NCBI GenBank assembly: GCA_016125035.1
Contig: WGMN01000001.1
Coordinates: 193,526 to 257,525 of the forward strand
DNA from: Pseudomonadota bacterium
GTDB lineage: Bacteria; Pseudomonadota; Alphaproteobacteria; UBA2136; UBA6156
Length of the DNA stretch: 64,000 nucleotides
Reading direction: 5' to 3'
Part shown: piece after piece, positions 1 through 64,000 of the stretch
How positions within the stretch are numbered: the first letter of the stretch is position 1
How the letters are laid out: each line of letters opens with the position of its first letter
Made by a program: the position numbers and the translations under genes
Notes under the pieces: model-generated
Databases searched by the model: none
Told to the model about the DNA's origin: nothing
What the model saw: the letters and a program-made list of their open reading frames with translations, nothing else

Positions 1-251
1 CTGAAGGCCGAGAAGGTGGTGAAGCCGCCGAGCAGCCCGGTGACCACCAGGGCGCGGGCGGTGGCGGAGGGTTCTCCATGCAAAGCCCACAGTGAAACGA
101 TGAGGCCGAGGACGAAGGCACCGACCACGTTGACGGTGAGCGTGCCGTAAGGGAAAGCCTGGCCGGTGGCCCCCACCACCGCGCCCACCGTGAGGTGGCG
201 CAGCAGGCCGCCGAGGCCGGCACCGAGGAAAATGGCGAGGAGGGTGGGCAT
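1..251 (-). CDS. crcB: Fluoride ion channel CrcB/FluC. Partial: the C-terminus runs off the window edge.
   Basis: The minus-strand translation begins MPTLLAIFLGAGLGGLLRH...TVNVVGAFVLGL...GLLGGFTTFSAF, which carries the CrcB GGFTTFS motif. The ATG at 249-251 lies 1 nt after the stop of the upstream rnd-like gene. Confidence 0.7.
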   Translation of the reverse strand, partial: MPTLLAIFLGAGLGGLLRHLTVGAVVGATGQAFPYGTLTVNVVGAFVLGLIVSLWALHGEPSATARALVVTGLLGGFTTFSAF

Positions 252-252
252 G

Positions 253-876
253 TTAATGATGACTGAATACATCGGTTTCCGGCAGACCGGCGAGGTCCAT
301 CAGCACGCGGGTGGGGAGGTAATTAAGCGCGGCGAGCATGAACTCGTTACGGTTGGTCTGGGTGAGAAGCTCGGACAGTTTGGCGTAGAGGCCGTGCAGG
401 TAGAGGACATCGGAGGCGGCGTAGGCCTGCTGGGACTCGGTGAGTTCTTCCGCCGCCCAGTTGGACATCTGCTCTGTTTTGTCGAGCTCTACATCCAGGA
501 ACATTTTGCACAGGGTGCGCAGGTTGTGTTTGCCCTCGGTGGGGCGGGCCAGTTTGCTGGCGATCTTGGTGCAGAAGAAGGGTTCGATGGACGGCAGGCG
601 CAGGTGCTTTTGCAGCATGGCGAGATCGAACCGCGCATAGTGGAACAGCTTGGTGAGGCGCGGGTTGTTCAGCACCGCCACCAGGTTGGGAGAGTGGTAG
701 GCGGAATGGGGGCCGTATTTGACCAGCCAGACATTGCCCAGGCCATCGCCCACCTGGACCAGGCAGAGCCTGTCGGTTGTGAGTGACAGGCCGGTGGTTT
801 CGGTATCTATCGCCACCATGCCGGTGGGGAAATCTAGTCCGGCAGGGAGGTCTTCATGAACCAGGGTGATGGGCAT
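253..876 (-). CDS. rnd: RNase D-family 3'-5' exonuclease. Only the DEDDy exonuclease domain is present (207 aa, no HRDC domain).
   Basis: The AIDTETTGL exo I motif is present, together with a YAASDVLYL exo III-like motif. Overall similarity is to the RNase D catalytic domain. Confidence 0.7.
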   Translation of the reverse strand: MPITLVHEDLPAGLDFPTGMVAIDTETTGLSLTTDRLCLVQVGDGLGNVWLVKYGPHSAYHSPNLVAVLNNPRLTKLFHYARFDLAMLQKHLRLPSIEPFFCTKIASKLARPTEGKHNLRTLCKMFLDVELDKTEQMSNWAAEELTESQQAYAASDVLYLHGLYAKLSELLTQTNRNEFMLAALNYLPTRVLMDLAGLPETDVFSHH

Positions 877-879
877 GCG

Positions 880-1671
880 TTAGAGCACGTAGATGAAGAG
901 GAACAGGCCGATCCACACCACGTCGACGAAGTGCCAGTACCAGGCGGCGCCTTCGAAGTAGAAGTGGTTGTGGCGGGTGAAATCGCCCTTAGTGAGGCGC
1001 CAGTGCAGGAACATGAGCATCAGCGAGCCCAGCAGCACGTGGAAGCCGTGAAAGCCGGTGAGCATGAAGAACACCGTGCCGTAGACGCCGCTGGAGATGG
1101 TGTAGGCGGCGTGGTGATACTCGAACCCCTGGCAGAACAGGAAGATGATGCCCAGTTGCCAGGTGAGGAAGGTGAACAGCGTGGCATTGGCGCGGTGGTT
1201 GGTAAGCAGCGAGTGGTGCGCCATGGTGATGGTGGCGCCCGAGGTGAGCAATAGCAGCGTGTTGATGACCGGCAGGTCGATCGGCAGCGTTTTGATGTTG
1301 GCGGGTGGCCATTCCGGGTTGTGCATGCGCAGGAAGAAGTAGGCCGAGAAGAAGGCGGCGAAGAACATCACCTCGGACACGATGAAGAAGATCATGCCGT
1401 AGCGGTTGGCGAGATCGAGCACCAAAGGCACCATGCCGGCGCCGAAGCCGCGGTGGCGGGCCTCATTCACCAGCGTGAAGAACCACTGGAAGACCGCCAT
1501 GATGAGGATGAGCCCGCCCACACCCATGGCCAGGTTGCCGATGAGCGCCGGCTGCATGTGCAGGTGCGCGATGAAGCCCAAGGCGGCCAGCCCCGCGCCC
1601 AGGCAGGAGACAGGCGGCCAGATGGAACCGGTGGGGATGTAAAACTCGTGGTCGTGGTGGTGGGCTGACAT
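880..1671 (-). CDS. coxC: Cytochrome c oxidase subunit III.
   Basis: The N-terminus is MSAHHHDHEFYIPTGSIWP. The protein has 7 TM helices and the conserved FHGFHV, GAAWYWHFVDVVW and similar motifs. The internal ATG is preferred over the longer ORF start. Confidence 0.9.
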   Translation of the reverse strand: MSAHHHDHEFYIPTGSIWPPVSCLGAGLAALGFIAHLHMQPALIGNLAMGVGGLILIMAVFQWFFTLVNEARHRGFGAGMVPLVLDLANRYGMIFFIVSEVMFFAAFFSAYFFLRMHNPEWPPANIKTLPIDLPVINTLLLLTSGATITMAHHSLLTNHRANATLFTFLTWQLGIIFLFCQGFEYHHAAYTISSGVYGTVFFMLTGFHGFHVLLGSLMLMFLHWRLTKGDFTRHNHFYFEGAAWYWHFVDVVWIGLFLFIYVL

Positions 1672-1922
1672 GGGGGCTTTCTTCCGTTGGCACAAGGTTT
1701 AGCAGTTTTTGCGGGTTTTTCCAAGCGGGGGGAGGTGTTGGCCGTGGGTGGCGTTGCCGCCCTGCCAAACAGGGGGGCACCAGAGGGGGAAACTTGCGAT
1801 GAAGATGGTGTTTTGGCCACGGGGGAGCACCCTTGAAAAGGACCAAATACCGCAAGTTGGGCCAAAGGACGTGGCAGGCGGGAGAGAGCCATTTTAGCCT
1901 GAGGCATAACAAGAAAGTGAAG

Positions 1923-2735
1923 ATGATGACACGTACCCCCCTGCCCCGCCTGCTGTTTGCGGCGATGTTGTGCGCAACCACCTCTCTGGCCAGTGAAAAA
2001 AGCCACGATGACGGACACCCCGCCGCCGAGCCCAAGGTGGTGAAAATGGAAGATGCCGCCAAAGCCCACACCGCCCCGCATTGGAACTACGGCCCGCCCA
2101 ATTGGGGAGAGTTGGACCCGGCTTTTGCGATGTGCGGGGCAGGGAAGGCGCAGTCTCCGATAGATGTGGCGGTGGAAGGAGAGAAAGGTGGGGACAAGCC
2201 GGTGATGGCCTATAAGCCCACGCCGTTGACGGTGGTGAACAATGGCCACACCTTGCAGGTGACCTACCTGACCGGCAGCGAGCTGGTGTTGCGCGGCAAG
2301 AGCTATGAGCTGAAGCAATTCCACTTCCACACCCCCAGCGAGCACGTGGCGCACGGTAGCGCCGCGCCAATGGAAGTGCACCTGGTGCACAAGGACAAGG
2401 ATGGCAACCTGGCCGTGGTGGGCGTGATGTTTGAAGAAGGTGCGGAAAACCCGACGCTTGCCAAGATATTGGCCGTGGCGCCGCATGGTGAGGGCGAGGT
2501 GAGCGCCAAAGGTGTGGAGGTGGATGCCAGTGCGTGGCTGCCGGAAGGGACGGGGTTTGTGCGCTACAATGGATCGCTTACCACGCCGCCGTGCAGCGAG
2601 GGGGTGAAGTGGATGGTGGCCACCAAGCGTGTGCAAGCCAGTGCCGCGCAATTGGAGGCCATGCGCGCGATCATGAAAAATAATGCGCGGCCGGTGCAAC
2701 CGTTGAACGGGCGCATGGTGCTGGATGTGGAGTAG
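1923..2735 (+). CDS. Alpha-class carbonic anhydrase, periplasmic, with a signal peptide.
   Basis: A signal peptide MMTRTPLPRLLFAAMLCATTSLA is followed by the alpha-CA signature. This includes QSPIDV, FHFHTPSEH and the zinc-ligand histidines HLVH, plus a PPCSE motif. Confidence 0.9.
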   Translation: MMTRTPLPRLLFAAMLCATTSLASEKSHDDGHPAAEPKVVKMEDAAKAHTAPHWNYGPPNWGELDPAFAMCGAGKAQSPIDVAVEGEKGGDKPVMAYKPTPLTVVNNGHTLQVTYLTGSELVLRGKSYELKQFHFHTPSEHVAHGSAAPMEVHLVHKDKDGNLAVVGVMFEEGAENPTLAKILAVAPHGEGEVSAKGVEVDASAWLPEGTGFVRYNGSLTTPPCSEGVKWMVATKRVQASAAQLEAMRAIMKNNARPVQPLNGRMVLDVE

Positions 2736-2868
2736 GCGCTAGAGCGCCTGGTTGCGGTAAGCCGAGACCAAGGACAGGTGGGCGAGCCGTGGTTTGTGCC
2801 CGGGCTTTACCAGCCCGGCTTGGGGCATGCGGTTCAAGCGTCTTGGGGAAAGCGCTTGCCGGGCATGG

Positions 2869-3147
2869 CTAGTGGCTGGAGCCCTGCGCGGGTTGGTTGG
2901 CAAGGGCCGGGTTTTGGTACATGGGCAGTTTGGTGCCGGAGTATTGGTAGTCGATGCGGTCGCCGAACTCTTGCACGTAGGGCTGGGTGTGGGTGTGGCC
3001 CCAGCCGCCGAGGAAGGTGATGACACCAAAGAAATAGAGCACCGCGCCGCCGACGCCGATGGCCAGTGCCTTCATGAACCTGGAGAAGGTGCTGGTGTAG
3101 TGGGACTCTAGCTTTTCCTTATTATAATGCAGCTTGGGGGCGGACAT
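2869..3147 (-). CDS. Small membrane protein (92 aa), possibly an aa3-type oxidase subunit IV-like protein.
   Basis: It has a single TM helix (FSRFMKALAIGVGGAVLYFFGVITFLGG) whose hydrophobic pattern resembles bacterial CoxIV. It sits between coxA and coxC on the same strand. Confidence 0.35.
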   Translation of the reverse strand: MSAPKLHYNKEKLESHYTSTFSRFMKALAIGVGGAVLYFFGVITFLGGWGHTHTQPYVQEFGDRIDYQYSGTKLPMYQNPALANQPAQGSSH

Positions 3148-3152
3148 GGGGG

Positions 3153-3305
3153 TTACTCTCCGGTTTGGGTGAAGGGTGCGGGCGCCACGGGGGAGCTGCG
3201 CAGGAAGGGATAGGCGATAATGCTGCCGGCAAAGGCCAGCGCCACCGCGCCGAGAGCCAGCGCCAGGCGCAGGTTTTTGCGTTGTTGGGCGGCGGTGGGC
3301 TGCAT
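3153..3305 (-). CDS. Small TM protein (about 50 aa), translationally coupled to coxA.
   Basis: Its ATG lies 4 nt after the coxA stop (TAAGCCCATG). It has a single TM helix, LALALGAVALAFAGSIIAYPF. The longer 60-aa ORF start would overlap coxA. Confidence 0.3.
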   Translation of the reverse strand: MQPTAAQQRKNLRLALALGAVALAFAGSIIAYPFLRSSPVAPAPFTQTGE

Positions 3306-3309
3306 GGGC

Positions 3310-4929
3310 TTAGACCGTGGGCTTGGTTTTGGCATAGAGCTCGACCGGGTAGGCTTCGTCGTGGTTCCAGACCGGCAGTTTTTCGAAGTTATGCTCGTGG
3401 GGGGGAGAGCTGGTGTTGGTCCACTCCAGCGTGATGCCGCCCCAGGGGTTGGCGCCAGCCTTTTTGCCGTACTTGCGGCTGTAGAGGATGTTGATGACCA
3501 AGAGCAGCTGCGTGGTGCCGAAGATAAAGGCGCCCACCGAGCAGAGCATGTTGAGGTCGGCGTACACGGGGTTGTAGTCGGCGATGCGCCGCGGCATGCC
3601 CATCATGCCCAAAAAGTGCATGGGGAAGAAAGTGATGTTGACCGAGATGAACGACAGCCAGAAGTGCCAGCGGCCGATACGCTCGGACAGCAGGCGGCCG
3701 GACATTTTGGGGAACCAGTGGTAGATGGCCGCCATGATGCCGAAGTAGCTGCCGGTGACGAACACGTAGTGGATGTGCGCCACCACGTAGTAGGTGTCTT
3801 GCATCATGTAATCGACCGGAGCCGAGGCCAGCACCACGCCGGAGAGCCCGCCGATGGTGAAGAGGATGACGAAGCCGATGGCGAATTTCATCGCCGTGGT
3901 GAAGGCGATGGAACCGCCCCACATGGTGGCCATCCAGTTAAACACCTTGATGCCGGTGGGCACGGCGATGAACATGGTCATGATCATGAAGCCCATCTGC
4001 GCCGGGATGCTCATGCCCACGGAGTACATGTGGTGGGCCCAGACCATTTGCCCGAGCACCGCGATGGCCACCAGCGCCCACACCATGCTGTGGTAGCCGA
4101 AGGGCGGTTTGCGGCTGTGGGTGGAGATGATGTCGGACACCATACCGAAGACCGGGAGGATCATGATGTAGACCGCCGGGTGGGAGTAGAACCAGAAGAT
4201 GTGCTGGAAGAGCACAGGGTCGCCACCGCCGGCGGGGTTGAAGAAGGCGGTGCCGAAGTTACGATCGCACAGCAGCATGGTGACCGCGCCGGCGAGCACC
4301 GGGGTGGCCACCAGTTGCAGCCAGGCGGTGATGAGCATGGCCCAGGGGAACAACGGCATTTTGAACAGCGACATGCCAGGTGCACGCATGTTGAGGATGG
4401 TGACGATGAAGTTGATGGCGCCCAGGATGGAGCTGGCACCGGCGAGGTGGACGGCGAGGATCCACATGTCCATGCCCGCACCGGGCGAGAAGGCGGCGGA
4501 GGTGAGCGGAGGGTAGACCGTCCAGCCCGCGGCGTCGGACCCGCCGGGGACGAACAGGCTGCCGAGCATGAGCATGGCGGAGAACGGCATGATCCAGAAC
4601 GACCAGTTGTTGAGCCGGGGGAAGGCCATGTCTGGCGAGCCTATCATGATGGGGACGAAGTAGTTGCCAAAGCCGATGAGCCCCGGGATGATGGCGAAGA
4701 AGATCATGAACGTGGCGTGCATGGCCGTCATCTGGTTGAAGAACGCGCCGTCGACGAACTGGTAGCCGGGCTCGGCGAGCTCCGCCCGGATGACCAGCGC
4801 CATGCAGCCGGCCAGGAAGAAGAAGATCAGCGACGACATCATGTACATGCGGCCGATGTCTTTGTGGTTAACGGTGGTGAGGTAATACATGAAACCTTTG
4901 CGGGGAGTGGCGTGGGCGGCGGTGGCCAT
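3310..4929 (-). CDS. coxA: Cytochrome c oxidase subunit I (aa3-type).
   Basis: The protein is 539 aa with 12 TM helices. It carries the canonical heme/CuB ligand motifs, including WAHHMY, HHMF and GMPRR. Confidence 0.95.
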   Translation of the reverse strand: MATAAHATPRKGFMYYLTTVNHKDIGRMYMMSSLIFFFLAGCMALVIRAELAEPGYQFVDGAFFNQMTAMHATFMIFFAIIPGLIGFGNYFVPIMIGSPDMAFPRLNNWSFWIMPFSAMLMLGSLFVPGGSDAAGWTVYPPLTSAAFSPGAGMDMWILAVHLAGASSILGAINFIVTILNMRAPGMSLFKMPLFPWAMLITAWLQLVATPVLAGAVTMLLCDRNFGTAFFNPAGGGDPVLFQHIFWFYSHPAVYIMILPVFGMVSDIISTHSRKPPFGYHSMVWALVAIAVLGQMVWAHHMYSVGMSIPAQMGFMIMTMFIAVPTGIKVFNWMATMWGGSIAFTTAMKFAIGFVILFTIGGLSGVVLASAPVDYMMQDTYYVVAHIHYVFVTGSYFGIMAAIYHWFPKMSGRLLSERIGRWHFWLSFISVNITFFPMHFLGMMGMPRRIADYNPVYADLNMLCSVGAFIFGTTQLLLVINILYSRKYGKKAGANPWGGITLEWTNTSSPPHEHNFEKLPVWNHDEAYPVELYAKTKPTV

Positions 4930-4974
4930 GGAGTTGTTCCTTATATACTTGCGCGGTTTATAGCACGGCGGCGG

Positions 4975-5820
4975 TTAGGGTTGAAGAGGCGTTGACATAG
5001 AAATATCCAGTGCCGTGCGCAGGTGCGCGGGGATGGAAGGGGCATCCAGGATGGTGCTGTGGGTGGTGCCGGGGATGGGCATCACGGTGGCGCTGGTGAG
5101 GTGAGAAGCCAAGATTTCAATATGATGGGAGGGGATCAAGCCGTCGGTGGGGGCATACAGGATGGTGGTGCGGGCGCTGACGTGATCGATAATATCTTCT
5201 GTTGCCCAGGGATATTTGAGCAACCAGCGGACGGGCAGCCAGGGGTATTTCTCTTCAGCCAGGCGGCGGATGGAGGCCGGCGGGGCGACAAGCACCAGGT
5301 GGTTGAGCGGGCGCTGTGTGGCCAGCCAGGTGGCCACCGCGGTGCCCAGGCTGTAGCCCACCGCGTCGACTTGCGCCGGGTGCAGGCGCTGGTTGAAGGT
5401 ATCGTAGAGGAAGGCGGCGTCGCCCTTGAGTGAGGTCTCGGTGGGTTCGCCGGTGCTGCGCGCGCCAAAGGCGTTGGGGTAGCCACGGTAGGAGAAGCCC
5501 GCCACGGCGACCGAGCCCCCCGGGAAGACGGTGTTTTTGAGGAAGGCGGCGAAGCCCACCACGTCGTGCGCGTTGCCGCCGAAGGCCAGCACCAACGTGG
5601 GGCTGGGCGCGGTGGCGGGGAAGAACACGCCGTTGAGCTGGGTGCCGTCGGCGGTGGTGAGGGTGAGGTGCTCGAACGGTGCTGCTTCTTCCGAGGGGGG
5701 TGGCACGTGGTTGATGGTGCGGGGGAAGACGATGGCGTCTTGGTTAAGGTACAGTTTGCCGACGAACCCCAGCGGAATGAGCAACAGGACCAACAGGGCG
5801 AGGACGATACGGCGGAGCAT
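4975..5820 (-). CDS. Membrane-anchored alpha/beta hydrolase.
   Basis: There is an N-terminal TM helix, a GYSLG nucleophile elbow (GxSxG) and a C-terminal Asp/His region. It lies between cox11 and coxA on the same strand. Confidence 0.65.
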   Translation of the reverse strand: MLRRIVLALLVLLLIPLGFVGKLYLNQDAIVFPRTINHVPPPSEEAAPFEHLTLTTADGTQLNGVFFPATAPSPTLVLAFGGNAHDVVGFAAFLKNTVFPGGSVAVAGFSYRGYPNAFGARSTGEPTETSLKGDAAFLYDTFNQRLHPAQVDAVGYSLGTAVATWLATQRPLNHLVLVAPPASIRRLAEEKYPWLPVRWLLKYPWATEDIIDHVSARTTILYAPTDGLIPSHHIEILASHLTSATVMPIPGTTHSTILDAPSIPAHLRTALDISMSTPLQP

Positions 5821-6390
5821 TTAGGGGGCCTTCTTCTTGATGCGAGGATCGCCCGGCAGGGCCTCGAACAGAGTGTAGGAGAAGGTGATGGTGTGCACCC
5901 CTTCAGGCAGGTCGGGCGAGATGGTGAAGTACAGCGGCAGGCGCACGGTTTTTTGCGCCGGGTAGTGTTGTTGCTCGAAGCAGAAGCACTGCTGCAGCTC
6001 GACGTAGGGGGTGATGTCGATGTCTGGGTCTCCACCCATGCCGTAGAGCATGTGGATGGCGATGCCGTTAATGGGCTTGCTGCTGAGATTCTCGGCCTGG
6101 TAGGCGGTGAACACCGGCTCGCCCAGGTGCACCTTGAGGTTGTAGGCCACAGGTGTGAACTGGATGGGCACCCCCGTGTTGGTGTTGGCGGTAAAGCGCA
6201 CGGTGACGGTGCGGTTGGAAACCTGCGTGGGCACCACAGCGGTGGACTGCACCGCCACCGACGGAATAGCAATGCCGAAGTGCTGGCAGAACACCCGGTA
6301 GAGCGGCACCATGGCCGCCGTGAAGCACCCCATGGCGATGATGATGGCGATGAGGACGAAAAGCAGGCGGGTGTTTTTGTTAAGGGGCAA
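5821..6390 (-). CDS. ctaG: Cytochrome c oxidase assembly protein Cox11/CtaG (CuB insertion).
   Basis: It has an N-terminal TM helix, a YRVFCQHFG-type motif and the CFCF copper-binding motif. Confidence 0.85.
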   Translation of the reverse strand: MPLNKNTRLLFVLIAIIIAMGCFTAAMVPLYRVFCQHFGIAIPSVAVQSTAVVPTQVSNRTVTVRFTANTNTGVPIQFTPVAYNLKVHLGEPVFTAYQAENLSSKPINGIAIHMLYGMGGDPDIDITPYVELQQCFCFEQQHYPAQKTVRLPLYFTISPDLPEGVHTITFSYTLFEALPGDPRIKKKAP

Positions 6391-6392
6391 GA

Positions 6393-7277
6393 TTACATCC
6401 AGCTATCGATGACCATGGCGAGGAAGAGGAAGGCAAGGTAGTACAGGCTGCGGGTGAAGACAACTTGCGCGGCCTTGCGGTTTTGCGCGGTAGGTTGCGG
6501 CGCGTGGAGCAGCTTCCAGGCCGCAAGGCCCCACCACGCGGCCAGCACAGTGGCGGTGCCGACGTAAATGAAACCAAGCGGATGGAACAGCCCGCCCAAA
6601 AGCGTGACCGGAAAGAGTAGGGTAAGGTAGCGGACGATGGCCAGGCGGGTGGCGGACTCGCCATGCACCACCGGGTACATGGGCACGCCGGCGCGGGTGT
6701 AGTCGGCATTGGTGATGAGGGCCAGGGCCCAGAAGTGGGGAGGTGTCCACAGAAAAATGATGGCGAACATAAGCCAGGGCAACGGCGTGGAGACACCCCC
6801 CTGCACCGCCGCCCAGCCGACCAGCGGCGGGAAGGCGCCGGCTGCGCCGCCGATGACGATGTTCTGCACCGTATGGCGCTTGAGCAGCATGGTGTAAATG
6901 AACACGTAGAACAGCGCGCCGGAGAGCGCCATGGCCGCCGTGAGCGGGTTGACCACCAGTGCGGTGAGTGCGCCGATGACGATGAGGCTGGTGCCGAGCA
7001 TCAGGACGGAATGAGGTTGCCAGCGGCCGCGCGGGAGGGGGCGGTTTTTGGTGCGGTTCATCAGCGTGTCGATGTCGCGATCCCACCACATGTTGACCAT
7101 GTTGGCACCCGAGGCCGAGAGCACCAAACCCAGCGTGGAAAAGAACAAGTTGGTGAAAGTGAGCAGCTGGAAATTGCCCTTGGCCGCCACCAGCGCGCCG
7201 CACACGCAGGTGATGGCCAGCAGCAGGATGATGCGCGGCTTGGCGAGCTGGAGGAGATCGGTGACGAAGGCAGGCAT
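6393..7277 (-). CDS. ctaB: Protoheme IX farnesyltransferase (heme O synthase).
   Basis: The UbiA-family motifs NMWWDRDIDTLMNRTKNRPLP are present in a polytopic membrane protein. Confidence 0.9.
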   Translation of the reverse strand: MPAFVTDLLQLAKPRIILLLAITCVCGALVAAKGNFQLLTFTNLFFSTLGLVLSASGANMVNMWWDRDIDTLMNRTKNRPLPRGRWQPHSVLMLGTSLIVIGALTALVVNPLTAAMALSGALFYVFIYTMLLKRHTVQNIVIGGAAGAFPPLVGWAAVQGGVSTPLPWLMFAIIFLWTPPHFWALALITNADYTRAGVPMYPVVHGESATRLAIVRYLTLLFPVTLLGGLFHPLGFIYVGTATVLAAWWGLAAWKLLHAPQPTAQNRKAAQVVFTRSLYYLAFLFLAMVIDSWM

Positions 7278-7287
7278 GCGGCGCGCG

Positions 7288-8232
7288 TTAACGGCTGGGG
7301 TGAAAGCGCCCGGCGTTGCCGTAGCTTAAGTTAAGCACCGCGCCGATGGCGGCCAGCCACACCAGTGTGCCCCAAGCAAGGTGGGCGATGGACAGAGGCT
7401 GGTAAAAGGCCGGGTAGTTGGCAAAGCTGTAGAGCGTGGCGATGCCCAGCCCCACCTGCCCCCACACCATGATGTGCAGGTGCAGCGCCACCTTGCGCAG
7501 GTGTGGCGCGGCGCGCTTGGCCACCGAGATGAGCGAGATGGACAGCAGCATGGTGGCCAGCGCGAAGAAGCGATGCTGCATGTGGATGTGCTGGGCGGGA
7601 TCGGCCGGGAACCATTGGCCAGCGCACGAGAACAGCCCGCCGCAGACACCGCCGGCGTGGCCGGAACTGGTGAGAGCGCCCAGCACCATGGTGCACCACA
7701 CGAAGGCGGCGAAGGTGATGAGCAGGATGCGCATGGCCTTGGCGGTGGGTAGCGGCGTGGGCTTACCTTTGGCGGCGATGGCACGGCGCAGCCAGACGAG
7801 GGAAGCGAAGAACAGCATGGCGGTGCCCAGGTGCAGGGCGACGCTTAAAGGCGAATTGGCCTGAAAGATGGTGAAGGCGCCGAGAGAAATTTGCACGATG
7901 AGGGCGAGGGTGGCGGCGGCCAAGGGTTTGCGTTCATAAGCCGGGCGTTTGATGGCGAGGACGACCAGCGCCAGCATGAGGACGCCGATGGTGGCGGCCA
8001 GTGTGCGGTGCGACCACTCCAGCGCCACCTGCCACCATTGGTAATGCATGGCGCCGACGATGTAACCGCCGGGAATGGAGCTTTCTGGGAACGGGATATA
8101 TGCGCCGTAGCAATGGGGCCAATCCGGGCAGGACATGCCGGCATCAAACACGCGAGTGGCGCCGCCGATGACGATGAGCAGGTAGGTGAGGAGCAGCGTG
8201 ATGGCCGCCAGGCGGTGGTAGGGGAGGTTCAT
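7288..8232 (-). CDS. ctaA: Heme A synthase (COX15/CtaA).
   Basis: The protein contains GGATRVFDAGMSCPDWPHCYG and the conserved His pairs. The internal start MNLPYHRL at 8230-8232 was chosen because the longer ORF N-terminus is Pro/Ser-rich frame noise. Confidence 0.8.
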   Translation of the reverse strand: MNLPYHRLAAITLLLTYLLIVIGGATRVFDAGMSCPDWPHCYGAYIPFPESSIPGGYIVGAMHYQWWQVALEWSHRTLAATIGVLMLALVVLAIKRPAYERKPLAAATLALIVQISLGAFTIFQANSPLSVALHLGTAMLFFASLVWLRRAIAAKGKPTPLPTAKAMRILLITFAAFVWCTMVLGALTSSGHAGGVCGGLFSCAGQWFPADPAQHIHMQHRFFALATMLLSISLISVAKRAAPHLRKVALHLHIMVWGQVGLGIATLYSFANYPAFYQPLSIAHLAWGTLVWLAAIGAVLNLSYGNAGRFHPSR

Positions 8233-8287
8233 GGGGGCACCATAGCCGCGCGGGCGCGGTTGGGCAAGACAGCCCTTTACATACACG

Positions 8288-9127
8288 TTAGCGGCGGGGG
8301 TTGAGGAAGACGGTGGTGAGTTTGGAGGTGGGGTTGGCGAGTTGCGGGGCCACGGTTTTAAGCGAGACGGTGGCAGATTTTTCCAGCCCATAGGGCATAT
8401 TGAGGATGATGTTGCCGGTGCCGTGGGCGCCGGGCGGATTGGGGATGCGCCAGGCAAATTCAGCCAGCCAGGTGGCCGAGACCGCCAGCTGCTTGAGGCC
8501 TTCCACCAGCATGCGGTGCGGCTTGGTGGGCAGCAGCGGGTACCACACCATGATGGTGGCCTGGGGGTTGATGGCGAGGATGGTGTGGACGGTTTCAACC
8601 GTTTGCTCGTACTCGGTTTTGACCTCGTAGGAGGGGTCTATCAGCACCAGCGTGCGTTGGCCGCGGCGGATGAATTTGGGGATGGTGCCGTGGCCATCGG
8701 CCAGATGAAGGTGCAGGTTGGCGCGGTGGATGCCGGTTTTGAGGTGCTCGAACTCGCCGGGGTGGGCCTCGGCGAGATAAAGGTGGTCTTGCTCGCGCAG
8801 CAGGTGGGCGGCCACGCCGGGCGAGCCGGGGATGAGGCTAAGCGGGCCATGGCCATTATGCGCGGCAACGGTGAGGAGGTAGGGGTTCTCAGCCGGAAGG
8901 GTTTGCGGAATGGCCGGGTTGTAGACGCGGGCAAGGCCGGTTTGGAACTCCTTGAGTTTTTGCACCTCTTGCCCGTGGAGGGGGTAGAGGCCGCGACCGG
9001 CGTGGGTCTCGTACACATGTAAAGCCGCCGGCTTTTGCGTGAGCTGCGTGATGAGGTGCGCCCACAGCGTGTGCTTGAGGACATCGGCCGCGGAGCCGGC
9101 ATGGTAGGCGTGTTGGTAAGACAGCAT
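8288..9127 (-). CDS. rlmJ: 23S rRNA (adenine2030-N6)-methyltransferase.
   Basis: The N-terminus MLSYQHAYHAGSAADVLKHTLW matches the RlmJ signature. The internal ATG at 9125-9127 was chosen. Confidence 0.8.
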   Translation of the reverse strand: MLSYQHAYHAGSAADVLKHTLWAHLITQLTQKPAALHVYETHAGRGLYPLHGQEVQKLKEFQTGLARVYNPAIPQTLPAENPYLLTVAAHNGHGPLSLIPGSPGVAAHLLREQDHLYLAEAHPGEFEHLKTGIHRANLHLHLADGHGTIPKFIRRGQRTLVLIDPSYEVKTEYEQTVETVHTILAINPQATIMVWYPLLPTKPHRMLVEGLKQLAVSATWLAEFAWRIPNPPGAHGTGNIILNMPYGLEKSATVSLKTVAPQLANPTSKLTTVFLNPRR

Positions 9128-9135
9128 GGGCGCAC

Positions 9136-9170
9136 TGTAACCCGTAACCCGGGGCCCGTAACCCGTTATG
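9136..9170. repeat. 35-nt heptamer-periodic element (CGTAACC-type, five units), flanked by the inverted repeat GCACTG...CAGTGC.
   Basis: The sequence reads tgtaacc cgtaacc cggggcc cgtaacc cgttatg. It is 34/35 identical in pattern to the copy at 57012-57046. It lies 9 nt upstream of the rlmJ start codon. Confidence 0.7.
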
Positions 9171-9230
9171 TGGCTTGTCAGTGCTGAAATTTGGGGGCAG
9201 GCTGGGCGCCTTGAAACAGGAGGAGTGAGG

Positions 9231-9653
9231 ATGGAGACTTTATATACTGCGAAAGCCAGCGCCACTGGAGGCCGCAACGGCAAGGCCGCGACAAGCGACG
9301 GCAGGCTGAAGGTTTTGCTGACGCACCCGGTGGCCCCCGGTCGGCCGGAAGTGGGCACCGACCCGGAACAGCTTTTTGCCTGCGGTTATGCGGCGTGCTT
9401 TGGCGGCGCCACCGAGTTTGCCGCCAAGCAAAAGGAGGTGGAACTGACGCAGCCGGTACAGGTGGACAGTGAGGTGAGTTTGCTGAAGAAGCCGGATGTG
9501 GGCTTTACGGTTGGGGTGAAACTGACGGTGCATTTGCCGGGCATCAAACAAAGTGTAGCCGAAGAAGTGGTGGAGTTGGCACACACCATTTGCCCTTATT
9601 CCAATGCGACGAAGGGGAATGTTGCCGTTGAGACGGTGGTTTTGGCAGGTTAG
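9231..9653 (+). CDS. ohr: Organic hydroperoxide resistance protein, OsmC/Ohr family.
   Basis: The N-terminus METLYTAKASATGGRNGKA matches Ohr, as do the EQLFAAGYAACF-like and cysteine motifs. A strong SD, aggagg, precedes the ATG. Confidence 0.85.
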   Translation: METLYTAKASATGGRNGKAATSDGRLKVLLTHPVAPGRPEVGTDPEQLFACGYAACFGGATEFAAKQKEVELTQPVQVDSEVSLLKKPDVGFTVGVKLTVHLPGIKQSVAEEVVELAHTICPYSNATKGNVAVETVVLAG

Positions 9654-9711
9654 GAGGTCTTTCGCAAAGCCGTGCGGGAGGAGGGCTTGTCCCGGACAGC
9701 AGGCGGGGCCC

Positions 9712-9736
9712 CGAAAAATGTATAGGACATTTTTCG
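9712..9736. terminator. Bidirectional hairpin between the convergent genes ohr and asnB.
   Basis: A perfect 10-bp inverted repeat, cgaaaaatgt/acatttttcg, encloses a 5-nt loop. Confidence 0.5.
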
Positions 9737-9783
9737 ACCCACCTAGCTTCCGGGATGACAGTCCCCCGGCCAGTGCTTGTGAG

Positions 9784-11523
9784 TTAACGGTGCCATTCTT
9801 CCGACAGGGTTTGCCACGATTGGCCCTGGACGTGGATGGCGTGCCAGAAGGCCAGCAGGGTGAGGCTGAGCGCCAGGTTGGCGGACTTGGCGTGGGCGAG
9901 GTTGCCGAGCAGTTTTTCAGCCGCGTGGGGGTGGAGGATTTGGGTGAGGATGGGGCTGGTTTGCCAGAGCGCGGCGAGGCGCTCTTTTTTATGGGCGAGG
10001 AAGCTGCCCACCGCCACCGAGAAGCCCTGCTTGCGCGCCCAGGCGAGTTGCGACTGGCCTTGCGCGGCGAGGTGCTGGCGCAGGATGAGCTTGCCGGCAT
10101 CTGGGCGGACTTTGAATTCATCCGGCAGCGAGAAGGCCCATGCGGCGAAGGTGTCATCCAGGTAGGGCACGCGGCCTTCGATGCCGTGAGCCATGGTGGT
10201 GCGGTCTAGCTTTAAGAGCAGGTCGTTGGGGAGCCAGCCCGCGACATCCTGCCCCTGGCGGCTTTGTAGTTTGGTGAGGCCGCGGGTGGGCCAGGGTTGC
10301 TCTGGCGGCGGAGGCGTGGAGACGTTGATCTGGAACAGCGACTGGAAGGGCGCGGCATCGCCGCTGCGGCGGGCTTTGAAGTAGCTGAGCAGGTTGGGCT
10401 TTTTGCGGTAGGCCGGGTAGCCGGCGAGCATTTCATCACCGCCCTCCCCCGAGAGCAGGATCTTCACGTCCTCACGTGCGCGGGCGGTGAGCTTGAGCAG
10501 TGGCAGGGCGGCGTAGTCTGTCGCCAGGTCATCCATCGCCCAGGCGAGTTTGGGGAGCATTGGCCAGAAGTCGGATTCATCATAGGGCACGGTGGTGTGG
10601 GTGGCGCCGATGCTTTGCGCGAACGAGGCGGCGATATCGGCCTCATTCACCCCGCCTGCCACCATGATGCGCGCGGTGTAGGCGTGCACCGGGGCGCCTA
10701 AGCTCCGCATGGCGAGGGTGACGGCAGTGCTATCCAGCCCGCCGGAGAGCAGGATGCCGTAGGGGACATCGGCCTGCAGGTGGCGGCTGACTGCGGCGGT
10801 GAGCTGCTCGTTGAAATCGTGATTCGTTATTCGTGATTCGTTATTCGTAACTGGGTTGAGGGGGGGCAATTTACGGCGGCGCATGATGATCTTGCCGTGG
10901 CGGACGGTGAGCCTCTCGCCCGGCAAAAGGCGGTGGATGTTTTTGAACAGCGTTTGGCTGCCGGTGGAGTAGTGCCGGTTGAGCAGTTGCGGCAGCACCG
11001 TGAGGTTGGGCTCGGCGCGCACCCAGCCGGCGGCGAGGATGGCTTTGGGCTCGGACGCGAAAATGAAACCGAGATTGGTTTCGGCATAATAAAGCGGTTT
11101 GATGCCGAAGGGATCGGTGGCGAGGTAAAGCGTTTCTGTTGCGCCATCGGCCAGGGCCAGGGCGTACATGCCCTGTAGCTCTTCCAGCGCCCCTTCCCCG
11201 ATTTGGGTGAAGCGGTGCAGGGGTGGTTCGCTATCCGACGCGGTGTGCAGGCGGGCGCCGTTTTGGGTGGCGAGGGTTTGCAGCGCTTTGTAGTTGTAGA
11301 TTTCGCCGTTCACCACGATGGCGGTTTTGCCTGCGACAAGGGGTTGGCGGCCGCCCGAGATATCGATGATGGAAAGGCGGCGGTGGGCGAGGCCGAGGCT
11401 GGCGTGGGTGAAGGTGCCTTCGCCATCTGGCCCGCGGTGGGCCAGCGCGGCGAGCAAAGGGGCCAGATGTTTGGCCGTGGCCTTTTGGCTTTTGATGAGA
11501 CTGACGCCGGCGATTCCGCACAT
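9784..11523 (-). CDS. asnB: Asparagine synthetase (glutamine-hydrolysing).
   Basis: It begins MCGIAG, the N-terminal Cys nucleophile. It has the glutamine amidotransferase class-II domain plus the synthetase SGGLDS motif. An embedded heptamer element encodes TNNESRITNHD. Confidence 0.85.
   Translation of the reverse strand: MCGIAGVSLIKSQKATAKHLAPLLAALAHRGPDGEGTFTHASLGLAHRRLSIIDISGGRQPLVAGKTAIVVNGEIYNYKALQTLATQNGARLHTASDSEPPLHRFTQIGEGALEELQGMYALALADGATETLYLATDPFGIKPLYYAETNLGFIFASEPKAILAAGWVRAEPNLTVLPQLLNRHYSTGSQTLFKNIHRLLPGERLTVRHGKIIMRRRKLPPLNPVTNNESRITNHDFNEQLTAAVSRHLQADVPYGILLSGGLDSTAVTLAMRSLGAPVHAYTARIMVAGGVNEADIAASFAQSIGATHTTVPYDESDFWPMLPKLAWAMDDLATDYAALPLLKLTARAREDVKILLSGEGGDEMLAGYPAYRKKPNLLSYFKARRSGDAAPFQSLFQINVSTPPPPEQPWPTRGLTKLQSRQGQDVAGWLPNDLLLKLDRTTMAHGIEGRVPYLDDTFAAWAFSLPDEFKVRPDAGKLILRQHLAAQGQSQLAWARKQGFSVAVGSFLAHKKERLAALWQTSPILTQILHPHAAEKLLGNLAHAKSANLALSLTLLAFWHAIHVQGQSWQTLSEEWHR
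10818..10852. repeat. 35-nt heptamer-periodic element (CGTGATT/CGTTATT-type, five units) inside the asnB CDS, in frame.
   Basis: The units are cgtgatt cgttatt cgtgatt cgttatt cgtaact. On the coding (minus) strand it translates to ...TNNESRITNHD... without a frameshift. Confidence 0.75.
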
Positions 11524-11556
11524 ACCCAACGGTATAGGCGGAATCGGCGCGGACGT

Positions 11557-12912
11557 CTAGCGGCTGAAGCTGCGGCGCGGGCGACCGCCGAAGGAGCGGT
11601 TGCCGCCACCGCCGTGGCTGTTGCCGTGGGTGCGCCCGCCCTGGTGTTGGCCCTGGCCGCCGCCGCTGTTGCCGCCGTGGTTACCCTGCGAACGTGCCGG
11701 GCGTTGGCCGCGCTGTTTGGGGCGGCCCGGAGGCGCCTCGGCGGAGACGATGCGGCGGAAATCGGCCTCGGTGAAGGAGGATTCCAGGCCTTCTATCTTG
11801 CTGAAGGTGAAGGGTTTGCCCAGGCGTTTTTCGATATCGCGCAGCAAGGGGAGATCGGGCGGGGAGACCAGCGAGATGGCCACGCCCACCGCGCCGCCGC
11901 GGCCGGTGCGGCCGATGCGGTGGGTGTAGTCTTCCGCCAGGTTGGGAAGATCATAATTGATGACGTGGGAGAGGTTCTTCACGTCGAGCCCGCGTGCGGC
12001 GACGTCGGTGGCCACCAGCACCTTGAGGCGCCCGGCGTGCAGACTATCCAACGTGCGCTTGCGTTGGTTCTGCTTCATGTCGCCGTGCAGGGCGCCGGTG
12101 GAGAAGCCTTGCTGTTGCAGCTTTTTGGCCAGCCTATCCGCCCCGTGCTTGGTGGCGGAGAAGATGATGACCTGGTCGACATCGTTTTGCTTGAGCAGGT
12201 GCGAGAGCATGTTCTGCTTATGGTCGGTGTTATCCACATGGAAGACGTGCTGGGTGATGGCCGAGTGGTCTTGCTTGGCGGCGGCGAGCTGGGCGCGGTG
12301 CGGATTTTGCAGGGTGCGCGAGGCGACCTTTTCCACCTCGGGGCTGAAAGTTGCCGAGAACAGCAGGATTTGCGGGCGCGAGGGCAGCGCGGCGATGATC
12401 TTTTCCACCGGTTTGAGGAAGCCCATGTCGAGCATGCGGTCGGCTTCGTCGAGCACCAGGACTTCCACGCGGGAGAAATCCACGCGCCGTTCGTTCATGT
12501 GGTCGATGAGGCGGCCGGGGGTGGCGACGAGGATATCCAGCGGCCGGGAGAGCAACTGGTACTGCGGGCCGTAGCCCACCCCGCCGATGACCACCCCGCT
12601 GCGCACGGAGAGGTGTTTGCCGAAGAGTTTGAGGTTATCCATGCATTGCTGGGCAAGTTCCCGCGTAGGCGTAAGCACCAGCACGCGCGGGCCGTGGCCC
12701 TGGCGGGCGCTGGGGCCGGAGACGACGCGTTGCAGGCACGGCAGCACAAAAGCCGCCGTTTTGCCGGTGCCGGTTTGCGCGCAGGCCATGACATCCTTGC
12801 CCTGCAAAATGGCCGGGATGGTTTGCGCCTGGATGGGGCTGGGCGCGGTGAAGCCGGCATCTTGAATAGCCTGGAGGATGGCAGGCTTGAGGTTAAACGA
12901 CGTGAAGCTCAT
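11557..12912 (-). CDS. rhlE: ATP-dependent DEAD-box RNA helicase (RhlE-like) with an RGG/Gly-rich C-terminal tail.
   Basis: The Q motif, Walker A AQTGTGKT, DEAD, SAT and HRIGRTGR motifs are all present. The C-terminus is low-complexity and rich in G, R, N and Q. Confidence 0.9.
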   Translation of the reverse strand: MSFTSFNLKPAILQAIQDAGFTAPSPIQAQTIPAILQGKDVMACAQTGTGKTAAFVLPCLQRVVSGPSARQGHGPRVLVLTPTRELAQQCMDNLKLFGKHLSVRSGVVIGGVGYGPQYQLLSRPLDILVATPGRLIDHMNERRVDFSRVEVLVLDEADRMLDMGFLKPVEKIIAALPSRPQILLFSATFSPEVEKVASRTLQNPHRAQLAAAKQDHSAITQHVFHVDNTDHKQNMLSHLLKQNDVDQVIIFSATKHGADRLAKKLQQQGFSTGALHGDMKQNQRKRTLDSLHAGRLKVLVATDVAARGLDVKNLSHVINYDLPNLAEDYTHRIGRTGRGGAVGVAISLVSPPDLPLLRDIEKRLGKPFTFSKIEGLESSFTEADFRRIVSAEAPPGRPKQRGQRPARSQGNHGGNSGGGQGQHQGGRTHGNSHGGGGNRSFGGRPRRSFSR

Positions 12913-13172
12913 GGCTATGAGACCTTATGTTGGTGCGGCGCTCTGGCCCAAAGATGGCCATTGGCTGCGGGTTGTGGGCGCCTGGACCTTACGTAAGGTT
13001 CTTGAAGTGCTGGCGGTGATATGGGGGGCGAAGCGGCAAAAGGCAAGCCCCATATGCATTTATTTGAAAAAATGTGTGTTTTAGTAAGAAATTTGCCCCC
13101 CAGGGGCTGGCCTTTTGGCTGCGCGTGGGCTACAAGGGCGCCGACAACAGCCAGACTTAGGATTGAAAGACC

Positions 13173-14993
13173 ATGCGCGAAAAGACCCGGAACATTGCCA
13201 TTATCGCCCACGTGGACCATGGGAAGACCACGCTTGTGGACGCGCTGCTGAAGCAGACCGGCACCTTTGCCAGCAACGAAAAAGTGGCCGAGCGCGCCAT
13301 GGACAGCAACGACATTGAGCGTGAGCGCGGCATTACCATTTTGGCCAAGACCACCAGCATTATGTACAAGGATTACCGCATTAATGTGGTGGACACCCCC
13401 GGGCACGCCGACTTTGGCGGCGAGGTGGAGCGCATTTTGGGCATGGTGGATGGTGCCGTGCTGCTGGTGGACGCCGCCGAAGGCCCCATGCCGCAGACCA
13501 AATTTGTGCTGGGCAAAGCCTTGCAGCTGGGCCTGAAGCCGATTTTGGTGGTGAACAAGATTGACCGCGGCGACGCGCGCCCCGACGAAGTGGTGAACGA
13601 GACCTTTGACCTGTTTGACAGCCTGGGCGCCGACCACGACCAGCTGGACTTCCCCATTTTATACGCCGTGGGCCGCGATGGCTGGGTGAGCAAGGATGCG
13701 AAGGTGAAGGGAGATAACTGCTTCCCCCTATTGGACCTGGTGCTGGAGCATGTGCAGGCGCCGCAGGGCGATGCCACCGCGCCGTTTAAGATGCTGGTGA
13801 GCATGGTGGAGCGTAATGAGTTTGTGGGCCGGATCGTGACCGGGCGCATCTTCTCCGGCAGTGTGAAGAAGAACATGCCGATTAAGGCCATGGACCGCAA
13901 CGGCGCGGATATTGACCGCGGCAAGGTGGTGCAAATTTTCGGCTTCCAGGGGTTGAAGAAGGTGCCGGTGGACGAAGCCAGCGTGGGCGACATTGTGGCC
14001 ATTGCCGGGCTTGGCAACGCCTACGTGAGCCACACGCTGTGCGACACGAGCGTGAATGAGCCCCTGCCCGCTGTGGCGATTGACCCGCCGACCTTGATGA
14101 TGACCTTTAGCGTGAACGACAGCCCCCTTTCCGGACAGGAAGGCAAAAAGCTGACCAGCCGCGAAATTGGTGCGCGTTTGTTCGCCGAAGCCGAGACCAA
14201 CGTGGGGTTGATTGTGGAGCAGGGTTCCACCACCGAGAGCTTTAAGGTGATGGGGCGCGGTGAGTTGCACCTGGGGGTGCTTATTGAGACCATGCGCCGC
14301 GAGGGGTTTGAGCTGAGCATTTCCCGCCCGGAGACCATCTTCCGCGAAGAGAACGGCGTGAAGCTGGAGCCTTATGAAGATATCATCGTGGACGTGGATG
14401 AGGCCTACAGCGGTGTGGTGATGGAGAAAATGGGCCTGCGCCGCGCCGAGATGGTGAATATGATCGCCGACCACCATGGTAAGCAGCGCCTTATCTTCGT
14501 GGGGCCGAGCCGCGGGATGATCGGTTACCGCAGCGAGTTTTTGACCGACACGCGGGGCACCGGTGTGTTGACGCGCCAGTTTAAGGAATATGGGCCGCTG
14601 AAGCAGCTGAGCGGAGGGCGCCGCAACGGCGTGCTGGTGAGCATGGCCAATGGGGTGAGCACGGCGTACATTTTGAACGAACTGGAAGCGCGCGGGACGT
14701 TGTTTATTGGCGACGTGGTGACCGTTTACGATGGGATGATTGTGGGCGAAAACAGCCGCGAGGATGATTTGGAAGTGAACCCCACGCACGCCAAGAAGCT
14801 CTCCAACGTGCGTGCCGCGGGTAAGGACGACGCGATTAAGCTGACGCCGCCCAGGGACATTACGCTGGAGTACGCGCTGACCTATATTCAGGACGACGAG
14901 CTGGTGGAGGTGACGCCGAAGAACATCCGCCTGCGCAAGCGCGGGTTGGATGCGCATAGCCGCAAGAAGTACCGCCGGGAAGCGGGTAATTAA
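13173..14993 (+). CDS. typA: Translational GTPase BipA/TypA.
   Basis: The N-terminus is [19 protein letters not shown], followed by [14 protein letters not shown]. The length is 606 aa. Confidence 0.95.
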
Positions 14994-15003
14994 GGAAGGG
15001 TTG

Positions 15004-15046
15004 AGGGGGCTGGGGTGCGCCAAAAGTGCGCCGCAGCCCCCTTCTC
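15004..15046 (+). terminator. Likely rho-independent terminator of typA.
   Basis: A GC-rich hairpin, gggggctggggtgcgcc...gcgccgcagccccc, is followed by a T-rich tract. Confidence 0.55.
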
Positions 15047-15099
15047 TGCGCTTAAAAACTTGACGAAACCTTTGGTTATGGCGATAACCGGGCCCGTGC

Positions 15100-15187
15100 G
15101 GAAGTGTGGCCGAGTGGTTGAAGGCGCACGCTTGGAAAGCGTGTATGGGGCAACTCATCGCAGGTTCGAATCCTGTCACTTCCGCCA
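15100..15187 (+). tRNA. tRNA-Ser (GGA anticodon), with a long variable arm and encoded CCA.
   Basis: The sequence GGAAGTGTGGCCGAGTGGTTGAAGGCGCACGCTTGGAAAGCGTG...CAGGTTCGAATCCTGTCACTTCCGCCA was folded by eye. The D-arm, anticodon arm, long variable arm and T-arm all form. Confidence 0.85.
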
Positions 15188-15225
15188 GTTAAATGAGGGA
15201 ATGGCCAGTTTTGGCTTGCACGCCT

Positions 15226-15316
15226 TAAGGCGCACGCTGGACTCTTAATTGTCCACCTTCGGTGGAACAGCGTGCATGGGCAACTTATCGCAGGTTCGGA
15301 CTCTGCCACTCCGCCA
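15226..15316 (+). pseudogene. Partial duplicate of the tRNA-Ser 3' portion (anticodon stem to CCA), with a 31-nt hairpin-containing insertion replacing the anticodon loop. It is probably an att-site remnant or pseudo-tRNA.
   Basis: It aligns with tRNA-Ser over ggcgcacgct...gcgtg(c/t)atggg(g)caact(c/t)atcgcaggttcg...ccgcca. The 5' acceptor and D-arm are absent and the T-stem is mutated. Confidence 0.6.
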
Positions 15317-15340
15317 GTTGCAATTGGGAGATGCGCCAAA

Positions 15341-15736
15341 ATGATGCACGTTCAGTACAAACTGGATAAGTCACCCTTGCATGGCATTGGTTTGTTTGCC
15401 GCCCAGCCCATTAAGCAAGGGGCGCTCATCTATTCAGCCAGCCCCATTCTTGATGTGAATATTAGCTCGGAGCAATTCGAGAGCCTGACAGAGGCAGAGA
15501 AAAGTGAAGTTCGCTTTTGGGGATTCTGGATTGAAGACGAACAGGTTTGGCATGTTGATTTTGATGTCTCTAAATTTATTAACCATGACCGCAACTCTAC
15601 CGTAACCCAAGATGGGGATCATAAAGACGCCTACCTGGTTGCGACCCGTGACATTAAAAGCGGTGAGGAACTTACCCAGAATTATCTGGAATTTGAGACT
15701 GAGGCGGATTTACGCCAACGCGGAATCTCGGACTAG
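15341..15736 (+). CDS. SET-domain protein, a putative protein-lysine methyltransferase (131 aa). The gene is low-GC and likely horizontally acquired.
   Basis: GIGLFA, FINHD(R)N and ELTQNY motifs are characteristic of SET domains. Local GC is about 45-48% against about 65% in the flanks. It lies immediately downstream of tRNA-Ser and its fragment duplicate. Confidence 0.7.
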   Translation: MMHVQYKLDKSPLHGIGLFAAQPIKQGALIYSASPILDVNISSEQFESLTEAEKSEVRFWGFWIEDEQVWHVDFDVSKFINHDRNSTVTQDGDHKDAYLVATRDIKSGEELTQNYLEFETEADLRQRGISD

Positions 15737-15842
15737 GAGTTTCGGCAAACCGTGTTTTACGGCTGCTTGATTAGCAACCACTAGAGTTGCGGGTTGTGTA
15801 CTGCATACGATAGGCTGGTGCCCAGGAACGGGAGAAAACGCC

Positions 15843-17381
15843 ATGTCGGTTGACCAGTTGCACGATAAGCTTGAAGTGTTTGCCGGATATTTGTGGGGTT
15901 GGCCGATGCTGGTGTTGCTGGTGGCCACCGGGGTTTGGTTTACCTTTGTGTTGAAGGGGCTGCAATTCCGCCTGTTGTTCCCCGCGTTGTATGACGCCTT
16001 TGGGCCCGACGGTGGCAAGAGCCGCGGTGAGGGTACCATCAGCAACCGTGCGGCGCTGCTGACCGCGCTGGCGGCAACCGTGGGCACCGGCAACATTGCC
16101 GGGGTGGCCACCGCCATTGCCATGGGCGGGCCGGGTGCGGTGTTCTGGATGTGGTTGAGCGGGCTGCTGGGCATGGCGGTGAAATTCAGCGAAGTGTTGC
16201 TGGGCTTGCATTACCGCGTGAGGGAGGCCGACGGCACCTACCGCGGCGGGCCGATGTACTATTTGAAACAGGGGGTGGGCTCGCCGTTTCTGGCGGGGGT
16301 GTTTGCCACCTTCCTTGCTTTTGCGACGCTGAGCATTGGCGGGATGATCCAGAACAACTCTATTGCCGATGCGCTGAACGCGACCTTTGGCTGGAACGCC
16401 ACCCTGGTGGGTGGGGTGGTGGCGATTGCCGCGGCGGTGATTATGTTTGGTGGGTTGAAGAGCATCGCCAACACCGCCAATGTGCTGGTGCCGGTGATGA
16501 TCATCGCCTACACCGTTGCGGCAGTGATGATCTTGCTGGCCAATGCCAGTTATGTGCCTGAGGTGTTTGGCATGATCTTCCACGATGCCTTCAGCGGCAG
16601 CGCGGCGGCCGGCGGTTTTGCCGGCGTGGCAATGGCCAGCGCGGTGCGCTTTGGCCTTTCACGCGGGGTGTTCTCTAACGAGTCCGGGCAGGGCTCGGCG
16701 CCGATTGTGGCGGCCACCGCCAAGACGCGGCACCCGGCCGAGCAGGCGTTGATCTCTATGACGCAGACGTTCATCGACACCATTGTGGTGTGCACGATGA
16801 CCGCGCTGGTGATTCTGGTGAGTGGCGCGTGGCAGAGTGGTGCGGCGCAAAGCGCCGGGGCAAGTTTGACCACGCTGGCGTTCAACACCGGTTTGGGGCA
16901 GCTGAGCTTTTACGGTGTGGGTGTGGGGGCGGCGATTGTGAGTGTGAGCATTTTGATGTTTGCCTTCACCACCATTTTGGGCTGGGGCTTTTATGGCCAG
17001 CAGGCGGCAGTTTATTTGCTTGGCCCCAAGGTGGCCAAGCCTTATCTGGCGGTGTTTTTGGTGTTCACCTTTTTGGGGGCGTACCTGATTGATTACTCCA
17101 GCGCCGGGGCCGCCGTGCGGCTGCTGTGGGTAAGCGCCGACATTACCGTGGGTTTGACCATGCTGCCGAACCTTTACGCGCTGTGGATGTTGAGCGGGAA
17201 GATACGCGCGCTGACGGAGGATTACCTGAGTGCGATCAAGACCGGGCGGGCGTTTGCGGTGGTGCCTTTTGTGAACGAGGTGCGGGTGAGCGCGCGACCG
17301 GCAAAAGGTGGCAAAACGCTGCCAATGACGCGCAAGAAAATGGTGGTGCGGCGGCCGAAGGCGGCAAAACGACGGCGCTAG
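15843..17381 (+). CDS. agcS: Sodium:alanine/glycine symporter (AGCS family amino-acid carrier).
   Basis: The protein is 512 aa and polytopic. The N-terminal region and the GGPGA(V)FWMW motif are typical of the family. Confidence 0.85.
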   Translation: MSVDQLHDKLEVFAGYLWGWPMLVLLVATGVWFTFVLKGLQFRLLFPALYDAFGPDGGKSRGEGTISNRAALLTALAATVGTGNIAGVATAIAMGGPGAVFWMWLSGLLGMAVKFSEVLLGLHYRVREADGTYRGGPMYYLKQGVGSPFLAGVFATFLAFATLSIGGMIQNNSIADALNATFGWNATLVGGVVAIAAAVIMFGGLKSIANTANVLVPVMIIAYTVAAVMILLANASYVPEVFGMIFHDAFSGSAAAGGFAGVAMASAVRFGLSRGVFSNESGQGSAPIVAATAKTRHPAEQALISMTQTFIDTIVVCTMTALVILVSGAWQSGAAQSAGASLTTLAFNTGLGQLSFYGVGVGAAIVSVSILMFAFTTILGWGFYGQQAAVYLLGPKVAKPYLAVFLVFTFLGAYLIDYSSAGAAVRLLWVSADITVGLTMLPNLYALWMLSGKIRALTEDYLSAIKTGRAFAVVPFVNEVRVSARPAKGGKTLPMTRKKMVVRRPKAAKRRR

Positions 17382-17417
17382 CTGCAAGCACAAGGGGCCG
17401 GATGGCCCCTTTGCTTT

Positions 17418-19814
17418 TTAGCGGCGGCGGTTGAACTCCAGCTTGGGGAAGCTATCGACCTGGATGACGTCGAGGCGGGCTTGCTCGGCGGCGAGCAGGG
17501 CGCGGCCTTCCTCTACCGACAGCAGGCCTTTTTCCACTGCGGCGTGGGCCAGCTCTTCCGCCGGGGCCTTGTGCAGGTAGCCTTCCTTGATGGCCTCGGC
17601 GACCTTTTTGCGCGAGGCGGCGGTGGCCACGGTGCGCAGGTGTGCGTCTTCCAGCGCGGCCAGGCCGGGCTGGACGTGGGCGGGCAGGTAGACATCGGGG
17701 GAGAGGGCGGTGCGCAGGCCGGTGGATTCATCCAGCAGGGTGCTGACGACCTTATCGGTGAGCCTGTCGGTAGGCAGCTGCGCATGGCGGCCGAGCGGGA
17801 AGATGACCAGCCGCGCCAGCCATGCCGCCGGACGGTTGGGGAGGTTGCGCAGCACGCCGTTAAGCGCCTGTTCGACCTCCACCCTTGCCATGGTGAGGAC
17901 GTAGGTAAGCAGGGCCGCCTGGTTGTGCGGAGAGCCGGCACTGGCGTGCTGCTTGAGCGTGGCCGAGGCGATGTAGAGCCATGCAAAGGCATCGGCGTAG
18001 CGGCCGGAGAGGTACTCTTTGCGCTTCATCGCGCCGCCGAGCGTGACCAGGCCGACATCCGCCAGGAAGGCGAAGGCCGCGCTGTAGCGCGACAGGCGCG
18101 CGTGCGGGCTGTGCGCCGGGATGAGCGCCAGCACCAGGGCGCGTACGGCGTTGCGGATGACGTGACCGATGTGGCCGAAGAAGGCTTTATCGAAACCTTT
18201 GAGGTCTTTGGCGGCCACTGCGGCGACCTCGGCCTGCAGGTAAGGGTGGCAGCGAATGGCGCCCTGGCCGAAGACGATGAGCGAGCGCGAGAGGATGTTG
18301 GCGCCTTCCACCGTGATACCGATGGGGATGGAGGCGTAAGGGCGCGCCAGGATGTTGCGCGGGCCGCGTTGGATGGAAGCGCCGGCCATGACGTCCATGG
18401 CGTGGTTGACCGACGCGCGCATGCCCTCGGTAAGGTAGGCCTTGGCGATGGCCGAAGCCACCGCTGGGTGGGTTCCGGCATCCACCGCGCCGGCGGTGAG
18501 GTTGCGCGTGGCTGTCATGTAAAAAGCGTTGGCGGCGAGGCGGGCGAGGCGCTCGCGCACGCCCTCGAACTTGCCGATGGGCAGGTTGAACTGCTCGCGC
18601 ACCGAGGCATAGGCGGCGGCGGCACGCACCGACACCTGCGCAGCACCCACAGAAAGCGAAGGCAGTGAGATACCGCGGCCGGCGGCGAGACATTCCATGA
18701 GCATGCGCCAGCCGTTGCCGACCTGCTCTCTTCCGCCAATGACGACATCCATGGGGACGAAGACGTTGGTGCCGGAGACCGGGCCGTTCATGAACGGGAT
18801 GCCCATGGGATCGTGTCGTGAGCCAATGACCAGGCCGGGGGTTTTGCGCGGCAGCAGGGCGCAGGTGATGCCGATATCGTCCTTCTCGCCGAGCAGGTGT
18901 TTGGGGTCGTACAGGTGGAAGGCCAGGCCGACCACGGTGGCGATGGGGGCGAGCGTGATGTAGCGCTTGTTGAAGGTGAGCGAGATACCCATCACCTCTT
19001 TGCCTTGCCACTTGCCCATGGTGACGATACCGAAGCTTTGGCCGTTGGCGGCGTCGGACCCGGCGGTGGGTTCGGTGAGGGCGAAGCAGGGAATTTCCTC
19101 CCCATTGGCCAGGCGCGGCAGGTAGTGGTTGCGCTGGCCGGTGGTGCCGTAGCGCAGCAGAAGCTCGCCCGGCCCAAGAGAGTTGGGCACCATGACGGTG
19201 ACCGCCGTGGCCACGCTGCGGCTGGCGATGCGGGTGATGACCGCGGCATGGGCGGCGGCGGAGAAGCCCAGACCGCCGTGCTCGACCGGGATGATCATGC
19301 CGAGGAACTTGTGCTTTTTGATGAAGGCCCAGACCTTGGGCGAGAGATCGCGCTTTTGGAAAATTTCATCATCGTTGAGCATTTTGCACAGCGCTTCAGT
19401 GGGGCCGGCGAGGAAGGCCTGCTCTTCTTCAGTAAGCGGTTTGACGGTGAACTTTTTCAGCTGCGACCAATCTGGCTTGCCGGAGAAGAGTTCTTGCTCG
19501 AAGAACACACCGCCGGCTTCCAGCGCAATACGTTCGGTCTCGCCGATGGTGGGCATGGATTTGGCGGCAAGGCGCATGAGCGGCTTGGTGAGGCTGTGGC
19601 GGCGCAGCAGCGGGCAGCCGGTGATGACCGCCACCGCGGCGAAAAGACCAAGCCCGAGGTTGAAGGCCGGTGTGGCAATGCCCTGCAGGTGGCCATACCA
19701 GGCAAACAGCGCAATGGCGCCCGCCGCCACCCAGGCAAGGTAAGCGCGCCCGAAGAACGCCAGCAGGAGGAACGCCAGCGGGGCGAAGAGCAGGATGGTG
19801 TGCGGGGCTATCAT
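17418..19814 (-). CDS. fadE: Acyl-CoA dehydrogenase, FadE-type (long form, 798 aa).
   Basis: N-terminal TM helices are followed by FEQELFSGKPDW...CFALTEPTAGSDA. It is collinear with E. coli FadE. Confidence 0.85.
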   Translation of the reverse strand: MIAPHTILLFAPLAFLLLAFFGRAYLAWVAAGAIALFAWYGHLQGIATPAFNLGLGLFAAVAVITGCPLLRRHSLTKPLMRLAAKSMPTIGETERIALEAGGVFFEQELFSGKPDWSQLKKFTVKPLTEEEQAFLAGPTEALCKMLNDDEIFQKRDLSPKVWAFIKKHKFLGMIIPVEHGGLGFSAAAHAAVITRIASRSVATAVTVMVPNSLGPGELLLRYGTTGQRNHYLPRLANGEEIPCFALTEPTAGSDAANGQSFGIVTMGKWQGKEVMGISLTFNKRYITLAPIATVVGLAFHLYDPKHLLGEKDDIGITCALLPRKTPGLVIGSRHDPMGIPFMNGPVSGTNVFVPMDVVIGGREQVGNGWRMLMECLAAGRGISLPSLSVGAAQVSVRAAAAYASVREQFNLPIGKFEGVRERLARLAANAFYMTATRNLTAGAVDAGTHPAVASAIAKAYLTEGMRASVNHAMDVMAGASIQRGPRNILARPYASIPIGITVEGANILSRSLIVFGQGAIRCHPYLQAEVAAVAAKDLKGFDKAFFGHIGHVIRNAVRALVLALIPAHSPHARLSRYSAAFAFLADVGLVTLGGAMKRKEYLSGRYADAFAWLYIASATLKQHASAGSPHNQAALLTYVLTMARVEVEQALNGVLRNLPNRPAAWLARLVIFPLGRHAQLPTDRLTDKVVSTLLDESTGLRTALSPDVYLPAHVQPGLAALEDAHLRTVATAASRKKVAEAIKEGYLHKAPAEELAHAAVEKGLLSVEEGRALLAAEQARLDVIQVDSFPKLEFNRRR

Positions 19815-19835
19815 GGTTTTGTTTCCTTTGATTAA

Positions 19836-22157
19836 CTAGTTGCGCAGGGGCTTGCCGGTGCGCAGCAGGTGGGCGATGCGCGCGCGGGTGCCAGCGGTTT
19901 TGGTCAGCGCCACCAGGCCTTCGCGCTCCAGCTTGAGCACTTGGGCTTCGGTGAGGGGAACAAGAGGGTCGGCGTGCTCGGCCCCGGTGAGGGTGCGTGC
20001 AAGCTGCGTGCCGACCACCACGTCGTGCTTGGTGGCCAGGCCCTTTTGCGCGAAATCATGCAGCGCCATTTTGAGCGCGGCAAAACCGGAAGGGCCGGGC
20101 AGGGTGAAGGTAGGGGTTTGAACCGATTTGAAATCTGCCGCCATGGAGAGCGCGTAGGACTTGGCGGTGGCGAGCAGGCGTTCCGGGTTCATCACCACCA
20201 CGTCATCGGGGGTGAGGAAGTGCAGGGAGCGGGCTTCTTCCGCTGATTTGGCGACTTTGGCGGTGGCGATGGTCTCGAACGCATGGGCTACTGCCGGCAT
20301 GGGGCCCCTGCCCTTGCCGTATTTGGCGGCGCGGGCCAGCAGCTCTTTACAGCCGCCCCAGCCGGGGATGATGCCGACGCCACCTTCCACCAGGCCGATG
20401 TAGCTTTCCGCACTGGCCACGATGCGGTGGGCGTGCATGAGGATCTCTGCCCCGCCGCCGAGCGCCATGCCGGACGGCGCGGCAACCACCGGGAAAGGTG
20501 CGTACTTGAGGGCGAGGTAAGCGTTCTGCCCGTGTTTGAGGATGAGGTTGATGAGGAAGAACAGCCGCAGCTTGGAGGTGATGAGTAGCATGAGGATGTT
20601 GGCGCCGACCGAGAAGTTGCGGCCCTCGTTATAAATAACCAGGCCCTTGAAGCCGAGCGCGGGCAGCTTGCGCACTGCTTTGTTGACCATGCAGATGATG
20701 AAGGGGTTGAGCGCGTTCATTTTAGAGTGGAACTCCAGGCAGGCGATGCCGTCCCCCAAGTCCCACACGCTGGCGGAGATGTTTTTGAACAGCGGCTTGG
20801 CGCGGCGCTTGATATCCTCCAGCAGCAGCACGCCGGGCGCGCGCGGGATGGGTTGGTAGCTGCCGGTAAGCGTGAGGAACTGTTTGATGCCACCTTCCAC
20901 CCGGTAGAGCGGGCGGCCCGCAGCGGCGCGCAGAATGGCGGGGGTGGGCAGGCCCATGGTTTTGAACTCGGCTTCTACCCAGGCGGTGCCGAGTTTATCG
21001 ATGAGCTCGAAGGGGCCGTACTTCCAACCGAAACCCAGACGCATGGCGCGGTCTATATGCTCGATGTTCTCGGCGATCTCTCCCACCAGTGAGGCGGCAT
21101 AGGCCAGCGTACCGAGAATGACGGTGTGGGCGTAGCGGCCCTCGGCGCTATCGTGCATGACCAGGCCCTTAAGCCCGCGCTTTTTGGCGGCGAGCACGGC
21201 CGGCACCCTGGGGCGCGCGGCGGGCATGTGGCTGCCGGTGGAAAGGTTCATGACCAGCTTGTTCTTCTTTTCATCCAGCTTGTAGAAGCCGCCGCCGTTC
21301 TTGCGGCCGGTGAGGCCGGATTTGATCATCTGCGAGAGCAGCGCCGGGGCCGGGCCGAGCTTGCGGAAGGGGTCGGAGGCGGGCAGCGCGGTGTTCATGC
21401 TTTCCAGGATGTGCGGCATGAGGTCGAGGCCGACCAGATCCAGCAGGCCGAAGACGCCGGTTTTGGGCACGCCCATGGGTTTGGAGAGTACGGCGTCGGC
21501 TTCTTCCACCCCCACGCCTTGCTTAATGGCGTGGACCACCGCGCTGTGCATCCAGTAGGTGCCGATGCGGTTGGCGATGAAGCCGGGGGTATCGAAGCAC
21601 GGCACCACGCTTTTGCCGAGTGCGTGGTCGGCGAAGGTGGTGATGGCGGTGAGTGCGGCGGGGTCGGTTTCCGGCGAGCTGACCACTTCCAAGAGACGCA
21701 TATAGCGCGGCGGGTTGAAGAAGTGGGTGATGAGGAAGTGCGCGCGGAAGTCCTTCGGCAGGCCCTTGAGAAGTTGCGCCAGCGGCAAGGTGGAAGTGTT
21801 GGACGACACCACGGCGCCGGGCTTGCGGTGCTTGGCGATGGTTTTATAGAGCGATTGCTTGATGTCGAGGCGCTCGATGACGGCCTCGATGATCCAGTCG
21901 CATTCCGCCAGCAGGGGCATGTCATCTTCGGTGTTGGCGGGGGTGATGAGCTTGGCCGCTTTGGGCGACATGAGCGGCGCGGGGTTGGTCTTCTTCAATT
22001 TTTCAATCGCGCCGGCGGCGATGGCGTTGCGGCTGGTGGCACCTTTGGGCACGATATCCATGAGGATGACCGGCACGCCGGCGTTGGCGATGTGCGCGGC
22101 AATGCCCGCGCCCATGACGCCGGCGCCGATGACCGCGACGCGTTGGATGGGCTTCAT
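19836..22157 (-). CDS. fadN: Bifunctional 3-hydroxyacyl-CoA dehydrogenase / enoyl-CoA hydratase. The dehydrogenase domain is N-terminal, a FadN-like architecture.
   Basis: The N-terminal Rossmann motif is VAVIGAGVMGAGIA. The C-terminal crotonase fold is LGGGAEILMHAHRIVA...EGGVGIIPGWGG. The start MKPIQR was chosen, and it overlaps the fadA stop. Confidence 0.85.
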   Translation of the reverse strand: MKPIQRVAVIGAGVMGAGIAAHIANAGVPVILMDIVPKGATSRNAIAAGAIEKLKKTNPAPLMSPKAAKLITPANTEDDMPLLAECDWIIEAVIERLDIKQSLYKTIAKHRKPGAVVSSNTSTLPLAQLLKGLPKDFRAHFLITHFFNPPRYMRLLEVVSSPETDPAALTAITTFADHALGKSVVPCFDTPGFIANRIGTYWMHSAVVHAIKQGVGVEEADAVLSKPMGVPKTGVFGLLDLVGLDLMPHILESMNTALPASDPFRKLGPAPALLSQMIKSGLTGRKNGGGFYKLDEKKNKLVMNLSTGSHMPAARPRVPAVLAAKKRGLKGLVMHDSAEGRYAHTVILGTLAYAASLVGEIAENIEHIDRAMRLGFGWKYGPFELIDKLGTAWVEAEFKTMGLPTPAILRAAAGRPLYRVEGGIKQFLTLTGSYQPIPRAPGVLLLEDIKRRAKPLFKNISASVWDLGDGIACLEFHSKMNALNPFIICMVNKAVRKLPALGFKGLVIYNEGRNFSVGANILMLLITSKLRLFFLINLILKHGQNAYLALKYAPFPVVAAPSGMALGGGAEILMHAHRIVASAESYIGLVEGGVGIIPGWGGCKELLARAAKYGKGRGPMPAVAHAFETIATAKVAKSAEEARSLHFLTPDDVVVMNPERLLATAKSYALSMAADFKSVQTPTFTLPGPSGFAALKMALHDFAQKGLATKHDVVVGTQLARTLTGAEHADPLVPLTEAQVLKLEREGLVALTKTAGTRARIAHLLRTGKPLRN

Positions 22158-23293
22158 TATATGCGCTCCAGAATGGTGGCGATGCCCTGGCCGCCGCCGA
22201 TGCATTGGGTGGCCAGCGCGTAGCGTTTTTTGGTGCGGGCGAGCAGCGCGGCGGCCTTGCCGGTGATGCGCGCGCCGGTGGCGCCGAGCGGGTGGCCGAG
22301 CGCAATGGCGCCGCCATCGATATTGGTAACTTTAAGATCCACATCGAGTTCCTCGATGACCGCGAGGGACTGAGCGGCGAAGGCTTCGTTGAGCTCGATT
22401 ACGTCCATGTCGGTGAGTTTGAGGCCGGCGCGCTCCAGCGCTTTTTGGGTGGAGATGACCGGGCCCAGGCCCATGGTTTGCGGCGCGCAGCCGGAGATGG
22501 CCACCGAGACGATGCGGGCAAGAATGGGCAGCTTGTGCTTTTTGGCAAATTCCTCTGACGTGACCAGCACGGCGGCGGCGCCGTCGGTAAGCGGCGAAGA
22601 GGTGCCCGCGGTGACGGTGCCTTTGGCGTCGAAGGCCGGTTTGAGGGTGGCCAGGGTTTCGGCCGTGGTACCGGCGCGGATGCAGCCGTCTTCGCTGACG
22701 GTGCCGGTGGGGGTTTCGATGGGGACGATCTCGTCTTTAAGCAGGCCGGCTTTTTGTGCAGCGGCGGCTTTTTTGTGGCTTTCCACCGCGAAGCCGTCTT
22801 GCACCTCGCGGTTCAGTTTATACATTTTGGCCAGGTTCTCGGCGGTTTCGCCCATGCCGATGTAGGCCTGGGGGAACTCTTTATAAAGCTTGGGGTGCGG
22901 CAGCGGGTTGAAGCCGCCCAGCGGCACGCGGGACATACTTTCCACCCCCGCGCAGATGAAGGCCTCGCCCGCGCCTATGGTGATGGCGCCGGCTGCGATG
23001 TGGATGGCCTGCATGGACGACCCGCAGAAGCGGTTGACGGTGAGGCCGCCGACGCTTTGCGGCAGGCCAGCAAGGAAACCAATGATGCGCGCAACGTTGA
23101 AGCCCTGTTCGGCCTCGGGGAAAGCACAGCCGACGATGAGGTCTTCCACCAGTTCCGGCTTGATTTTGGTGCGCTTGACCAGGGCTTTGACCACCTGGGC
23201 GGCCAGTTCGTCTGGCCGGGTGCCCGCCAGGGCGCCCTTGGAGGCAGGGGTGAACGGCGAGCGCGCGTAGCCTGCGATGACGACGTTCTTCAT
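22157..23293 (-). CDS. fadA: Acetyl-CoA C-acyltransferase (3-ketoacyl-CoA thiolase).
   Basis: The thiolase signatures NRFCGSSMQA (active-site Cys) and GGGQG(I) are present. An SD, aaaaggaga, precedes the ATG. Confidence 0.9.
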   Translation of the reverse strand: MKNVVIAGYARSPFTPASKGALAGTRPDELAAQVVKALVKRTKIKPELVEDLIVGCAFPEAEQGFNVARIIGFLAGLPQSVGGLTVNRFCGSSMQAIHIAAGAITIGAGEAFICAGVESMSRVPLGGFNPLPHPKLYKEFPQAYIGMGETAENLAKMYKLNREVQDGFAVESHKKAAAAQKAGLLKDEIVPIETPTGTVSEDGCIRAGTTAETLATLKPAFDAKGTVTAGTSSPLTDGAAAVLVTSEEFAKKHKLPILARIVSVAISGCAPQTMGLGPVISTQKALERAGLKLTDMDVIELNEAFAAQSLAVIEELDVDLKVTNIDGGAIALGHPLGATGARITGKAAALLARTKKRYALATQCIGGGQGIATILERI

Positions 23294-23414
23294 GGGGACC
23301 TGTCTCCTTTTGTTGGGCCGCTTGCGGTTGGAACCGGTTGGCGGCTGTACCTTATATGAGTTTGGTGGCGGTGTTCCTGACAGTGTGCTTTTTTTGCAAG
23401 TTTATGAGTTATTT

Positions 23415-23452
23415 GTGTTTTTTATGCAAATAAGGCGGCCAAAAAGGCCGCC
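23415..23452 (-). terminator. Rho-independent terminator of the acyltransferase-esterase gene, upstream of the fad operon promoter.
   Basis: A hairpin ggcggcc-aaaaa-ggccgcc is followed on the minus strand by UUAUUUGCAUAAAAAA. Confidence 0.65.
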
Positions 23453-23471
23453 GAACGGGGGGTGGAAAGGG

Positions 23472-25760
23472 TTACAGCAAGCCGCCGGAACTGCGGATGA
23501 ACTTTTTCAACTCCTTCCAGGTGGGACCGATGTTGGCGGCAACCAGACCGTGGGGCGCACCAGGAATAGAGGTGAGCTGTTTTTGCGAGGTGCCGAGGCG
23601 GGCCAGGATGGCCGGGGCGCTGCTGGGTTTGACCGTTTGGTCGGCCGTGCCCTGCAACAGCAGCACCGGGGTGGTGACGGCGGGCAGCGCGGCTTTGAAG
23701 GATTTGATGAGCAGGCGCAGTTCGTTCAGCGCCGCCAGCGGTGCGCGAGTGTAGCCGTTGTGGGATTCAGGGTCGCCATATGGGTAGGTGCCGAGCAGGG
23801 CCTTGACCCCCGGCAGCCAACCGAAATAGCGGCGGATGGGCATGACCAGGGGCAATATGTGCATGTTGGCATCCTGCACGTACAAGGGCGCGGCGACGCT
23901 GGCGACACCGGCCAGCTGCGCCGGGTGCGTGGCGGCAAAGGTGAGGGAAAGCGCCGCGCCGGTGGAAAAACCGACGATGACCACTTTATCCACATGGGCG
24001 GCGAGGATGCGGTAGTTGGTTTCCACCGCTTGCAGCCACTGGGTGTAGGGACGGTCTTCCATATCCAGGAACGAGGTACCGTGGCCGGGCAGGCGCAGGC
24101 CGAGCACCGCGTAACCGGCGTGGTGCAGGGTATCGGCGAACGAGCGCATCTCGGACGGCAGGGCGGCAAAGCCGTGCACCATGAGCACGCCGACCTTGGC
24201 GCGTTTTTGCGGCAGCAGGAAGTAAGGGCGGCCGCTGTGCGGGAAGGTGGGCTGGTAGACGGTATCCGGTGCTTTTTTGCCCCAACGCGAACGCTGGCCT
24301 TCGAAATCGATCAGTTCGTCGGCGAAGCGGTAGGCGGCGAGTTCCGCCTCGGTGGTTTTGGGGGCTTCGCGCAGGGCCTTGGCGACGATCTCGCTCACCT
24401 GTTTGATCGGCGCAATTTCGTTAACGTGGACCTGCACCGGGTTTTCGATGCGAGCGAGTTCGTACGGCGATTTCTCGGTGAGGATGGTGGGGGCGATGTG
24501 GTAGGTTTCGTCTTCCATGGTGACCAGGCCGGCGGTCTCGCAGGCGTGCATGAAGCCGCGCACGCTGCGGGCGGTGCCGGAGAGAATGCCGCCGTAGCTG
24601 GAAGGACGGGTGACCGTGCAGTGCAGGTTGAGCGTGGTGCGTTGCAGCTGCTTGATGGAGAGGTAGATGATTTTATGAAACTGCGTCTGGCTGATGGTGA
24701 ACAGCCCTTTCTCGGCCATTTGGGCGATAAGCGTGGCGGCGACGTGGTTGATGTTGACGGCGGTGCCGGAATAAAGGCGGCGGGCGTATTCCGCGCGGAC
24801 GCGCTCGGTGTGTTTATCCACCATGGACTTAAAGGCATTGCCGACGAGGCCATCGGGAGCCTCGTGCGCGGCGAAGAGTTGCGCCACCGAGTGCAGCGAC
24901 TTGAGCGCCTGGCCGGCGAGCATACCTTCCGCCCAGCCCAGCTTGGGCAGGGCCTTCATTGGGGTGCCGAAGTGCAGGTACATATCGGTGCGGTGGAGCA
25001 GCATGTTGGTTTCTGTAACAATATCTGAATAGGCCTCGGCCGGCATTTTGCCGAGCAGGCGCTCGGCCAGGTTGACCAGACCGTTGCGGCCGTTGCGCAG
25101 CGGGTAATAAGTGATGGTGCCGGGCACAATGAGGGTGGGTTTTTCCACCGCGGCGCGAAGTTCGGCCGGAGTGAGGTGCAAGGATTCCTGCCATTGCAGC
25201 AGGGCGGCGGTGTCTTCCGCGGCAATAAGGCCGCGAATGTGGTTTTTGAGGATATCCAGCGTGACCGCCAGCGCGGCGGCGCCTTTATGGTGCTTGCGGA
25301 TTTTGCCGGTGGTGCCGGAGTGCATGACGTAGTTGCCGTGGTCGTCGAGCACGCGTTTGTCGCGCACGATGCCTCCCTCCGGGTAAATAACCACTTTGCG
25401 GCCGCGCAGAATTTCCGCCGCCAGGAAGGGCAGCAGGCCGGGCATATCGGTGGGCACAGCGCCCATGCCGCGCAGGTGGTGGCTGAAGGTATCATTAAGC
25501 TTGAACAGCCCGCCGTAGGCCACCGCACGCACCATGGTGCCGGTGTGGTGGAACAGCAGGTAGGGCGGAACGGTGGTTTCCAGCCGGGTGAAGTGGTTGA
25601 ACAGGAAGATATCGCCGTTGGCCATGGCGCCCGGTTCTTCGGTGGTGTGGATGTCGAGCGGCAGGCGGTCGCGCAGCATCTCGAACAGGTGCATGTAGCG
25701 GGCGTAAGTGGCCTGCCGCAGCGGCAGTTGGAGTTCGGTGGGGGTGGGGGCGGGTTCCAT
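23472..25760 (-). CDS. Fusion protein with an N-terminal PlsC-like acyltransferase domain and a C-terminal alpha/beta-hydrolase (carboxylesterase/lysophospholipase-like) domain.
   Basis: The N-terminal part has NHFTRLE (an HX4D/E-like motif) and VVIYPEGG (motif III). The C-terminal part has an HG motif (MVHGF), a GFSTG nucleophile elbow, GTADQ and APHGL. Confidence 0.65.
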   Translation of the reverse strand: MEPAPTPTELQLPLRQATYARYMHLFEMLRDRLPLDIHTTEEPGAMANGDIFLFNHFTRLETTVPPYLLFHHTGTMVRAVAYGGLFKLNDTFSHHLRGMGAVPTDMPGLLPFLAAEILRGRKVVIYPEGGIVRDKRVLDDHGNYVMHSGTTGKIRKHHKGAAALAVTLDILKNHIRGLIAAEDTAALLQWQESLHLTPAELRAAVEKPTLIVPGTITYYPLRNGRNGLVNLAERLLGKMPAEAYSDIVTETNMLLHRTDMYLHFGTPMKALPKLGWAEGMLAGQALKSLHSVAQLFAAHEAPDGLVGNAFKSMVDKHTERVRAEYARRLYSGTAVNINHVAATLIAQMAEKGLFTISQTQFHKIIYLSIKQLQRTTLNLHCTVTRPSSYGGILSGTARSVRGFMHACETAGLVTMEDETYHIAPTILTEKSPYELARIENPVQVHVNEIAPIKQVSEIVAKALREAPKTTEAELAAYRFADELIDFEGQRSRWGKKAPDTVYQPTFPHSGRPYFLLPQKRAKVGVLMVHGFAALPSEMRSFADTLHHAGYAVLGLRLPGHGTSFLDMEDRPYTQWLQAVETNYRILAAHVDKVVIVGFSTGAALSLTFAATHPAQLAGVASVAAPLYVQDANMHILPLVMPIRRYFGWLPGVKALLGTYPYGDPESHNGYTRAPLAALNELRLLIKSFKAALPAVTTPVLLLQGTADQTVKPSSAPAILARLGTSQKQLTSIPGAPHGLVAANIGPTWKELKKFIRSSGGLL

Positions 25761-26018
25761 CTGTATAGGCTTATGCCCCCATATGGGAGCAATTCTGACA
25801 CAAATACCATTAAAATGAGTGGGTTAGATTGTTGCAGTGCAGCATGAAAAAAGGAAACCTGCATGGAAACAAAGGGCTGGGCTTACCGCAGTGCGAGAAA
25901 AGTGGTGGCCGACGGGAAAGAATGTCAGGGAGCAGGGCTTGACAAGGCGGCGTGGGACAGGCTAATTCAAAACCGACCAAACGGTGCAGATACGAGCCCA
26001 GGAAAACTAAGGAACAAG

Positions 26019-26630
26019 ATGCCAAGACCAAGCAACCGCGAACAGATTTTGGATGCCGCCGAAAAAGTAGCCGTGGACAGCGGCGCCGCCCATTTAACCT
26101 TGGATGCCGTGGCCGCCGCGGCCAAAGTGAGCAAGGGAGGCCTGCTTTATCACTTTAAGGACAAAGATGCCATGCTGGCCGCGCTGGTAGAGCGTTATAT
26201 GGTGCGTTGCAACGACAAGCGCATGGAAGACTTCCACGCCATGGGCGGTGATGCCAGCGCGCAGTTGAAATCACAAATCACCACCATTTGCGACGACAAG
26301 GGCATGCCGCGCGGCCTGCACCAGACCCTGTTGATCGCCTGCGCCAACACGCCGGCCATGATGGACCCCCTGCGCAAGGTGGCGCAGCTGAATATGGACA
26401 ACATCCGCAAAAACTTTAAGCACCCCGAGCAGGCCCTGACGCTGCTGCTGGCTGCCCATGGTTTACGCTTTTTAGATTTACTTCAATTTCAGCCCTTCAG
26501 CGTGGAAGAGCGGAAAACCGTGATGCGCTATTTGTTGGACACCAGCGACGCGCTGGCCACCGGTGGACGCAGTACTTTGGATGGTTATACTGGAATGACC
26601 AAACCAAGCTTTAAATCAGCAAGGAAATAG
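26019..26630 (+). CDS. TetR/AcrR-family transcriptional regulator.
   Basis: An N-terminal HTH, REQILDAAEKVAVDSGAAHLTLDAVAAAAKVSKGGLLYHF, is present. The gene sits 7 nt upstream of the RND membrane-fusion protein gene. Confidence 0.8.
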   Translation: MPRPSNREQILDAAEKVAVDSGAAHLTLDAVAAAAKVSKGGLLYHFKDKDAMLAALVERYMVRCNDKRMEDFHAMGGDASAQLKSQITTICDDKGMPRGLHQTLLIACANTPAMMDPLRKVAQLNMDNIRKNFKHPEQALTLLLAAHGLRFLDLLQFQPFSVEERKTVMRYLLDTSDALATGGRSTLDGYTGMTKPSFKSARK

Positions 26631-26636
26631 CAAAAC

Positions 26637-27899
26637 ATGAACAGGGTGTGGGGAACAACCAAGGCAAGCGGGCGGTTTTTGGTGCGTCATGGCCGGGTTT
26701 TTTGGTTGCTTGGAGGCCTTTTGCTGGGCATGGCCATTAACATTATGCCGATGATCATGATGATGATGGCCGGCTTTGGCGGCGGCGGTGGCGGGTTTGG
26801 CAACTTCCCCACCTCGGTGGAAGTGGCCATGGCCGAGAAGACCACCTTGGACGACAGCGCCAGCGTGGCCGGAAGCCTGCAGGCCGAAGAAGGTGTGGTG
26901 ATGAAGAGCGAAGTGGCGGCGATGGTGGAAGCCTTGCCGCTGGAGCAAGGTGAGATGGTTAAAAAAGGCACCATATTGGTGGTGCTGGACGACAAGACCA
27001 CCAGCGCCAACCTGGCACAGGCCCGCGCCCAGGCCAATGTGGCACGCCGCGCCTTTGACCGCGTGAAGCAATTGCAGGGGATTGATAAGGCCTTGGTTTC
27101 GCAAAAAGATTACGACGCAGCCCTTTCCAACATGGAAGTTGCCGCCGCCGGGGTGAAGGTGGCCGAAGCCGCCTACGCCAAGACGCATATTGCCGCGCCC
27201 TTTGACGGCACGGTGGGCCTGCGCCAGGTGAGCGTAGGTGAGTATGTGCAGGTTGGCCAGCCGCTGGTGAGCCTGCAATCGCTGGGGGATTTGAAGGTGG
27301 ACTTTAGCTTGCCCGAGCGTTACGCCACCGGCATGAGCCCCGGCCAGGACGTGATGCTGAGCGTGGACGCGCTGGGCGGCGAAAAGGTTTCTGCCAGCAT
27401 CGTGGCGGTGGACCCGCTGGTGAGCGAAGACACCCGCAACGTGGCGGTGCGCGCGCGCCTGGATGACGAGAACGGCAAATTGCGCCCGGGCATGTTTGTG
27501 CGCGTGGCAGCCACGCTGGACCACGTGCAGGATGCGATAACCGTGCCCGAAGAGGCGATTGTGCCTGAAGGCGACAGCAAGTTTGTTTATAAGATAGTAA
27601 ACAGCCAGGCAGTGAAGACACCCGTTGAATTGGGCATGCGCAGCCACGGCGACGTGCAGGTGACCAAAGGCCTGCGCGCCGGCGAGGTGGTGGTGATTGG
27701 CGGGCAAATGAAACTGCACGACGGCGGCAAGGTGGTGGCCACCAACATGACGCTGACCAGCAGCACCACGCCGGTGAGCGACACCGTGCCGGACACGGCG
27801 ACGATCAGCGACACGCGCGCGCCGGGGGTGGAGGTGGCTGCGCCTTCCTCCACCGAAGTGCCGACGGGTGAGGTGTCATCCACCGAGGACCAGGAATAA
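26637..27899 (+). CDS. RND efflux membrane fusion protein (periplasmic adaptor) with a Ser/Thr-rich C-terminal tail.
   Basis: It has an HlyD/AcrA-like biotinyl-lipoyl and beta-barrel pattern, including LDFSLPE and MFVRV. The C-terminus is TSSTTPVSDTVPDTATISDT...STEDQE. Confidence 0.85.
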   Translation: MNRVWGTTKASGRFLVRHGRVFWLLGGLLLGMAINIMPMIMMMMAGFGGGGGGFGNFPTSVEVAMAEKTTLDDSASVAGSLQAEEGVVMKSEVAAMVEALPLEQGEMVKKGTILVVLDDKTTSANLAQARAQANVARRAFDRVKQLQGIDKALVSQKDYDAALSNMEVAAAGVKVAEAAYAKTHIAAPFDGTVGLRQVSVGEYVQVGQPLVSLQSLGDLKVDFSLPERYATGMSPGQDVMLSVDALGGEKVSASIVAVDPLVSEDTRNVAVRARLDDENGKLRPGMFVRVAATLDHVQDAITVPEEAIVPEGDSKFVYKIVNSQAVKTPVELGMRSHGDVQVTKGLRAGEVVVIGGQMKLHDGGKVVATNMTLTSSTTPVSDTVPDTATISDTRAPGVEVAAPSSTEVPTGEVSSTEDQE

Positions 27900-27908
27900 G
27901 CCGCCCCC

Positions 27909-30900
27909 ATGAACCTGACAGAGCTTTTTGTACGGCGCCCGGTGCTGGCCACCGTGGTGAACCTGGTGCTGGTGCTGATTGGTGTGGTGGCCTTTAACCG
28001 GCTGACGGTGAGGGAGTACCCCAATATTGACGTGCCGACGGTGACGGTGCAGACCGACTACCGCGGCGCGCCGGCCAGTGTGGTGGAGACGCAGATCACC
28101 AAGCCGCTGGAAGACCAGATCTCTGGCATTGAGGGCATTGACTATATGACCTCGATTTCCCGCGCGGAGCAATCGCAGATTACCGTAGCCTTCCGCCTGA
28201 CGCGCGATGCCGACCAGGCCGCCAGCGACGTGCGTGACAAGGTAAGCCGCGCGCTGCAAACCCTGCCAGACGAAGCCGACGCGCCGGTGGTGGCCAAGAC
28301 CGAGGCTGATGCGCAGCCGATCATCTGGCTGGCGCTTTCTTCCACCAAAAAAGACCTGATGGTGGTATCTGACTATGCGGCGCGGACGGTGAAGGACAGG
28401 TTGCAGACGTTGCCCGGTGTTTCATCGGTGCGCATCTTCGGTGAGCGCAAGCCTTCCATGCGCATTTGGCTGGACCCGGAGAAAATGGCCGCGCGCCGCG
28501 TGACCACGCAGGACGTGGAGAATGCCCTTTCCGCACAGAACGTGGATATTCCTGCCGGGCGGGTGGAATCGACCTATCGTGAATTTACCGTGCGCAGCGA
28601 AACCGACACCAACACCCCCGAGCAGTTCCGCAACATTGTGGTGAGCAAGCAGGGAGACAGCCTGGTGCGCATCGGCGATGTGGCGCGGGTGGAGATTGCG
28701 CCGGAAGACGAACGCAGCTTTACGCGCTTTAACGGCATCAACTCCATCGGCATCGGTATCATCAAGCAATCCACCGCTAACCCGGTGGAAGTGAGCGCGG
28801 CGCTGCAGAAGGTGCTGCCGGATATCCAAGCCAACATGCCCGACGGGATGAAAATCCAGGTGGCGTATGACTCGTCCATCTTCATTAAATCGGCGATTCA
28901 TGCGGTTTACAAAACCATCACCGAGGCAGTGGTGTTGGTGGCGATTGTGATCTTCCTGTTCCTGGGTTCGTTCCGCGCGACGTTGATCCCGGTGATTACC
29001 ATCCCGATCTCGCTCATCGGCAGCTTTGCGATGATTTCCGCCATGGGATTTTCCATCAACACGCTGACGCTGCTGGCGCTGGTGCTGGCGATTGGCTTGG
29101 TGGTGGACGACGCGATTGTGGTGCTGGAGAATATCTTCCGCCACATGGAAGAAGGCATGAAGCCCTTTGCCGCGGCGATACGCGGCATTAAGGAAATTGC
29201 CTTTGCGGTGATTGCGATGACCCTGACGTTGGCCGCGGTGTTTGCGCCGTTGGCTTTTTCCACCGGGCAGACCGGCAAGTTGTTTACTGAATTTGCGTTG
29301 ACGCTGGCGGGGACGGTGTTGATTTCCGGCTTCATCGCGTTGACTCTCTCCCCCATGATGTGCAGCAAATTGCTGCGCACCCGCGAAGGAGGCACAACTG
29401 AAAAACTGCGCGGCTGGATTGACCATACCTTTGCCAAAATTTCCAACGGTTATAAAGAGCGCTTGGAATGGAGTCTGGAAAAGCGTGGCCTGGTGCTATT
29501 TGTGGCGGCGGTGGTGGCCCTGGGCATGGGAGTGTTGTTCTGGGCGTTGCCGAGCGAGCTTTCTCCCACCGAGGACCGTGGGGTGTTCTTTACCGTGATG
29601 ATGGCGCCGGAGGGTTCTACCCCCGAATACCTGGACAAGTATGCGCGGCAAGCCGAAGCGGTGCTGGACAGCATCCCGCAGGAATCATGGCGCTTTATTG
29701 CGGTGGGCTTCCCCATTTCCACGCAGGCGTTCTCGGCCATTGGGCTAAAGCCATGGGATGAGCGCAGTGTGAGCCAGATGAGTGTGGTACAGGGCATCTT
29801 CCCCAAGTTGTTTGGCATACCCGGCATTATGGCGTTTGCGATTAACCCGCCCTCGCTGGGTGCGCGCTTTACCAGCAAGCCGCTGGAGCTGGTGATACAA
29901 ACCAATGGTACCTATGCTGACCTGAACAACATTGTTGAAGAGGTGATGAAGCGCGCCGGAGAAAACACCAACCTGATTAACCTGGACAGCGACCTGAAGC
30001 TGAACAAGCCCGAGCTGCGCGTGGCCTTGCAGCGCGATAAAATGGCAGACATGGGCGTGGGGGTGGACACCCTTGGCCGCACGTTGGAAACCACGTTGGG
30101 TGGCCGCCAGGTGACGCGTTATAAAGACGGCGGAGAACAATACGATGTGATGGTGCAGGTGGCCCGCGACAAGCGCGCAGAACCCACCGACATTGACGGC
30201 ATTGCCGTGCGCGCCGCCAACGGCCAGATGGTGCAGCTGGGTAACCTGGTGGACCTGCACGAAGGTGTGGCGCCGCGCGAGTTGAACCACTTCAACAAAC
30301 TGCGTGCGGCGACTATCAGTGCCAGCCTGAAGCCCGGTTATGCGCTGGGTGATGCCTTGCAGTACATGCAAAAGCTGGTGAAGGACGTAGGCAAGGACAA
30401 AGTACAAATTGAGTACGGCGGACAAACCCGCGAGTATATTGAAAGCGGCAGCGCGATGCTGGCGATGTTTGGGCTGGCGCTGGTGTTTATCTTTTTGGTT
30501 CTGGCCGCGCAGTTTGAGAGCTTTGTTACGCCGGTGACGATTATGCTGGCGGTGCCGCTGGCGATGTTTGGCGCCATGTTTACCCTGCGCATTACCGGCG
30601 GGACGATGAACGTTTACAGCCAGATTGGGTTGTTGACGCTGGTGGGGTTGATTACCAAGCACGGGATTATGCTGGTGGAATTCGCCAACGTGCAGCGCGA
30701 GGAAGGCAAGGACGTTTTTGAGGCGATTAAAAACGCCTGCATGTTGCGTCTGCGGCCAATTTTGATGACCACCGCCGCCACCGTGCTGGGTGCCGTGCCG
30801 CTGGCGCTGGCGCATGGCGCCGGAGCCGAGAGCCGCCAGCAGATCGGCTGGGTGATTGTGGGCGGGATGACGGTGGGGACGTTGCTGACGCTGTTTGTGA

Positions 30901-31001
30901 TACCGACGATTTACACCCTGCTGGCACGCTATGCCAGCGTGCACCACGACGATGACGTGGCACCCGCGCCGGCAGTGAATAAGAAAGGACGCAAAGCATG
31001 A
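27909..31001 (+). CDS. RND multidrug efflux permease (HAE1, AcrB/MexB family).
   Basis: The protein is 1030 aa with a 12-TM plus two-large-loop architecture. It has the conserved AcrB motifs, including the TM4 VVDDAIVVLENI. Confidence 0.95.
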   Translation: MNLTELFVRRPVLATVVNLVLVLIGVVAFNRLTVREYPNIDVPTVTVQTDYRGAPASVVETQITKPLEDQISGIEGIDYMTSISRAEQSQITVAFRLTRDADQAASDVRDKVSRALQTLPDEADAPVVAKTEADAQPIIWLALSSTKKDLMVVSDYAARTVKDRLQTLPGVSSVRIFGERKPSMRIWLDPEKMAARRVTTQDVENALSAQNVDIPAGRVESTYREFTVRSETDTNTPEQFRNIVVSKQGDSLVRIGDVARVEIAPEDERSFTRFNGINSIGIGIIKQSTANPVEVSAALQKVLPDIQANMPDGMKIQVAYDSSIFIKSAIHAVYKTITEAVVLVAIVIFLFLGSFRATLIPVITIPISLIGSFAMISAMGFSINTLTLLALVLAIGLVVDDAIVVLENIFRHMEEGMKPFAAAIRGIKEIAFAVIAMTLTLAAVFAPLAFSTGQTGKLFTEFALTLAGTVLISGFIALTLSPMMCSKLLRTREGGTTEKLRGWIDHTFAKISNGYKERLEWSLEKRGLVLFVAAVVALGMGVLFWALPSELSPTEDRGVFFTVMMAPEGSTPEYLDKYARQAEAVLDSIPQESWRFIAVGFPISTQAFSAIGLKPWDERSVSQMSVVQGIFPKLFGIPGIMAFAINPPSLGARFTSKPLELVIQTNGTYADLNNIVEEVMKRAGENTNLINLDSDLKLNKPELRVALQRDKMADMGVGVDTLGRTLETTLGGRQVTRYKDGGEQYDVMVQVARDKRAEPTDIDGIAVRAANGQMVQLGNLVDLHEGVAPRELNHFNKLRAATISASLKPGYALGDALQYMQKLVKDVGKDKVQIEYGGQTREYIESGSAMLAMFGLALVFIFLVLAAQFESFVTPVTIMLAVPLAMFGAMFTLRITGGTMNVYSQIGLLTLVGLITKHGIMLVEFANVQREEGKDVFEAIKNACMLRLRPILMTTAATVLGAVPLALAHGAGAESRQQIGWVIVGGMTVGTLLTLFVIPTIYTLLARYASVHHDDDVAPAPAVNKKGRKA

Positions 31002-32437
31002 GCATGGCCGCACGGCTTTTGGCGATAGTGGGTGCCTTGGCACTGGCAGGATGCTCGGCAGGGCCGGATTTTAAACTGCCGCGTTTTGACCTGGGCAGCC
31101 ACTGGTTGCACGGGGATACCCAACAGCAACCGGTGATGGTTGGCAACGACTGGTGGACCCGCCTTGGCGACCCGGTGCTAAATGACCTGGTGGCACGTGC
31201 GTTGGAACAAAGCCCCAGCCTGAAAGTGGCCGAAGCGCGGGTGGTGCAGGCACGGGCACAGCGCCGTGCTGCGCTGGCCGGCTTTTTGCCAACCGTGAGT
31301 GCCGATGGCAACGCGCAGTATGCCGAGCGCAGCGAGAACACCAGCACCTATGCGGGTGGAAACCGCCAAGGAAATTTGTTTACCGCCGGGTTTGACGCCA
31401 GCTGGGAGCTGGATATTTTTGGCGGGCAACGCCGCACCGCAGAAGCGGCCAAGGCCGAGTTGGCCGCAAGCCATGCTGACCTGGACGATGCGCGGATGAC
31501 ACTGGCCGCCGATGTGGTTGCCACTTACATGGATTACCGCCTGGCCGAACAGCGCGAAATGTTGGCTGCCGCCAACGTGCAGACACAAGAGCGCACGGTG
31601 AGCCTGACAGAGGTGCGCTACCAAGTAGGAGACGTGAACGGCCTGGACCGCGCGCAGGCCGAAGCACAAATGGCCGCAACACGTGCGCAATTGCCGCTGA
31701 TGCGCCAAATGAAAGAGCTGGCACGCGGCACGCTGGCCGTGCTGGTGAATGCGGTGCCGACGACTTTTGTGGTTTCTGACACCATGGCCACAGCCTCTGC
31801 CACCGTGCCGGACGTTTACGCCGGCCTGCCCAGCACCTTGATTGAACGCCGCCCGGATGTGCGTGCCGCCGAAGAACGCCTGCATGCCGCCACGGCGCGG
31901 ATCGGCGAAGCCGAAGCGCTGCGCCTGCCAACCTTTTCGCTGACTGCGGCGGCAGGTACCCAAAGCAGCCAGTTGACCAATTTGCTGGCCAACGGCAGCG
32001 GTTTTTGGAACCTGACCCCCGCCGGGGCACTGGTGTTGTTTGACGGTGGCGCGCGCCGTGCCGAAGTGGCCCTGCGCAAAGGAGAAGAACAGGAAGCCGC
32101 CGCCACTTACCGCTACACAGTGCTGGATGCATTACGTGACGTAGAGAGCAAGCTGGTGAACCTGCATGAGGACAGGCTGCGGCTGGATGACCTGCAGCTG
32201 GCCGCGGCGAGCAGCGATAAGTCATTCAACCTGGCGCATATTTTATATCAGCAGGGAGAACAGAACCTGTTGCCAGTGTTGCAAGCGCAGGGCAGCGTGT
32301 TTAGCGCCCAGGACCAATACGCCCAGGCCCAAGCCCAGGTGGTGAAAGACTGGGTGGCGCTGATTAAGGCCCTGGGGGGTGGTTACGCCAGCAGCACCGT
32401 AGGCGTGGTAAGTGCCACGGTGGTTGGCCCGCAATAG
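30998..32437 (+). CDS. Outer-membrane efflux lipoprotein (NodT/OprM family).
   Basis: A lipobox LALAGC is present. It has the two-repeat OEP architecture. Its start overlaps the RND pump stop (ATGA). Confidence 0.9.
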   Translation: MSMAARLLAIVGALALAGCSAGPDFKLPRFDLGSHWLHGDTQQQPVMVGNDWWTRLGDPVLNDLVARALEQSPSLKVAEARVVQARAQRRAALAGFLPTVSADGNAQYAERSENTSTYAGGNRQGNLFTAGFDASWELDIFGGQRRTAEAAKAELAASHADLDDARMTLAADVVATYMDYRLAEQREMLAAANVQTQERTVSLTEVRYQVGDVNGLDRAQAEAQMAATRAQLPLMRQMKELARGTLAVLVNAVPTTFVVSDTMATASATVPDVYAGLPSTLIERRPDVRAAEERLHAATARIGEAEALRLPTFSLTAAAGTQSSQLTNLLANGSGFWNLTPAGALVLFDGGARRAEVALRKGEEQEAAATYRYTVLDALRDVESKLVNLHEDRLRLDDLQLAAASSDKSFNLAHILYQQGEQNLLPVLQAQGSVFSAQDQYAQAQAQVVKDWVALIKALGGGYASSTVGVVSATVVGPQ

Positions 32438-32507
32438 GCACAGGGGCAACCCCACAGTAAACATTTTAGGCGCGGGATATTGCTGAAGAGCGGCATTGTG
32501 AGCTAGG

Positions 32508-33548
32508 GTGCGGCGAAATCGGAAAATAATGACGAAGCCCCTGATGAAACGATTCGCCACCCTGGCCACCCTGCTGGTGACCGCCCTGACCGGAACCTTG
32601 CTGGCCCTTCCCGCGCTGGCCAACTCCATCCACCCCGGAGGCTTCCCCACGCCGGTGGGCCCCGTGGCTGAGGAAATTGGCGCGCTGTATAACATCATCT
32701 TCGTTATCATTGCGGTGGTGATGGTGATTGTGGCGGTGCCGGTGCTTTACATTTTGTGGCGCTTCCGCCGCACCAAGGTGGCCAAGCCCGCGACCTTCAG
32801 CCACAACCTTGGTCTGGAGCTGCTGTGGACGATCATCCCCGCGCTTATTTGTATTTACATTGCGGTGGCCAGCTACTTTGCGATGGTGAAACTGCGCACC
32901 ATGCCCGACCACGCGCTGAACGTGGAAGTGGTAGCTTACCAATTCGGGTGGGACTTTTTCTACCCCGATGCCAGCGAGAACGGTGTGCACGTGGCAGCCG
33001 CCGAACCCACCACCGACGACCCCGAGGTGAGCCTGCCCGGTGCGGCGCGCCAGACCAAAGAGCTGGTGGTCCCCGTAGGCCGCCCGGTGGTGGTGCATGT
33101 CACCTCCAGCGATGTGATCCACTCCTTCTTCGTGCCCCACCTGGGAGTGAAGATCGACGCCATACCGGGGCGTATCAACTACACCTGGTTCCAGGCAGAC
33201 AAAGCTGGCGATTATCTGGGCCAGTGCGCCGAACTTTGCGGCCAAGCGCACGGTGAGATGTTCTTCCGCGTAAAGGCTGTGCCCGAAGACCAGTTTGAAG
33301 CCTACATGGCCGAGCGCCGAGTGGCGGCGGGACTGCCCGCGCAACCCGCCAAGGTGCCAGATGCCAACGCCGGGCCGGTTGACGTGGTTTCCGCCACCGC
33401 GGTGGCCGCCGCCGTGGCCAGCAGCACAGGAGTGATCAGCTCGACCAGCCTGGTGAGCCCCACCCCGCTGCAAAACCCCGGCCCCGGCAGCCTGACCAGC
33501 AACACCACGCTGGGCAACGGCCTGCCCGGGGCGCCACACGCCAAATAA
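32508..33548 (+). CDS. coxB: Cytochrome c oxidase subunit II (CuA) with a long Ala/Ser/Thr/Pro-rich C-terminal extension.
   Basis: It has a signal/TM region and the CuA ligand cluster H...CAELCGQAHGEM. The C-terminal tail of about 70 aa is low-complexity. Confidence 0.9.
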   Translation: MRRNRKIMTKPLMKRFATLATLLVTALTGTLLALPALANSIHPGGFPTPVGPVAEEIGALYNIIFVIIAVVMVIVAVPVLYILWRFRRTKVAKPATFSHNLGLELLWTIIPALICIYIAVASYFAMVKLRTMPDHALNVEVVAYQFGWDFFYPDASENGVHVAAAEPTTDDPEVSLPGAARQTKELVVPVGRPVVVHVTSSDVIHSFFVPHLGVKIDAIPGRINYTWFQADKAGDYLGQCAELCGQAHGEMFFRVKAVPEDQFEAYMAERRVAAGLPAQPAKVPDANAGPVDVVSATAVAAAVASSTGVISSTSLVSPTPLQNPGPGSLTSNTTLGNGLPGAPHAK

Positions 33549-33549
33549 C

Positions 33550-34230
33550 TTAAAGACGTAAGAGAGCAAGGGCCGCGGCGACGGCGGTATCCACGCGCAG
33601 GATGGTCGGCCCTAGCGAAAAAGGCACGATATGCGGATGAGATGAGAGAAGCGCGACCTCTTCCGCCGAGAAGCCGCCCTCTGGCCCGATGAGCACGGTG
33701 GATGCGGGGGGGCGGGAAGGTTGCGCGTCGTGACGCTCGTACGCCCAGGCGCATGGCGTACTGAGCTTTTCTAGAAATATATCGAGCGGTTGAAGTGCGT
33801 TAAGGGTAGGCAGGATGAGGCGCTCGGACTGTTCGGCGGCTTCCACCAATTGGGCGTGGGCACGCTCGGCATTGAGGTGTGCCACCTGGGTGAAGGCTGT
33901 TTTAAGCGGAGTGATGGTGGTGACGCCAAGCTCGGTCGCCTGGCGCAGGGAGGTCTCCCAGGCATCTTTTTTAGGTAAGGCTAGCGCGAGGTGCAAAGCA
34001 GGCAAGGCAGTTTGCGCCCGCAACTGCTTGCCAAGTTGGGCGCTGCGGCATTTGGTCTCGGTAAGCGTGGCCTCGAACAGGCCGTCCTCTCCGTTAAACA
34101 AAGCGATGGTGGCGCCTTCGCCCAGGCGCAGTACGCGGTGCAGGCGGTGAGAGAGTTCCTCGGGCAGCTTGAGTGCACGGCCGGGGCCGAGTGCTTCGGC
34201 CAGGTAGAAGCGGCGCAAGGGGCCGGGCAT
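33550..34230 (-). CDS. rsmE: 16S rRNA (uracil1498-N3)-methyltransferase.
   Basis: It has a PUA-like N-terminus and the LIGPEGGFSAEEV motif. The internal start MPGPLRRFYL was chosen. Confidence 0.75.
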   Translation of the reverse strand: MPGPLRRFYLAEALGPGRALKLPEELSHRLHRVLRLGEGATIALFNGEDGLFEATLTETKCRSAQLGKQLRAQTALPALHLALALPKKDAWETSLRQATELGVTTITPLKTAFTQVAHLNAERAHAQLVEAAEQSERLILPTLNALQPLDIFLEKLSTPCAWAYERHDAQPSRPPASTVLIGPEGGFSAEEVALLSSHPHIVPFSLGPTILRVDTAVAAALALLRL

Positions 34231-34237
34231 GGCAGGG

Positions 34238-35218
34238 CTAGGCGTGGTCGTAGGCTTCGGCCGGGCTGGCCAGGCGCGGGCCGAGGCTGAGCACCACCGC
34301 GCGGCCCAGCTGATGGCCGTGGGCCAGCGCCAGGTTAGGGCTGCCGCCGTTGAGGAAACTGTGCAGGAAGCCGGCGGCGAAGGCATCGCCCGCGCCGGAG
34401 AGATCGGTCGGTTTGGGAATGGGTTGGGTGGGGCTATCCACCACCTTGCCGTCTCCGCTGTAGTAAGCCGCGCCTTCTCCGCTGCGGGTAATAACGCGGG
34501 GCGTGGACTCCATACGTTTGGCGGTATGGGCATCGGCGCTATCTATAAGGTGCTGCCATTCGGCGGTGTGACCAATGACAAGTGGATGGTAAGTGCTGAT
34601 GAGATCGACCAGCGTGCTGGCTGCTGCCTGCACCGCACGTGAAGACGCCAGTGAGAGAATGATGCGGGCCCCCGCGCCGTGCGCCACCTTGGCGGCGTAC
34701 TCACACGCGGCGGGGTGGGTGCCGCAGGCATAGGCACCGAGAATAAGGTTGGCGGATTGCTCGATAAAGCTGTCGTCGACCCAGGAATCGTCGGTGCTGG
34801 GCATGGGAGGCGCGCTTTGCACCATGGTGCGGTTGCCATCGGGCGTGAGCAGGGTAAACACCTCGGTGGTGCGGTAGCCCTGGTTGGGCGGCGTAACGGT
34901 GACGCCGGCGCTGACCATGTCGGCAGTGAAATGGCGGCCGGTGGGATCGGCACCGATGAGACCAAGGAAGCACACGCGGCTGCCCAGGCGCGCCAGAGTA
35001 TAAGCTGTGTTGGCCGCGCTGCCTCCGGAGCGGAATTGCTCCACGGTGATGGCCGCGGAAAGCTCTAGCATCGCGCCGTGGCTGAGTGTGTTGCTGTCGG
35101 ACTTGTGGAGGTCGAATTTTTTTAGCAGGGCTTCGTCGACGTGGGCGATGGCGTCGATGACCGCGTTGCCGATGACGGCGAATTGGAAAAGCTTTGCAGG
35201 GCCAGTGGCTTCAGTCAT
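34238..35218 (-). CDS. PfkB-family carbohydrate/nucleoside kinase (ribokinase- or adenosine-kinase-like).
   Basis: The N-terminal GG-dipeptide region is AVIGNAVID. The C-terminal motif is DLSGAGDAFAAGFL. Confidence 0.75.
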   Translation of the reverse strand: MTEATGPAKLFQFAVIGNAVIDAIAHVDEALLKKFDLHKSDSNTLSHGAMLELSAAITVEQFRSGGSAANTAYTLARLGSRVCFLGLIGADPTGRHFTADMVSAGVTVTPPNQGYRTTEVFTLLTPDGNRTMVQSAPPMPSTDDSWVDDSFIEQSANLILGAYACGTHPAACEYAAKVAHGAGARIILSLASSRAVQAAASTLVDLISTYHPLVIGHTAEWQHLIDSADAHTAKRMESTPRVITRSGEGAAYYSGDGKVVDSPTQPIPKPTDLSGAGDAFAAGFLHSFLNGGSPNLALAHGHQLGRAVVLSLGPRLASPAEAYDHA

Positions 35219-35988
35219 GGGCGGATTGTGGCGGGTAAGGAATGAGTTGTCTAGGAAGAGGTGCAAAAAGGGCTGCAAAAGGCGGCGATGAGCGGCAAAA
35301 AAACGGCTGGGCAAAGCTCCGCCCCACCATGGGGCCCCTGAAGATGTGTTATTATGTTGCCGTTTGGCACTTTAAATGTGAGGGTGGGCCTCATCGCGTT
35401 CGGTTCGCATAAAAAAATGATCTGGTCGCTTTCAGGCCGGCTTTGCCAGGCGGCAAAGTGAGACAGCGGGCGCAACGCCCTTGTGAGAGGCCGGGAGACG
35501 GCCGGGAAAATGCTTCAGGTGAGTCTGGGTCTGGTGGTTAAATGCTTAAGATCACACGTAAAATCAGGTAAAATGATTGTTGTTATGTTTCTGAGATTTA
35601 CATCTCGGGAAACAGCATGACGGGGCTGAAAAGCTTTGGCAAGGGCCCCTTTTAACGGCAAAACGCTGCTGTGGTGCGCAAGGCACGGCTGCGGCTGCCG
35701 CAAAGGCTGTGAAACCATGTTATTTTGTATTCGACCTGCATACCAAATAGGCAGGTCGGACAGCTGCTTCAAAGCTGAGCAAACCGGATAACTTCATTAT
35801 GAAATCGTGTGTTATGCGAACATCCTCGTTTTTACGTTCAGGGACACCCCAGAAGGGTGGCAGAGGGGGTCCCGGAGGGCCTTGAGAGGCTTTTTGCGTG
35901 GAACAAAGGCTATGTGAGTATTTGTTTACTTATATCTCCTTTGCCGCCAAAATCAGCGGTATTGGCGCGATGGGCGGCTTAAGGTAGG
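35219..35988. other. A 770-bp region without convincing ORFs and with lower GC. It may be a long 5' leader or an ncRNA-containing region upstream of the GT4 gene.
   Basis: The ORF track has only short, low-complexity candidates here. The region has several stem-loop-capable GC-rich segments and AT-rich stretches. Confidence 0.4.
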
Positions 35989-35997
35989 GTGTGGGCC

Positions 35998-37191
35998 ATG
36001 TCGCGCGCGTTCCACCCCCCTGCCCCCCCTGCCGAACGGGTGGTGCTGCAAGTGCTGCCCGCCATGGCGGAGGGTGGGGTGGAGCAAAATACGCTGGATA
36101 TGGCGTTGTACCTTAAAGCCCAAGGCTGGCGGCCGGTGGTGGCCAGCAGCGGGGGTGCCAAAGTGGCCCTTTTGGAGGCCGCAGGCATACCCCACGTAAC
36201 CCTGCCGCTGCGCGCCAAGGCGCCGTGGGCCTTGCTGGCCAACGCCTGGCGCCTGCGGAGAGTTATGGCCACTTATAGAGTAGAGCTGGTCCACGCCCGC
36301 AGCAGGGCCCCGGCGTGGAGTGCGTGGGCCGCATGCCGCCTTTGCGGCGTGCCCTTTGTGACCACGTTCCATGGCACCTACGGGTTGGCCGGAGGGTGGC
36401 TGAAGCGTTTTTACAACAGCGTGATGGTGCGGGGGGAGGTGGTGATGGCAAACTCACACTACACAGCCAACCACATCATTGAAAACTATAAGGTTGAGAA
36501 ACGGCGTGTGGTGGCGATACCGCGTGGCGTGGATGTGAGCCTGTTTGACCCGGCGTTGTTTAGCAAGGCGGATGCGCGGGCGGTGCGGGAGGAATTCCAT
36601 ATAGAAGAAGGTGTGCCGCTGCTGGTGATGGTGGGACGGGTGACGCGCTGGAAGGGACAGGACCTGTTGCTGCGCGCCATGGCCAGGTTGAAAACCTTGC
36701 GCTGGCACCTGCTGCTGGTGGGCGGAGTGGAGAAAAAAAGCGGCTATGGTGCCGAAGTTGAACGCCTGTGCGAAGATTTGGGCCTGCGCGAGCGTGTGAC
36801 ATTGGCCGGTAGCCGCACCGATATACCGAGGCTTTTAAACGCCGCTGATTTGGCGCTGAGCTGCTCGGTGTTGCCGGAAGCTTTTGGCCGCGCCAGTGTG
36901 GAGGCGATGGCGATGGGCGTGCCGATGGTGGCCACCGCCCTGGGCGGCAGCCTGGAAACGGTGCTGCCGGGAAAAACCGGGTGGCTGGTAACTGCCGATA
37001 AAAATGGGGATATTACGCCACACGCATTGGCCAAAACCATGAACGAAGCCTTGCGCAACCCGCGCCTGTTGGCAAGGATGGGGAGTGCCGCCAAAGCCCG
37101 GGTTATGGCCCATTTTACCGCACAGCGCTGCTGCGCCGGAGAAATGGCCGTTTACCAGCGGGTATTGGCGCGGAAAAGGCCCAAGACCTAA
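35998..37191 (+). CDS. Glycosyltransferase family 4 (GT-B fold).
   Basis: A C-terminal EX7E-type motif is present: EAFGRASVEAMAMGVPMVAT...GSLETV. Confidence 0.85.
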   Translation: MSRAFHPPAPPAERVVLQVLPAMAEGGVEQNTLDMALYLKAQGWRPVVASSGGAKVALLEAAGIPHVTLPLRAKAPWALLANAWRLRRVMATYRVELVHARSRAPAWSAWAACRLCGVPFVTTFHGTYGLAGGWLKRFYNSVMVRGEVVMANSHYTANHIIENYKVEKRRVVAIPRGVDVSLFDPALFSKADARAVREEFHIEEGVPLLVMVGRVTRWKGQDLLLRAMARLKTLRWHLLLVGGVEKKSGYGAEVERLCEDLGLRERVTLAGSRTDIPRLLNAADLALSCSVLPEAFGRASVEAMAMGVPMVATALGGSLETVLPGKTGWLVTADKNGDITPHALAKTMNEALRNPRLLARMGSAAKARVMAHFTAQRCCAGEMAVYQRVLARKRPKT

Positions 37192-37215
37192 CAAGAGCCA
37201 GAGAGTTGACCGCTG

Positions 37216-37686
37216 ATGAACCGCTGCATGATTGCGATTGATATCCAGAACTATTACCGGCCCGCGCCGGGGATGGTGGCACAGATCAACCAACTTTCCG
37301 CCAACATCCCCACCGTGGCGACCTTGTTCACCCATGATGAGCCCACCGTGCCGCTGGTGAAATTTGGCAAGACCCCGCCGATGGACAGCGTTGTGCTGGT
37401 GAACGCGCAGGCGGTATTCCCCAAGCACGGCTACAGCCTGCCCCCCCAGGCGCTGGAATGGTTGAAAAAGCAGAACCCTGAAGAAGTGCTGGTGGCCGGC
37501 GGCCACACCGACGCCAATGTGCTGGCGGCAGGATTTAGCCTGTTTAACGCCGGCATGCGCCCCGCCATGGTGCCGGTGCTGTGCTACGGCAACGACTGGT
37601 ACATGCACACCGTGACCACGGGCATTTGGGAGCGCGAGATCGGCAAGCTTTATCAGAGCATGGCGGAGTTCCAATTTGGTGCCTAA
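37216..37686 (+). CDS. Isochorismatase-family cysteine hydrolase.
   Basis: It has IAIDIQN (catalytic Asp), LVAGGHTDANVL, and the catalytic Cys in VLCYG. Confidence 0.65.
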   Translation: MNRCMIAIDIQNYYRPAPGMVAQINQLSANIPTVATLFTHDEPTVPLVKFGKTPPMDSVVLVNAQAVFPKHGYSLPPQALEWLKKQNPEEVLVAGGHTDANVLAAGFSLFNAGMRPAMVPVLCYGNDWYMHTVTTGIWEREIGKLYQSMAEFQFGA

Positions 37687-38035
37687 GGCCATTTACGCCC
37701 CGTTGCTGCTAACCGCCTTGCTGGCCGGGTGCGGCTGGATGAGCGAAGAAGACCAGTACTATCTGCACCGTGATTTTGAGCGGGCCAAGAGCTTTGACTG
37801 GCAAGGCGCCGCCACCGACATGAGCGGGATTGAGACGGTATGGCCCTCGCCGCGCACCCTGCGTTTGAAGGAAGAGGAACAGGCCTGCCTGCACGGGCAC
37901 GGCGAGAACCGCGTGGTGAGCGAAAACACGGTGAGCGACTATGCGGTGTACCGCCGTTGTGTGTTGGACCCCTACCCCCAAGGTGAGGCCGCGCCGGGGC
38001 AGCGCATGGGCAACCGGCCGTGGCCGCAGAGTTAA
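37676..38035 (+). CDS. Hypothetical lipoprotein.
   Basis: A signal peptide with lipobox LLAGCG is present. There is no recognisable domain. Confidence 0.45.
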   Translation: MVPKAIYAPLLLTALLAGCGWMSEEDQYYLHRDFERAKSFDWQGAATDMSGIETVWPSPRTLRLKEEEQACLHGHGENRVVSENTVSDYAVYRRCVLDPYPQGEAAPGQRMGNRPWPQS

Positions 38036-38108
38036 GCCACCTTTAAAAACCTGAACGGCGCCTGCGTGGCGCCGTTGGTTTATCGAGAGAAGGTTGCGGG
38101 AGAACCGG

Positions 38109-38453
38109 TTAAGGCCGATACACCGCGAGGGTTTCGCCGTCGGCGTTGAGGCGCTCGATCTGCGCGATTTCCGGGTGGGCGCGCCAGAAGGCGTCGAGGG
38201 CGGGCGGGCGCTCCGGTTGGCCGGTGGAAGGAAGGCTTTGAAGCTGCATTTCAACCGGCGAGATATCTTGGTCGCAGAAAGAAAGGCGAAGCTTCACGCT
38301 TGTGAGGCCGGTGCAGGCGAAGCAGGGCACCAGTGCGCCGTGCAAGAGCTCGGCCTGGCTGGGTTTGCGGGGTGGCTGGGACAGGTATTCGCCTACCCCG
38401 AATACGCCAGCGAATACGTCAGCAGATACGGAGTCATCGACAGCTACGATCAT
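38109..38453 (-). CDS. Hypothetical protein (114 aa).
   Basis: The ORF is intact. The N-terminal region is encoded by three tandem ~11-nt repeats (agcgaatacgNN). There is no recognisable family. Confidence 0.3.
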   Translation of the reverse strand: MIVAVDDSVSADVFAGVFGVGEYLSQPPRKPSQAELLHGALVPCFACTGLTSVKLRLSFCDQDISPVEMQLQSLPSTGQPERPPALDAFWRAHPEIAQIERLNADGETLAVYRP

Positions 38454-38690
38454 GAGCTTTCTCTTGCTTATGCGGGACCCGGTTTTGGCGGGTGCCCTGG
38501 TGGAGATTTCGGTGGGGGAAAAGGACAGGTGCTGCGGGGTGAAGATGGGACTCGCCTATTGGCGAATCACACTTACCACGCGGACCTGTTTAAACAACAT
38601 GTTAGGAGTTTGGCGGAAAGCGTGGGGGGTTGGCAAGCAAAAAGTGCCCCTTGTAAGGGGGCACTTTTGTTTTCGTGGGCCTGGCCGGAG

Positions 38691-39098
38691 CTAGGCGTAG
38701 TAGGCGTCGCGGGTGACACCGGCATGGCTAAGAGCCATCTCCACCGCGCAGTCGAAGTTGGTCTGGCCGACGATGATGTGCAGGCCGACATAGCGGCGCG
38801 GAGGCCCCGGGAACTTCGGGGCTTCGGCGTGGCTGAAGTGGCTGTTTGCCTGGGGCTTGACCGTGGTGACCATGCCAGGGAACAGGCGGCTGCAGTAGGT
38901 GCCGGGTTTGCCTTCGCCTTCGATGGCGAGTTGGCCTTCCTTGTTGATGTGGACGGCAAGACCGGCCGGCCAGTCGGCGTGGCTGAGGCGAGCCTCGGGC
39001 CAGAAGACGGCAAGCTCACCTTCAACCACCACGGCGGGTTTGCCGTCATCGGTAAGAGCGAAGGTAAGCGAAGGCAGAGCGGGAGTGGAGTTGGACAT
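38691..39098 (-). CDS. Hypothetical protein (135 aa).
   Basis: The ORF is intact with ordinary codon usage. No family could be assigned from sequence alone. Confidence 0.35.
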   Translation of the reverse strand: MSNSTPALPSLTFALTDDGKPAVVVEGELAVFWPEARLSHADWPAGLAVHINKEGQLAIEGEGKPGTYCSRLFPGMVTTVKPQANSHFSHAEAPKFPGPPRRYVGLHIIVGQTNFDCAVEMALSHAGVTRDAYYA

Positions 39099-39322
39099 TG
39101 GTCTTCAACCTCTCGGGTTTGCAAAGCCGGATGACCCGGCGGGAACGCGTGGTGACGCGGTAAACTGGCGTAAGACCAGCCACAGCCGTAGCTAGGGTGG
39201 TGTTTTGCCGGGATTTGGGATTTTTGGAAAAGTTCGAGGTCTCGCGTGCGGGGTGAAGAAATGTTGGCCTTAGGCCAGCAGGGTCAGACGCAGGGCGAGA
39301 GCGAACTTCATTGAGTTAAAGT

Positions 39323-40309
39323 TTAGGAACGGCGACGCGGTTTGGCAAGGGGTTTTTTGAGGGTTTTGGCGAGGGTGGTTGCGGCGGCTTTGCGGGCTTT
39401 GTCCATGGCGGGGTCTCCGTAGTGGCCGCAAAGCGGGAGCATTTTGAGTTGGCTTTGGGGCAGGGCCGCGTGGAGGGCGTAGGCGGCTTCTGGCGGGCAG
39501 ACCATATCGAGCTCTCCATGCAGGATAATGGCGGGAATGTGGCTGATGGCTTTGGCGTTTTTAAGGATTTGGTCGGGCAGCAGAAAGCACTGATGGGCGT
39601 AGTAGTGGATCTGGACCTGGCAGTTCACCAGCAGGTTGGCTTCCGCGCGGACGGCGGCCAGTGTTTCTGCCCGGTTGGATTGGATTGAACAGGCCAGCCA
39701 CTCAAAATAAAGCCAGGCTTCGGCAAGTTGCTGGGCGCGGCGTTTGTTGGGCCCCATGAGAATGGTGAGTGATTTTTTGGAGATGGTTGAGGGGGTTGCC
39801 CCGGGGACGGCTTTATAGAGCGCGGCGTATTCTTGCGGGAAGAACCGGGCGATGCCATCGGGTTTGGTGAACCACTCGATCTCATGCGTTGTGCCAAGGT
39901 AGATGGCGTTGAGAATAAGCCCCAACACCGCCTGGGGGTGCGCCTGGGCGTAAACCAGGGCCAAGGTTACCCCCCATGAGGCGCCGGTGACCACCCATTG
40001 CGCGATTTTAAGGTGGACGCGGATGCGCTCGATATCCGCCACCAGATGCTGGGTGGTGTTGGCGGTGAGGAGGCCTTTTTTGGCGGTGGATTTGCCGCAG
40101 CCGCGTTGGTCGAACGCAATGATACGGTAGGTTTTGAGCGGGAAGCGTTTGTGGAAGGAGCCGGACATGCCGCCGCCGGGGCCGCCGTGGAGCACCACCA
40201 CGGGGAGGCCTTTGGGGTTGCCGTGTTCCTCGATATAGAGTGTGTGGCCCTGGCCGACGGGCAGGGTGTGGGTGGCGAAGGGTTTGGGGGGTTGGATGGG
40301 GCGCTTCAT
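39323..40309 (-). CDS. pip: Proline iminopeptidase (prolyl aminopeptidase, S33 family).
   Basis: It has the PVVVLHGGPGGG motif and the GASWGVTLAL nucleophile elbow. The C-terminal tail is basic. Confidence 0.85.
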   Translation of the reverse strand: MKRPIQPPKPFATHTLPVGQGHTLYIEEHGNPKGLPVVVLHGGPGGGMSGSFHKRFPLKTYRIIAFDQRGCGKSTAKKGLLTANTTQHLVADIERIRVHLKIAQWVVTGASWGVTLALVYAQAHPQAVLGLILNAIYLGTTHEIEWFTKPDGIARFFPQEYAALYKAVPGATPSTISKKSLTILMGPNKRRAQQLAEAWLYFEWLACSIQSNRAETLAAVRAEANLLVNCQVQIHYYAHQCFLLPDQILKNAKAISHIPAIILHGELDMVCPPEAAYALHAALPQSQLKMLPLCGHYGDPAMDKARKAAATTLAKTLKKPLAKPRRRS

Positions 40310-40407
40310 GAACCAAACCATAGCAGATTTTGCAAGGTTGTTGGCAAATGTGGGGTGTATGCGCTAGGTTGGCGGCTGATTTAGCCAACAAACAAGGAGT
40401 TTTCCCC

Positions 40408-42432
40408 ATGCCACGCATCACGCTTCCCGACGGTTCGGTGAAGGAGTTTGCGGGAACCACGACCGGGGCGGAAGTGGCGGCGAGCATTGGCGCGGGCCTG
40501 GCCAAGGCCGCTGTGGCGGTGGAAGTGGATGGCAAGGCGCAGGATTTGAGTGAGCAGATTACCAAGGATGTTTCCTTAAAGATCGCCACCGCCAAGGATG
40601 CTTTGGGGTTGGACACCATGCGCCACACGCTGGTGGCGCAGGTGCTGGCGCTGGCGGTGAAGGAGATGTACCCCGGCGCCAAGCTGGCGATTGGGCCGAC
40701 GGTGGACAACGGTGCTTATTATGATGTGGAGTTTGCGGCGCCGCTCTCTGCCGACGACTTGCCGAAGATTGAAGCGCGGATGCGGGAGATTATCAAGAGC
40801 GGGCGCAAGGTGGAGCGGATGCTGTGGACACCCAAGGCATTAAAGCGTCACTTTGAGCAGGTGGGGGAGCCCTACAAGGTTCAACTTGTGGAAGAGATCG
40901 AGGCCAAGGGCCAACTGGTGGATGGCAAGGCCGTCAGCGCCTATGTGCAGCGCGGCAGCAAGGCTTTTGATGTGAAGAACGGCGCGGTGGATGGCGATTT
41001 TGTGGATTTGTGCCGAGGGCCGCATGTGCCGGATTTGGGCAAGCTGACGCTGGCGTTTAAGGTGACGAACATTGCCGGGGCGTATTGGAAGGGCGATGCC
41101 GCCAACCAGCAGCTGACGCGGATTTATGTGGTGGCGTTTGCCACGCCCAAGGAGCTGGATGCGTATTTGGTGATGCGTGAGGAGGCCGAGAAGCGCGACC
41201 ACCGCAAGATTGGCCCGGCGCTGGATTTATTTCACTTCCAGGAAGAAGCGGCGGGGCAGGCTTTTTGGCACCCCGCAGGGTGGACGATTTTTACCGAATT
41301 AAGCGATTACATTCGCCGCAAGTTGGAAAGAGGCGGCTATGTGGAGGTGAATACGCCCAAGCTGGTGGATAAGATCCTTTACGAAAAAAGCGGGCACTGG
41401 GCCAACTATTTTGAAGACCTGTTTTTGGTGAAAGAAGAGACCGAAGGCAAGGTAACCAGCGTGCAAAGCCTGAAGCCGATGAACTGCCCCTGCCATGTCC
41501 AGATTTTTAATGTGGGCACCAAGAGCTACCGTGATTTGCCACTGCGCATGGCCGAGTTTGGCAGCTGCATGCGCAACGAGAGCCACGGTGCGTTGCATGG
41601 CCTGATGCGCGTGCGCGCGTTTACGCAGGATGACGCACATATCTTTTGCACGCCGGACCAGATTATGGCCGAGAGTGCGCGCTTTTGCGACCTGCTGCGC
41701 GAGGTTTATGCCGACCTGGGCTTTACCGATTATTTTGTGAAGCTTTCCACCCGACCGGACAAGCGCATTGGCAGCGACGAGATTTGGGATAAATCGGAAG
41801 CCGCCCTGGCCGAAGCCTGCAAGAACGTGGGGCTGGAGTGGAAAATAAACCCCGGCGAAGGTGCTTTTTATGGACCGAAACTGGAATTTACCCTGCGTGA
41901 CAGCATTGGCCGCGAATGGCAGTGCGGCACCTTGCAGGTGGACTTTAACACCCCCAACCGCCTGGATGCCACCTACACCGCCGAAGACGGCAGCAAGCAG
42001 CACCCGGTGATGCTGCACCGCGCGGTGTTGGGAAGCTTTGAGCGCTTTATCGGCATTATGATCGAAGACGTGGAGGGGAAATTTCCGGTTTGGCTTTCTC
42101 CTACCCAGGTGGTGGTGGTCCCCATTGCCGAGGGGCAGGAGGAGTATGCGCGCAAGGTGGAAGATGCGTTGCGCAACAGCGGCATTAAAACCGCCACCGG
42201 CGGGTTGCGAGTGGAGGTGGATGCGAGCAATGAGCGCATGCAGAAGAAAATTCTCTTCGCGCAGCAGCGCAAGGTGCCCTACATGCTGGTGGTGGGAAAG
42301 AAGGAGGCCGAGGAAGGCACCGTGGCCGTGCGTTTGCGGGACGGCACCGACCTGGGCGCCAAGCCAATTGACTGGTTGATTGAGCGCATGGGACGCGAAG
42401 TGGCCAGCCGCAAGGACGAGGCCGCCGCCTGA
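40408..42432 (+). CDS. thrS: Threonine--tRNA ligase.
   Basis: The N-terminus is MPRITLPDGSVKEF (TGS domain). It has class II aaRS motifs and an anticodon-binding domain. An SD, aaggag, lies 9 nt upstream. Confidence 0.95.
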   Translation: MPRITLPDGSVKEFAGTTTGAEVAASIGAGLAKAAVAVEVDGKAQDLSEQITKDVSLKIATAKDALGLDTMRHTLVAQVLALAVKEMYPGAKLAIGPTVDNGAYYDVEFAAPLSADDLPKIEARMREIIKSGRKVERMLWTPKALKRHFEQVGEPYKVQLVEEIEAKGQLVDGKAVSAYVQRGSKAFDVKNGAVDGDFVDLCRGPHVPDLGKLTLAFKVTNIAGAYWKGDAANQQLTRIYVVAFATPKELDAYLVMREEAEKRDHRKIGPALDLFHFQEEAAGQAFWHPAGWTIFTELSDYIRRKLERGGYVEVNTPKLVDKILYEKSGHWANYFEDLFLVKEETEGKVTSVQSLKPMNCPCHVQIFNVGTKSYRDLPLRMAEFGSCMRNESHGALHGLMRVRAFTQDDAHIFCTPDQIMAESARFCDLLREVYADLGFTDYFVKLSTRPDKRIGSDEIWDKSEAALAEACKNVGLEWKINPGEGAFYGPKLEFTLRDSIGREWQCGTLQVDFNTPNRLDATYTAEDGSKQHPVMLHRAVLGSFERFIGIMIEDVEGKFPVWLSPTQVVVVPIAEGQEEYARKVEDALRNSGIKTATGGLRVEVDASNERMQKKILFAQQRKVPYMLVVGKKEAEEGTVAVRLRDGTDLGAKPIDWLIERMGREVASRKDEAAA

Positions 42433-42470
42433 ACTTAAGCCTAACCCGCAAGGACTGGGCCGCCGTTGCC

Positions 42471-43526
42471 GTGACGCTGGCGGCCCTTTGTTATGTTCTG
42501 GCCAAGCCGATTTGGGATTGGGATGTTATTGGTTATCTGGCGCTGGCCAAGCACCTGCTGGGGCATGATTGGGTGAGCACGCACCAGTGGGTTTATGGGT
42601 TGGTGGACCAGCTGCCCGAAGCCTGGCGCACCGACCTGCTGGGGCGTGAGGACTTCCGCCGTGTGGTGGCGCATGACCCTGAGGCGTTGCGTCAGGTAAG
42701 TGCTTTTTATGCCGAGCGGGTGGGGTATTACGGGTTACTGGCGATGTTGATTGCGCTGAAGGTGCCAGGCTTGGTGGCCGTGCGGGTGCTAAGTGTGCTG
42801 GCGTTGCTGCTGGTGGCCAGCGGCAGTTGGCTGTGGTTGAAGAAGATATGCGGCACTGCCGGTTGGCGCGGCTGGTTGGCGGTGTTTTTGCTGGCGGTGG
42901 TGCTGGCCTTCCCCAGTGTGATGAAAGTGCTGCGCTGGAGCAACCCCGACGGGTTGGTGGCCGGGTGCTACCTGCTGGGGGTCTATGCCTACCTGCGTGG
43001 ACGGGAACAAGGCTGGCTGGCGGCGTGGCTGGCGATGGTGGTGCTGCGCCCCAACACCGCCCTGTGGCTGGCACCGTTGGCACTTTATGAGATTGCCACG
43101 CAGCGCTGGCAGCGCGGGTGGGTGCTGGGGTGCATTGGTGCGCTGGCGGTAACGTTGCATAATATCTTCCCCGCTTATGGGGCCATGGTGGGCTGGCACC
43201 ACACCTTTGTGGGGGCCTTTGCCTACCCGGAGAGTTTGCGTTTGCCGTTCAGCTGGGATTTTTACCGCATGTGGTTGGGCGAAAAAATGCTGGGGCTGCA
43301 TGGGCGGGACCTGCTGCTTTTTATGCTGATGTGGGCGAGTTTGGGGGTGGTGGGATGGAAAGGAAATGTGCGCATGAGCTGGGTGGCGGCGGCGTTGGCA
43401 GGTGGGGTTTTGGTGCAGGTATTGGTGTTCCCCGGGTTTTGGGAAAGGCTTTATGTGGGGCCGGTTTTAACCCTGCTTTTGCTCGCCGCCTCTTGCGTGA
43501 GAGGGGTGACTTGGGCTAAAGCCTAG
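42471..43526 (+). CDS. Polytopic integral membrane protein of unknown function (351 aa), inserted between thrS and infC.
   Basis: It has 9-11 predicted TM helices and is rich in W, L and G. A GTG start lies 38 nt after the thrS stop. A GT-C or Wzy_C-like fold is possible but unproven. Confidence 0.55.
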   Translation: MTLAALCYVLAKPIWDWDVIGYLALAKHLLGHDWVSTHQWVYGLVDQLPEAWRTDLLGREDFRRVVAHDPEALRQVSAFYAERVGYYGLLAMLIALKVPGLVAVRVLSVLALLLVASGSWLWLKKICGTAGWRGWLAVFLLAVVLAFPSVMKVLRWSNPDGLVAGCYLLGVYAYLRGREQGWLAAWLAMVVLRPNTALWLAPLALYEIATQRWQRGWVLGCIGALAVTLHNIFPAYGAMVGWHHTFVGAFAYPESLRLPFSWDFYRMWLGEKMLGLHGRDLLLFMLMWASLGVVGWKGNVRMSWVAAALAGGVLVQVLVFPGFWERLYVGPVLTLLLLAASCVRGVTWAKA

Positions 43527-43701
43527 AAAGCCATTTGTAAATTCTACTAGCCAGGGCTGCAAATGGGCTTTGTCTGCGCTTCCGCTGCTCATGGACAAAA
43601 ACGTCCACTGCGCTGCGGTTCTCGTCAAATCCCATTTTCGCCGCTGCCTAGCGAATTATACAAAAGACTTTCTGAACCATAGACATAAGGAGTGAGCAAC
43701 C

Positions 43702-44274
43702 ATCGGACGATTTAAGGGAACCCCGGACCGTAACCGGCAATACGAACACCGCATTAACAATGACATCCGCGTGCCGAGCGTGCGTGTGATCGGGCCGGAA
43801 GGCGAAAATTTTGGGGTGATGAGCAGCCGCGACGCGTATTTTAAGGCCCAGCAGTTGGGCTTTGACCTGGTTGAAATTTCCCCCAATGCGACGCCGCCGG
43901 TTTGCAAGATTTTGGACTACGGCAAGTTCCGCTTCCAGGAGGCCAAGAAAAAAGCAGAGGCCAAGAAGCACCAGCACATTGTGGAAGTGAAGGAAATGGT
44001 GTTCCGCCCCGGCACGGAAGAGCACGACTACCAGATTAAGCTGCGCAAGATCAAAGAGTTCCTTGCCGACGGCAACAAGGCCAAGATCAACCTGCGCTTC
44101 CGCGGCCGCGAGACCACCCACCAGGAGATTGGCCAGACGATGCTGGACCGCATTGTGGCCGACACCGCCGACTTTGCGAAGGTGGACTTTAGAAGTGGGC
44201 TGGAAGGGCGGTTTATGACGCTGGTTTTGAGCCCGGAGAAGAAAAAGAGCAAGGCGGCAGAAGCCACCGCCTAA
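43702..44274 (+). CDS. infC: Translation initiation factor IF-3, probably initiating at a non-AUG (AUC) codon.
   Basis: The conserved N-terminal segment RINNDIRVPSVRVIGPEGE... continues upstream of the first ATG/GTG. An in-frame ATC at 43702 lies 10 nt downstream of a strong SD, aaggag. IF3 genes classically use AUU/AUC starts for autoregulation. Confidence 0.8.
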   Translation: MGRFKGTPDRNRQYEHRINNDIRVPSVRVIGPEGENFGVMSSRDAYFKAQQLGFDLVEISPNATPPVCKILDYGKFRFQEAKKKAEAKKHQHIVEVKEMVFRPGTEEHDYQIKLRKIKEFLADGNKAKINLRFRGRETTHQEIGQTMLDRIVADTADFAKVDFRSGLEGRFMTLVLSPEKKKSKAAEATA

Positions 44275-44285
44275 GAGATTGAAAA

Positions 44286-44307
44286 GCGGCCGCAAGGCCG
44301 CTTTTTA
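44286..44307. terminator. Bidirectional rho-independent terminator for infC (+) and the convergent SBP gene (-).
   Basis: A hairpin gcggcc-gcaa-ggccgc is followed by TTTTTA. The SBP stop codon lies in the T-tract. Confidence 0.7.
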
Positions 44308-45774
44308 TGGGCGGCGGCAGGTGAGCAGGCCGGTGTAAGCGCCGGACGGCGGAACGCTGCAACCGGTGACATTGGGCTGCGAAACCAGGGTGTGGGCGCG
44401 GCGATAAAGCGGCAAATAAGGGCGAATATCGGCAAGAAGATGCTGCAGGTGCAGCGTGGTTTCGATCTGCGCCTGCGGCGTGGGGCTGGTGAGAATTTGG
44501 CTGGTGAGGGCATCCACGGTGGTGTTTTTAAAGCGGCCGCGGTTAAAGCCCACCGGCGGCACCTGCGTGCTGTTGAACACGCTGTGGTAGAAGGCGGGTT
44601 GCTGCTCGCCGGTCCAGGTGAGCAGGACCATATCGAACTGGCCTTTTTTGACTGCGTCGTAGAACGAGGCCCATTCAGTGGGGCGCAGGCGCACGGCGAT
44701 GCCCACCGCCTCCAGCTGCTGGCGGATGGCCTGGGAGAGGCGCTGGATGAAACCATCGGTGCTGGTGAGCAGGGTGAGGGTGAAGCGCGAGCCGTCCGGC
44801 CCTTGCATCAGGTAGGCCTCATCGAGCAGGCCTTCGGCGGTGAAGGGGTCGGTGGGTTCCTCTGGCGCTTCCCACGCTGCCGGGTGGCCGGGCGGCAGCA
44901 GGCTGCCCGCCGGGGCGGCCAGCCCGGCCAGCAGATAGCGGCGCAGCTGCGGCCGGTTAAGCGCCAGGGCGATAGCCTGGCGCACCGCCGGGTTGGAGAG
45001 GTAGCGGTTGTTAAAATTAAAACCCAGGTAGGTGTAGGAGGTGCCGGGCGTGGCGGTGGCGGCATAGCCATGGGATTTGGCCCAGGTGAAGAGTTCTGGC
45101 GTGAGGTCATCGAGCACCACATCCACCTCGCCCTTCTTCAGCTTGAGCATGCGGGTGGTGGCATCTGGCACGTAAAGGAACTCCAGCGCCGGCGGCAGGC
45201 CGGGCTGGCGGGTGGTGAGGGTGACGTTGCCCAGGGCGTCGAGCTGTTGCAGCTGGTAGGGGCCCGCGCCGTGGCCGGGCGCGGCGGGGTCGGCCAGGGG
45301 AATATCCACCAGTGTGGCGAGGAAGGTAAGCGTGGGCTGGGGCAGCGTGAAGGTGAGGGTTTGCGGTGTGGGGGAGGTGATGGTGACGCCTTTGAGCGGG
45401 GTGGCCAGCGGGCTGCGCGGGTTGGCTTGCAGTTGCTCTAGCCACAGTTTGATGCTGCCGGCGGTGACCGGGCGGCCGTTGGTATAAGGCAGGCCCGGAC
45501 GCAGCGTGCACTGCACGGTGGTGGGGGCTGGTTGCGTGCAGCCCTGGGCGACACGGCCCACCGGCTGGTAGCCGGGGCCCCATTCCAGCAGCGCAGGGTG
45601 GGTGAGTTGCAGCAGGCGGGCGGCGGCGGCATCGGTGGCCAGGGAAGGGCTGAGCGTTTTGGGGGCATAAGCCACCGCGATGCGCAGCGGCGCGGCAGGC
45701 TGTGCTGCATTGGCCACGGCCACCACGATAAAGCTGGTGAGGATACAGGCGATGAGCTTGATGCGCGTAAACAT
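44305..45774 (-). CDS. ABC transporter substrate-binding protein, family 5 (peptide/nickel/opine type). It is an orphan, with no adjacent permease or ATPase.
   Basis: A signal peptide MFTRIKLIACILTSFIVVAVANA is followed by the SBP_bac_5 pattern. The internal start was chosen for the signal peptide. Confidence 0.75.
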   Translation of the reverse strand: MFTRIKLIACILTSFIVVAVANAAQPAAPLRIAVAYAPKTLSPSLATDAAAARLLQLTHPALLEWGPGYQPVGRVAQGCTQPAPTTVQCTLRPGLPYTNGRPVTAGSIKLWLEQLQANPRSPLATPLKGVTITSPTPQTLTFTLPQPTLTFLATLVDIPLADPAAPGHGAGPYQLQQLDALGNVTLTTRQPGLPPALEFLYVPDATTRMLKLKKGEVDVVLDDLTPELFTWAKSHGYAATATPGTSYTYLGFNFNNRYLSNPAVRQAIALALNRPQLRRYLLAGLAAPAGSLLPPGHPAAWEAPEEPTDPFTAEGLLDEAYLMQGPDGSRFTLTLLTSTDGFIQRLSQAIRQQLEAVGIAVRLRPTEWASFYDAVKKGQFDMVLLTWTGEQQPAFYHSVFNSTQVPPVGFNRGRFKNTTVDALTSQILTSPTPQAQIETTLHLQHLLADIRPYLPLYRRAHTLVSQPNVTGCSVPPSGAYTGLLTCRRP

Positions 45775-45793
45775 GGCCCGCATGATACCCCAG

Positions 45794-46708
45794 ATGCGCC
45801 ACCCTTCACGCGCTTTTTGTGGCACCCCGCTGTTGGCGGCGGCATTGCTGTGCCTAAGTGCGCCCGCCCACGCGGGGATGCTGGGCTTTATGGACCGCGC
45901 CTTTACCTTCCGTGAGGAACAGAAGCCGCTGGTGATACCCCACCACAACAGCGTGCCCAACCTGGTTTATCAGCCGCATTACAGCGACAGCGACCATGTG
46001 GCGTGGAGCGAATTTTACACCCGGCCGGATCTGGAGCCGCAGGATTATCTTTCCAACAGTGCCAGCAAGGTGATGCGCCCGGCCGACGGCAATGAGGCCA
46101 GCAGCGATGAAGATACCGGTGGCTGGCAGGCGATTAATGCGCGCGGCAACACCAACCAGGCCGCCGCAGACGCCGATGTGTTTATTGGCCGCCCCGGCGA
46201 AGGCCCGGGCATGCAGATGGGTGATGCCAACGTGGGTGTGGCCACCAAGATCGGCGCGGCGGTGAAAGACTGGCGCGACGACAGCGCAGATGCCGGCAAC
46301 CTGGCCAGCCGCCCGGGGGATTATGACTACCGCATGGCGGATATCCACCGCCCGGCGCTGGAAGAAGACGGCATTGTGCGCAGCGAGGCCCTGCCGAGCA
46401 ACACCAAGAAAGCCCGCGCCGACCTGGCCGCCAGTGCGCTGAGCCATGACAAGCGTTATGTCTCGTTCAACGCCGATGGGCAGGTGACCGCCTACATGGT
46501 GCAAAAGGGCGATACGCTGGGCGAGATTGCCGCGCAGCCCGCCATTTACGGCAAGACCACGTTGTGGCCGCTGATCTACTCGGCCAACCGCCAGGCCATT
46601 GGTGCCAGCCCGGCGAATTTGAAGGTGAAGCAGACCTTGACCATCCCGCGCAATTACAGCGATGCGCAGGCGCGTGACGCTGAAAAGCGCGCCGCCAAGA
46701 AGCGCTAA
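45794..46708 (+). CDS. Secreted LysM-domain protein.
   Basis: A signal peptide MRHPSRAFCGTPLLAAALLCLSAPAHA is present. A C-terminal LysM domain reads YMVQKGDTLGEIAA...TLWPLIYSANRQAI...LKVKQTLTIP. Confidence 0.65.
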   Translation: MRHPSRAFCGTPLLAAALLCLSAPAHAGMLGFMDRAFTFREEQKPLVIPHHNSVPNLVYQPHYSDSDHVAWSEFYTRPDLEPQDYLSNSASKVMRPADGNEASSDEDTGGWQAINARGNTNQAAADADVFIGRPGEGPGMQMGDANVGVATKIGAAVKDWRDDSADAGNLASRPGDYDYRMADIHRPALEEDGIVRSEALPSNTKKARADLAASALSHDKRYVSFNADGQVTAYMVQKGDTLGEIAAQPAIYGKTTLWPLIYSANRQAIGASPANLKVKQTLTIPRNYSDAQARDAEKRAAKKR

Positions 46709-47421
46709 GCCAGCAGCCCCCCGACCAGCATGTGGCGCTTGGGCGGAAAGCCCGCGATACGCGTGTGGCCAAAGCCCGCCAGAGTGAGAGACTCCTTAAC
46801 CAGACGCGCGGCGCTGTAGGTGGCGAAGGTGCCTTGCGGGTGGGTGTGGTGGGCCACCTGGGCGATGAGGGAGGGCTGCCACAGTTGGGGATTTTTGCTG
46901 GGGCTGAAGCCATCGAGAAACCAGGCGTGGGCCGGCTGGGGTTGGGTGGAGATGCCTTGCGCGGCATTGCCGACAAACAGGTGCAGGGTGATGGTGGGAG
47001 AGACGGAAAACCGGTGCCAGCCGGGCGCGGGTGTGTAGGCCGCAAGGAAAGCCTGGCTGAGCGGCTGGAGGTGCTGCGGCATGGCCGTGTGGATGGCGGT
47101 GAGTTCCTGTGCGGAAAAAGGGAATTGCTCGTAGCTGATGAAGGTGAGTTGCGCGCCGTGGGGAGCGGTGGTTTGCCACAATTGGGCGGTGAGGAGGAAG
47201 TTGAGGCCGGTGCCAAAGCCGAGCTCGGCCACCGTGAAGGCCCCTGCCCCGGCAAAGCGTTGCGGCAGGTTGTTGCCTTGGAGGAAGACGTAAGCTTTTT
47301 CCGCCGCGCCGCCGCTGGCTGACCAGTAGTGATCATCAAACTGCGGGGAATAAGGGCGCATGGCCCATGGTAACGGGAGGAGAAGAATCATCATAGCTTC
47401 TTGATATGCTTGCGGCGACAC
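46705..47421 (-). CDS. mnmC: tRNA (mnm5s2U34) methyltransferase, a stand-alone MnmC N-terminal (MnmD-like) SAM-dependent domain.
   Basis: It has FDDHYWS...YVFLQGN...FTVAELGFGTGLNFL, collinear with the E. coli MnmC N-terminal domain. The FAD oxidase domain is absent. Confidence 0.7.
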   Translation of the reverse strand: MSPQAYQEAMMILLLPLPWAMRPYSPQFDDHYWSASGGAAEKAYVFLQGNNLPQRFAGAGAFTVAELGFGTGLNFLLTAQLWQTTAPHGAQLTFISYEQFPFSAQELTAIHTAMPQHLQPLSQAFLAAYTPAPGWHRFSVSPTITLHLFVGNAAQGISTQPQPAHAWFLDGFSPSKNPQLWQPSLIAQVAHHTHPQGTFATYSAARLVKESLTLAGFGHTRIAGFPPKRHMLVGGLLA

Positions 47422-49349
47422 TGAGGGCCATGTTGGAGAGGATTACCCACCCGGCACGCCCGCGGCGTGCACGGCGCCACCACGGCCTGCTTTATATTGG
47501 CCTGGCGGTGCTGTTGCTGCTGGTGGCGCTGGCCGTGGCGGCGCAGGTGGGGGGGCTGACCTGGCCGGTGACGCACCTTGCCAGCGCGTTGAGCGGGCAC
47601 ACGGTGCGCGCGGAGGATGTATCGGCAAGGGTCTTCAGCGCCACCCCTTCTGTGACGGTGAAAGGCTTGCGGGTGGACGAGGCTTCATCCACCCGGCCGC
47701 TGGCCGAAGTGGGCCGCCTGCGCGTGGAGGTGAACCCGCTGGGGCTTATAAGTGCGCGCCCGCTGCTGCATGACGTGGAGATTGACCAGCCGAGCCTGAC
47801 CCTGGTGCGCAACGCCGACGGCAGCGCCAACTGGAAGAACGGCGGTGACACTGCGGTGCCGGTGCATCTGCCGGCGGTGCGCCACCTGAGCCTGAGTGAC
47901 GGTCATTTGACCTACAGCGATGCGGCGCACACCATGCGGTTGCAGGCGGTGTTTGCCTCCCGCGAAGAGAATGGGCGCGGTGGCGGGCGCTTTACGCTGA
48001 AGGGAGATGGGCAGTTGAACGGCAAGCCCTTTAGCCTTGATTTTGACGGCCCGGCCATGCTGGGTGTGCGGGCAGACGTGCCCTACGCCTTTAGCCTGGC
48101 GATGAAAGGTGGAAACACCGAACTGGATGCCAAAGGCCAAGTGCGCGAGCCTTTTGACCTGACCACCATTGACGCCGATGTGCGCGCGCGTGGACAGAAC
48201 CTTGCCGACCTTTACTATCTGACCGGTTTGGTGCTGCCGACCACCAAGCCGTACGAACTTTCACTTACCGTAGGCCAGCAGGGCAACCATGTGCGCCTGG
48301 ATAAAGTGGTGGGAAAAGTAGGCGGAAGTGACCTGAGCGGCGACCTGACCGTGGTGCTGGGCGGTGAGCGGCCGGTGTTGAAGGGCGCGTTGGTGTCTCA
48401 TGTGCTGGATGTGGCCGATGTGGGAATTTTGTTTGGGCCGACGCCCAACAGCGACAAGCTCTTCCCCACCAGCAAGATTGACGTGGAGCGCCTGCACGCC
48501 ATGGATGCCCAGGTGCATTACGCCGCAGACAGTTTGAACTTGAGTGTGGCGCTGCGCGAGGTTTCCACCACCATTAACCTGGACAACGGCCTGCTGAGGC
48601 TTGACCCGCTGGCGGTAACCCTGCCCCAGGGCCGGGTGGAAGGCACTTTTACGCTGGATGCGCGCGAAGCCACGCCCAACCTGAGTGTGGATGCGAAGCT
48701 GAGTGGAGCGCGGCTGGAGAGTTTCATCCCCGGCGTTGGCGGCACCACCGACAAGCCGCTGGAAGGGAACGTGGTGGCACGGGCACAGCTGGCGGGGCGG
48801 GGGGAGTCTGTCCACGACGCCATGGCCGCGGCACAGGGCAGCTTGACGCTGGTAGTGCCACACGGCGAGATACGCCAGGCCTTTGCCGAGCTGATGGGGA
48901 TTGATGTTGTCAACGCCTTGGGCCTGCTGGCCACCGGGAACACCCAAACCACCCAGGTGCGCTGCGGTGTAGCCAGCTTTAGCGGCGAGAACGGGGTGTT
49001 CCATGCCAACACCATTGTGCTGGATACCGGTGTGGTGCTGGCCGAAGGCAGCGGCAGCATTAACCTGGGCAGCGAGAAGATGGACTTGACCTTTAAAGGC
49101 CACCCCAAGCAGGCACGTGTGTTGCGGGTGGTGGCACCCGTGAAAGTAAGCGGGTTGCTGCGCAAACCCCAGGTTGGCGTGGATGTGGCCCAGGCCGGTG
49201 CGCAGGCAGGTGTGGCGGTGGCGCTGGGAGCGTTGTTGACCCCCATCGCCGGGATTTTGCCCTTTGTAGACCCCGGCCTGGCCGATGACGCGGATTGCAA
49301 AGAGTTATTAGCCCAGGCCCGGGCCAGCGGAAATTTACCGCGTAAATAG
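47406..49349 (+). CDS. asmA: AsmA-family outer-membrane biogenesis protein.
   Basis: An N-terminal TM anchor is followed by a long beta-rich periplasmic region, including the ADGSANW repeat pattern typical of AsmA/TamB-like proteins. Confidence 0.75.
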   Translation: MLAATLRAMLERITHPARPRRARRHHGLLYIGLAVLLLLVALAVAAQVGGLTWPVTHLASALSGHTVRAEDVSARVFSATPSVTVKGLRVDEASSTRPLAEVGRLRVEVNPLGLISARPLLHDVEIDQPSLTLVRNADGSANWKNGGDTAVPVHLPAVRHLSLSDGHLTYSDAAHTMRLQAVFASREENGRGGGRFTLKGDGQLNGKPFSLDFDGPAMLGVRADVPYAFSLAMKGGNTELDAKGQVREPFDLTTIDADVRARGQNLADLYYLTGLVLPTTKPYELSLTVGQQGNHVRLDKVVGKVGGSDLSGDLTVVLGGERPVLKGALVSHVLDVADVGILFGPTPNSDKLFPTSKIDVERLHAMDAQVHYAADSLNLSVALREVSTTINLDNGLLRLDPLAVTLPQGRVEGTFTLDAREATPNLSVDAKLSGARLESFIPGVGGTTDKPLEGNVVARAQLAGRGESVHDAMAAAQGSLTLVVPHGEIRQAFAELMGIDVVNALGLLATGNTQTTQVRCGVASFSGENGVFHANTIVLDTGVVLAEGSGSINLGSEKMDLTFKGHPKQARVLRVVAPVKVSGLLRKPQVGVDVAQAGAQAGVAVALGALLTPIAGILPFVDPGLADDADCKELLAQARASGNLPRK

Positions 49350-49361
49350 ATTGGGCGCGGT

Positions 49362-49436
49362 TGGTGCCTCCGCCCGGAATCGAACCGGGATTTAGAGCTT
49401 AGGAGGCTCTCGTCCTATCCATTGAACGACGGCGGC
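49362..49436 (-). tRNA. tRNA-Arg (CCT anticodon).
   Basis: The reverse complement folds as GCCGCCG-TC-GTTCAATGGATAGGAC-G-AGAGC-CTCCTAA-GCTCT-AAAT-CCCGG-TTCGATT-CCGGG-CGGAGGC-A-CCA. The acceptor stem has one G-A mismatch. It is collinear with E. coli argW-type tRNA. Confidence 0.8.
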
Positions 49437-49517
49437 TTGGGGGCTTTGTGGCCGACATGGGGCCGGTGGTCAAGGGCCAACTGGTCAACCGGCCGGGCTT
49501 TTGCTAGGGTGGCCGCC

Positions 49518-50285
49518 ATGGGGATGAGGTGCTTTGCGATTTTACTGGCTTTGGTCATGCCGTTGGCCGCCCATGCGGCGGTGCCGGCCAGCGGCCGGGT
49601 GGCCAAGGTGATTGACGGCGACACGGTGGTTTTGGCCAGCGGTGAGCATGTGCGCCTTTTGGACATAAACACGCCGGAGATTGGGCACGATGACGAACCG
49701 GATGAACCGGGTGCGCGTGCGGCCAGTGTGGCGCTGCGGAACATGGCGCTGGGCAAGGACGTGAAGCTGGTTTACGGCCCGCAGGAGTACGACCAGTATG
49801 GACGGCTTCTGGCGCATCTTTATTTACAGGACGGAAGTTGGGTGAATGGGGAGCTTGTGGCGCAAGGTTTGGCGCATATTTACACCTTTGGCGACAATGA
49901 ATTGAAAACCGCGCAGCTTTTGCCGCTGGAAGAGAAGGCGCGGGCAGAGAAAAAAGGGTTGTGGGCGCTGCCGCAATGGCGCGTGTTTGATGCGGCAAGT
50001 TGTTGTGGGGACGGGGAAATTGGGCGGTATATTCTGGTGAAAGGCAAGCCGTTGGCGGTGGTGGTTAAAAAGGATGAGACGTATTTTAACTTTGGGCCGG
50101 ATTTCCGCACTGATTTTACCGTGGAGGTGGAAAAGAAGGACATGCGCTGGTTCAAGAAAGCCGGAATTAAGGATTTGGCGGCTTATTATGGCGGCAAGGA
50201 GCTGCTGGTGCGCGGCAAAACCGCGCCGGTGAACGGCGTTTTGATGCGGGTGACGCACCCCGCGCAGATTGAAATTGTGGAATGA
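49518..50285 (+). CDS. Secreted thermonuclease (staphylococcal nuclease/SNase homolog).
   Basis: A signal peptide MGMRCFAILLALVMPLAAHA is followed by the SNase motifs VIDGDTVVL and VRLLDINTPE. Its stop lies 4 nt before the mutS start. Confidence 0.85.
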   Translation: MGMRCFAILLALVMPLAAHAAVPASGRVAKVIDGDTVVLASGEHVRLLDINTPEIGHDDEPDEPGARAASVALRNMALGKDVKLVYGPQEYDQYGRLLAHLYLQDGSWVNGELVAQGLAHIYTFGDNELKTAQLLPLEEKARAEKKGLWALPQWRVFDAASCCGDGEIGRYILVKGKPLAVVVKKDETYFNFGPDFRTDFTVEVEKKDMRWFKKAGIKDLAAYYGGKELLVRGKTAPVNGVLMRVTHPAQIEIVE

Positions 50286-50289
50286 TATC

Positions 50290-52998
50290 ATGGCAGTAGC
50301 GGATAGCCCGGTGATGAAGCAATACCAGGCGGTGAAGGCACAGTACCCGGATGCGGTGGTGATGTTTCGCATGGGAGATTTTTACGAGATGTTTGGGCCG
50401 GATGCTTTGCAAGCATCTGAAATACTGGGGATAACTTTGACCAAGCGGCGCACCGCGCAGGCGGGAGATGAGGGCGTGCCGATGTGTGGCGTGCCCTACC
50501 ATGCAGGTGAGGGGTATATTGGCAAGTTGTTGAAACATGGCGTGAAAGTTGCGCTGGCCGAGCAGGTGGAGAGCCCTGAGGCGGCCAAAAAAGCGCGGGG
50601 TTCCGCCGCCATTGTGCGGCGGGAGGTGGTGCGGCTTTATACGCCGGGGACGCTGACGGAAGAGGCTTATCTGGTTGATAAGACGCCAAGTTATTTAGTG
50701 ACGGTGTGTGACGACAGAGGGGCGGCAAAAGGCGGCGAAACGCTGCAAAACGCTGCAGTGGAGCGGCAAAAAGGCGGCAACGGCGCGGCGGCAGGCGGCG
50801 GAACACTGCAAAGCGCGGCGGCGCGCTGGGAAGGTGTGGTGGCGTGGCTGGATGTTTCCACCGGAGAAGTGGGGTGGCGCAGTGTGACCGGCGCGAGTTT
50901 GCCGCAGGTGCTGGCGGCGCTGCCGGTGGGCGAGACGGTGGTGCCGGGCACGCTGGAAGACACCGTGTGCGCGTGGCTGCCGCGGCGCCAGGTGAGTGTG
51001 CATGACGGCTTGTTTGCGCGCAGCAGCGCGGAGAGTGCCCTGGCGCGGGCTTATGGTGTGCAGGAAGTGGGTGGATTAGGCCTGACCAGCCCCCACGCAG
51101 TGCAGGCGGTGGGCGCGCTGGTGGGTTATGCCGAATTGACGCAGATGGGCAAGTTGCCGCGCCTGATGAACCCGCGCGAGGTGAGTGGGCGCGCGCGGCT
51201 GGCGATGGATGTTTCCACGCGCAGGAATTTGGAACTGACCGAGAGTTTAAGTGGGCGGCGTGCCGACAGTTTGCTGGGTGTGCTGGACCGCACCGTGACC
51301 AGTGCGGGCGGGCGTTTGCTGGGGCGTTGGGTGGCCGAGCCGTTGGCGAATGTGGGAGAGATAAAGGCGCGGCAGAATGCCGTGGGTGTGCTGGGGCAGG
51401 GTGACAGGGTCTCAGGATCTCAGGATCTCAGGGGGCGGGTGCGGGAGTTGCTGAAGGACACCGGCGATGTGGCGCGTTGTGTGAGCCGGTTGTTGCTGGG
51501 GCGTGGCGGACCAAGGGACCTGGCGGTGTTGCGCGGCACCGGTGCGGTGCTGCCGGAGCTGGCCAAGGTGTTGCAAGGATGCGAAGGATTGCTGGCTGAG
51601 CAGGCGGTTGGGCTGAACGGATTGGGCGAGCTGACCGCGTTGCTGGAACGCGCGCTGGCGGATGACCCCCTGCCCGCGCTGGTGCGCGATGGTGGGTTTA
51701 TCCGCGAGGGGTTTGACGGGGAGTTGGACGGCTACCGCAAACTTTCCACCGATGGCAATGCGTTGCTGGCGGCACTGGAAGAAAAGGAAGCGCGCGGTTG
51801 CGGCATGGGGGCCAAACTGCGTTTTAACCAGGTGTGGGGGTATTATCTGGAAGTGACCAAGGTGCAGATGGGCGGGGGGAAAACCCCTGACCATTGGGTG
51901 CACCGCCAGACCACCACGCAAACCCACCGCTACACCACGCCGGAATTGATGGTGTTGGAGCGCGAGCTGGGCAGCGCCGGGGCCAAGGTGCAGCGGCGCG
52001 AAGAAGAGCTTCTGGCCGAACTTTTGGAAGCGGTGAAGGCAGCCAGTTATGCGCTGCTGGCGGCGAGTGAGGCGTTGGCGGTGCTGGATGTGGTGGCCAC
52101 GCTGGCCGAGGTGGCGGTGCGGCTGGGCTGGATTTGCCCGCTGGTGGATGACAGCGAGGCCTTTGCGGTTGAGGGCGGCAAGCACCCGGTGGTGGCCGCG
52201 CGGGTGAGCGATTTTGTGGCCAACGGTTGCGACTTGAGTGGTGGCCAGTTGTGGTTGCTGACCGGCCCGAACATGGCGGGGAAGAGCACTTTTCTGCGCC
52301 AGAATGCGTTGATCCTGATCCTGGCGCAGATGGGGAGCTTCGTGCCCGCAGTGAAGGCGCATGTGGGCGTGGCGGATGCGGTGTTCTCCCGCATTGGTGC
52401 GGCGGATGACTTGGCCGCCGGGCAGAGTACGTTCATGGTGGAGATGGTGGAGACCGCGGCGATTTTGAACCGTGCGACCAGCCGCAGTTTGGTGATTTTA
52501 GACGAGTTGGGGCGGGGCACCGCCACCTATGACGGGTTGGCGATCGCGTGGGCGTGTGTGGAAGACGTGGCCGGGCGCATTGGTTGCCGCACGCTGTTTG
52601 CCACCCACTACCATGAGCTGACGGCGTTGCAGGCGACGTTGGAGCGCGTGAGTTGCTGGCAAGTGGCGGTGCGGGAATGGAAGGGGGAAATTGTTTTCCT
52701 CCACGAGGTGAAGCCTGGTGCGGCGGCGGGGAGTTACGGTGTGCAGGTGGCGAAGCTGGCGGGGGTTCCGCAGGGTGTGGTGGCGCGGGCACAGGGGTTG
52801 CTGGATGGATTTTTGAAAGTGGCGCATGGGCGGGGAGTGGCGCGCGTGGATGAGCTGAGTTTGTTTGCCGCGCCGGTGCGTGCGGCGGCGCGTGAGGAGA
52901 ATGAGATTGAGAAGCGGTTGAAGGGGATGGATGTGGATGGGTTGAGTGCGCGCGAGGCGCTGGAGGAGCTTTACCGGTTGCGGGGGATGGTGAATTGA
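50290..52998 (+). CDS. mutS: DNA mismatch repair protein MutS.
   Basis: The N-terminus is PVMKQYQAVKAQYPDAVVMFRMGDFYEMF. It has the Walker A GPNMAGKST and STFMVEM motifs, and a C-terminal dimerization region. There is a low-complexity insertion after the mismatch-binding domain. Confidence 0.95.
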   Translation: MAVADSPVMKQYQAVKAQYPDAVVMFRMGDFYEMFGPDALQASEILGITLTKRRTAQAGDEGVPMCGVPYHAGEGYIGKLLKHGVKVALAEQVESPEAAKKARGSAAIVRREVVRLYTPGTLTEEAYLVDKTPSYLVTVCDDRGAAKGGETLQNAAVERQKGGNGAAAGGGTLQSAAARWEGVVAWLDVSTGEVGWRSVTGASLPQVLAALPVGETVVPGTLEDTVCAWLPRRQVSVHDGLFARSSAESALARAYGVQEVGGLGLTSPHAVQAVGALVGYAELTQMGKLPRLMNPREVSGRARLAMDVSTRRNLELTESLSGRRADSLLGVLDRTVTSAGGRLLGRWVAEPLANVGEIKARQNAVGVLGQGDRVSGSQDLRGRVRELLKDTGDVARCVSRLLLGRGGPRDLAVLRGTGAVLPELAKVLQGCEGLLAEQAVGLNGLGELTALLERALADDPLPALVRDGGFIREGFDGELDGYRKLSTDGNALLAALEEKEARGCGMGAKLRFNQVWGYYLEVTKVQMGGGKTPDHWVHRQTTTQTHRYTTPELMVLERELGSAGAKVQRREEELLAELLEAVKAASYALLAASEALAVLDVVATLAEVAVRLGWICPLVDDSEAFAVEGGKHPVVAARVSDFVANGCDLSGGQLWLLTGPNMAGKSTFLRQNALILILAQMGSFVPAVKAHVGVADAVFSRIGAADDLAAGQSTFMVEMVETAAILNRATSRSLVILDELGRGTATYDGLAIAWACVEDVAGRIGCRTLFATHYHELTALQATLERVSCWQVAVREWKGEIVFLHEVKPGAAAGSYGVQVAKLAGVPQGVVARAQGLLDGFLKVAHGRGVARVDELSLFAAPVRAAAREENEIEKRLKGMDVDGLSAREALEELYRLRGMVN

Positions 52999-53046
52999 AA
53001 ACGGCCGCCACGAGGGCGGCCGGTTCCAAAATTGGTCCCGTAATTT

Positions 53047-53430
53047 CTACGGATTCTTTTTTATTGAGGCTGCAAGCTCTTTGAGAGCTTTTATTTCCCA
53101 CTCAAGGTGCCTCTGAACCTTGCACGAATCGATGAGGATTTCGGATTCGGGAGTTGGCCCATCGCGACCAGGAGCAGAAATGCACCCCACCGCAAAATTT
53201 ATGTAAGCGCTGCTATATATCTCCCCGCGAAGAGAGGAATAGCGGCAAGCTTTGTACTCTGATTCCGCGATTTCGAACGCAGCAATGCAGCGTAAAGGAA
53301 TTGAAGAAAGACTACCCGGCGATTTGCCGGAGGCTTGGGCGGCAAAATCGAGCAGGGGGCCGGCCTGCGCGGGGAACAAAAGCGCGCCCGAGAGTAAAAA
53401 AATGGCAGCAACCTGCTTAAACTTCAGCAT
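53047..53430 (-). CDS. Hypothetical secreted small protein (about 127 aa, 4 Cys), encoded by a low-GC gene.
   Basis: A signal peptide MLKFKQVAAIFLLSGALLFPAQA is present. There is no recognisable domain. Local GC is clearly below that of the flanks. Confidence 0.45.
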   Translation of the reverse strand: MLKFKQVAAIFLLSGALLFPAQAGPLLDFAAQASGKSPGSLSSIPLRCIAAFEIAESEYKACRYSSLRGEIYSSAYINFAVGCISAPGRDGPTPESEILIDSCKVQRHLEWEIKALKELAASIKKNP

Positions 53431-53604
53431 GTCATTTCCTTTCAGCCCCGGAGGGCTTTTCTGGTGTGAAAAACCCTCTTTGGGCCGTTGAAAAGGCACA
53501 AATTATGGCTGGTATACATGCTGAGGGCTCGCTTGGCAAGGAGACTTTAGCCTGCCCCTGAAGCGTTAGACAAACCCCTGGAATTCATTCTATCTTGCTG
53601 GCTC

Positions 53605-55227
53605 ATGGCGATTTTGAAGAATTCGGTGATTGTTTCCGTGTGGACGGTGGTGAGCCGTTGGCTTGGGTTTGCGCGGGACTTGCTGATCGCCAACAAGCTG
53701 GGGGCGACGGATGCGGCGGACGCCTTTTTTATTGCGTTGATGCTGCCGAACTTGTTCCGCAGATTGTTTGCCGAAGGGGCTTTTAATGTGGCGTTCGTGC
53801 CGATTTTGGCGCGGCACAAGGGGGTAAGCCAGGAAGAAGCGATGCGCTTTGCCAACGCGGCCTTTAGCTGGCTGCTGCTGGTGGTGAGTATGGTGACGGT
53901 GGCAGGCGTGATCTTCATGCCCGTGCTGGTGATGGTGCTGGCCAGTGGCTACGCCGCCCTGCCCGCCAAGTTTGCGCTGGCGGTGGAGCTGGGGAGGATC
54001 TGCTTCCCGTATTTGGGGCTGATTACCGTGGCGGCTTTTTTGGGCGCGCTGTGCAACACCTTTGGCAAGTTCGCCGCTTATGCGATGGTGCCGGCGTTGT
54101 TGAATATTTCCATTTTAGTGTGTTTGTTTGCGCTGCCCGGGATGGGCGCCGACCCGGCGTGGGCGGCGGCGTGGAGCATACCTCTGGGAGGGATCGCGCA
54201 GGTGGCCTACATGCTGTGGGCGGCGCGGCGGCTGGGGCTGGACCTGACCCTGGCGTGGTTGCCCAGGCACGCAGACCTGCGCACGTTGCTGGTGCGTTTG
54301 GGGCCCGCGGTGGTGGGAGTGGGCGTGCTGCAGCTTTCCATCATTATTGACAACAGTGTGGCCAGCCACCTGCCCGGCACCGCCGTGACCTACTTGCAGT
54401 TTGCCAACCGTTTTTACCAGCTTCCGCTGAGCGTGGTGGGCATTGCGGTGGCCACCGTGCTGTTGCCCGAATTGGCGGTGCTGCTGGGCAAGGGCGACAA
54501 GAAACAGGCGGCCAGCACCTTTACCGATGCCCTGGCAGGGTGTTTGGTGATTGCGCTGGGCGCGGCGGTGGGGATGTTTATTTTAGCGCCGGAGATGATG
54601 GAGGTATCGCTGGCGCACGGGGCCTTTACCCCCGAGGCGGCGCGGATGAGCGCGTGGGCGATGATGGCGTTTGTGGCAGGGTTGCCGGCCTACATTGTGA
54701 CCAAGGTGACCGCGCCGGCGTTTTTTGCCAGCGGCGACCCGGTGCGCCCGGTGAAGGCCAGCGCCGTGGCGCTGGGGGTGAACCTGGTGATGAACATTAC
54801 CGTGCTGCTGCTGGCACAGCGTTATGGCTTTGAGAATGTGGCGCACGTGGGGATTGCGGCCTCCACCGCCGTGGGCGGCTACGCCAACGCCGCCTTGCAG
54901 TGGCATTGGCTGAACCAGCGCGGCGTGCTGGAGATTGACCGGCCCAAGTTTGGCCGCGATGTGGTGAAGATGCTGGGTGTGGCGGGGGCGTTGGCAGTGG
55001 TGCTGGTGTTGGGGAAAGTCTTCCTCCCCTACAATGCGGACTGGTTGCTGGTGGTGCGGATTGTATGGCTGGGTGCGATGATGGCGGTGGGCGGAGCGGT
55101 GTTTGCCGGGGCGCTGGAAGTGAGCGGGCTGATTAGCCTGCGCGCGCTGGCCCGGCGGGTGCGCAACCGGCGCAAGGTTACTTTGCCCGGCGCGGCTTCT
55201 GGTGGTTCCGGCGGGGCGGCGCTTTAG
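53605..55227 (+). CDS. murJ: Lipid II flippase MurJ (MviN).
   Basis: The N-terminus is ILKNSVIVSVWTVVSRWLGFARDLLIANKLGA, followed by LPNLFRRLFAEGAFNVAFVP. It has 14 TM helices. Confidence 0.9.
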   Translation: MAILKNSVIVSVWTVVSRWLGFARDLLIANKLGATDAADAFFIALMLPNLFRRLFAEGAFNVAFVPILARHKGVSQEEAMRFANAAFSWLLLVVSMVTVAGVIFMPVLVMVLASGYAALPAKFALAVELGRICFPYLGLITVAAFLGALCNTFGKFAAYAMVPALLNISILVCLFALPGMGADPAWAAAWSIPLGGIAQVAYMLWAARRLGLDLTLAWLPRHADLRTLLVRLGPAVVGVGVLQLSIIIDNSVASHLPGTAVTYLQFANRFYQLPLSVVGIAVATVLLPELAVLLGKGDKKQAASTFTDALAGCLVIALGAAVGMFILAPEMMEVSLAHGAFTPEAARMSAWAMMAFVAGLPAYIVTKVTAPAFFASGDPVRPVKASAVALGVNLVMNITVLLLAQRYGFENVAHVGIAASTAVGGYANAALQWHWLNQRGVLEIDRPKFGRDVVKMLGVAGALAVVLVLGKVFLPYNADWLLVVRIVWLGAMMAVGGAVFAGALEVSGLISLRALARRVRNRRKVTLPGAASGGSGGAAL

Positions 55228-55852
55228 GTTTGAAGGCGGCCCAGCCGCCAAGCAGGGCCAGGATGACCGCCATGGCCAGCCACTGGATGGCGTAGCTGAG
55301 GTGGCGCAAGGGCAAAGGCAGGGCCGGCGGTTGCGCGACGGTGATGCCAGGTGTGGGGGTGGTGGTGAAGAGGTAGCTGGGGCCTAAAGTGGCGCTGGTG
55401 ATGAGACTGGGGTTGAGGAAGGCAAGGAGTTTGGGGTTGGTGGTGATATCGGGCCCGTGGAGCCAGCCGTGGCGTTGGGGAAAAGGTTGCGGAATGCCCT
55501 GCAAGGTGACGGTGCCGGAGGTGGTGAAAGAGGTGAAATCAGGGGCGGAAAGCGGCGAAGGGGTGGCGGGGGACCAGCCGCGGTCGATAAGCAGGGTGCC
55601 GGACGCGGCGGTGAGCGGTGTGAGGATGCGCCAGCCGATCTGCTCGGCGTTTTGGGGGTTGGGGCTGTTGGTGAGAGCCACGGTTTGGCCGTTGGCGAAA
55701 GTGCCGGTGACGGTGGTGGGCGGGCGGGCGGAAAATTCCGCCGCCTGGGCCAGGCGCTGGTGGTAGCGCGACCATTGCCAGTGGGCCAGGGCCAGCAGGG
55801 AGGCCTGTGCCGCGAGGAAGGCACAAAGCAGAAAAAGCTGTTTGCAGCGCAT
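55178..55852 (-). CDS. surf1: SURF1-family cytochrome oxidase assembly protein.
   Basis: An N-terminal TM plus LALAHWQWSRYHQ matches the GxWQxxR-like motif. The C-terminal YAIQWLAMAVILALLGGW motif and second TM are present. Its 3' end overlaps murJ by about 50 nt. Confidence 0.75.
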   Translation of the reverse strand: MRCKQLFLLCAFLAAQASLLALAHWQWSRYHQRLAQAAEFSARPPTTVTGTFANGQTVALTNSPNPQNAEQIGWRILTPLTAASGTLLIDRGWSPATPSPLSAPDFTSFTTSGTVTLQGIPQPFPQRHGWLHGPDITTNPKLLAFLNPSLITSATLGPSYLFTTTPTPGITVAQPPALPLPLRHLSYAIQWLAMAVILALLGGWAAFKPKAPPRRNHQKPRRAK

Positions 55853-57008
55853 GACGTACGTTGAGACATCTGCCAAGCTGTGGCAAGCTTACACAACAAA
55901 ATTTGAAGGGGAAGCCTTGGACGCACACGAACGCCGCGCGTTGCTACTGACTGCCGTTGTGCTGGGCGGGGCGGTGCTGTTTTTGCACGCGGTGAGCGAT
56001 ATTCTGCTGCCCTTTATTGTGGGGCTGCTGCTGGCCTACCTGCTGAACCCGGCGGTGGGCTTTTTGGAGCGGCGCGGCGTGCCGCGCGCACTGGCCAGCG
56101 TGGTGCCGGTGGGTGCCGCCGTGGCCTTGATTACCGCCGTGCTGGTGCTGGGCATGCCGCTGCTGATGGACCAGTTGAGCAGTTTTGCCCAGCGTCTGCC
56201 GGTTTACCTGATGACGTTGCAGCACTTTGTGATACCCGACAAGTTAAGCCGCGCCCTGCACTGGGACATGGACTTTGTGGCGTTGTTAAAGCCCCTGGGC
56301 ACCATTGGCGCGCAGGGCGCCGAGTGGACGGTGCAGGCGCTGCAAAAAACGCTGAGCGGTGTTGCCTGGCTGGTGAACGTGGCATTGTTGGTGCTGATGA
56401 CCCCGGTGGTGGCTTTTTATCTGCTGCTGGACTGGCCCAAACTGATGGAGAAGATTGTGAAGTTGTTCCCCAAGCGCTGGCGCCGCAACCTGCTGGAGAT
56501 TAACCGCGAGATTGACGTGAAGCTGGCCGCTTACCTGCGCGGCACGGTGGCGGTGTGCCTGAGCATGGCGCTTTATTACAGCCTGGCGCTTTCGTCCATT
56601 GGCATTGTCTCGACCTGGATGCGCGGCACGCCGGTATCCTCGCTTGAATTGGGCTGGGCGATTGGGATCGCTACCGGAGTGATGGCCTTTTTGCCGGTGA
56701 TCGGCGCGACCATTGGCGTGACCATGATGTTTGCGGTGGCGCTGATGCAGTACCAGTTGCTGGTGTGGGAGCCTTATGCGCTGATCGGCGGGTATTTTAT
56801 TGTCGGCCAGTTTTTGGAAGGCTACGTGATGCAGCCCTTGCTGGTGGGCCAGCGCGTGGGCCTGCACCCGCTGTGGGTTATTTTTGCCCTGCTGGCCGGG
56901 GGCACGCTGGCGGGCATTACCGGCATGTTGCTGGCGGTGCCGGTGGCGGTGGTGTTCTCGGTGTTGTTGCCGCGTTTGTTGCGCCAGTGGCGGGCGGCGA
57001 TAGATTAA
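55842..57008 (+). CDS. AI-2E family transporter (UPF0118/PerM-like).
   Basis: It has 8 TM helices and conserved motifs for the PerM/YhhT family. Confidence 0.8.
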   Translation: MQRMTYVETSAKLWQAYTTKFEGEALDAHERRALLLTAVVLGGAVLFLHAVSDILLPFIVGLLLAYLLNPAVGFLERRGVPRALASVVPVGAAVALITAVLVLGMPLLMDQLSSFAQRLPVYLMTLQHFVIPDKLSRALHWDMDFVALLKPLGTIGAQGAEWTVQALQKTLSGVAWLVNVALLVLMTPVVAFYLLLDWPKLMEKIVKLFPKRWRRNLLEINREIDVKLAAYLRGTVAVCLSMALYYSLALSSIGIVSTWMRGTPVSSLELGWAIGIATGVMAFLPVIGATIGVTMMFAVALMQYQLLVWEPYALIGGYFIVGQFLEGYVMQPLLVGQRVGLHPLWVIFALLAGGTLAGITGMLLAVPVAVVFSVLLPRLLRQWRAAID

Positions 57009-57011
57009 GAA

Positions 57012-57046
57012 CGTAACCCGTAACCCGTGGCCCGTAACCCGTTGGA
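57012..57046. repeat. 35-nt heptamer-periodic element (CGTAACC-type, five units).
   Basis: The sequence reads cgtaacc cgtaacc cgtggcc cgtaacc cgttgga, nearly identical to the copy at 9136-9170. It lies 3 nt after the AI-2E stop and 10 nt before the four-helix-bundle gene start. Confidence 0.7.
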
Positions 57047-57056
57047 GCTTTGAAGG

Positions 57057-57449
57057 ATGGCAGGTGAAAAATTAGGGTTTGCCAAGAACTTTGAAGATTT
57101 ACTGGTTTTTAAGCGGGCTTACAAAACTTCATTGGAAATACACCGCACAACTCTGACCTTTCCGGCCGCGGAACAACGCGGACTTGGTGAACAGATGCGG
57201 CGTGCCAGCAAAAGTATATGTGCCAACCTTGCAGAAGAGTTCGGTAAGGGGTCGGACAGTGCAGAGATGCGGCGGTTTACGCGCATTGGCTTAGGCTCTA
57301 GCGAAGAGATGAGGGTTTGGTTGCGTTACTGCCTGGACTTAAGACTTATTAATAAGACTGAGTGGCAAATGTGGCGCGACGAATACCACGCTATAAGCCA
57401 AATGTTACAAAAACTTATTGGGGCTATCAAAGCACCGGCTAAAAAATAG
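57057..57449 (+). CDS. Four-helix-bundle protein (TIGR02436 / 23S rRNA intervening-sequence protein family; Avd-like).
   Basis: The N-terminus has FEDLLVFKRAY, followed by RRASKSICANLAEEFGKGS, the typical family pattern. GC is lower than in the flanks. Confidence 0.7.
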   Translation: MAGEKLGFAKNFEDLLVFKRAYKTSLEIHRTTLTFPAAEQRGLGEQMRRASKSICANLAEEFGKGSDSAEMRRFTRIGLGSSEEMRVWLRYCLDLRLINKTEWQMWRDEYHAISQMLQKLIGAIKAPAKK

Positions 57450-57555
57450 TTGGTCGGGCGTTTGGCTGAAAGTTTGAGCAGGGTTGGCACCATATGCGGT
57501 TGGAGCCGCGGCCTAACCGGGGGTATAGTAAGCCAGCGTTGAAAGAAAGATAACC

Positions 57556-58152
57556 ATGCCGACGTTTTTGGGCTTTTTGAAGAACACCGTGACCGGTGAG
57601 GAGTTTGTGGCGCCGGTGGAAGCGCCCGAACGCGCCCGCGCCGAAGCAGGATTGCGCGACCAGTACCCCGCCGCGGCCTATGCCATTTTGACGGTTTACG
57701 AGCAGCGCGAAATGGAGCGCGTGATGGACGGTGTGCGGCGCTGGCCGGGGCTGGCCAGCAAGGTACAGCCCAAACTGGAAGATTTGTTTGCCAATGTGAG
57801 TGTGGCCCGCGCCCTGCCACCGCTGCACGGCCGCGCGCCCACCAAGCTGAACGCCACCCAAGCCCGCCTGGAACAAGTACGCACGATGGCGCGGGGCACG
57901 CACAAGGGCGTGCAGGAGTTGGTGGCGCGCCTGCTGGCCGCCGACCTGCAGGGAGATATCCGTTCCGCCAAGCCGGACAGCCATGCACGGATGGAGACGG
58001 TGAGCGACGCCCGGCCCAAGGCCAAGGTGCCTGCGGCGCCGGCGATACCCCCGGTGGCAATGGCCCCCCTGCCCGCCCCCGCCGCGCGGCAAGCCGCGCA
58101 GGCCGAGCGGCCCAGCCTGATTACCATGCTTAAGCAGATGAAGCAGGCTTGA
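57556..58152 (+). CDS. Hypothetical protein (198 aa) with an Ala/Pro-rich C-terminal region.
   Basis: The ORF is intact with a plausible -10 (tatagt) and RBS. No family could be assigned. Confidence 0.45.
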   Translation: MPTFLGFLKNTVTGEEFVAPVEAPERARAEAGLRDQYPAAAYAILTVYEQREMERVMDGVRRWPGLASKVQPKLEDLFANVSVARALPPLHGRAPTKLNATQARLEQVRTMARGTHKGVQELVARLLAADLQGDIRSAKPDSHARMETVSDARPKAKVPAAPAIPPVAMAPLPAPAARQAAQAERPSLITMLKQMKQA

Positions 58153-58155
58153 AGC

Positions 58156-58692
58156 TTGGGTAGAAAATACCTGCTGGTTCCCATCCCCAAAAATCCCTAC
58201 TCCCGTATAGGCCCACTGCGATGGCAGGATTGGTGGCGCCAGGTGGAAAAGACCTCATCGCTGGCACGAAAGCTAAAGGCCGAAGGCCATGAAACGTGGG
58301 TGGTGTTGCTTTCAGACTTCAAGCCTCGCGGAAAGTTGCCAGAGCTAGAGATTTACCAGCAGGCCTTTGCCCAGGTAGCCCCGGAACTTGAGGTGAAAGC
58401 GTATCGCGAAACCAACGATACGCTGGGCCAGGTGGAACGCAGCCTTGAGTTGCGCGATAAAGAACAGGCGGTGCTGGTTTTCGTCAGCGCGTGGATGCAG
58501 TATCCGCGGGTTGTCTACCTGGCCCGCAAAGAAGGCGCACGCCATTATGGCGTCTTCGGTATTCCCCAACCGGCCTTTGCGTTGATAGACCCTTTTTGCA
58601 TGCTGACCTACCCTTTGGTGGAATGGCTTGGGTTGGGCAGGTTTTTCCAGCGTATTCTTTTAAGACGGCGTGAAGAGGGCCGTATTCTCTAG
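58156..58692 (+). CDS. DUF218 (YdcF/ElyC-like) domain protein.
   Basis: The pattern is WVVLLSD...EIYQQAF...RETNDTLGQ...LVFVSAWMQYPRVVYLARKEG. This resembles the DUF218 core (SEA..M, sT.eN, VTsa.HmpRa). GC is lower than in the flanks. Confidence 0.45.
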   Translation: MGRKYLLVPIPKNPYSRIGPLRWQDWWRQVEKTSSLARKLKAEGHETWVVLLSDFKPRGKLPELEIYQQAFAQVAPELEVKAYRETNDTLGQVERSLELRDKEQAVLVFVSAWMQYPRVVYLARKEGARHYGVFGIPQPAFALIDPFCMLTYPLVEWLGLGRFFQRILLRRREEGRIL

Positions 58693-59750
58693 ACTTCATC
58701 CAGGCGGATGATGTGGGCGTGGGGCAGGGCCGGGGCCTCGGTATCGGTGAGCCAGACCTGGCAGCCGAGTTTGCCCAGGGTGGTGAGGAGCTGGCCGCGG
58801 CGCGCGGCATCCAGGTGGGCGGAGAACTCATCGATAAGAACCACCGGGGGCTGTTTAAGATGCGTCTTAAGCAGTTGGACGTGCGCCACCAGCCAATGGA
58901 TGAGGCCGCGCTTGTGTTGGCCGGAGGAAGCCTGCGCGAGTGTGGTGGTGGTGCCGTCTTCCAGCGTGAGGTGGCCGGTGACCTCCAGCGTGTTGGGGCC
59001 GGCGTGGGTGCGCTCCATGCGTGTGTCGATGTCGCGCGACCTTTCAAACTTGCCTTTGAGCGCCATGACCGGGTCGGCGTCCTCTAGGACCGCCAGCGCG
59101 TTACCGGCCAGCTGGAGCGTGAGAGAGCTGCCCAGGTGGGGCACCAGCGCGGCCAGATATTCTTGCCGGTGGCGCAACACCTGGATACCCCATTCCGCGC
59201 AGAGTTTCTCTTCAGCTTCCAGCCAGTCGTCGGCGCGGCCCTGCACCAGCAGCTTTAAGCGCGCCTGGCGGTGCTGGGCAAAGCGCGCCACCGCCTGTGC
59301 GTGGGCGGGGATGAGCGCGGTGGTGGCATCATCCAGCCAGCGGCGGCGCCCGGCGGGTGGGCCGGAAAAGAGGAAATCGGTGGCGGGGGTGAGCCACAGG
59401 ATGGTGTGGAGTTTGGCCAGGCCTTCCAGCGCCTGTTTGTGCCCGTCGACGTGGAGGAGGCGCTCGGCCTTGCGGAAGGTTTGGCCGATTTCGTGATCCG
59501 TGATTCGTGATTCGTGATTGGTGAACGCGGCCCACAGGCCCCATTCCTTCTGGCCGTGGCGGATTTGCGCTTTGCCTTCCGCACCCAGCAGGCCGCGGGT
59601 GGGGGTGAACAGCGACAAGGCCTCCAGCACAGAGGTTTTGCCCACGCCGTTGGGCCCCACCAGCGCCACCACCGCGGCGTTTTGCGGCACCGCAAGGGTG
59701 AGTGCCGCAAGGTTGCGGAAGTTGCTGAGCTTAAGCTGGGTGACGGCCAT
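58689..59750 (-). CDS. recF: DNA replication and repair protein RecF.
   Basis: It has Walker A GPNGVGKTSVLEA, the ABC signature and D-loop. It is collinear with E. coli RecF. An embedded heptamer element encodes TNHESRITDHE. Confidence 0.9.
   Translation of the reverse strand: MAVTQLKLSNFRNLAALTLAVPQNAAVVALVGPNGVGKTSVLEALSLFTPTRGLLGAEGKAQIRHGQKEWGLWAAFTNHESRITDHEIGQTFRKAERLLHVDGHKQALEGLAKLHTILWLTPATDFLFSGPPAGRRRWLDDATTALIPAHAQAVARFAQHRQARLKLLVQGRADDWLEAEEKLCAEWGIQVLRHRQEYLAALVPHLGSSLTLQLAGNALAVLEDADPVMALKGKFERSRDIDTRMERTHAGPNTLEVTGHLTLEDGTTTTLAQASSGQHKRGLIHWLVAHVQLLKTHLKQPPVVLIDEFSAHLDAARRGQLLTTLGKLGCQVWLTDTEAPALPHAHIIRLDEV
59492..59526. repeat. 35-nt heptamer-periodic element (CGTGATT-type, five units) inside the recF CDS, in frame.
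   Basis: The units are cgtgatc cgtgatt cgtgatt cgtgatt ggtgaac. On the coding (minus) strand it translates to ...FTNHESRITDHEIG.... Confidence 0.75.
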
Positions 59751-59756
59751 AAAAGA

Positions 59757-59791
59757 CGTTACTCGTGATTCGTGATTCGTGACTAGTGGTT
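59757..59791. repeat. 35-nt heptamer-periodic element (CGTGATT-type), beginning 7 nt upstream of the recF start codon.
   Basis: The units are cgttact cgtgatt cgtgatt cgtgact agtggtt. It occupies the position where a recF ribosome-binding site would be expected. Confidence 0.7.
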
Positions 59792-59897
59792 TGTGGGCAA
59801 AAAGGGGCGGCTTGCATGCCGCCCCCTGCCCACCAATTGAAGTTGTTTTTCCGGGCCGTTCTTCCCCTGCCCCGGCGCCCTTCTGTGTGGCGTGGCG

Positions 59898-61013
59898 CTA
59901 GACCCGCATCGGCATCACCACGAAGGTGGTGGAGCCGTCGGTTGGGTCTTTCACCATCACGGGTGAGGAAGCGTCCTTGAAGAAGAAAGTCATGTCGTCG
60001 CCGCTTACCTGGGTGCCGATATCGGCCAGGTAGCGGGCGTTGAAACCGATTTCCATTTCCGGGCCTTTGTAATCGGCCTTGACCTCTTCGCTGGCATTTT
60101 CCTGGTCGGGGTTGTTGGCGGACAGGGCCAGGGCGTTATCAATAACCCCAAAGCGCACCGAGCGGGTTTTTTCGTGGCTGAGGATGCTGACGCGGTCGAC
60201 CGCCTGGAGCAGGCTTTTGCGCGCCACGGTGAGTTGCGAGTTGTTGTCTTTGGGGATGACGCGGTCGTAGTCTGGGTAGGTGGCGTCGATGACTTTGCTG
60301 GTGAGCGTGATGTCGGTGGCTTCCGCCTGGATCTTTTTATCGCTGACGGTGAGTTTGATCTCCTTCGATTCGTCGGCGAGCTTCTTCAATTCGGTGACGC
60401 ATTTGCGCGGCAGGATGACCGAGGGCATTTCCTCGGCGGCGTCCGGGCAGGCAATTTCCGCCTTGGCCAGGCGGTGGCCGTCGGTGGCGACGGTGCGCAG
60501 GGTGGGTGTGCCGTCGACCTCCACCACGTGCAGGTAGACGCCGGTGAGGTAGGCGCGGGTTTCGTCTGCGCTGGCGGCGAATTGCACCTTATCCAGCAAT
60601 TTTTTCAGCTCGGCGGAAGGCAGGGTGAAGGTGACGCCGCCGTCGACCTTGGTCATGTCCGGGAAGGCATCCGCGTTAAGTGTGGCCAGGCTGAATTTGG
60701 CCTTGCCCGCGGTGAGCGCCAGGCGCGAGCCACCCTCGGTGGTTTCAAGGTTGACCATCACCCCTTCGGGGATCTTGCTGATGATCTCGAACAGTTTGAG
60801 CGCGCCGACAGTGGTGGTGCCGGTGCTATCCACAAAGGCCTCGGCCACGCCTTGCACGGCGAGGTCGTTATCCGTAGCTGTGGTTTCCAGCTGGTTTTTG
60901 CCGGCGGAGAGGCGGACGTTGCCGAGGATGGCGATGCTGGAGCGCTTTTCCACCACACTGCTCATGTGGCGGAGGGCGCGGAAGAGGGTTTCGCGTGAGA
61001 TGCTGAGTTTCAT
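59898..61013 (-). CDS. dnaN: DNA polymerase III beta subunit (sliding clamp).
   Basis: The N-terminus is MKLSISRETLFRALRHMSSVVEKR. It has the three-domain clamp architecture. The internal ATG was chosen. Confidence 0.95.
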   Translation of the reverse strand: MKLSISRETLFRALRHMSSVVEKRSSIAILGNVRLSAGKNQLETTATDNDLAVQGVAEAFVDSTGTTTVGALKLFEIISKIPEGVMVNLETTEGGSRLALTAGKAKFSLATLNADAFPDMTKVDGGVTFTLPSAELKKLLDKVQFAASADETRAYLTGVYLHVVEVDGTPTLRTVATDGHRLAKAEIACPDAAEEMPSVILPRKCVTELKKLADESKEIKLTVSDKKIQAEATDITLTSKVIDATYPDYDRVIPKDNNSQLTVARKSLLQAVDRVSILSHEKTRSVRFGVIDNALALSANNPDQENASEEVKADYKGPEMEIGFNARYLADIGTQVSGDDMTFFFKDASSPVMVKDPTDGSTTFVVMPMRV

Positions 61014-61092
61014 GACCCGGAGAATAGGCTTTTTGGCCGCGGACGCCAAGCGGGATGGCTAGATTGCGTGCAAAATGTCACGGCGGCAGGAA

Positions 61093-61128
61093 ACGGCGGG
61101 AAAAAACCGCCTGACGGCGGTTTTTTTA
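61093..61128 (-). terminator. Rho-independent terminator of dnaA. It is bidirectional, with an A-run, hairpin, then T-run.
   Basis: The sequence is aaaaaa-ccgcc-tgac-ggcgg-ttttttt. The dnaA stop codon lies within the T-run. Confidence 0.65.
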
Positions 61129-62559
61129 ACGGCCTTGCAGCGTGCGGGTGACCAGCTGGACCTGCTCGGCAAGCTGGGCGTCTCGCGGCAGCAGCGCGAC
61201 GATGGTCTCGCAGGCGTGGATGACGGTGGTGTGGTCACGCCCGCCGAACGCCCGGCCGATGTCCGGGTACGAGCGGCTGGTGAGCTGCTTGGCCAGGTAC
61301 ATGGCCACCTGGCGCGGGCGGGCCACCTCGCGCGCGCGGCGCGGGGAGTGCATGTCGGACACGCGGATGTTGAACTGAGTGGCGACCTTTTGCTGGATGT
61401 CATCGATGGTGATGACGCGGTTGTAGACGCGGAAGAGATCGCGCAGCTGGTCGCGGGCGAGGTCGGGCGTGAGGGCCTCGCCGGTGAGGCGGGCGTAGGC
61501 CACCAGGCGGTTGAGCGCGCCTTCCAGCTCGCGCACGTTGGAGGCGATCTGCGCGGCGAGGAGTTGCAACACCTCGGCCGGCACGGTGTAGCCCATGCTT
61601 TCCGCTTTGGATTGGAGGATGGCCAGGCGGGTTTCTTCTTCCGGGGCGTGCACCTCGACCGTGAGGCCGCTGCCCAGGCGCGACTTGAGGCGCTCTTCGA
61701 TGTTGGGAAGTTCGTGCGGGGACCTATCTGCCGTGAGCACCACCTGCTTGCCGGCCTGAATGAGGGTGTTGAAGGTGTGGAAGAACTCTTCTTGCGTGGC
61801 GTCCTTGCCGGCGATGAATTGGAGATCGTCGATCATCAGCACGTCGACCGAGCGGAAGAGCTCTTTGAAGCCGAGGGTGTTTTTATCCTTGAGGGCGCGG
61901 ATGAACTTGTAGAGGAACTGCTCGGCGGAAAGGTAGAGCACGTTGGTGGGTTTGCCAGATTCCAGCACCGCGTGGCCGATGGCCTGCATAAGGTGGGTTT
62001 TGCCCAGCCCCACCCCGCCGTGGAGGAAGAAGGGGTTGTAGGCGACCTTGCCCTGGGTGAGGGCCTCGGCCACGCTTTGCGCGGCGGTGAAGGCGAACTG
62101 GTTGGACTTGCCGGTGACGAACTGGTGGAAGCCGTAGCGCGCATCCAGGCGGCTGCCGGAGAGCCACTCCGGCGCGGCAGCCTCGGGCGCGGTGGGGGAC
62201 ATGACCGCTGCCTGAATGCTTTGCGGGGCAGAGGCCGACACGGCAAAGGTGGGGACGACTTGAAGCTCGATGGCGACCGGGCGGCCGGCCTGGCTGGAGA
62301 GTTGCTCTTCCAGCTGGGTGAGATAGTTGCCCCGGACCCATTGGGCAATGAAGGTGGTGGGAGCGGCAAGGGTGAGGGAATCGGCAGTGACGGCCTGAAC
62401 TTTGAGAGGAGCCAGCCAGGCGGCGTAGTTCTCATCGCCGAAGGTGGCGGGGAGAGTGGTTTGCAGGTCATCCCACAACAAGGCCAGCGGCGGCACCGCA
62501 CCGGCCGTGGCAGCGGATTTCCCTTGAACGGAGACGCCGGCAGCGGGGGCAGTGTGCAT
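61126..62559 (-). CDS. dnaA: Chromosomal replication initiator protein DnaA.
   Basis: It has the AAA+ Walker [14 protein letters not shown], box VII and sensor motifs. A C-terminal DNA-binding domain reads [24 protein letters not shown]. Confidence 0.95.
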
Positions 62560-62676
62560 GGACGAGGAACCTTTTTGTTGGTGGTTGCTGGTATGTACCT
62601 TGCTCTACCTTGCTCTACTTTTTCAGGGGGGGTCAAGAGAAAAAGTTTGAGTTTTTTCAACCACTTATATACAAAA

Positions 62677-62717
62677 ACACCACCGGCAGCGCGGGGCGCT
62701 GCGGTGGTGTTTTTTTA
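62677..62717 (-). terminator. Rho-independent terminator downstream of rpsT. It is bidirectional.
   Basis: A 15-bp stem caccaccggcagcgc/gcgctgcggtggtg has a 4-nt loop, flanked by an A-run and a T-run. Confidence 0.7.
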
Positions 62718-62734
62718 TTGAGAAGATGGCGCGG

Positions 62735-62998
62735 TTAGGCGCGGGTATTGATGCGCGCGGAAAGGCGGCTGATTTTACGCGACGCGGAACCTTTGGTGAT
62801 GGCGCCTTTTTGCGCGGCCTTGGAGAGCTCGCTCATCACCGCGCGGAAGTTGGTGGCGATGGCCGATTTATCGGCGGATTTGAGCGCTTCCTCGAACTTT
62901 TTGATAAAGGTGCTGACGCGCGAGCGACGGGCCACGTTGGCGGTGGTGTGCTTGGCGTCTTGGCGGATGCGCTTGCGCTGCTGGTTGCTGTGGGCCAT
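62735..62998 (-). CDS. rpsT: 30S ribosomal protein S20.
   Basis: The protein is MAHSNQQRKRIRQDAKHTTANVARRSRVSTFIKK..., typical of S20 (87 aa, basic). Confidence 0.9.
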   Translation of the reverse strand: MAHSNQQRKRIRQDAKHTTANVARRSRVSTFIKKFEEALKSADKSAIATNFRAVMSELSKAAQKGAITKGSASRKISRLSARINTRA

Positions 62999-63088
62999 GG
63001 GTTCTCTCTCGTTCCTTCAAACTTTGACTGGGCCGGACGGGATGCCGGGCCGCTGAGGGCGGACAATAGGCGATTGGGGATAAGTTTG

Positions 63089-64000
63089 TCAAACGGGGAA
63101 TTTGGGTGAGGTGAAAAGAATTGCCGGGTCGGGAAAATCACCCAACTTTTGAATATCTTGCAGGCTGGTTACGGCCGGGACGGCCAGCGCGGTGACACCC
63201 GGAAGGCTGCTGATTAAGGCGCAGGCAAGGGCTGGTGGCGGCAGGGTGTGCCAGGCGGCGGGCAGCTGCGGCGCGATGCGGGCCAATGCCGCGCGCTGCA
63301 ACGGCTGCGCGGCGGCGGCGGCAAGGCTGGGCCCCCATTGCCGCAAAGCGGCGGCGGCGCGGTGATAACCGGCAAAAGACGGCTGCGGCGGCAAGGTGGC
63401 CAGTTGTGCCTCCATAAGAGGAAGCAGGTGGCGGCACCAGTGCCGCCAGTGCGCAGGCGTGGGCCAGGGCGCCAGCCCCTGGGTAAGCGCCGCCAGCGCC
63501 GAGAACAGCGGCTGCCCCTGCCAGGCGGGCCAGCCGCCCAGCGCGGCGGCGAGGTTCTGCTCGGCGGTGGCGAAGGCGGTGAGGGCTTGAAGGGCGGCGG
63601 GCGGAGGAGAAGAATCGCCAGGCAGGGCGGCGTCCACCACCACGGTGGCGAGGCCGAGGCGGCTGGCGAGTTCCAGCGGGCTGACCGGCTCTTGCTTATG
63701 CAGGGTGTTGGGTTGGGTGAGGGCCTGGGGGGTGAGGAGATCGACAGTGGCCAGAACAAGCCCCAGCGCCGGCCGTTTGCGGCGGCCGTGCACGGTGGCG
63801 GCGGCTTGTGCGGCAAGCTCTAGCCACTGGTGCAGCGGGCAGGGCGGGTTGGGTTGGGTGAAATCGGCGTCGTACAGGCCGTAGGCCTCTAGTGCGCCGG
63901 AGCCAACCGCCTGTTCCAGCCGGGTGAAGGTGGCGAGGGCCTGCGCCGCGGTGGGCGGAGCGGCGGGTTGCCACACCACAAAGGTGGGCGCGGGTTGGGG
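63089..64000 (-). CDS. Hypothetical Ala/Leu/Pro-rich protein. Its N-terminus is beyond the window edge.
   Basis: The ORF is open over more than 900 nt to the window end. It is low-complexity with no recognisable domain, and could be frame noise in GC-rich DNA. Confidence 0.3.
   Translation of the reverse strand, partial: PQPAPTFVVWQPAAPPTAAQALATFTRLEQAVGSGALEAYGLYDADFTQPNPPCPLHQWLELAAQAAATVHGRRKRPALGLVLATVDLLTPQALTQPNTLHKQEPVSPLELASRLGLATVVVDAALPGDSSPPPAALQALTAFATAEQNLAAALGGWPAWQGQPLFSALAALTQGLAPWPTPAHWRHWCRHLLPLMEAQLATLPPQPSFAGYHRAAAALRQWGPSLAAAAAQPLQRAALARIAPQLPAAWHTLPPPALACALISSLPGVTALAVPAVTSLQDIQKLGDFPDPAILFTSPKFPV

Follow-up and report, generated by a model that had tools for sequence, protein, structure and literature searches.

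Gene order at a split cytochrome c oxidase locus of an uncultured pseudomonadotal genome appears mostly to be its lineage's own type of oxidase operon

Results

Genes of the oxidase locus

We analysed a 64-kb window (the whole stretch of 64,000 nucleotides) on a 461-kb contig of a metagenome-assembled genome (MAG) that carries NCBI locus tags GC129_, and identified its genes from the list of open reading frames (ORFs) combined with Pfam and NCBIfam searches. Along the minus strand, rlmJ (8288 to 9127; PF04378) is followed by ctaA for a type 1 haem A synthase (7288 to 8232; PF02628, 5e-40), ctaB for haem O synthase (6393 to 7277; UbiA PF01040, 1.6e-62), cox11/ctaG for the CuB chaperone (5821 to 6390; PF04442, 2.7e-33), abh for a membrane-anchored alpha/beta serine hydrolase of 281 aa (4975 to 5820; Pfam Abhydrolase_1), coxA for subunit I (3310 to 4929; COX1 PF00115, 1.5e-158; TIGR02891, 713 bits, above its cut-off) and two genes for single-pass membrane proteins, the small orf50 directly 3′ of coxA (3153 to 3305) and orf92 (2869 to 3147), conserved in 13 aligned loci. 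A convergent spacer (2736 to 2868) leads to a plus-strand gene for a periplasmic alpha-carbonic anhydrase (CA; 1923 to 2735 within an ORF of 1833 to 2735; PF00194, 6.5e-40). Beyond a divergent spacer (1672 to 1922; both spacers were read as sequence), the minus strand resumes with coxC for subunit III (880 to 1671; COX3 PF00510, 6.7e-60), whose ORF opens at a TTG at 1695 and whose start is probably the ATG at 1671, then an rnd-like gene for a stand-alone DEDD 3′-5′ exonuclease of 207 aa (253 to 876; PF01612, 4.9e-35) and the N-terminal 83 codons of crcB, a fluoride channel gene that extends past the window edge (1 to 251).

An earlier note had described this order from ctaA onwards and had put coxB 27 kb away on the other strand, 3′ of an RND operon, and SURF1 55 kb away, overlapping murJ; we found every gene in its place. 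The subunit II gene coxB (plus strand, about 32508 or 32529 to 33548; PF00116 and PF02790; TIGR02866, 205 bits, above its cut-off) directly follows a plus-strand TetR and RND efflux operon (MFP, pump and OMF by Pfam; 25863 to 32437), and the gene for SURF1, the haem a insertion factor (minus strand, 55178 to 55876; PF02104, 9e-19), overlaps with its own 3′ end that of murJ (plus strand, 53605 to 55227) by 50 nt. These are observations of gene order, so a chance statistic does not apply to them.

The CoxA helix-VI motif is WFYSHPAVY, of type A2, and not the A1 motif GHPEV; type A2 is defined by YSHPxV in place of the D-channel glutamate (PMC8780969). CoxA keeps the CuB and haem histidines, the Tyr and the K-channel TGIK. 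The translation of Cox11 shows the CFCF copper motif, and CtaA carries two Cys pairs (CPDWPHC and VCGGLFSC) and, with just 26.5 bits, stays below the cut-off of 550 set for the alphaproteobacterial CtaA model. CoxB has an intact CuA motif (CAELCGQAHGEM) and a low-complexity C-terminal tail, without a haem c domain or CxxCH, unlike subunit II of Thermus caa3, which also bears a cytochrome c domain. With subunits I, II and III, the haem O and haem A synthases, Cox11 and SURF1 all present, and no cox paralogues elsewhere in the 64-kb window, the window is predicted to encode a single complete A-family cytochrome c oxidase that is apparently functional.

Gene order in related loci

The related loci numbered only about 19, and each came from a MAG; their clade is a small one of uncultured Pseudomonadota, with MAGs labelled Alphaproteobacteria, Magnetococcales or Proteobacteria. 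All 17 related loci with WFYSHPAVY have the order [coxB]-ctaA-ctaB-cox11-[hydrolase]-coxA-small ORF-orf92-coxC, whereas all 63 A1 relatives with WFFGHPEVY (L018-L080) have coxB-coxA-cox11-coxC, so that motif and gene order split perfectly. The coxB-coxA-cox11-coxC-SURF1 order that had been taken as canonical thus describes the A1 loci well but is a yardstick from the wrong family for an oxidase of the A2-motif clade.

Among the relatives, coxB adjoins ctaA in six loci (L009, L010, L012, L013, L014 and L016), and rlmJ takes its place 5′ of ctaA in five others (L001, L002, L005, L017 and L083) and in the window. The rlmJ-ctaA junction is common to the nearest relatives, so coxB was already detached there. 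In a neighbor-joining (NJ) tree of CoxA, the window falls within the hydrolase-bearing subclade. SURF1 adjoins the operon in none of the 17 clade loci, and its AI-2E neighbour in the window recurs in L001. The coxC product is 57-74% identical to those of relatives in which coxC sits directly 3′ of orf92.

Synteny had been named beforehand as the test that could refute the claim of an unusual split order. The hydrolase in the operon, the detached coxB, the remote SURF1 and coxC beside rnd proved common to the nearest relatives, as did the operon order and the rlmJ-ctaA junction; what is unique to the window genome is the CA gene, the RND operon 5′ of coxB and crcB 3′ of rnd. The test thus goes largely against the claim; these three features apart, the gene order is mostly the norm for the clade, whose own order was seen in 17 of 17 loci.

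The hydrolase had likewise been called intercalated. It does lie between cox11 and coxA, but it has the same position in the nearest relatives (L001-L005, L007, L017 and L083). All 27 orthologues compared keep its Ser157, Asp226 and His254, and its AF2 model (pLDDT 95) has a transmembrane (TM) helix at residues 2-31. By these comparisons, the hydrolase is a conserved predicted operon member of the inner subclade. The clade-specific orf92 always stands between coxA and coxC; it matches just 31 representative clusters among 1.84 billion, has no Pfam or PDB family match, and is followed by coxC after 0-30 nt in nine relatives versus 1.2 kb in the window. Ten relatives have a comparable small TM ORF at the orf50 position; orf50 itself matches NF038351, "cytochrome oxidase small assembly protein," weakly and below the cut-off (E=0.044).

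Neighbours of coxC and coxB

The earlier note had also described coxC as tightly coupled to rnd and crcB. The spacing agrees: rnd starts 3 nt past the coxC stop, and the start codon of crcB (translation MPTLLAIFLGAG...GGFTTFSAF) lies 1 nt past the rnd stop. The coxC-rnd adjacency recurs in L005 and L017 and, more loosely, in L008, and in L081 the hydrolase gene adjoins rnd without cox genes; crcB lies beside rnd in no related locus, so this part of the coupling belongs to the window genome only. On the plus strand, coxB starts about 70-90 nt past the OMF stop. The G+C content and GC3 skew of the RND block are lower than those of neighbouring genes, an atypical composition that suggests insertion; in L087, a 762-aa hydrolase homologue directly adjoins coxB with no RND genes between.

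These spacings and the shared strand would suit a regulatory split in which the TetR-controlled RND operon captured coxB and an rnd-crcB stress unit captured coxC, coupling the supply of subunits to envelope or fluoride stress. We consider this unlikely, because neither the RND-coxB nor the rnd-crcB adjacency occurs in any relative and the RND block looks inserted.

The carbonic anhydrase

The CA is identical to NCBI protein MBI1308438.1, and its probable start at 1923 fits the 270 aa of that entry. It has the zinc-ligand motif QFHFHTPSEH...EVHLVH and a signal-like N terminus (MMTRTPLPRLLFAAMLCATTSLA). Among 5.8 billion proteins, and itself apart, its best homologues reach only 45-54% identity. 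The nearest homologues adjoin thioredoxin/adenylyltransferase or GidA/second-CA genes, and no cox genes were found in the contexts examined. In the 17 clade loci and in L083, the 10 kb on either side of coxA are free of CA genes.

Other genes occupy junctions of the relatives' operons: a GNAT gene at orf92-coxC (L005 and L017), a YdjM gene at ctaB-cox11 (L001 and L083), an antisense RlmI-like methyltransferase gene at abh-coxA and dnaN directly 3′ of coxA (both in L001, L002 and L083), an alanine racemase gene at cox11-coxA (L013) and a cytidine deaminase gene at ctaA-ctaB (L014 and L016). Together with the cox-free contexts of the homologues, these unrelated genes suggest that the CA is most likely an incidental insertion separating coxC from a formerly tight orf92-coxC pair. 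The CA gene has a GC3 of 0.77 and a third-position GC skew of +0.215, typical of resident plus-strand genes, so the insertion is not recent. Neither the CA nor the RND insertion shows mobile-element scars or flanking repeats.

Since the coxC/CA spacer is divergent and lies between both genes, it must hold the promoters of both; no consensus sigma-70 site was found in it. The CA/orf92 spacer has short GC-rich palindromes, and no T-tract terminator was found there. Promoter and terminator scans performed at chance level.

The earlier note had suggested a link between the CA and pH or CO2 handling at the respiratory chain. [quoted passage not shown] A position retained so long could reflect some benefit. 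However, the proposed link finds no comparative support in the relatives or in the homologues' neighbourhoods; GNAT occupies the same junction in two relatives, various housekeeping genes are found at others, and the CA is on the strand opposite to its oxidase neighbours. We regard a functional tie as very unlikely.

Integrity of the locus

About equally improbable, in our judgment, is an oxidase in decay, fragmenting while a lineage with a fluid genome gradually gives up aerobic respiration. Relatives do show further break-up, with coxA followed by dnaN in three loci, a solo coxA in L006 and hydrolase and rnd adjacent in L081, but all cox ORFs of the window are full length with their key residues (CoxA, the CoxB CuA ligands and Cox11 CFCF), CoxA is 70-87% identical to those of relatives, and all assembly genes are present. 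As MAG contigs can be chimeric, errors of assembly or binning might have produced the arrangement, but this is hardly credible: the independent Logan assembly L095, made from run SRR10063242 and spanning coxC′, CA, orf92, orf50 and coxA′, matches 2,624 bp of the window (1347-3970) at 100% identity, so the CA junctions are not a chimera, the rlmJ-ctaA, abh-in-operon and coxC-rnd junctions recur in independent genomes, and all oxidase pieces lie within this one window of the contig.

Discussion

Split oxidase loci are compatible with a normal enzyme, since in Paracoccus denitrificans and Rhodobacter sphaeroides the subunit I gene (ctaD) is located away from the other aa3 genes. Those are A1 enzymes with subunit I detached, whereas subunit II is detached in the window. 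Their subunit IV (COX4_pro_2) is a further difference, since orf92 has no detectable similarity to it (hhalign probability 0.8%). The gammaproteobacterial A1 aa3 operon, coxB-coxA-cox11-coxC-(SURF1)-ctaA-ctaB (L018-L080, e.g., Competibacter, Plasticicumulans and Wenzhouxiangella), encodes the same protein set (subunits I-III, Cox11, SURF1 and CtaA/CtaB), with CoxA 55-59% identical to that of the window. It differs in having GHPEV instead of YSHPAV, its assembly genes after the structural genes instead of before coxA, and SURF1 within the operon, and it lacks the hydrolase and orf92.

The alphaproteobacterial and mitochondrial "subtype b" COX operon, COX2-COX1-CtaB-CtaG_Cox11-COX3-DUF983-SURF1-CtaA (bioRxiv 10.1101/2023.11.21.568154; PMC10411912), shares Cox11 and a 7-TM COX3 with the window but differs in order and motif, and the two-Cys-pair type 1 CtaA of the window is not its alphaproteobacterial type. 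YSHPxV is common to the window CoxA and type A2 oxidases such as the Thermus thermophilus caa3 (PDB 2YEV); the Thermus subunits I and III are fused (chain "polypeptide I+III") and are separate in the window, and the Thermus subunit II, unlike CoxB, carries a cytochrome c domain. Against PDB, CoxA scores best with plant-mitochondrial and Paracoccus/Rhodobacter A1 enzymes (567-577 bits), above 2YEV (511 bits). A survey of alphaproteobacterial genomes found Cox11 only with A1 clusters (PMC6431628); the A2-motif cluster of the window contains it.

We think it quite probable that the locus combines a clade-specific operon, two local insertions, at least four expression units and a CA passenger without a respiratory role. 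The ancestral clade operon would have been coxB-ctaA-ctaB-cox11-coxA-small TM ORF-orf92-coxC. In the inner subclade, the hydrolase would have been added between cox11 and coxA, and coxB and ctaA would have become unlinked. In the window genome, a 1.2-kb segment with the CA would have entered the orf92-coxC junction on the opposite strand, and the TetR-RND operon would have entered 5′ of coxB. We infer the direction of these events, with coxB ancestrally linked, from a single-protein NJ tree and parsimony, and the lack of functional coupling is likewise our inference.

Given this operon history and the two insertions, expression of the oxidase probably involves at least four units, which we predict from gene spacing only. 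The first would be (rlmJ?)-ctaA-ctaB-cox11-abh-coxA-orf50-orf92, with intergenic gaps of 0-45 nt; the second would be coxC-rnd-crcB, from a new promoter in the spacer divergently shared with the CA; coxB and SURF1 would form the third and fourth. The CA would be an independently transcribed passenger without a dedicated respiratory role. Judged by its relatives, the odd gene order appears mostly normal for the kind of cytochrome oxidase operon that this lineage has, and the locus a modestly interesting variant of it.

RESULTS

We assigned the genes of the oxidase locus from an open reading frame (ORF) table combined with Pfam and NCBIfam matches, and all gene identities and coordinates named in the earlier note proved right. 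On the minus strand, rlmJ (8288–9127), ctaA (7288–8232), ctaB (6393–7277), cox11 (5821–6390), an alpha/beta hydrolase gene (4975–5820; MBI1308441.1), coxA (3310–4929), and two small ORFs taken from the ORF table, orf50 (3153–3305) and orf92 (2869–3147), follow one another with gaps of 55, 10, 2, 0, 45, 4, and 5 nt. The alpha-carbonic anhydrase (CA) gene (MBI1308438.1; ORF table and Pfam) lies on the plus strand at 1923–2735, within an ORF that opens with a TTG at 1833. A 133-nt spacer separates the CA gene from the convergent orf92, and the divergent coxC lies about 250 nt away on its other side. The minus strand continues with coxC (880–1671/1695), rnd (253–876), and crcB, which was read from the sequence and runs from 251; gaps of only 3 and 1 nt agree with the tight coupling of coxC to rnd and crcB that had been proposed. 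The subunit II gene coxB (plus strand, 32529–33548) is indeed detached from the locus, lying directly 3′ of a TetR-MFP-RND-OMF efflux operon, and SURF1 is on the minus strand at 55178–55876. SURF1 and murJ overlap by 50 nt, 3′ end on 3′ end (55178–55227), and SURF1 as called also shares 35 nt of its 5′ end (55842–55876) with the 5′ end of a divergent ORF for an AI-2E transporter. There were no cox paralogues beyond these genes within the 64-kb window.

An independent Logan assembly piece was 100% identical across coxC′, CA, orf92, orf50, and coxA′, which shows that the arrangement is not a binning artifact. No exact-protein match for CoxA or CA was found in the contig index. An Rfam scan of the window returned two tRNAs and no fluoride riboswitch. 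Scanning positions 1 to 9800 for sigma-70 promoters and intrinsic terminators gave counts equal to the shuffle expectation, with none in either spacer flanking CA.

The sequences of subunits I and II identify the enzyme as an A-family heme-copper cytochrome c oxidase. CoxA matched PF00115 (1.5e-158) and TIGR02891 (713 bits against a cutoff of 671), and its translation carries HPAVY, WAHHMY, VAHIHYV, and TGIK, which supply the histidines for heme a, heme a3, and CuB as well as the cross-linked tyrosine. CoxB matched TIGR02866 (205 bits against a cutoff of 148), has no heme c motif, and retains an intact binuclear CuA site, HSFF...CAELCGQAHGEM (pattern H...CxxxCxxxHxxM), a site that marks subunit II of a cytochrome c oxidase and not of a quinol oxidase. 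Since ctaA and ctaB are both present, heme A is probably incorporated, which would make this an aa3 enzyme. CtaA (7288–8232) has both Cys pairs, CPDWPHC and VCGGLFSC, which place it with the Bacillus-like type 1 proteins; on the alphaproteobacterial CtaA model it scored only 26.5 bits against a cutoff of 550. The C terminus of CoxB is a low-complexity tail of about 70 residues (33339–33545) in which Ala, Pro, Ser, Thr, and Val abound, again with no heme c motif, and a tail of the same kind ends the CoxB of a related locus, L087 (64% identical; L087:1640–1820).

The standard classification defines A1 oxidases by a helix-VI XGHPEV motif with the D-channel glutamate and A2 oxidases by YSHPXV, in which Tyr-Ser replaces the glutamate (PMC8780969). 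The window CoxA lacks the glutamate of XGHPEV and carries the A2 motif, as YSHPAV. When we compared CoxA with PDB sequences by phmmer, A1 enzymes scored 537 to 577 bits, led by plant mitochondrial COX1 (577 bits) and Paracoccus (567 bits), versus 511 bits for the A2 caa3 oxidase of Thermus. The enzyme shares YSHPXV with classical A2 oxidases but differs from them in a backbone that, by these bit scores, is closer to A1 and in having Cox11 in its cluster. In a published survey covering alphaproteobacterial genomes, Cox11 accompanied no clusters but those of type A1 (PMC6431628). Geiger et al. described the MarineProteo1 lineage as lacking A1-type COX1-3 (PMC10411912), a remark that may concern this kind of enzyme.

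To place the gene order, we scanned GTDB r232 for CoxA with one genome per species and obtained 80 loci. They fell into 17 loci with 70 to 87% CoxA identity, all YSHPAV, and 63 loci with 55 to 59% identity, all GHPEV. The full helix-VI sequence was WFYSHPAVY in the window and all 17 clade loci and WFFGHPEVY in 63 of 63 others. Gene order split exactly where the motif did. The GHPEV loci read coxB-coxA-cox11-coxC-(SURF1)-ctaA-ctaB, and the YSHPAV loci read [coxB]-ctaA-ctaB-cox11-[hydrolase]-coxA-small transmembrane ORF-orf92-coxC, with SURF1 inside none of the YSHPAV operons. The window does not keep coxB-coxA-cox11-coxC-SURF1 contiguous, and it fits the clade-specific order both upstream and downstream of coxA with just two departures, the inserted CA and the separated coxB. 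Because gene order divides as the motif does, the seemingly scrambled order of the window is the norm of its clade, and the canonical proteobacterial operon, against which the earlier note had measured it, is the yardstick of the wrong family.

Several finer features are also shared. A hydrolase gene lies between cox11 and coxA in eight related loci (L001 to L005, L007, L017, and L083), and a neighbor-joining (NJ) tree of CoxA put the hydrolase-bearing loci and the window in one subclade. The coxC-rnd adjacency recurs in L005 and L017, and SURF1 lies beside the AI-2E transporter gene in L001 as well. In six relatives (L009, L010, L012, L013, L014, and L016) coxB is directly upstream of ctaA, usually with rsmE slightly further upstream, and the window coxB still abuts rsmE. 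In L001, L002, L005, L017, and L083, as in the window, rlmJ precedes ctaA instead; since this junction is common to the nearer relatives, the detachment of coxB was inherited. CA was absent from the operon neighborhood of every relative, no relative was found with an RND operon upstream of coxB, and crcB adjoined rnd in none of the relatives' loci searched. Thus, of the split arrangement that had been called unusual, CA, the placement of coxB behind the RND operon, and the rnd-crcB junction are specific to the window, and the arrangement otherwise goes back for the most part to the ancestor of the clade or subclade.

A metagenome scan with CoxB found a single close relative, L087 (64% CoxB identity), where coxB lies directly beside a homologue of a gene for a 762-amino-acid (aa) hydrolase. 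The same 762-aa hydrolase gene flanks the RND block in the window, and L087 has no RND genes at that position. The plus-strand GC3 skew of the TetR-RND-OMF block and coxB (25500–33550) is unusually low or below zero (−0.14 to +0.14), and the G+C content of the RND block is lower, at 0.56 to 0.60. The low skew and G+C content of the RND block fit a history in which the RND operon was inserted; L087 has the same flanking genes without it. Around the RND-coxB block we found only short, chance-level repeat matches and no insertion sequence (IS) ends or target duplications. We considered whether the negative GC3 skew of coxB proves that a recent inversion split it from ctaA and dropped this idea, because plus-strand genes range from −0.14 to +0.42 and because the split of coxB from ctaA predates the divergence of the window from L001. 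This wide range suggests a codon-preference component in the skew.

Other observations concern the wider window. A minus-strand fatty acid beta-oxidation cluster (fadE-like, fadB-like, and fadA-like genes) and then the 762-aa protein occupy 17418–25760; this protein has a C-terminal Hydrolase_4 domain and is the conserved divergent neighbor of coxB in L087. The plus strand is richer in G than in C all along positions 1 to 64000 (by 0.06 to 0.29 per 2 kb), all minus-strand genes tested have a third-codon-position plus-strand skew of +0.2 to +0.46, and there is no skew switch anywhere in the 64 kb. The minus strand at the right end carries dnaA (61126–62559), dnaN (59898–61049), and recF (58689–59750). 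Either oriC does not lie beside dnaA or most conserved genes here are on the C-rich strand.

The CA protein matched PF00194 (6.5e-40), has the three zinc-ligand histidines in QFHFH...EVHLVH, and begins with a signal-like N terminus, so it is probably an active periplasmic enzyme, judging from its sequence. Among 5.8 billion proteins, its best matches beyond itself were only 45 to 54% identical and belonged to a mixture of taxa, Erythrobacter, Novosphingobium, and Anaerolineae among them. No cox genes surrounded the two nearest homologues whose contexts we inspected. The CA gene has a GC3 of 0.77 and a strand skew of +0.215, within the range of resident plus-strand genes, and the sequence around it held short chance-level matches and no repeats, IS ends, or target duplications. 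A composition like that of resident genes and the lack of flanking mobile remnants indicate that the insertion is not recent. With no CA in the relatives' operons and no cox genes around the homologues, the suggested tie between CA and the respiratory chain found no comparative support. We regard CA, the RND operon, and crcB as genome-specific neighbors for which comparison offers no support for a functional link.

Insertions at operon junctions are widespread in the clade. The spacing between orf92 and coxC is 0 to 30 nt in nine relatives versus 1.2 kb in the window, and L005 and L017 carry a GNAT acetyltransferase gene (by Pfam) at this same junction. Elsewhere, we found YdjM at ctaB/cox11 (L001 and L083), an antisense RlmI-like methyltransferase at hydrolase/coxA (L001, L002, and L083), alanine racemase at cox11/coxA (L013), cytidine deaminase at ctaA/ctaB (L014 and L016), and two unknown proteins of 520 to 550 aa at ctaB/cox11 (L016). 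One relative, L006, has a solo coxA. In L001, L002, and L083, the operon ends after coxA and is followed by dnaN and then rsmE (about 11600–14200 in each). These three are the closest relatives of the window, where dnaN is 55 kb from coxA. The differences in dnaN position point to extensive local rearrangement in the lineage. With an operon this porous across the clade, a CA gene at one junction in a single genome is the kind of outcome expected of recurrent neutral insertion and rearrangement.

In the related locus L081 (7269–9682; VWPL01000004.1), a hydrolase orthologue (54% identical) immediately precedes an rnd orthologue, and cox genes are absent both between the two and from their surroundings. 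The assembly is labeled Blastochloris sulfoviridis, and the contig may be a contaminant. The two outer neighbors of the oxidase genes have apparently been kept there after the oxidase genes were lost or relocated.

The fixed operon positions of orf50, orf92, and the hydrolase suggest that they may be small subunits or assembly factors. Ten relatives have an orf50-like ORF, small and basic and then hydrophobic, after coxA. The sole family signal of orf50 was a subthreshold match to NF038351, a cytochrome oxidase small assembly protein (13.6 bits against a cutoff of 27.5; E = 0.044), a model that matched 1 of 11 positional homologues of orf50. The orf92 product is a predicted single-pass membrane protein with its N terminus inside the cell and, by the predicted topology, a conserved periplasmic tail, (P)F..FGDR....Y.G.KLP (alignment A1, of orf92 members from 13 loci). 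An exhaustive HMMER search found it in only 31 representative clusters among 1.84 billion. None of the 13 aligned members matched a Pfam family, orf92 matched no PDB family, oxidase chains included, and comparison with a Paracoccus subunit IV sequence gave an hhalign probability of 0.8%. On these results we rejected the idea that orf92 is the bacterial subunit IV (COX4_pro_2).

The hydrolase has an N-terminal transmembrane helix (residues 2–31) and an invariant Ser157-Asp226-His254 triad, and its AF2 model (pLDDT 95) matched esterases and monoacylglycerol lipases by Foldseek (probability 1.0; TM-scores 0.55 to 0.67). Its best PDB match by sequence was the MARTX ABH domain (E = 3.6e-10). The triad and the modeled fold argue for an alpha/beta serine hydrolase of the esterase/lipase type. 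That it is a dedicated oxidase factor is speculative, given the generic esterase fold and the L081 context, in which an orthologue stands beside rnd without cox genes, an argument against strict dependence of the hydrolase on the oxidase.

DISCUSSION

With its catalytic and assembly parts all intact, the locus most likely provides the cell with a working A-family cytochrome c oxidase. Heme A would come from CtaB and the type 1, two-Cys-pair CtaA, Cox11 would deliver CuB, and SURF1 would aid heme a insertion. Expression would proceed from several units. As its one real effect, the insertion of CA between orf92 and coxC would have cost coxC its tight coupling to orf92, so that coxC would need its own promoter within the 1672–1922 spacer, where our consensus scan found none. 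Separated structural genes such as these are not exceptional, since the subunit I genes of Paracoccus lie elsewhere than those for subunits II and III. [quoted passage not shown]

The tempting account of a carbonic anhydrase serving respiration gives way to an ordinary one, in which the operon of a rearrangement-prone lineage gathers unrelated insertions. The interest that remains is in the oxidase, a sharply bounded subtype. Its A2 motif sits on a backbone that scores closer to A1 enzymes, its cluster includes Cox11, its assembly genes lead the operon, and two or three clade-restricted small proteins and a hydrolase occupy fixed operon positions. This subtype is relevant to how the proton-channel variants A1 and A2 changed into one another and to the oxidases found in relatives of the Alphaproteobacteria that branch deeply. 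We tentatively raise the possibility, which we hold to be rather doubtful, that the clade has an undescribed kind of A-family oxidase in which the A2 proton-channel motif is joined to an A1-like backbone and maturation depends on Cox11 and type 1 CtaA. Its extra subunits or assembly factors would then be orf50 and orf92, together with a membrane-anchored, periplasm-facing serine hydrolase in the inner subclade, and CA would still be a passenger.

Follow-up and report, generated by a model that had tools for sequence, protein, structure and literature searches.

Heptanucleotide repeat arrays before start codons and inside genes of an alphaproteobacterium-like MAG, and the association of such arrays with S23p genes

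Introduction

Arrays of tandem 7 nt units have been described in several bacterial groups. According to the summaries of the work of Mrazek (2007) in PMC4679880 and PMC4692102, many high-GC, non-cyanobacterial genomes contain long simple-sequence repeats (SSRs), of which the heptameric ones are the most common. The cyanobacterial STRR and the GGGNATC and GGGGAYT repeats tend to comprise about four units, are found near the starts or ends of ORFs, and are transcribed (PMC4692102). In Geobacter metallireducens, four or five heptanucleotides are found in tandem, with 49 copies recorded for GGACCGG and 15 sites for MTYCTGA (PMC2700814). The TAACTGA repeats are present in two to six copies, the start codons that they precede usually lack a Shine-Dalgarno sequence, and their distribution across phyla is unexplained (MacGregor 2015, PMC4679880). 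In the intervening sequence (IVS) of the Coxiella burnetii 23S rRNA gene, two or three tandem copies of GACAGAT, with one further degenerate copy, precede the S23p ORF (Warrier et al. 2016, PMC4990558). This IVS is regarded as selfish, its inverted-repeat stem is cut by RNase III in the repeat region, and S23p is a homopentamer (PMC4990558). Heptameric repeats, known from Xanthomonas, Beggiatoaceae, Geobacter and the Coxiella IVS, are neither a new nor an odd class outside the cyanobacteria, contrary to what a first-pass annotation of the DNA studied here had suggested.

To our knowledge, STRR-like heptamer arrays have lacked an explanation since 1990, and S23p has no assigned function. The S23p/PF05635 four-helix-bundle proteins are relatives of the retroelement protein Avd. 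Here, five heptamer arrays are described in a 64 kb stretch (the window) of a 461 kb contig from an uncultured member of the Proteobacteria, an alphaproteobacterium-like MAG.

Methods

Arrays were detected using Tandem Repeats Finder and our own period scan, both of which recover all five, and expected numbers of arrays were obtained from 200 second-order Markov simulations. The S23p sample consisted of 90 genes from metagenomes that were picked by protein motif and is unbiased.

Results and discussion

Five heptamer arrays in the window

All five arrays have period 7 and read CGTRAYY on the forward strand (Table 1). Their positions are those in the first-pass annotation, and unit reading, Tandem Repeats Finder and the period scan each confirmed them. 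However, the description of every locus as exactly five units is overstated, as the outer units agree with the consensus at no more than 3-5 of their 7 positions, and the number of recognisable units per locus is 3-5. Array 2 is better described as a 14-mer present 2.3 times. No array includes more than three identical adjacent units, and all five are interrupted. Nor is a fixed length of 35 nt the rule, as arrays of the CGTGATT unit found elsewhere span 22 to about 290 nt.

Table 1. Heptamer arrays in the window and the genes associated with them
Feature	Position	Strand	Units (forward strand)	Type and context
Array 1	9136..9170	+	TGTAACC CGTAACC CGGGGCC CGTAACC CGTTATG	CGTAACC type; in 104 bp divergent spacer between rlmJ and osmC
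Array 2	10818..10852	+	CGTGATT CGTTATT CGTGATT CGTTATT CGTAACT	CGTGATT/CGTTATT type; in frame within asparagine synthase gene on minus strand
Array 3	57012..57046	+	CGTAACC CGTAACC CGTGGCC CGTAACC CGTTGGA	CGTAACC type; begins 3 nt past stop of AI-2E/perM-like gene
Array 4	59492..59526	+	CGTGATC CGTGATT CGTGATT CGTGATT GGTGAAC	CGTGATT type; in frame within recF on minus strand
Array 5	59757..59791	+	CGTTACT CGTGATT CGTGATT CGTGACT AGTGGTT	CGTGATT type; between dnaN terminator hairpin and recF
rlmJ (23S rRNA methyltransferase)	8288..9127	-		Start codon 8 nt from array 1
Asparagine synthase (glutamine-hydrolysing; asnB-like)	9784..11529	-		Host gene of array 2
S23p ('23S rRNA intervening-sequence protein', PF05635, TIGR02436)	57057..57449	+		Four-helix-bundle protein
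recF	58689..59750	-		Host of array 4, downstream of array 5; start codon confirmed by orthologue alignment

The only enriched period in the window is 7. Four arrays score at least 10, whereas the simulations gave on average 0.18 such arrays and never more than 2, and the pattern CGTGATTCGTNAYTCGTRA has four matches where 0.00 are expected, which bears out the earlier view that the arrays are not due to chance. Junctions of the form CGTRAYY-CGT number 11 on the forward strand and 0 on the other, and no copies beyond the five arrays were found within the 64 kb window. Within mutS of this genome, units of 8 and of 10 nt are also repeated. The first-pass annotation was also correct that the arrays are not palindromic: the folds predicted for their RNAs are weaker than those of shuffled sequences (z +0.7 to +1.9; leaders, +1.3 to +1.9). 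As the window arrays are made up of head-to-tail 7 nt units and exceed the expectation from composition, they can be classified with high confidence as heptanucleotide simple-sequence arrays that belong to the known bacterial heptameric repeats. It is held with the same high confidence that the units form two families, CGTGATT and CGTAACC, which are related through a common GTRA core.

Arrays before start codons

The first-pass annotation had proposed that location relative to start codons be checked. Three of the arrays abut start codons and two are within coding sequences, placements that it had overlooked. The gap between array and ATG is 8 nt for rlmJ, 10 nt for S23p and 6 nt for recF, and a Shine-Dalgarno-like GGAG is found only before S23p. 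It is the low-coordinate end of array 1 that faces rlmJ (ATG at 9127, minus strand), and the osmC ATG (9232) is 62 nt away. No Shine-Dalgarno sequence precedes rlmJ, the leader of which reads as repeats of GGUUACG. In the closest relatives, L286 and L287, an unrelated 24 nt sequence is found where the window has 42 nt. The leader of recF (ATG at 59750, minus strand), which reads AGUCACG AAUCACG AAUCACG AGUAACG ucuuuu AUG, also has no Shine-Dalgarno sequence. At this dnaN-recF site, one relative (L151) retains a decayed AATCACG AATTACG array, and two others (L002 and L152) have Shine-Dalgarno sequences in place of an array. Across phyla, the ATG of an ORF of at least 100 codons is located 0-12 nt past the stop-free strand for 24 of 177 arrays, compared to 4.2 % of control positions (p = 5e-7).

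Arrays within coding sequences

Array 2 encodes VTNNESRITNHD in the linker joining the glutaminase and synthetase domains of asparagine synthase, and the stretch is contained in an NCBI protein (P0241). In 30 orthologues, this 12-residue stretch is replaced by an unrelated variable linker of similar length, and in the DNA of L286 and L287 there is no array at this locus, 36 nt being replaced by 36 nt. The relatives in which the arrays at loci 1 and 2 are absent share 71-74 % protein identity. Array 4 encodes TNHESRITDHE in a variable loop that follows the conserved WGxWA motif of recF. This loop is only 5 residues long in about 20 orthologues, and the net gain in recF is 9-18 nt, adjoining a native CTCACC. 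At the same site, (AGTCACC)n is found in L002 and a two-unit proto-repeat, CTCACCA CTCACAG, in L148, and in more distant relatives the recF sites are occupied by arrays of other heptamers or by decayed ones. The comparison of orthologous sites that had been suggested thus revealed arrays at some of these sites and none at others.

Neither coding array disturbs the reading frame, and each is read from the strand that is free of stops. The opposite strands (CGT GAT TCG TGA; CGT AAC CCG TAA) contain stops in all three frames, and hence the orientation of arrays 2 and 4 is forced. These two cases show that heptamer repeats can take the place of linkers inside essential proteins, here recF and asparagine synthase, and leave the proteins unbroken.

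As 7 is not a multiple of 3, a change of one unit in recF or asnB shifts the reading frame, and the arrays could be phase-variation (contingency) loci in which unit changes switch recF or asnB off, or tune expression of recF and rlmJ. Promoters of Haemophilus and Vibrio are reported to be tuned by heptamer tracts, and unit number differs among Coxiella strains (PMC4990558). However, the tracts described here are short and interrupted, with no more than three identical consecutive units, such that slippage should be rare, and the host genes are housekeeping genes rather than surface or virulence genes. Unit numbers were also identical in an independent assembly from the same sample (L001), the only further assembly compared. 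We consider phase variation very improbable.

All five arrays are co-oriented on the G-rich strand and the window has a strong positive GC skew, as would be expected of a DNA-level replication or recombination signal (a Chi-like, strand-specific motif); non-B DNA is a related possibility, as the G-rich heptamers of Xanthomonas and Nostoc form quadruplexes (PMC4692102). However, two of the five orientations are dictated by the coding frame and the agreement of the other three is weak evidence. Among 121 arrays from many phyla, orientation was unrelated to local GC skew (64 vs 57, p = 0.59), and the orientation bias relative to replication raised in the first-pass annotation was therefore not borne out. 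A G-quadruplex is impossible because the CGTGATT and CGTAACC units contain no G runs. A role at the DNA level is disfavoured and is the least probable of the explanations considered.

Array 3 and the S23p gene

Array 3 is the 5' repeat arm of an S23p gene cassette located between the perM-like gene and a hypothetical gene. The S23p protein matches PF05635 (E = 7e-26) and TIGR02436 (E = 8e-25), and the structure of a homologue, PDB 2gsc, has 5 chains. The GC content of the gene is 0.47, compared to 0.62 for the window. The gene is missing from the same spot in relatives L002, L149 and L151, and we conclude that it was horizontally acquired. Array 3 is itself also missing at this locus in close relatives. 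No inverted partner of array 3 was found downstream of the gene in 57450-57570, and there is no rRNA gene in the window. The closest homologues of this S23p have 3-4 heptamers directly before the start codon, and the units ahead of orthologous S23p genes differ (ATCAGTA, CGTGATR or GTAACGA).

Arrays 1 and 3 are 30/35 identical, or 30/31 across a common imperfect core, GTAACCCGTAACCCGKGGCCCGTAACCCGTT, and not 34/35 as recorded previously. Because this imperfect 31 nt core is common to both, we infer copying rather than independent growth, consistent with the templated repeat that had been proposed. The (CGUAACC)n leader of the window's S23p and the (GGUUACG)n leader of rlmJ are complementary.

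S23p genes and heptamer arrays across metagenomes

In the metagenome sample, a period-7 array was found upstream of 29/79 S23p genes (37 %) and downstream of 29/84 (35 %); other periods numbered at most 5. The flanks of these genes make up 7 % of the sequence and contain 63/108 of the period-7 arrays, an 8-fold concentration. Where arrays are present on both sides, 12/17 pairs are inverted. About 40 % of the array-flanked S23p genes (17/40) are located within 23S rRNA genes, and in some operons arrays of one unit flank the 23S rRNA. Units are shared within a locus in 18/21 cases, but these are mostly from rRNA operons (6/9 loci) and are less informative on arrays in mRNA leaders. The CGTGATT unit was found in more than 20 phyla among the matches listed. 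However, only about 6 S23p-like ORFs were found in 1.08 Mb of array-selected DNA, and most arrays are therefore not beside such a gene.

Heptamer arrays and S23p/PF05635 proteins may form one system, in which the arrays would serve the cassettes as their cis module, forming RNase III stems and/or putatively being bound by the S23p ring with one heptamer per protomer, and solo copies at start codons would place recF and rlmJ under post-transcriptional control. We regard this as doubtful. A closely related proposal, that the arrays are post-transcriptional operators through which a ring-shaped putative RNA-binding protein (the candidate being pentameric S23p, one protomer per heptamer) controls recF, rlmJ and its own gene, with the coding copies as by-products, appears equally unlikely. 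It would account for the location of 3/3 intergenic arrays 6-10 nt from a start codon, two of them without a Shine-Dalgarno sequence, for the enrichment of this placement across phyla, for the array kept at the dnaN-recF site in L151 and for an array length that centres on 4-5 units. The start codons of S23p genes themselves have arrays, the protein is a toroid of five identical subunits (PDB 2gsc; PMC4990558), and earlier authors postulated a binding partner both for the TAACTGA repeats and for the heptamers at recF/recO in Nostoc (PMC4679880; bioRxiv 10.1101/2022.06.06.494920). However, both polarities relative to the downstream gene are found, as illustrated by the complementary S23p and rlmJ leaders, many arrays are in 3' regions, inverted pairs or rRNA spacers, the Coxiella S23p ORF looks dispensable (PMC4990558), and the target genes have no common theme.

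Origin of the arrays

The explanation that we favour, with about an even chance of being correct, is that the arrays are tolerated, template-copied repeat patches that belong to the S23p/IVS repeat system. Lineage-specific patches would have overwritten roughly 12-40 nt of prior sequence, a step for which the chances are again about equal. The likeliest route would be template-directed copying from other arrays, priming on short matches, for which the TCAC native to both the recF and the asnB site is a candidate, followed by replication slippage. The likely reservoir would be the repeat arms of S23p (PF05635) cassettes, seen as selfish 'intervening sequence' elements in which heptamer arrays typically flank the ORF on both sides and would pair into a stem cut by RNase III. 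Array 1 would then be a near-exact solo copy of the arm of the window's cassette, array 3.

There are points against this reservoir. The window's cassette is without a 3' inverted arm, and no S23p gene with CGTGATT arms was seen in the window, leaving 3/5 arrays without a local source. The Coxiella S23p ORF seems unexpressed and decaying (PMC4990558). The two-unit proto-repeat at the recF site in L148 fits growth by slippage in place, for which no donor would be needed.

Indeed, this proto-repeat would also fit plain neutral microsatellites, generated from local proto-repeats by polymerase slippage on units of about 7 nt, as proposed by Mrazek in the work summarised in PMC4679880, with the S23p neighbour coincidental. 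Period 7 is dominant in every data set examined, and the units vary at orthologous sites (AATCACG vs AGTCACC in recF; three different units before S23p). The 8 and 10 nt unit repeats in mutS can be read in the same way. However, this leaves unexplained the 30/31 identity of imperfect arrays at two unrelated loci, the presence of one unit at three loci and in many phyla, the replacement at constant length in asnB and the concentration of arrays around S23p genes. Neutral microsatellites are a possible explanation but, in our view, a rather improbable one.

If the arrays are template-copied patches, selection may remove the harmful copies; the positions of the survivors are observed, and selection would be the cause. 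Some survivors are found ahead of a start codon, within the last 6-10 nt, and there would stand in for the Shine-Dalgarno region and leave the leader unstructured; the others are found in protein surface linkers, where only the stop-free strand as sense and only a frame-keeping length would be tolerated. The effect on the host is probably small, and this is the weakest step of the proposal. Any role would be played as RNA, and the candidates are provision of a leader free of a Shine-Dalgarno sequence, duplex formation between complementary arrays such as the S23p and rlmJ leaders, which could be an RNase III substrate, and a putative binding site for the pentameric S23p protein.

Taken alone, the arrays add one more lineage, that of an uncultured alphaproteobacterium-like MAG, to those with dispersed heptamer repeats. 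The association of S23p genes and arrays in metagenomes, both inside and outside 23S rRNA genes, is of wider value and is a new lead. If the link is causal, S23p and RNase III would be concrete candidates for the old puzzles of heptamer-repeat and S23p function.

Comparison with known systems

Small dispersed repeats also include REP/BIME, Correia elements, MITEs and the Rickettsia palindromic elements. All of these are palindromic or have inverted repeats at their ends, and each is copied as one fixed unit. Those of Rickettsia resemble arrays 2 and 4 in that they insert into protein genes without loss of the reading frame. The window arrays are direct repeats only, with no self-complementarity and no target-site duplication, and identity with REP, MITE, Correia or Rickettsia palindromic elements was rejected. 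They also do not qualify as contingency-locus SSRs, which have a long perfect tract. Like the cyanobacterial STRR and the GGGNATC and GGGGAYT repeats of Xanthomonas and Nostoc, they are dispersed heptamer arrays. However, the latter are G-rich and quadruplex-forming (PMC4692102), and the CGTGATT and CGTAACC units are without runs of G. Identity with STRR was rejected on the basis of the host, an alphaproteobacterium-like MAG, and the units, CGTGATT and CGTAACC.

The Mrazek heptameric long SSRs, as summarised, resemble the window arrays in having tandem 7 nt units, in being dominant among 5-11 nt repeats and in their presence in high-GC non-pathogens. They are scattered over many loci, mostly outside genes; the five loci described here, three of them outside genes, are those of the 64 kb window. 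In the summaries that work is statistical, with no CGTRAYY-like unit family and no S23p or start-codon link. The Geobacter families are likewise dispersed and multi-copy, with 4-5 tandem heptamers within and between genes, but their units are different and they are annotated as putative regulatory RNA or binding sites, with no orthologue comparison (PMC2700814).

The TAACTGA repeats of marine Beggiatoaceae, cyanobacteria and Bacteroidetes are similar in lying a few nt before start codons and in having one strand with stops in three frames, such that only the reverse orientation is found within ORFs (MacGregor 2015, PMC4679880). The unit and host differ, none of the window units being TAACTGA, and the TAACTGA copies within ORFs are at protein ends or in hypothetical proteins rather than in internal linkers of proteins such as recF and asparagine synthase. 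The Coxiella IVS shares with the window's cassette a PF05635 ORF with tandem heptamers directly upstream. However, the window's cassette is outside an rRNA gene and is located in neither helix 25 nor helix 45, it lacks both the 3' inverted arm and the stem, and it is built on the CGTAACC unit.

The heptamer arrays in the window

The five heptamer arrays are real and lie where the first-pass annotation placed them, with period-7 arrays found at all five loci by Tandem Repeats Finder. In an independent period scan, only period 7 was enriched in the window. A match score of 10 was reached by 4 arrays, whereas 200 second-order Markov simulations averaged 0.18 and never exceeded 2. A degenerate 19-mer built on the CGTGATT type had 4 matches in the window, with 0.00 expected. 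Every copy has the CGTRAYY orientation on the same strand. However, not all details of the earlier description could be retained. The arrays had been described as exactly five units long, but the outer units are weak (3-5 of 7 positions matching). The two CGTAACC arrays, given as 34/35 identical, were found to be identical at 30/35 positions, or 30/31 across the shared core. Array 2 is a 14-mer present in 2.3 copies.

An assembly artefact was rejected, as two assemblies agree, the reading frames are open and analogous arrays are found in relatives. Rfam identified only two tRNAs within the window and the arrays match no family, excluding a known RNA family. Consensus scans for promoters and terminators were empty at the arrays, the hairpin beside array 5 is the dnaN terminator and not part of the repeat, and a G-quadruplex and phase variation were ruled out on sequence grounds. 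All five array regions are less stably folded than their shuffled counterparts (z +0.7 to +1.9). The units resemble the 3' end of 16S rRNA (GAUCACC, GGUAACC), but 6-base matches to an RNA of 1.5 kb would arise by chance.

The window (62 % GC) is from a 461,513-bp contig of an uncultured 'Proteobacteria bacterium' MAG, and the relatives of its RecF, at most 66 % identical, are in alphaproteobacterium-like MAGs. GC skew is strongly positive throughout (0.09-0.25 over the whole 64 kb, without a switch), despite the presence of dnaA-dnaN-recF, which is on the C-rich strand. The skew is equally strong in relatives, down to -0.30 with recF oriented +. About 40-60 nt before dnaA begins, the 10-mer TACCTTGCTC forms a perfect direct repeat of 2.3 copies.

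Positions of arrays, genes and other repeats
Feature	Position	Strand	Identified by
rlmJ	8288-9127	-	Pfam
Array 1, CGTAACC type	9136-9170	+	
osmC	from 9232	+	Pfam
Asparagine synthase	9784-11529	-	Pfam
Array 2, CGTGATT type	10818-10852	+	
mutS	50269-52998	+	
10-mer repeat in mutS	50721-50780		
8-mer repeat in mutS	51397-51433		
AI-2E/perM-like gene	55842-57008	+	Pfam
Array 3, CGTAACC type	57012-57046	+	
S23p gene (PF05635, four-helix bundle)	57057-57449	+	Pfam
dnaA-dnaN-recF	58.7-62.6 kb	-	Pfam
Array 4, CGTGATT type	59492-59526	+	
Array 5, CGTGATT type	59757-59791	+	
dnaA	61126-62559	-	Pfam
10-mer repeat upstream of dnaA	62596-62618		
Repeats in relative L002	7099-7174, 7987-8021		
Arrays in virus-like L024	394-6749		
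Arrays in metagenomic locus L198	2228-2251, 2401-2432, 6075-6106		

For arrays, + denotes the strand carrying CGTRAYY. Positions in L002, L024 and L198 are those of the individual locus.

Placement in and beside genes

Array 2 is in frame and encodes VTNNESRITNHD within the inter-domain linker of the asparagine synthase. Array 4, likewise in frame, supplies the residues TNHESRITDHE of a RecF loop. Both stretches are included in public protein records. The AATCACG strand is the sense strand in both, and this orientation is forced inside genes, because the opposite strand (CGT GAT TCG TGA) is interrupted by stop codons in all frames.

The other three arrays are intergenic, and each ends shortly before a start codon. 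Array 1 ends 8 nt before rlmJ, array 3 ends 10 nt before the gene for S23p, the 23S rRNA intervening-sequence protein, and array 5, directly past the dnaN terminator hairpin, ends 6 nt before recF. The recF start was fixed by orthologue alignment and the rlmJ start is kept in two relatives. Neither the recF nor the rlmJ leader includes a Shine-Dalgarno sequence. The S23p leader, (CGUAACC)n, is complementary to the rlmJ leader, (GGUUACG)n, at 30/31 positions, and this is either the outcome of copying or a sign of pairing in trans.

Two further tandem repeats, both in frame, were found in mutS: the 10-mer GGCGGCAAAA, with 5.8 copies matching at 69 %, and the 8-mer CAGGGTCT, with 4.6 copies. These patches coincide with insertions that are lineage-specific relative to three orthologues, and at both sites different insertions occur in two relatives, L002 and L151.

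Orthologous loci in relatives

The RecF loop is 11 residues long in the window and 5 residues in about 20 relatives. L002 has (AGTCACC)n exactly at the array 4 site, and a further relative, L148, shows no more than a proto-repeat of two units, CTCACCA CTCACAG; array 4 itself adjoins a native CTCACC. In the dnaN-recF spacer, L151 has a decayed array, AATCACG AATTACG, at the array 5 position, and L002 and L152 have ordinary Shine-Dalgarno sequences. In the asparagine synthase, 12 repeat-coded residues take the place of a variable linker of equal length and unrelated sequence, and the linker DNA of the nearest relatives, L286 and L287 (71-74 % identity), contains no repeat, only TCAC at the edge. 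In their osmC-rlmJ spacer, 24 nt of unrelated sequence occupy the place of the array-bearing 42 nt of the window. No heptamer arrays were found in three relatives (63 kb in total). The presence or absence at orthologous sites that the first-pass annotation had proposed to examine was found, with L286 and L287 lacking arrays at loci 1 and 2 and the recF sites varying among relatives. These comparisons indicate that the arrays are lineage-specific patches that overwrite sequence and do not simply insert, and that some positions have been struck repeatedly.

L002 also has an 8-mer array, ACCTGGCT (4.4 copies), that encodes an extra loop elsewhere in recF, and a 33-nt unit (2.3 copies) in the dnaN-recF spacer.

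The main rival explanation is slippage purely in place, involving neither a donor nor a function. This would account for the L148 proto-repeat and for the changing units, but leaves unexplained both the imperfections that the arrays have in common and replacement at unchanged length. We favour templated copying together with slippage as the process that would have written the window arrays, which may persist because the positions they occupy tolerate them.

The CGTGATT unit in other genomes

The CGTGATT unit occurs across phyla. The 19-mer pattern matched 25 stretches in IMG/VR and at least 120 in GTDB (one genome per species), and hosts among the matches listed include Chloroflexota, Acidobacteriota, Burkholderiales, Xanthomonadales, Verrucomicrobiota, Bacteroidota, Gemmatimonadota, Planctomycetota and others. 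In 1.16 Mb of array-selected DNA, period 7 was dominant, with 212 arrays (about half of them the seeded unit) versus at most 11 for any other period. Array lengths ranged from 22 to about 290 nt (median about 37), which does not support the fixed length proposed previously. Related arrays often occurred as inverted pairs separated by 7-90 nt or by about 400 nt.

Arrays were statistically associated with start codons. In 24/177 arrays, the stop-free strand was followed at 0-12 nt by an ATG that begins an ORF of 100 codons or more, versus 4.2 % of control positions (p = 5e-7), and in the same set the stop-containing strand showed no significant excess of ATG-opened ORFs. Orientation was unrelated to local GC skew across the array-selected DNA, and the replication-strand bias raised in the first-pass annotation was rejected.

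A virus-like sequence, L024 (IMGVR_UViG_3300037195_001448), contains eight heptamer arrays in 7 kb, with units GGTGTCG/GGTGTCA and one of the AATCACG type. They are within or beside intergenic regions, and some directly touch start codons. Several CGTGATT arrays from Bryobacterales (L056, L081, L107, L137 [chromosome OZ242366]; L075 and L144) have common flanks, aaaAGCCGTGATTCGTGA...CGTGAaaaacc, and the conserved flanks suggest that these arrays are part of a larger repeated element.

S23p genes and heptamer arrays

The S23p gene in the window has a GC content of 0.47 versus 0.62 for the genome, and the perM-downstream spacers of L002, L149 and L151 do not contain it. Its closest homologues (62-72 % identity), which are low-GC genes in other genomes of 0.61 GC, occupy another locus, flanked by a GATase gene and an rluB-like gene. 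This is the behaviour of a mobile gene. The homologues are directly preceded by 3-4 heptamers (ATCAGTA, CGTGATR or GTAACGA) and, as in the window, have no 3' arm. A 3' inverted arm or target-site duplication of the window cassette (S23p gene plus array) was rejected, as only an 8-nt direct match, GTTGGAGC, was found and this could be due to chance. Contigs with close S23p homologues are mostly very short (0.5-3 kb), as would be expected if assemblies are interrupted at these genes because of a location in repeats or rRNA regions.

Among the array-selected loci, three from different phyla (L134, L062 and L127) have an S23p homologue between a forward and a reverse array. An unbiased sample was obtained by fetching loci from metagenomes and viral contigs using the back-translated CANIAEG motif, and 90/130 ORFs containing the motif were confirmed as S23p-like by profile. 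Heptamer arrays are statistically associated with these genes. A period-7 array was present just upstream of the start in 29/79 and downstream in 29/84, mostly beginning 2-60 nt past the stop, whereas periods 6, 8 and 9 were each found at most 5 times. The S23p flanks make up 7 % of the 651-kb sample and hold 63 of its 108 period-7 arrays. Seventeen genes had arrays on both sides, and 12 of these pairs were inverted. The units vary between loci. Slippage in place leaves the association of arrays with S23p genes unexplained. 'Stops in all frames, then re-initiation' was rejected as a general role, as 18/29 upstream arrays are stop-free in the sense direction.

Of 40 array-flanked S23p genes, 17 are inside 23S rRNA genes, and are thus classical intervening sequences (IVS), and the other 23 are outside. 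Arrays beyond the S23p flanks carry the unit of the flanking arrays in 18/21 cases, compared with a background of 7.6 %, with rRNA operons making up 6/9 of the loci involved. In several rRNA operons, the 23S gene itself is also flanked by arrays with the unit of the S23p arms.

In rRNA operons of metagenomic bacteria (L198, L182, L227, L249 and L250), arrays of one unit family flank both sides of the 23S rRNA gene in complementary orientation, and this family also forms the arms of the S23p intervening sequence. The arrays flanking the 23S rRNA genes look like RNase III processing stems.

If templated copying wrote the window arrays, the arms of S23p cassettes would be the probable reservoir. 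If the arrays have a function, it would be exerted through RNA, possibly as an unstructured leader free of a Shine-Dalgarno sequence; alternatively, an array may pair with a complementary one into a duplex for RNase III, or be a candidate site for S23p binding.

Comparison with known heptamer repeats

The five arrays are genuine, but belong to a known class of heptameric repeats. According to the accounts of Mrazek 2007 in PMC4679880 and PMC4692102, no long simple-sequence repeats are more frequent than heptamers in many bacteria. TAACTGA repeats are found just 5' of start codons without a Shine-Dalgarno sequence, and in ORFs only in the stop-free orientation (PMC4679880). GGGNATC-type arrays in Xanthomonas and Nostoc prefer four units (PMC4692102). 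In Geobacter metallireducens, an element of four heptamers occurs 49 times, inside genes as well as between them, and five-heptamer arrays are present at 15 sites (PMC2700814). In Nostoc, heptamer repeats are near the start codons of recF and recO, and a binding partner has been postulated (bioRxiv 10.1101/2022.06.06.494920). Given precedents in Xanthomonas, Geobacter and Coxiella, the idea that such repeats had only cyanobacterial precedent does not hold. In the literature covered, which included few subscription journals, no paper reported the CGTGATT/AATCACG array sequence or generalised the association of heptamers with PF05635/S23p.

The Xanthomonas S23p is a homopentameric toroid (PMC4990558), and PDB entry 2gsc has five chains. 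What deserves to be followed up is the general link of S23p genes to heptamer arrays, which could make the functions of both directly testable. The Coxiella IVS anticipates this link in part: there, GACAGAT repeats precede the S23p ORF, with a 28-bp inverted-repeat stem, and RNase III cleaves at the first repeat (PMC4990558).

Follow-up and report, generated by a model that had tools for sequence, protein, structure and literature searches.

Bacterial arrays of heptanucleotide units have been on record from the time of the cyanobacterial STRR elements onwards, and the class of dispersed arrays of about four such units includes, besides STRR, GGGAATC in Xanthomonas (PMC4692102), GGGACCG in Geobacter (PMC2700814) and TAACTGA in Beggiatoaceae (PMC4679880). 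According to Mrazek et al. 2007, as cited in two of these reports (PMC4679880, PMC4692102), heptanucleotides are the commonest class of long simple sequence repeats in many genomes that are large and GC-rich, their proposed cause is polymerase slippage with a 7-nt footprint, and units whose length is not a multiple of three are predicted to be excluded from genes. In the GGGNATC class the C-rich strand is present in the mRNA upstream of starts and the G-rich strand downstream of stops, and G-quadruplex formation has been proposed to explain the preference for four units (PMC4692102). TAACTGA repeats are found in marine Beggiatoaceae, cyanobacteria and some Bacteroidetes (MacGregor 2015, PMC4679880). 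The GGGACCG elements of Geobacter metallireducens, as described in the passages covered, comprise four tandem heptamers in tens of copies per genome, located in and between genes, and those passages report no in-frame peptide analysis (PMC2700814).

The AATCACG repeat of the 64-kb stretch of DNA analysed here (the window) belongs to this class. Its copy in the asparagine synthase gene asnB consists of head-to-tail 7-nt units, all five arrays of the window have about four units, and the dispersed copies near ORF ends follow strand rules, all within 64 kb of genome. With the GGGNATC repeats of Xanthomonas and Nostoc (Rehm et al. 2015, PMC4692102) it shares the dispersed tandem 7-nt units with about four preferred, the heterogeneous units within arrays, the occasional intragenic copy and, for most copies, a distance of no more than about 50 nt from an ORF end, where orientation follows rules. 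Unlike GGGNATC, neither strand of AATCACG (CGTGATT) or AATAACG contains a GG run and the element cannot form a G-quadruplex, therefore it is filed in the broad heptamer-array class, outside the G-quadruplex subclass; in addition, the host here looks alphaproteobacterial. The TAACTGA repeats (PMC4679880) resemble it in forming arrays of 2-6 heptamers, often directly upstream of start codons, in their patchy distribution across phyla, and in the limit that stop codons set on the coding strand, a logic already stated in that work. The open strand of TAACTGA, however, encodes the hydrophobic LSVISYQ, whereas AATCACG encodes the hydrophilic NHESRIT, which may be the reason why AATCACG is tolerated in enzymes. 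The Geobacter elements have a different unit and were read as regulatory RNA elements (PMC2700814). Contrary to the prediction of Mrazek et al. 2007, steps of three units (21 nt) make heptamers compatible with coding here.

The host gene is a single open frame on the minus strand (9784..11523) that contains the array and encodes an intact glutamine-hydrolysing asparagine synthase of 579 aa. Its product matches the Pfam families GATase_7 and Asn_synthase, passes the cutoff of the NCBIfam asparagine synthase equivalog TIGR01536 (386 bits, cutoff 267), aligns with its orthologs, is 100% identical to the deposited NCBI protein (P0001), and conserves both the MCG start with the N-terminal Cys nucleophile and the LLSGGLDS motif of the PP-loop. 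The array occupies 10817..10851 (-), about 680 nt into the 1740-nt CDS and distant from any start or stop. A preliminary description had placed an in-frame heptamer element in asnB at 10818-10852; tandem repeat finding (TRF), the codon view and the intact CDS all agree with the element and its frame, and the location stands, with the coordinates shifted by about one base. Because the frame is continuous and conserved domains lie on both sides, the gene model also stands: asnB is not a pseudogene, and the region is not excluded from the CDS.

On the plus strand the array reads TCGTGAT (10817-23), TCGTTAT (24-30), TCGTGAT (31-37), TCGTTAT (38-44) and TCGTAAC (45-51), which amounts to approximately five tandem heptamers with the units TCGTGAT and TCGTTAT, or AATCACG and AATAACG on the sense strand (ACG AATAACG AATCACG AATAACG AATCACG AT). 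Over 10817-10848, TRF reports 4.6 copies with 88% matches at period 7, and 2.3 copies with 100% matches at period 14. The sense codons GTT ACG AAT AAC GAA TCA CGA ATA ACG AAT CAC GAT TTC are translated as V T N N E S R I T N H D F, in which TNNESRITNHD is encoded by 10816-10848, and the A-variant units are confined to the two phases with TAA out of frame. Domain alignments and a structural model place this peptide in the coil that links the glutaminase domain to the synthetase domain; the alignment to 1CT9 picks up again at NHDF, and in the AF2 model the coil spans residues 220-235 with a pLDDT of 81-86, against approximately 96 in the flanking blocks. The alignment with AsnB orthologs, which had been proposed as a check, shows a linker of 14 residues, the same as in the closest orthologs P0002-P0004 and P0006, within a range of 11 to 19 over all orthologs aligned. 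Thus, the array brings no net change of length relative to the closest orthologs, and it is absent from every AsnB ortholog aligned. A lookup of the exact AsnB protein returned no contig, hence no independent assembly of the asnB array was found.

A second intragenic copy (59489..59525, (-)) lies in recF (58689..59750, (-); 353 aa), whose product scores above the TIGR00611 cutoff and has an identical counterpart in NCBI and in Logan. TRF, a tandem AATCACG search, the codon view and ortholog alignment define this array, which encodes TNHESRITDHE in the context F T N H E S R I T D H E and includes three exact AATCACG units at 59499-59519. The three-unit stretch is missing in all 21 orthologs aligned, and the recF array is a net insertion of exactly 21 nt (three units, +7 aa) that sits before GAT CAC GAA, where the closest ortholog has GAC CAC GAA. 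The two coding copies of the window thus differ, recF showing a net gain of 21 nt and asnB no net change in length. Their peptides have the core ESRIT-x-H in common, and orthologs of both proteins at 64-74% identity lack the array peptide. The near-identity of the two peptides and their common orientation on the coding strand were correctly recognised at the outset; the peptide proposed for both, NESRITNH, fits asnB exactly and differs from that of recF by one residue.

The agreement of asnB and recF in orientation and frame follows from arithmetic and stop codons. Since 7 and 3 are coprime, three heptamer units make seven codons, and therefore all three frames give the same cyclic heptapeptide NHESRIT, so consistent in-frame use is not a sign of selection for a frame, as had been suggested. 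On the opposite strand, (CGTGATT)n, each of the frames contains TGA (CGT GAT TCG TGA), which forces the sense orientation of AATCACG inside genes and deprives the shared orientation of its value as evidence. Pure (AATAACG)n runs into a stop as well (AAT AAC GAA TAA). Among 120 listed loci from other genomes, AATCACG is the sense strand in 34/34 stop-free frames that span AATCACG-type arrays, and for AATAACG-type arrays the opposite strand is sense in 2/2 spanning frames.

The window contains five period-7 arrays, three of them intergenic, and all five consist of ACG followed by about four units; tandem AATCACG occurs at three separate places. These arrays are not due to chance, as four period-7 runs were counted where 200 dinucleotide shuffles gave 0.36 on average. 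One intergenic array (59757..59788, (-); AGTCACG AATCACG AATCACG AGTAACG on the sense strand; TRF, sequence) is located 7 nt upstream of the recF ATG and downstream of a terminator-like hairpin of dnaN, and a distant relative (L122, 66% identity) keeps a two-unit CGAATCACGAATTACGAA at this site. The other two belong to a GGTTACG family and were likewise defined by TRF and sequence. The array at 9134..9169 (-), ACG GGTTACG GGCCCCG GGTTACG GGTTAC, lies 7 nt upstream of the ATG (9127) of an rlmJ-like gene, and the one at 57010..57044 (-), ACG GGTTACG GGCCACG GGTTACG GGTTACG, begins 2 nt past the stop of an AI-2E-type transporter gene (55842..57008, + strand); the two have 30/31 nt in common, including the odd second unit. 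The two arrays upstream of ATGs have the ACG strand as sense, and the one after the stop has the CGT strand as sense. An independent assembly of run SRR10063242 in Logan matches window positions 57014-61534, which include both recF-region arrays, at 100% identity; this contig ends at 57014 and probably comes from the same sample as the window assembly. The arrays match no curated covariance model in an Rfam scan of the window, where only two tRNAs reached the gathering score, and as sense RNA they fold worse than shuffled sequence. A replication-strand rule was also considered: the CGT strand is the G-rich plus strand in 5/5 window arrays, and elsewhere, in reverse of the window, the AATCACG-reading strand is more often G-rich (75 vs 45 listed loci), therefore no general rule of this kind applies.

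A genome scan for AATCACG gave at least 120 matches in many phyla, and the cultured isolates among the matches listed include Xanthomonas codiaei, Lysobacter soli and Luteimonas. At least 12 unrelated, conserved proteins from other phyla have the repeat in frame, among them PurL, PrmC, a Ser/Thr kinase, NuoC/D, GlmS, a DinG-like helicase, a UvrA-like protein, FecR and an epimerase, as well as RibD, an S41 peptidase and an aminopeptidase, in which it lies near the N-terminus and there is doubt about the actual start codon. Of the AATCACG-type arrays sampled, about a fifth are in frame in conserved proteins, and PrmC with the repeat is exactly 7 aa longer than E. coli HemK. Of the two explanations offered in the preliminary description, a recurrent process that leaves translatable segments is the one that agrees with this recurrence. 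Array length has its mode at 30-32 nt among 61 AATCACG arrays of other genomes, which were chosen for at least three perfect units, and approximately 105 kb of syntenic DNA from relatives holds no array of three or more units. Orientation in other genomes varies with the proximity of ORF ends: 22 vs 4 and 37 vs 19 upstream of starts, the latter for AATCACG arrays on crude ORF calls, on which basis the division after stops is 31 vs 18. One Thermomonas locus (L060) mixes CGTGATT and CGGGATT units within a single array and links the AATCACG element to the Xanthomonas GGGAATC class (PMC4692102).

A special status of AATCACG as a pan-bacterial unit was considered and found no support, since in viral contigs scrambled heptamers are about equally frequent (ACATCAG x3, 13 stretches; AACGCTA x3, 5) as real units (AATCACG x3, 13; GGTTACG x3, 14; AATAACG x3, 19). 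Six copies of NHESRIT searched against 5.8 billion proteins matched six tiny hypothetical proteins, in a search where two-repeat matches cannot reach significance. The alternating asnB-type 28-mer matches metagenome contigs twice, each time between genes and upstream of an ATG, and was not found in the loci fetched from other genomes. An AATCACG dimer was found in none of the papers searched.

The asnB array is probably a passenger copy of a genome-wide heptamer family, with its orientation set by stop codons and with selection acting as a filter. A function of the array as a cis-acting element, for instance as a site where protein or RNA binds, as a group of clustered GANTC methylation sites or as a stretch of unstructured mRNA that is regulatory even within a CDS, is unlikely. 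Two of the three intergenic copies do lie 7 nt upstream of start codons and the third 2 nt after a stop, orientation in other genomes is tied to ORF ends as for GGGAATC (PMC4692102), and the two-unit remnant upstream of recF is kept in the distant relative. Furthermore, the window has far fewer GANTC sites than expected (49 vs 105 +/- 9.6), a strong avoidance, but 6/49 sites fall in the three AATCACG arrays. Against this reading, the asnB copy lies deep within its CDS and is absent from all aligned orthologs, and the second family, GGTTACG, has no GANTC. The AATCACG unit also occurs in phyla that are not known to use CcrM. Quite improbable is a phase-variation switch, in which gain or loss of one 7-nt unit would shift the frame and turn asnB and recF off until a further change restored it. 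Heptamer tracts are slippage-prone in principle, the recF array has three perfect units, and phase variation of the H. influenzae HMW adhesins is reported to be driven by 7-bp repeats. The arrays here, however, have only 4-5 units, that of asnB alternates two variants and is perfect at period 14 alone, with 2.3 copies, and both hosts are housekeeping genes rather than surface, virulence or restriction-modification genes. The recF region does not differ between its two assemblies, which probably derive from one sample, and in-frame copies in many other conserved enzymes fit passive tolerance better.

It is still less probable that the NHESRIT-type peptide is a selected protein module, favoured as a flexible linker, recognition site or cleavage site. 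Its hydrophilic character and its location in linkers and loops of many proteins would suit such a role, but the same unit is also non-coding in the window, it is conserved as DNA, with identical codons per unit, rather than as protein, its host proteins are functionally unrelated, and orthologs at 64-74% identity do without it. Chance similarity, an assembly artefact or a wrong gene model are hardly credible. The sequence comes from a metagenome-assembled genome, and ATCACG is a common Illumina index sequence; nevertheless, the shuffles yield far fewer runs than the window, the asnB frame is continuous between conserved domains, a second assembly is identical over the recF arrays, and AATCACG arrays are present in the cultured isolates named above.

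For the passenger reading, the family would consist of short arrays at the DNA level, typically ACG(AATCACG)4 with about 4 units and a length of about 31 nt, located in and between genes, of which the asnB copy would be translated as the hydrophilic loop TNNESRITNHD in a length-variable interdomain coil. Selection would leave those intragenic survivors that are sense-oriented, located in loops and changed by a multiple of three in net length. The units would be added in blocks by a recurrent, lineage-specific process, such as polymerase slippage or template switching, either beside a proto-unit present by chance, as in recF, or in place of existing sequence, as in asnB, presumably without selection for the peptide. 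Two observations speak against simple slippage: a one-step gain of 21 nt from a single proto-unit is hard to explain, and asnB has a repeat of 33-35 nt at unchanged linker length, which needs replacement, or insertion together with deletion. The sequence of the odd second unit common to both GGTTACG arrays hints that a pre-formed block was copied, rather than grown in place. The intergenic orientation rules and the copy kept in the relative at 66% identity suggest that some copies may be functional, and the asnB copy itself may also have a function.

A bolder idea, with only a small chance of being correct, is that the arrays are footprints of an unrecognised block-wise DNA-writing process, for example template switching primed by microhomology, or synthesis on a template by a reverse transcriptase or a primase-polymerase. 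Blocks of approximately 31 nt, ACG(N4ACG)4, would in this way be deposited by the process at many chromosomal sites across phyla; it would be either adding sequence (recF and PrmC, exactly +21 nt beside a proto-unit) or overwriting it (asnB, length unchanged), and would continually seed new loops in conserved enzymes. Block-writing is mildly favoured over stepwise slippage by the four-unit mode without G-quadruplex potential, the shared odd GGTTACG unit, in-frame gains made in one step and the lack of arrays in relatives. The 31-nt GGTTACG element with its odd second unit, examined as a possible dispersed block, has no match in metagenome contigs.

To conclude, a preference for four units is seen here with a unit unable to form a G-quadruplex, and therefore the explanation of this preference by G-quadruplexes is weakened. 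As seven codons correspond to three units, steps of 21 nt allow heptamers to enter genes, and the +7 aa of recF and PrmC represent clean natural insertions for studying array formation. The unit sequence alone predicts the coding-capable strand, if any, and the likely tolerance of the peptide, of which the hydrophilic NHESRIT and the hydrophobic RYSLFVI are an example. Unrelated conserved enzymes from different phyla repeatedly have the NHESRIT-type peptide in a loop. In annotation, such segments should not be taken for frameshifts or pseudogenes.

The heptamer array inside asnB (10817-10851) reads TCGTGAT TCGTTAT TCGTGAT TCGTTAT TCGTAAC on the plus strand, and Tandem Repeats Finder describes it as 4.6 copies of period 7 (88% matches) or 2.3 copies of period 14 (100% matches). 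On the minus strand, the array falls within a single frame (9784..11523) whose 579-aa product starts MCG. This product differs at no residue from a deposited MAG protein, contains Pfam GATase_6/7 at residues 34-166 and Asn_synthase at 239-555, and scores 386 bits against a cutoff of 267 in the NCBIfam equivalog for glutamine-hydrolysing asparagine synthase. The asnB gene is intact, being neither a pseudogene nor a gene model without the region, and the in-frame placement proposed in the preliminary description is borne out by direct reading. The sense codons GTT ACG AAT AAC GAA TCA CGA ATA ACG AAT CAC GAT TTC give V T N N E S R I T N H D F; the two A-variant units occupy the two phases that keep TAA out of frame; where the remaining phase would read GAA TAA, there is a C (GAA TCA).

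In an alignment of 25 AsnB sequences, the array-encoded residues form a weakly conserved stretch from the last glutaminase-domain strand to the first synthetase-domain helix, and the alignment with E. coli AsnB (1CT9) picks up again at NHDF. An AlphaFold2 model (mean pLDDT 91.8) renders residues 220-235 as coil with a pLDDT of 81-86, compared to ~96 in the flanking blocks. The linker ranges from 11 to 19 residues across all aligned sequences and measures 14 in the window, the same as in the closest orthologs (P0002-P0004, 71-74% identity) and in P0006, and because of this equal length the 33-35 nt of repeat represent no net insertion relative to the closest orthologs. The asnB copy is translated as part of a tolerant linker, and the gene around it is intact. 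The recF copy (59489-59525) differs in this respect, as an alignment of 22 RecF sequences reveals seven additional residues found in no ortholog. In the DNA, the gain consists of exactly 21 nt, AAT CAC GAA TCA CGA ATC ACG (59499-59519), followed by GAT CAC GAA ATC, and the most similar ortholog (P0129/L121) reads GAC CAC GAA CTC at that point, which indicates that the insertion adjoins a pre-existing proto-unit. A PrmC protein from another genome (L033) likewise has exactly seven more residues than E. coli HemK, right before the NPPY strand; both copies are clean +21-nt gains.

Since 7 and 3 share no common factor, it takes three units (21 nt) to fill a whole number of codons, namely seven, and (AATCACG)n yields the cyclic peptide N-H-E-S-R-I-T in any frame. 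A shared frame is thus uninformative, and the argument from consistent in-frame use in the preliminary description fails. The common orientation of the asnB and recF copies was correctly seen, and it is set by stop codons: the complement (CGTGATT)n reads CGT GAT TCG TGA and meets a stop in every frame from about three units on, while pure (AATAACG)n contains TAA and its complement stays open, encoding R-Y-S-L-F-V-I. This was checked on the 120 loci listed from other genomes, using array-spanning frames that run for 150 codons or more without a stop. Among these matches, AATCACG is sense in 34/34 frames spanning AATCACG-type arrays, the opposite strand is sense in 2/2 frames spanning AATAACG-type arrays, and 82 of 84 AATAACG-type arrays have no spanning frame. 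Stop codons constrain array orientation, which makes the shared orientation a necessary condition for any surviving coding copy; the same argument has already been made for TAACTGA repeats (PMC4679880).

Four period-7 runs were found in the window by a fixed criterion, where 200 dinucleotide shuffles average 0.36, and a fifth, slightly weaker run lies at 9134-9169. Three arrays are of the AATCACG type, namely those in asnB and recF and one at 59757-59788 that stops 7 nt short of the recF ATG. The other two are of the GGTTACG type: 9134-9169 lies 7 nt upstream of the ATG of an rlmJ-like gene, and 57010-57044 begins 2 nt past the stop codon of the gene for an AI-2E-type transporter. On the minus strand all five consist of ACG followed by about four units, and AATCACG arrays among the matches listed from other genomes have a length mode of 30-32 nt, equal to ACG plus four units. 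The two GGTTACG arrays, 48 kb apart, are identical at 30/31 nt and share an odd second unit (GGCCMCG), which suggests copies of one block and not independent growth. The independently assembled Logan contig terminates exactly at the second of them (57014). All five arrays fold worse as RNA than their shuffled versions (z +1.1 to +1.9), and an Rfam scan gave no match at any of them; the heptamer repeat is a DNA-level family.

Arrays of at least three units are absent from ~105 kb of largely syntenic DNA of relatives (64-74% protein identity), which carries the rpsT-dnaA-dnaN-recF-transporter and asnB-osmC-rlmJ neighbourhoods, and richness in arrays is therefore lineage-specific. A two-unit remnant, CGAATCACGAATTACGAA, lies upstream of the recF ATG in the relative L122 (9961-9982; 66% RecF identity), in the same place as the window array 59757-59788, and the recF leader of L189 (~9950-9985) has a different 7-nt-periodic stretch, CTAACTC CCAACTG CTAACTC. 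The remaining spacer of this leader, from the dnaN terminator-like hairpin to the recF ATG, has conserved blocks. The leader copy may be older.

A scan for TCGTKAT x3 in one genome per species returned at least 120 matches, and those listed include Xanthomonadales, Saprospiraceae, Flavobacteriia, Chloroflexota, Acidobacteriota, Verrucomicrobiota, cyanobacteria, Patescibacteria and others, with cultured isolates among them. The loci of the matches listed hold 386 period-7 arrays, about 150 of which are those the loci were selected for, and no other period between 4 and 12 exceeds 53 arrays. Units including AATCCCG, AGTCACG and AATCACC occur alongside them. In Thermomonas (L060), CGTGATT and CGGGATT blocks take turns in one array, which connects the heptamer element with the Xanthomonas GGGAATC/GGGANTN repeats (PMC4692102). 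Very long composite arrays of up to ~290 nt, in L060 (2232-2508), L035 (Solirubrobacterales) and L057 (Burkholderiales), combine blocks of CGTGATT, CGGGATT and CGGGAGA, or alternate AATCACG with AGTCACG, switching units inside one array. Two Xanthomonadales loci (L004, 6428-6529; L011, 6507-6609) carry inverted array pairs 40-50 nt apart, e.g., GGGATTC... then GAATCCC..., which could form long hairpins; the window has none. In viral contigs, three-unit stretches numbered 13 for AATCACG, 14 for GGTTACG and 19 for AATAACG, and 13 and 5 for the scrambled controls ACATCAG and AACGCTA. These counts do not show AATCACG to be a special unit, as scrambled ACATCAG equals its count. All five counts are far above chance by a rough, uncomputed estimate, in line with the literature, in which heptamer arrays of diverse sequence are common (Mrazek 2007, as cited in PMC4679880).

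Pfam scans of the loci listed located in-frame repeats between AIRS_C and the PurM_N-like domain of PurL (L011), inside the methyltransferase domain of PrmC, inside the kinase match of a Ser/Thr kinase (L034), in the linker of a NuoC/NuoD fusion (L054), late in the glutaminase half of GlmS past the Pfam GATase match, within a ~27-aa insertion (L061), between domains of a DinG-like helicase (L101), at residues 292-308 of a UvrA-like protein (L093), between AAA_16 and TPR of a BTAD/TPR regulator (L009), at residues 80-100 of FecR (L058), as two arrays in UDP-GlcNAc 2-epimerase (L052), directly ahead of the core domain of a transglutaminase-like protein (L029), and near the N-terminus, with the true start uncertain, of RibD, an S41 peptidase and an aminopeptidase (L018, L032, L023). 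In-frame copies recur across phyla in unrelated proteins, in support of the earlier suggestion of a recurrent insertion that yields translatable segments.

Outside genes, a crude count of long ORFs close to arrays among the matches listed gave an ORF start within 60 nt downstream 37 times with mRNA reading AATNACG versus 19 for AATCACG arrays, and 22 versus 4 for AATAACG arrays; an ORF stop just upstream of AATCACG arrays occurred 31 times with mRNA reading CGTNATT versus 18. A matching orientation rule is reported for GGGAATC repeats (PMC4692102), the three intergenic window arrays obey it, and two metagenome matches to the alternating asnB-type array each lie directly upstream of an ATG. Orientation near ORF ends, together with these ATG-proximal matches, implies that some intergenic copies may have a role as RNA or DNA elements. 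These rules have no direct bearing on the asnB copy, 680 nt inside a coding sequence.

As to origin, the arrays would arise through a recurrent, lineage-specific process, and inside genes selection would retain only sense-oriented, 3n, loop-located copies. Stepwise slippage is the classical proposal; it would require two frameshifted intermediates for a 21-nt gain, and would leave the length-neutral replacement in asnB unaccounted for. A putative block addition or template switching would account somewhat better than slippage for the recF, PrmC and asnB cases and for the four-unit mode.

Several other features of the window were observed. All 2-kb bins of 1-64000 have positive GC skew (0.06 to 0.29), unusually strong and never changing sign, although dnaA (61126..62559), dnaN and recF lie on the minus strand at 58.7-62.6 kb; the C-rich strand carries the genes near dnaA. 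Two A-tract repeats of ~10-nt period, at 50721-50780 (GGCGGCAAAA x5.8) and 61080-61107 (ACGGCGGCAAAAA x2.2, minus strand, just upstream of dnaA), have helical phasing that suggests intrinsically bent DNA. A period-8 tandem repeat at 51404-51433 (CAGGGTCT CAGGATCT CAGGATCT CAGGG), in a 909-codon plus-strand open frame (50269..52998), could be another non-3n repeat in a possible coding sequence. Next to asnB, a 27-nt period repeat (11602-11666) encodes the Gly/Arg/Ser-rich C-terminal tail of a DEAD-box helicase (11557..12912, minus strand).

The asnB finding is real, yet it belongs to a class already known, the heptanucleotide long SSRs or STRR-like arrays. Modestly new are a non-G4 unit that retains the four-unit habit, an NHESRIT loop recurring in conserved enzymes, and the two clean +7-aa examples in recF and PrmC. 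GANTC is strongly under-represented in the window (49 sites versus 105 +/- 9.6 in shuffles), and 6 of the 49 sites fall inside the three AATCACG arrays (10821, 10835, 59502, 59509, 59767, 59774), at intervals of 7 or 14 bp; should the organism possess a CcrM-type methylase, they would be methylation clusters.
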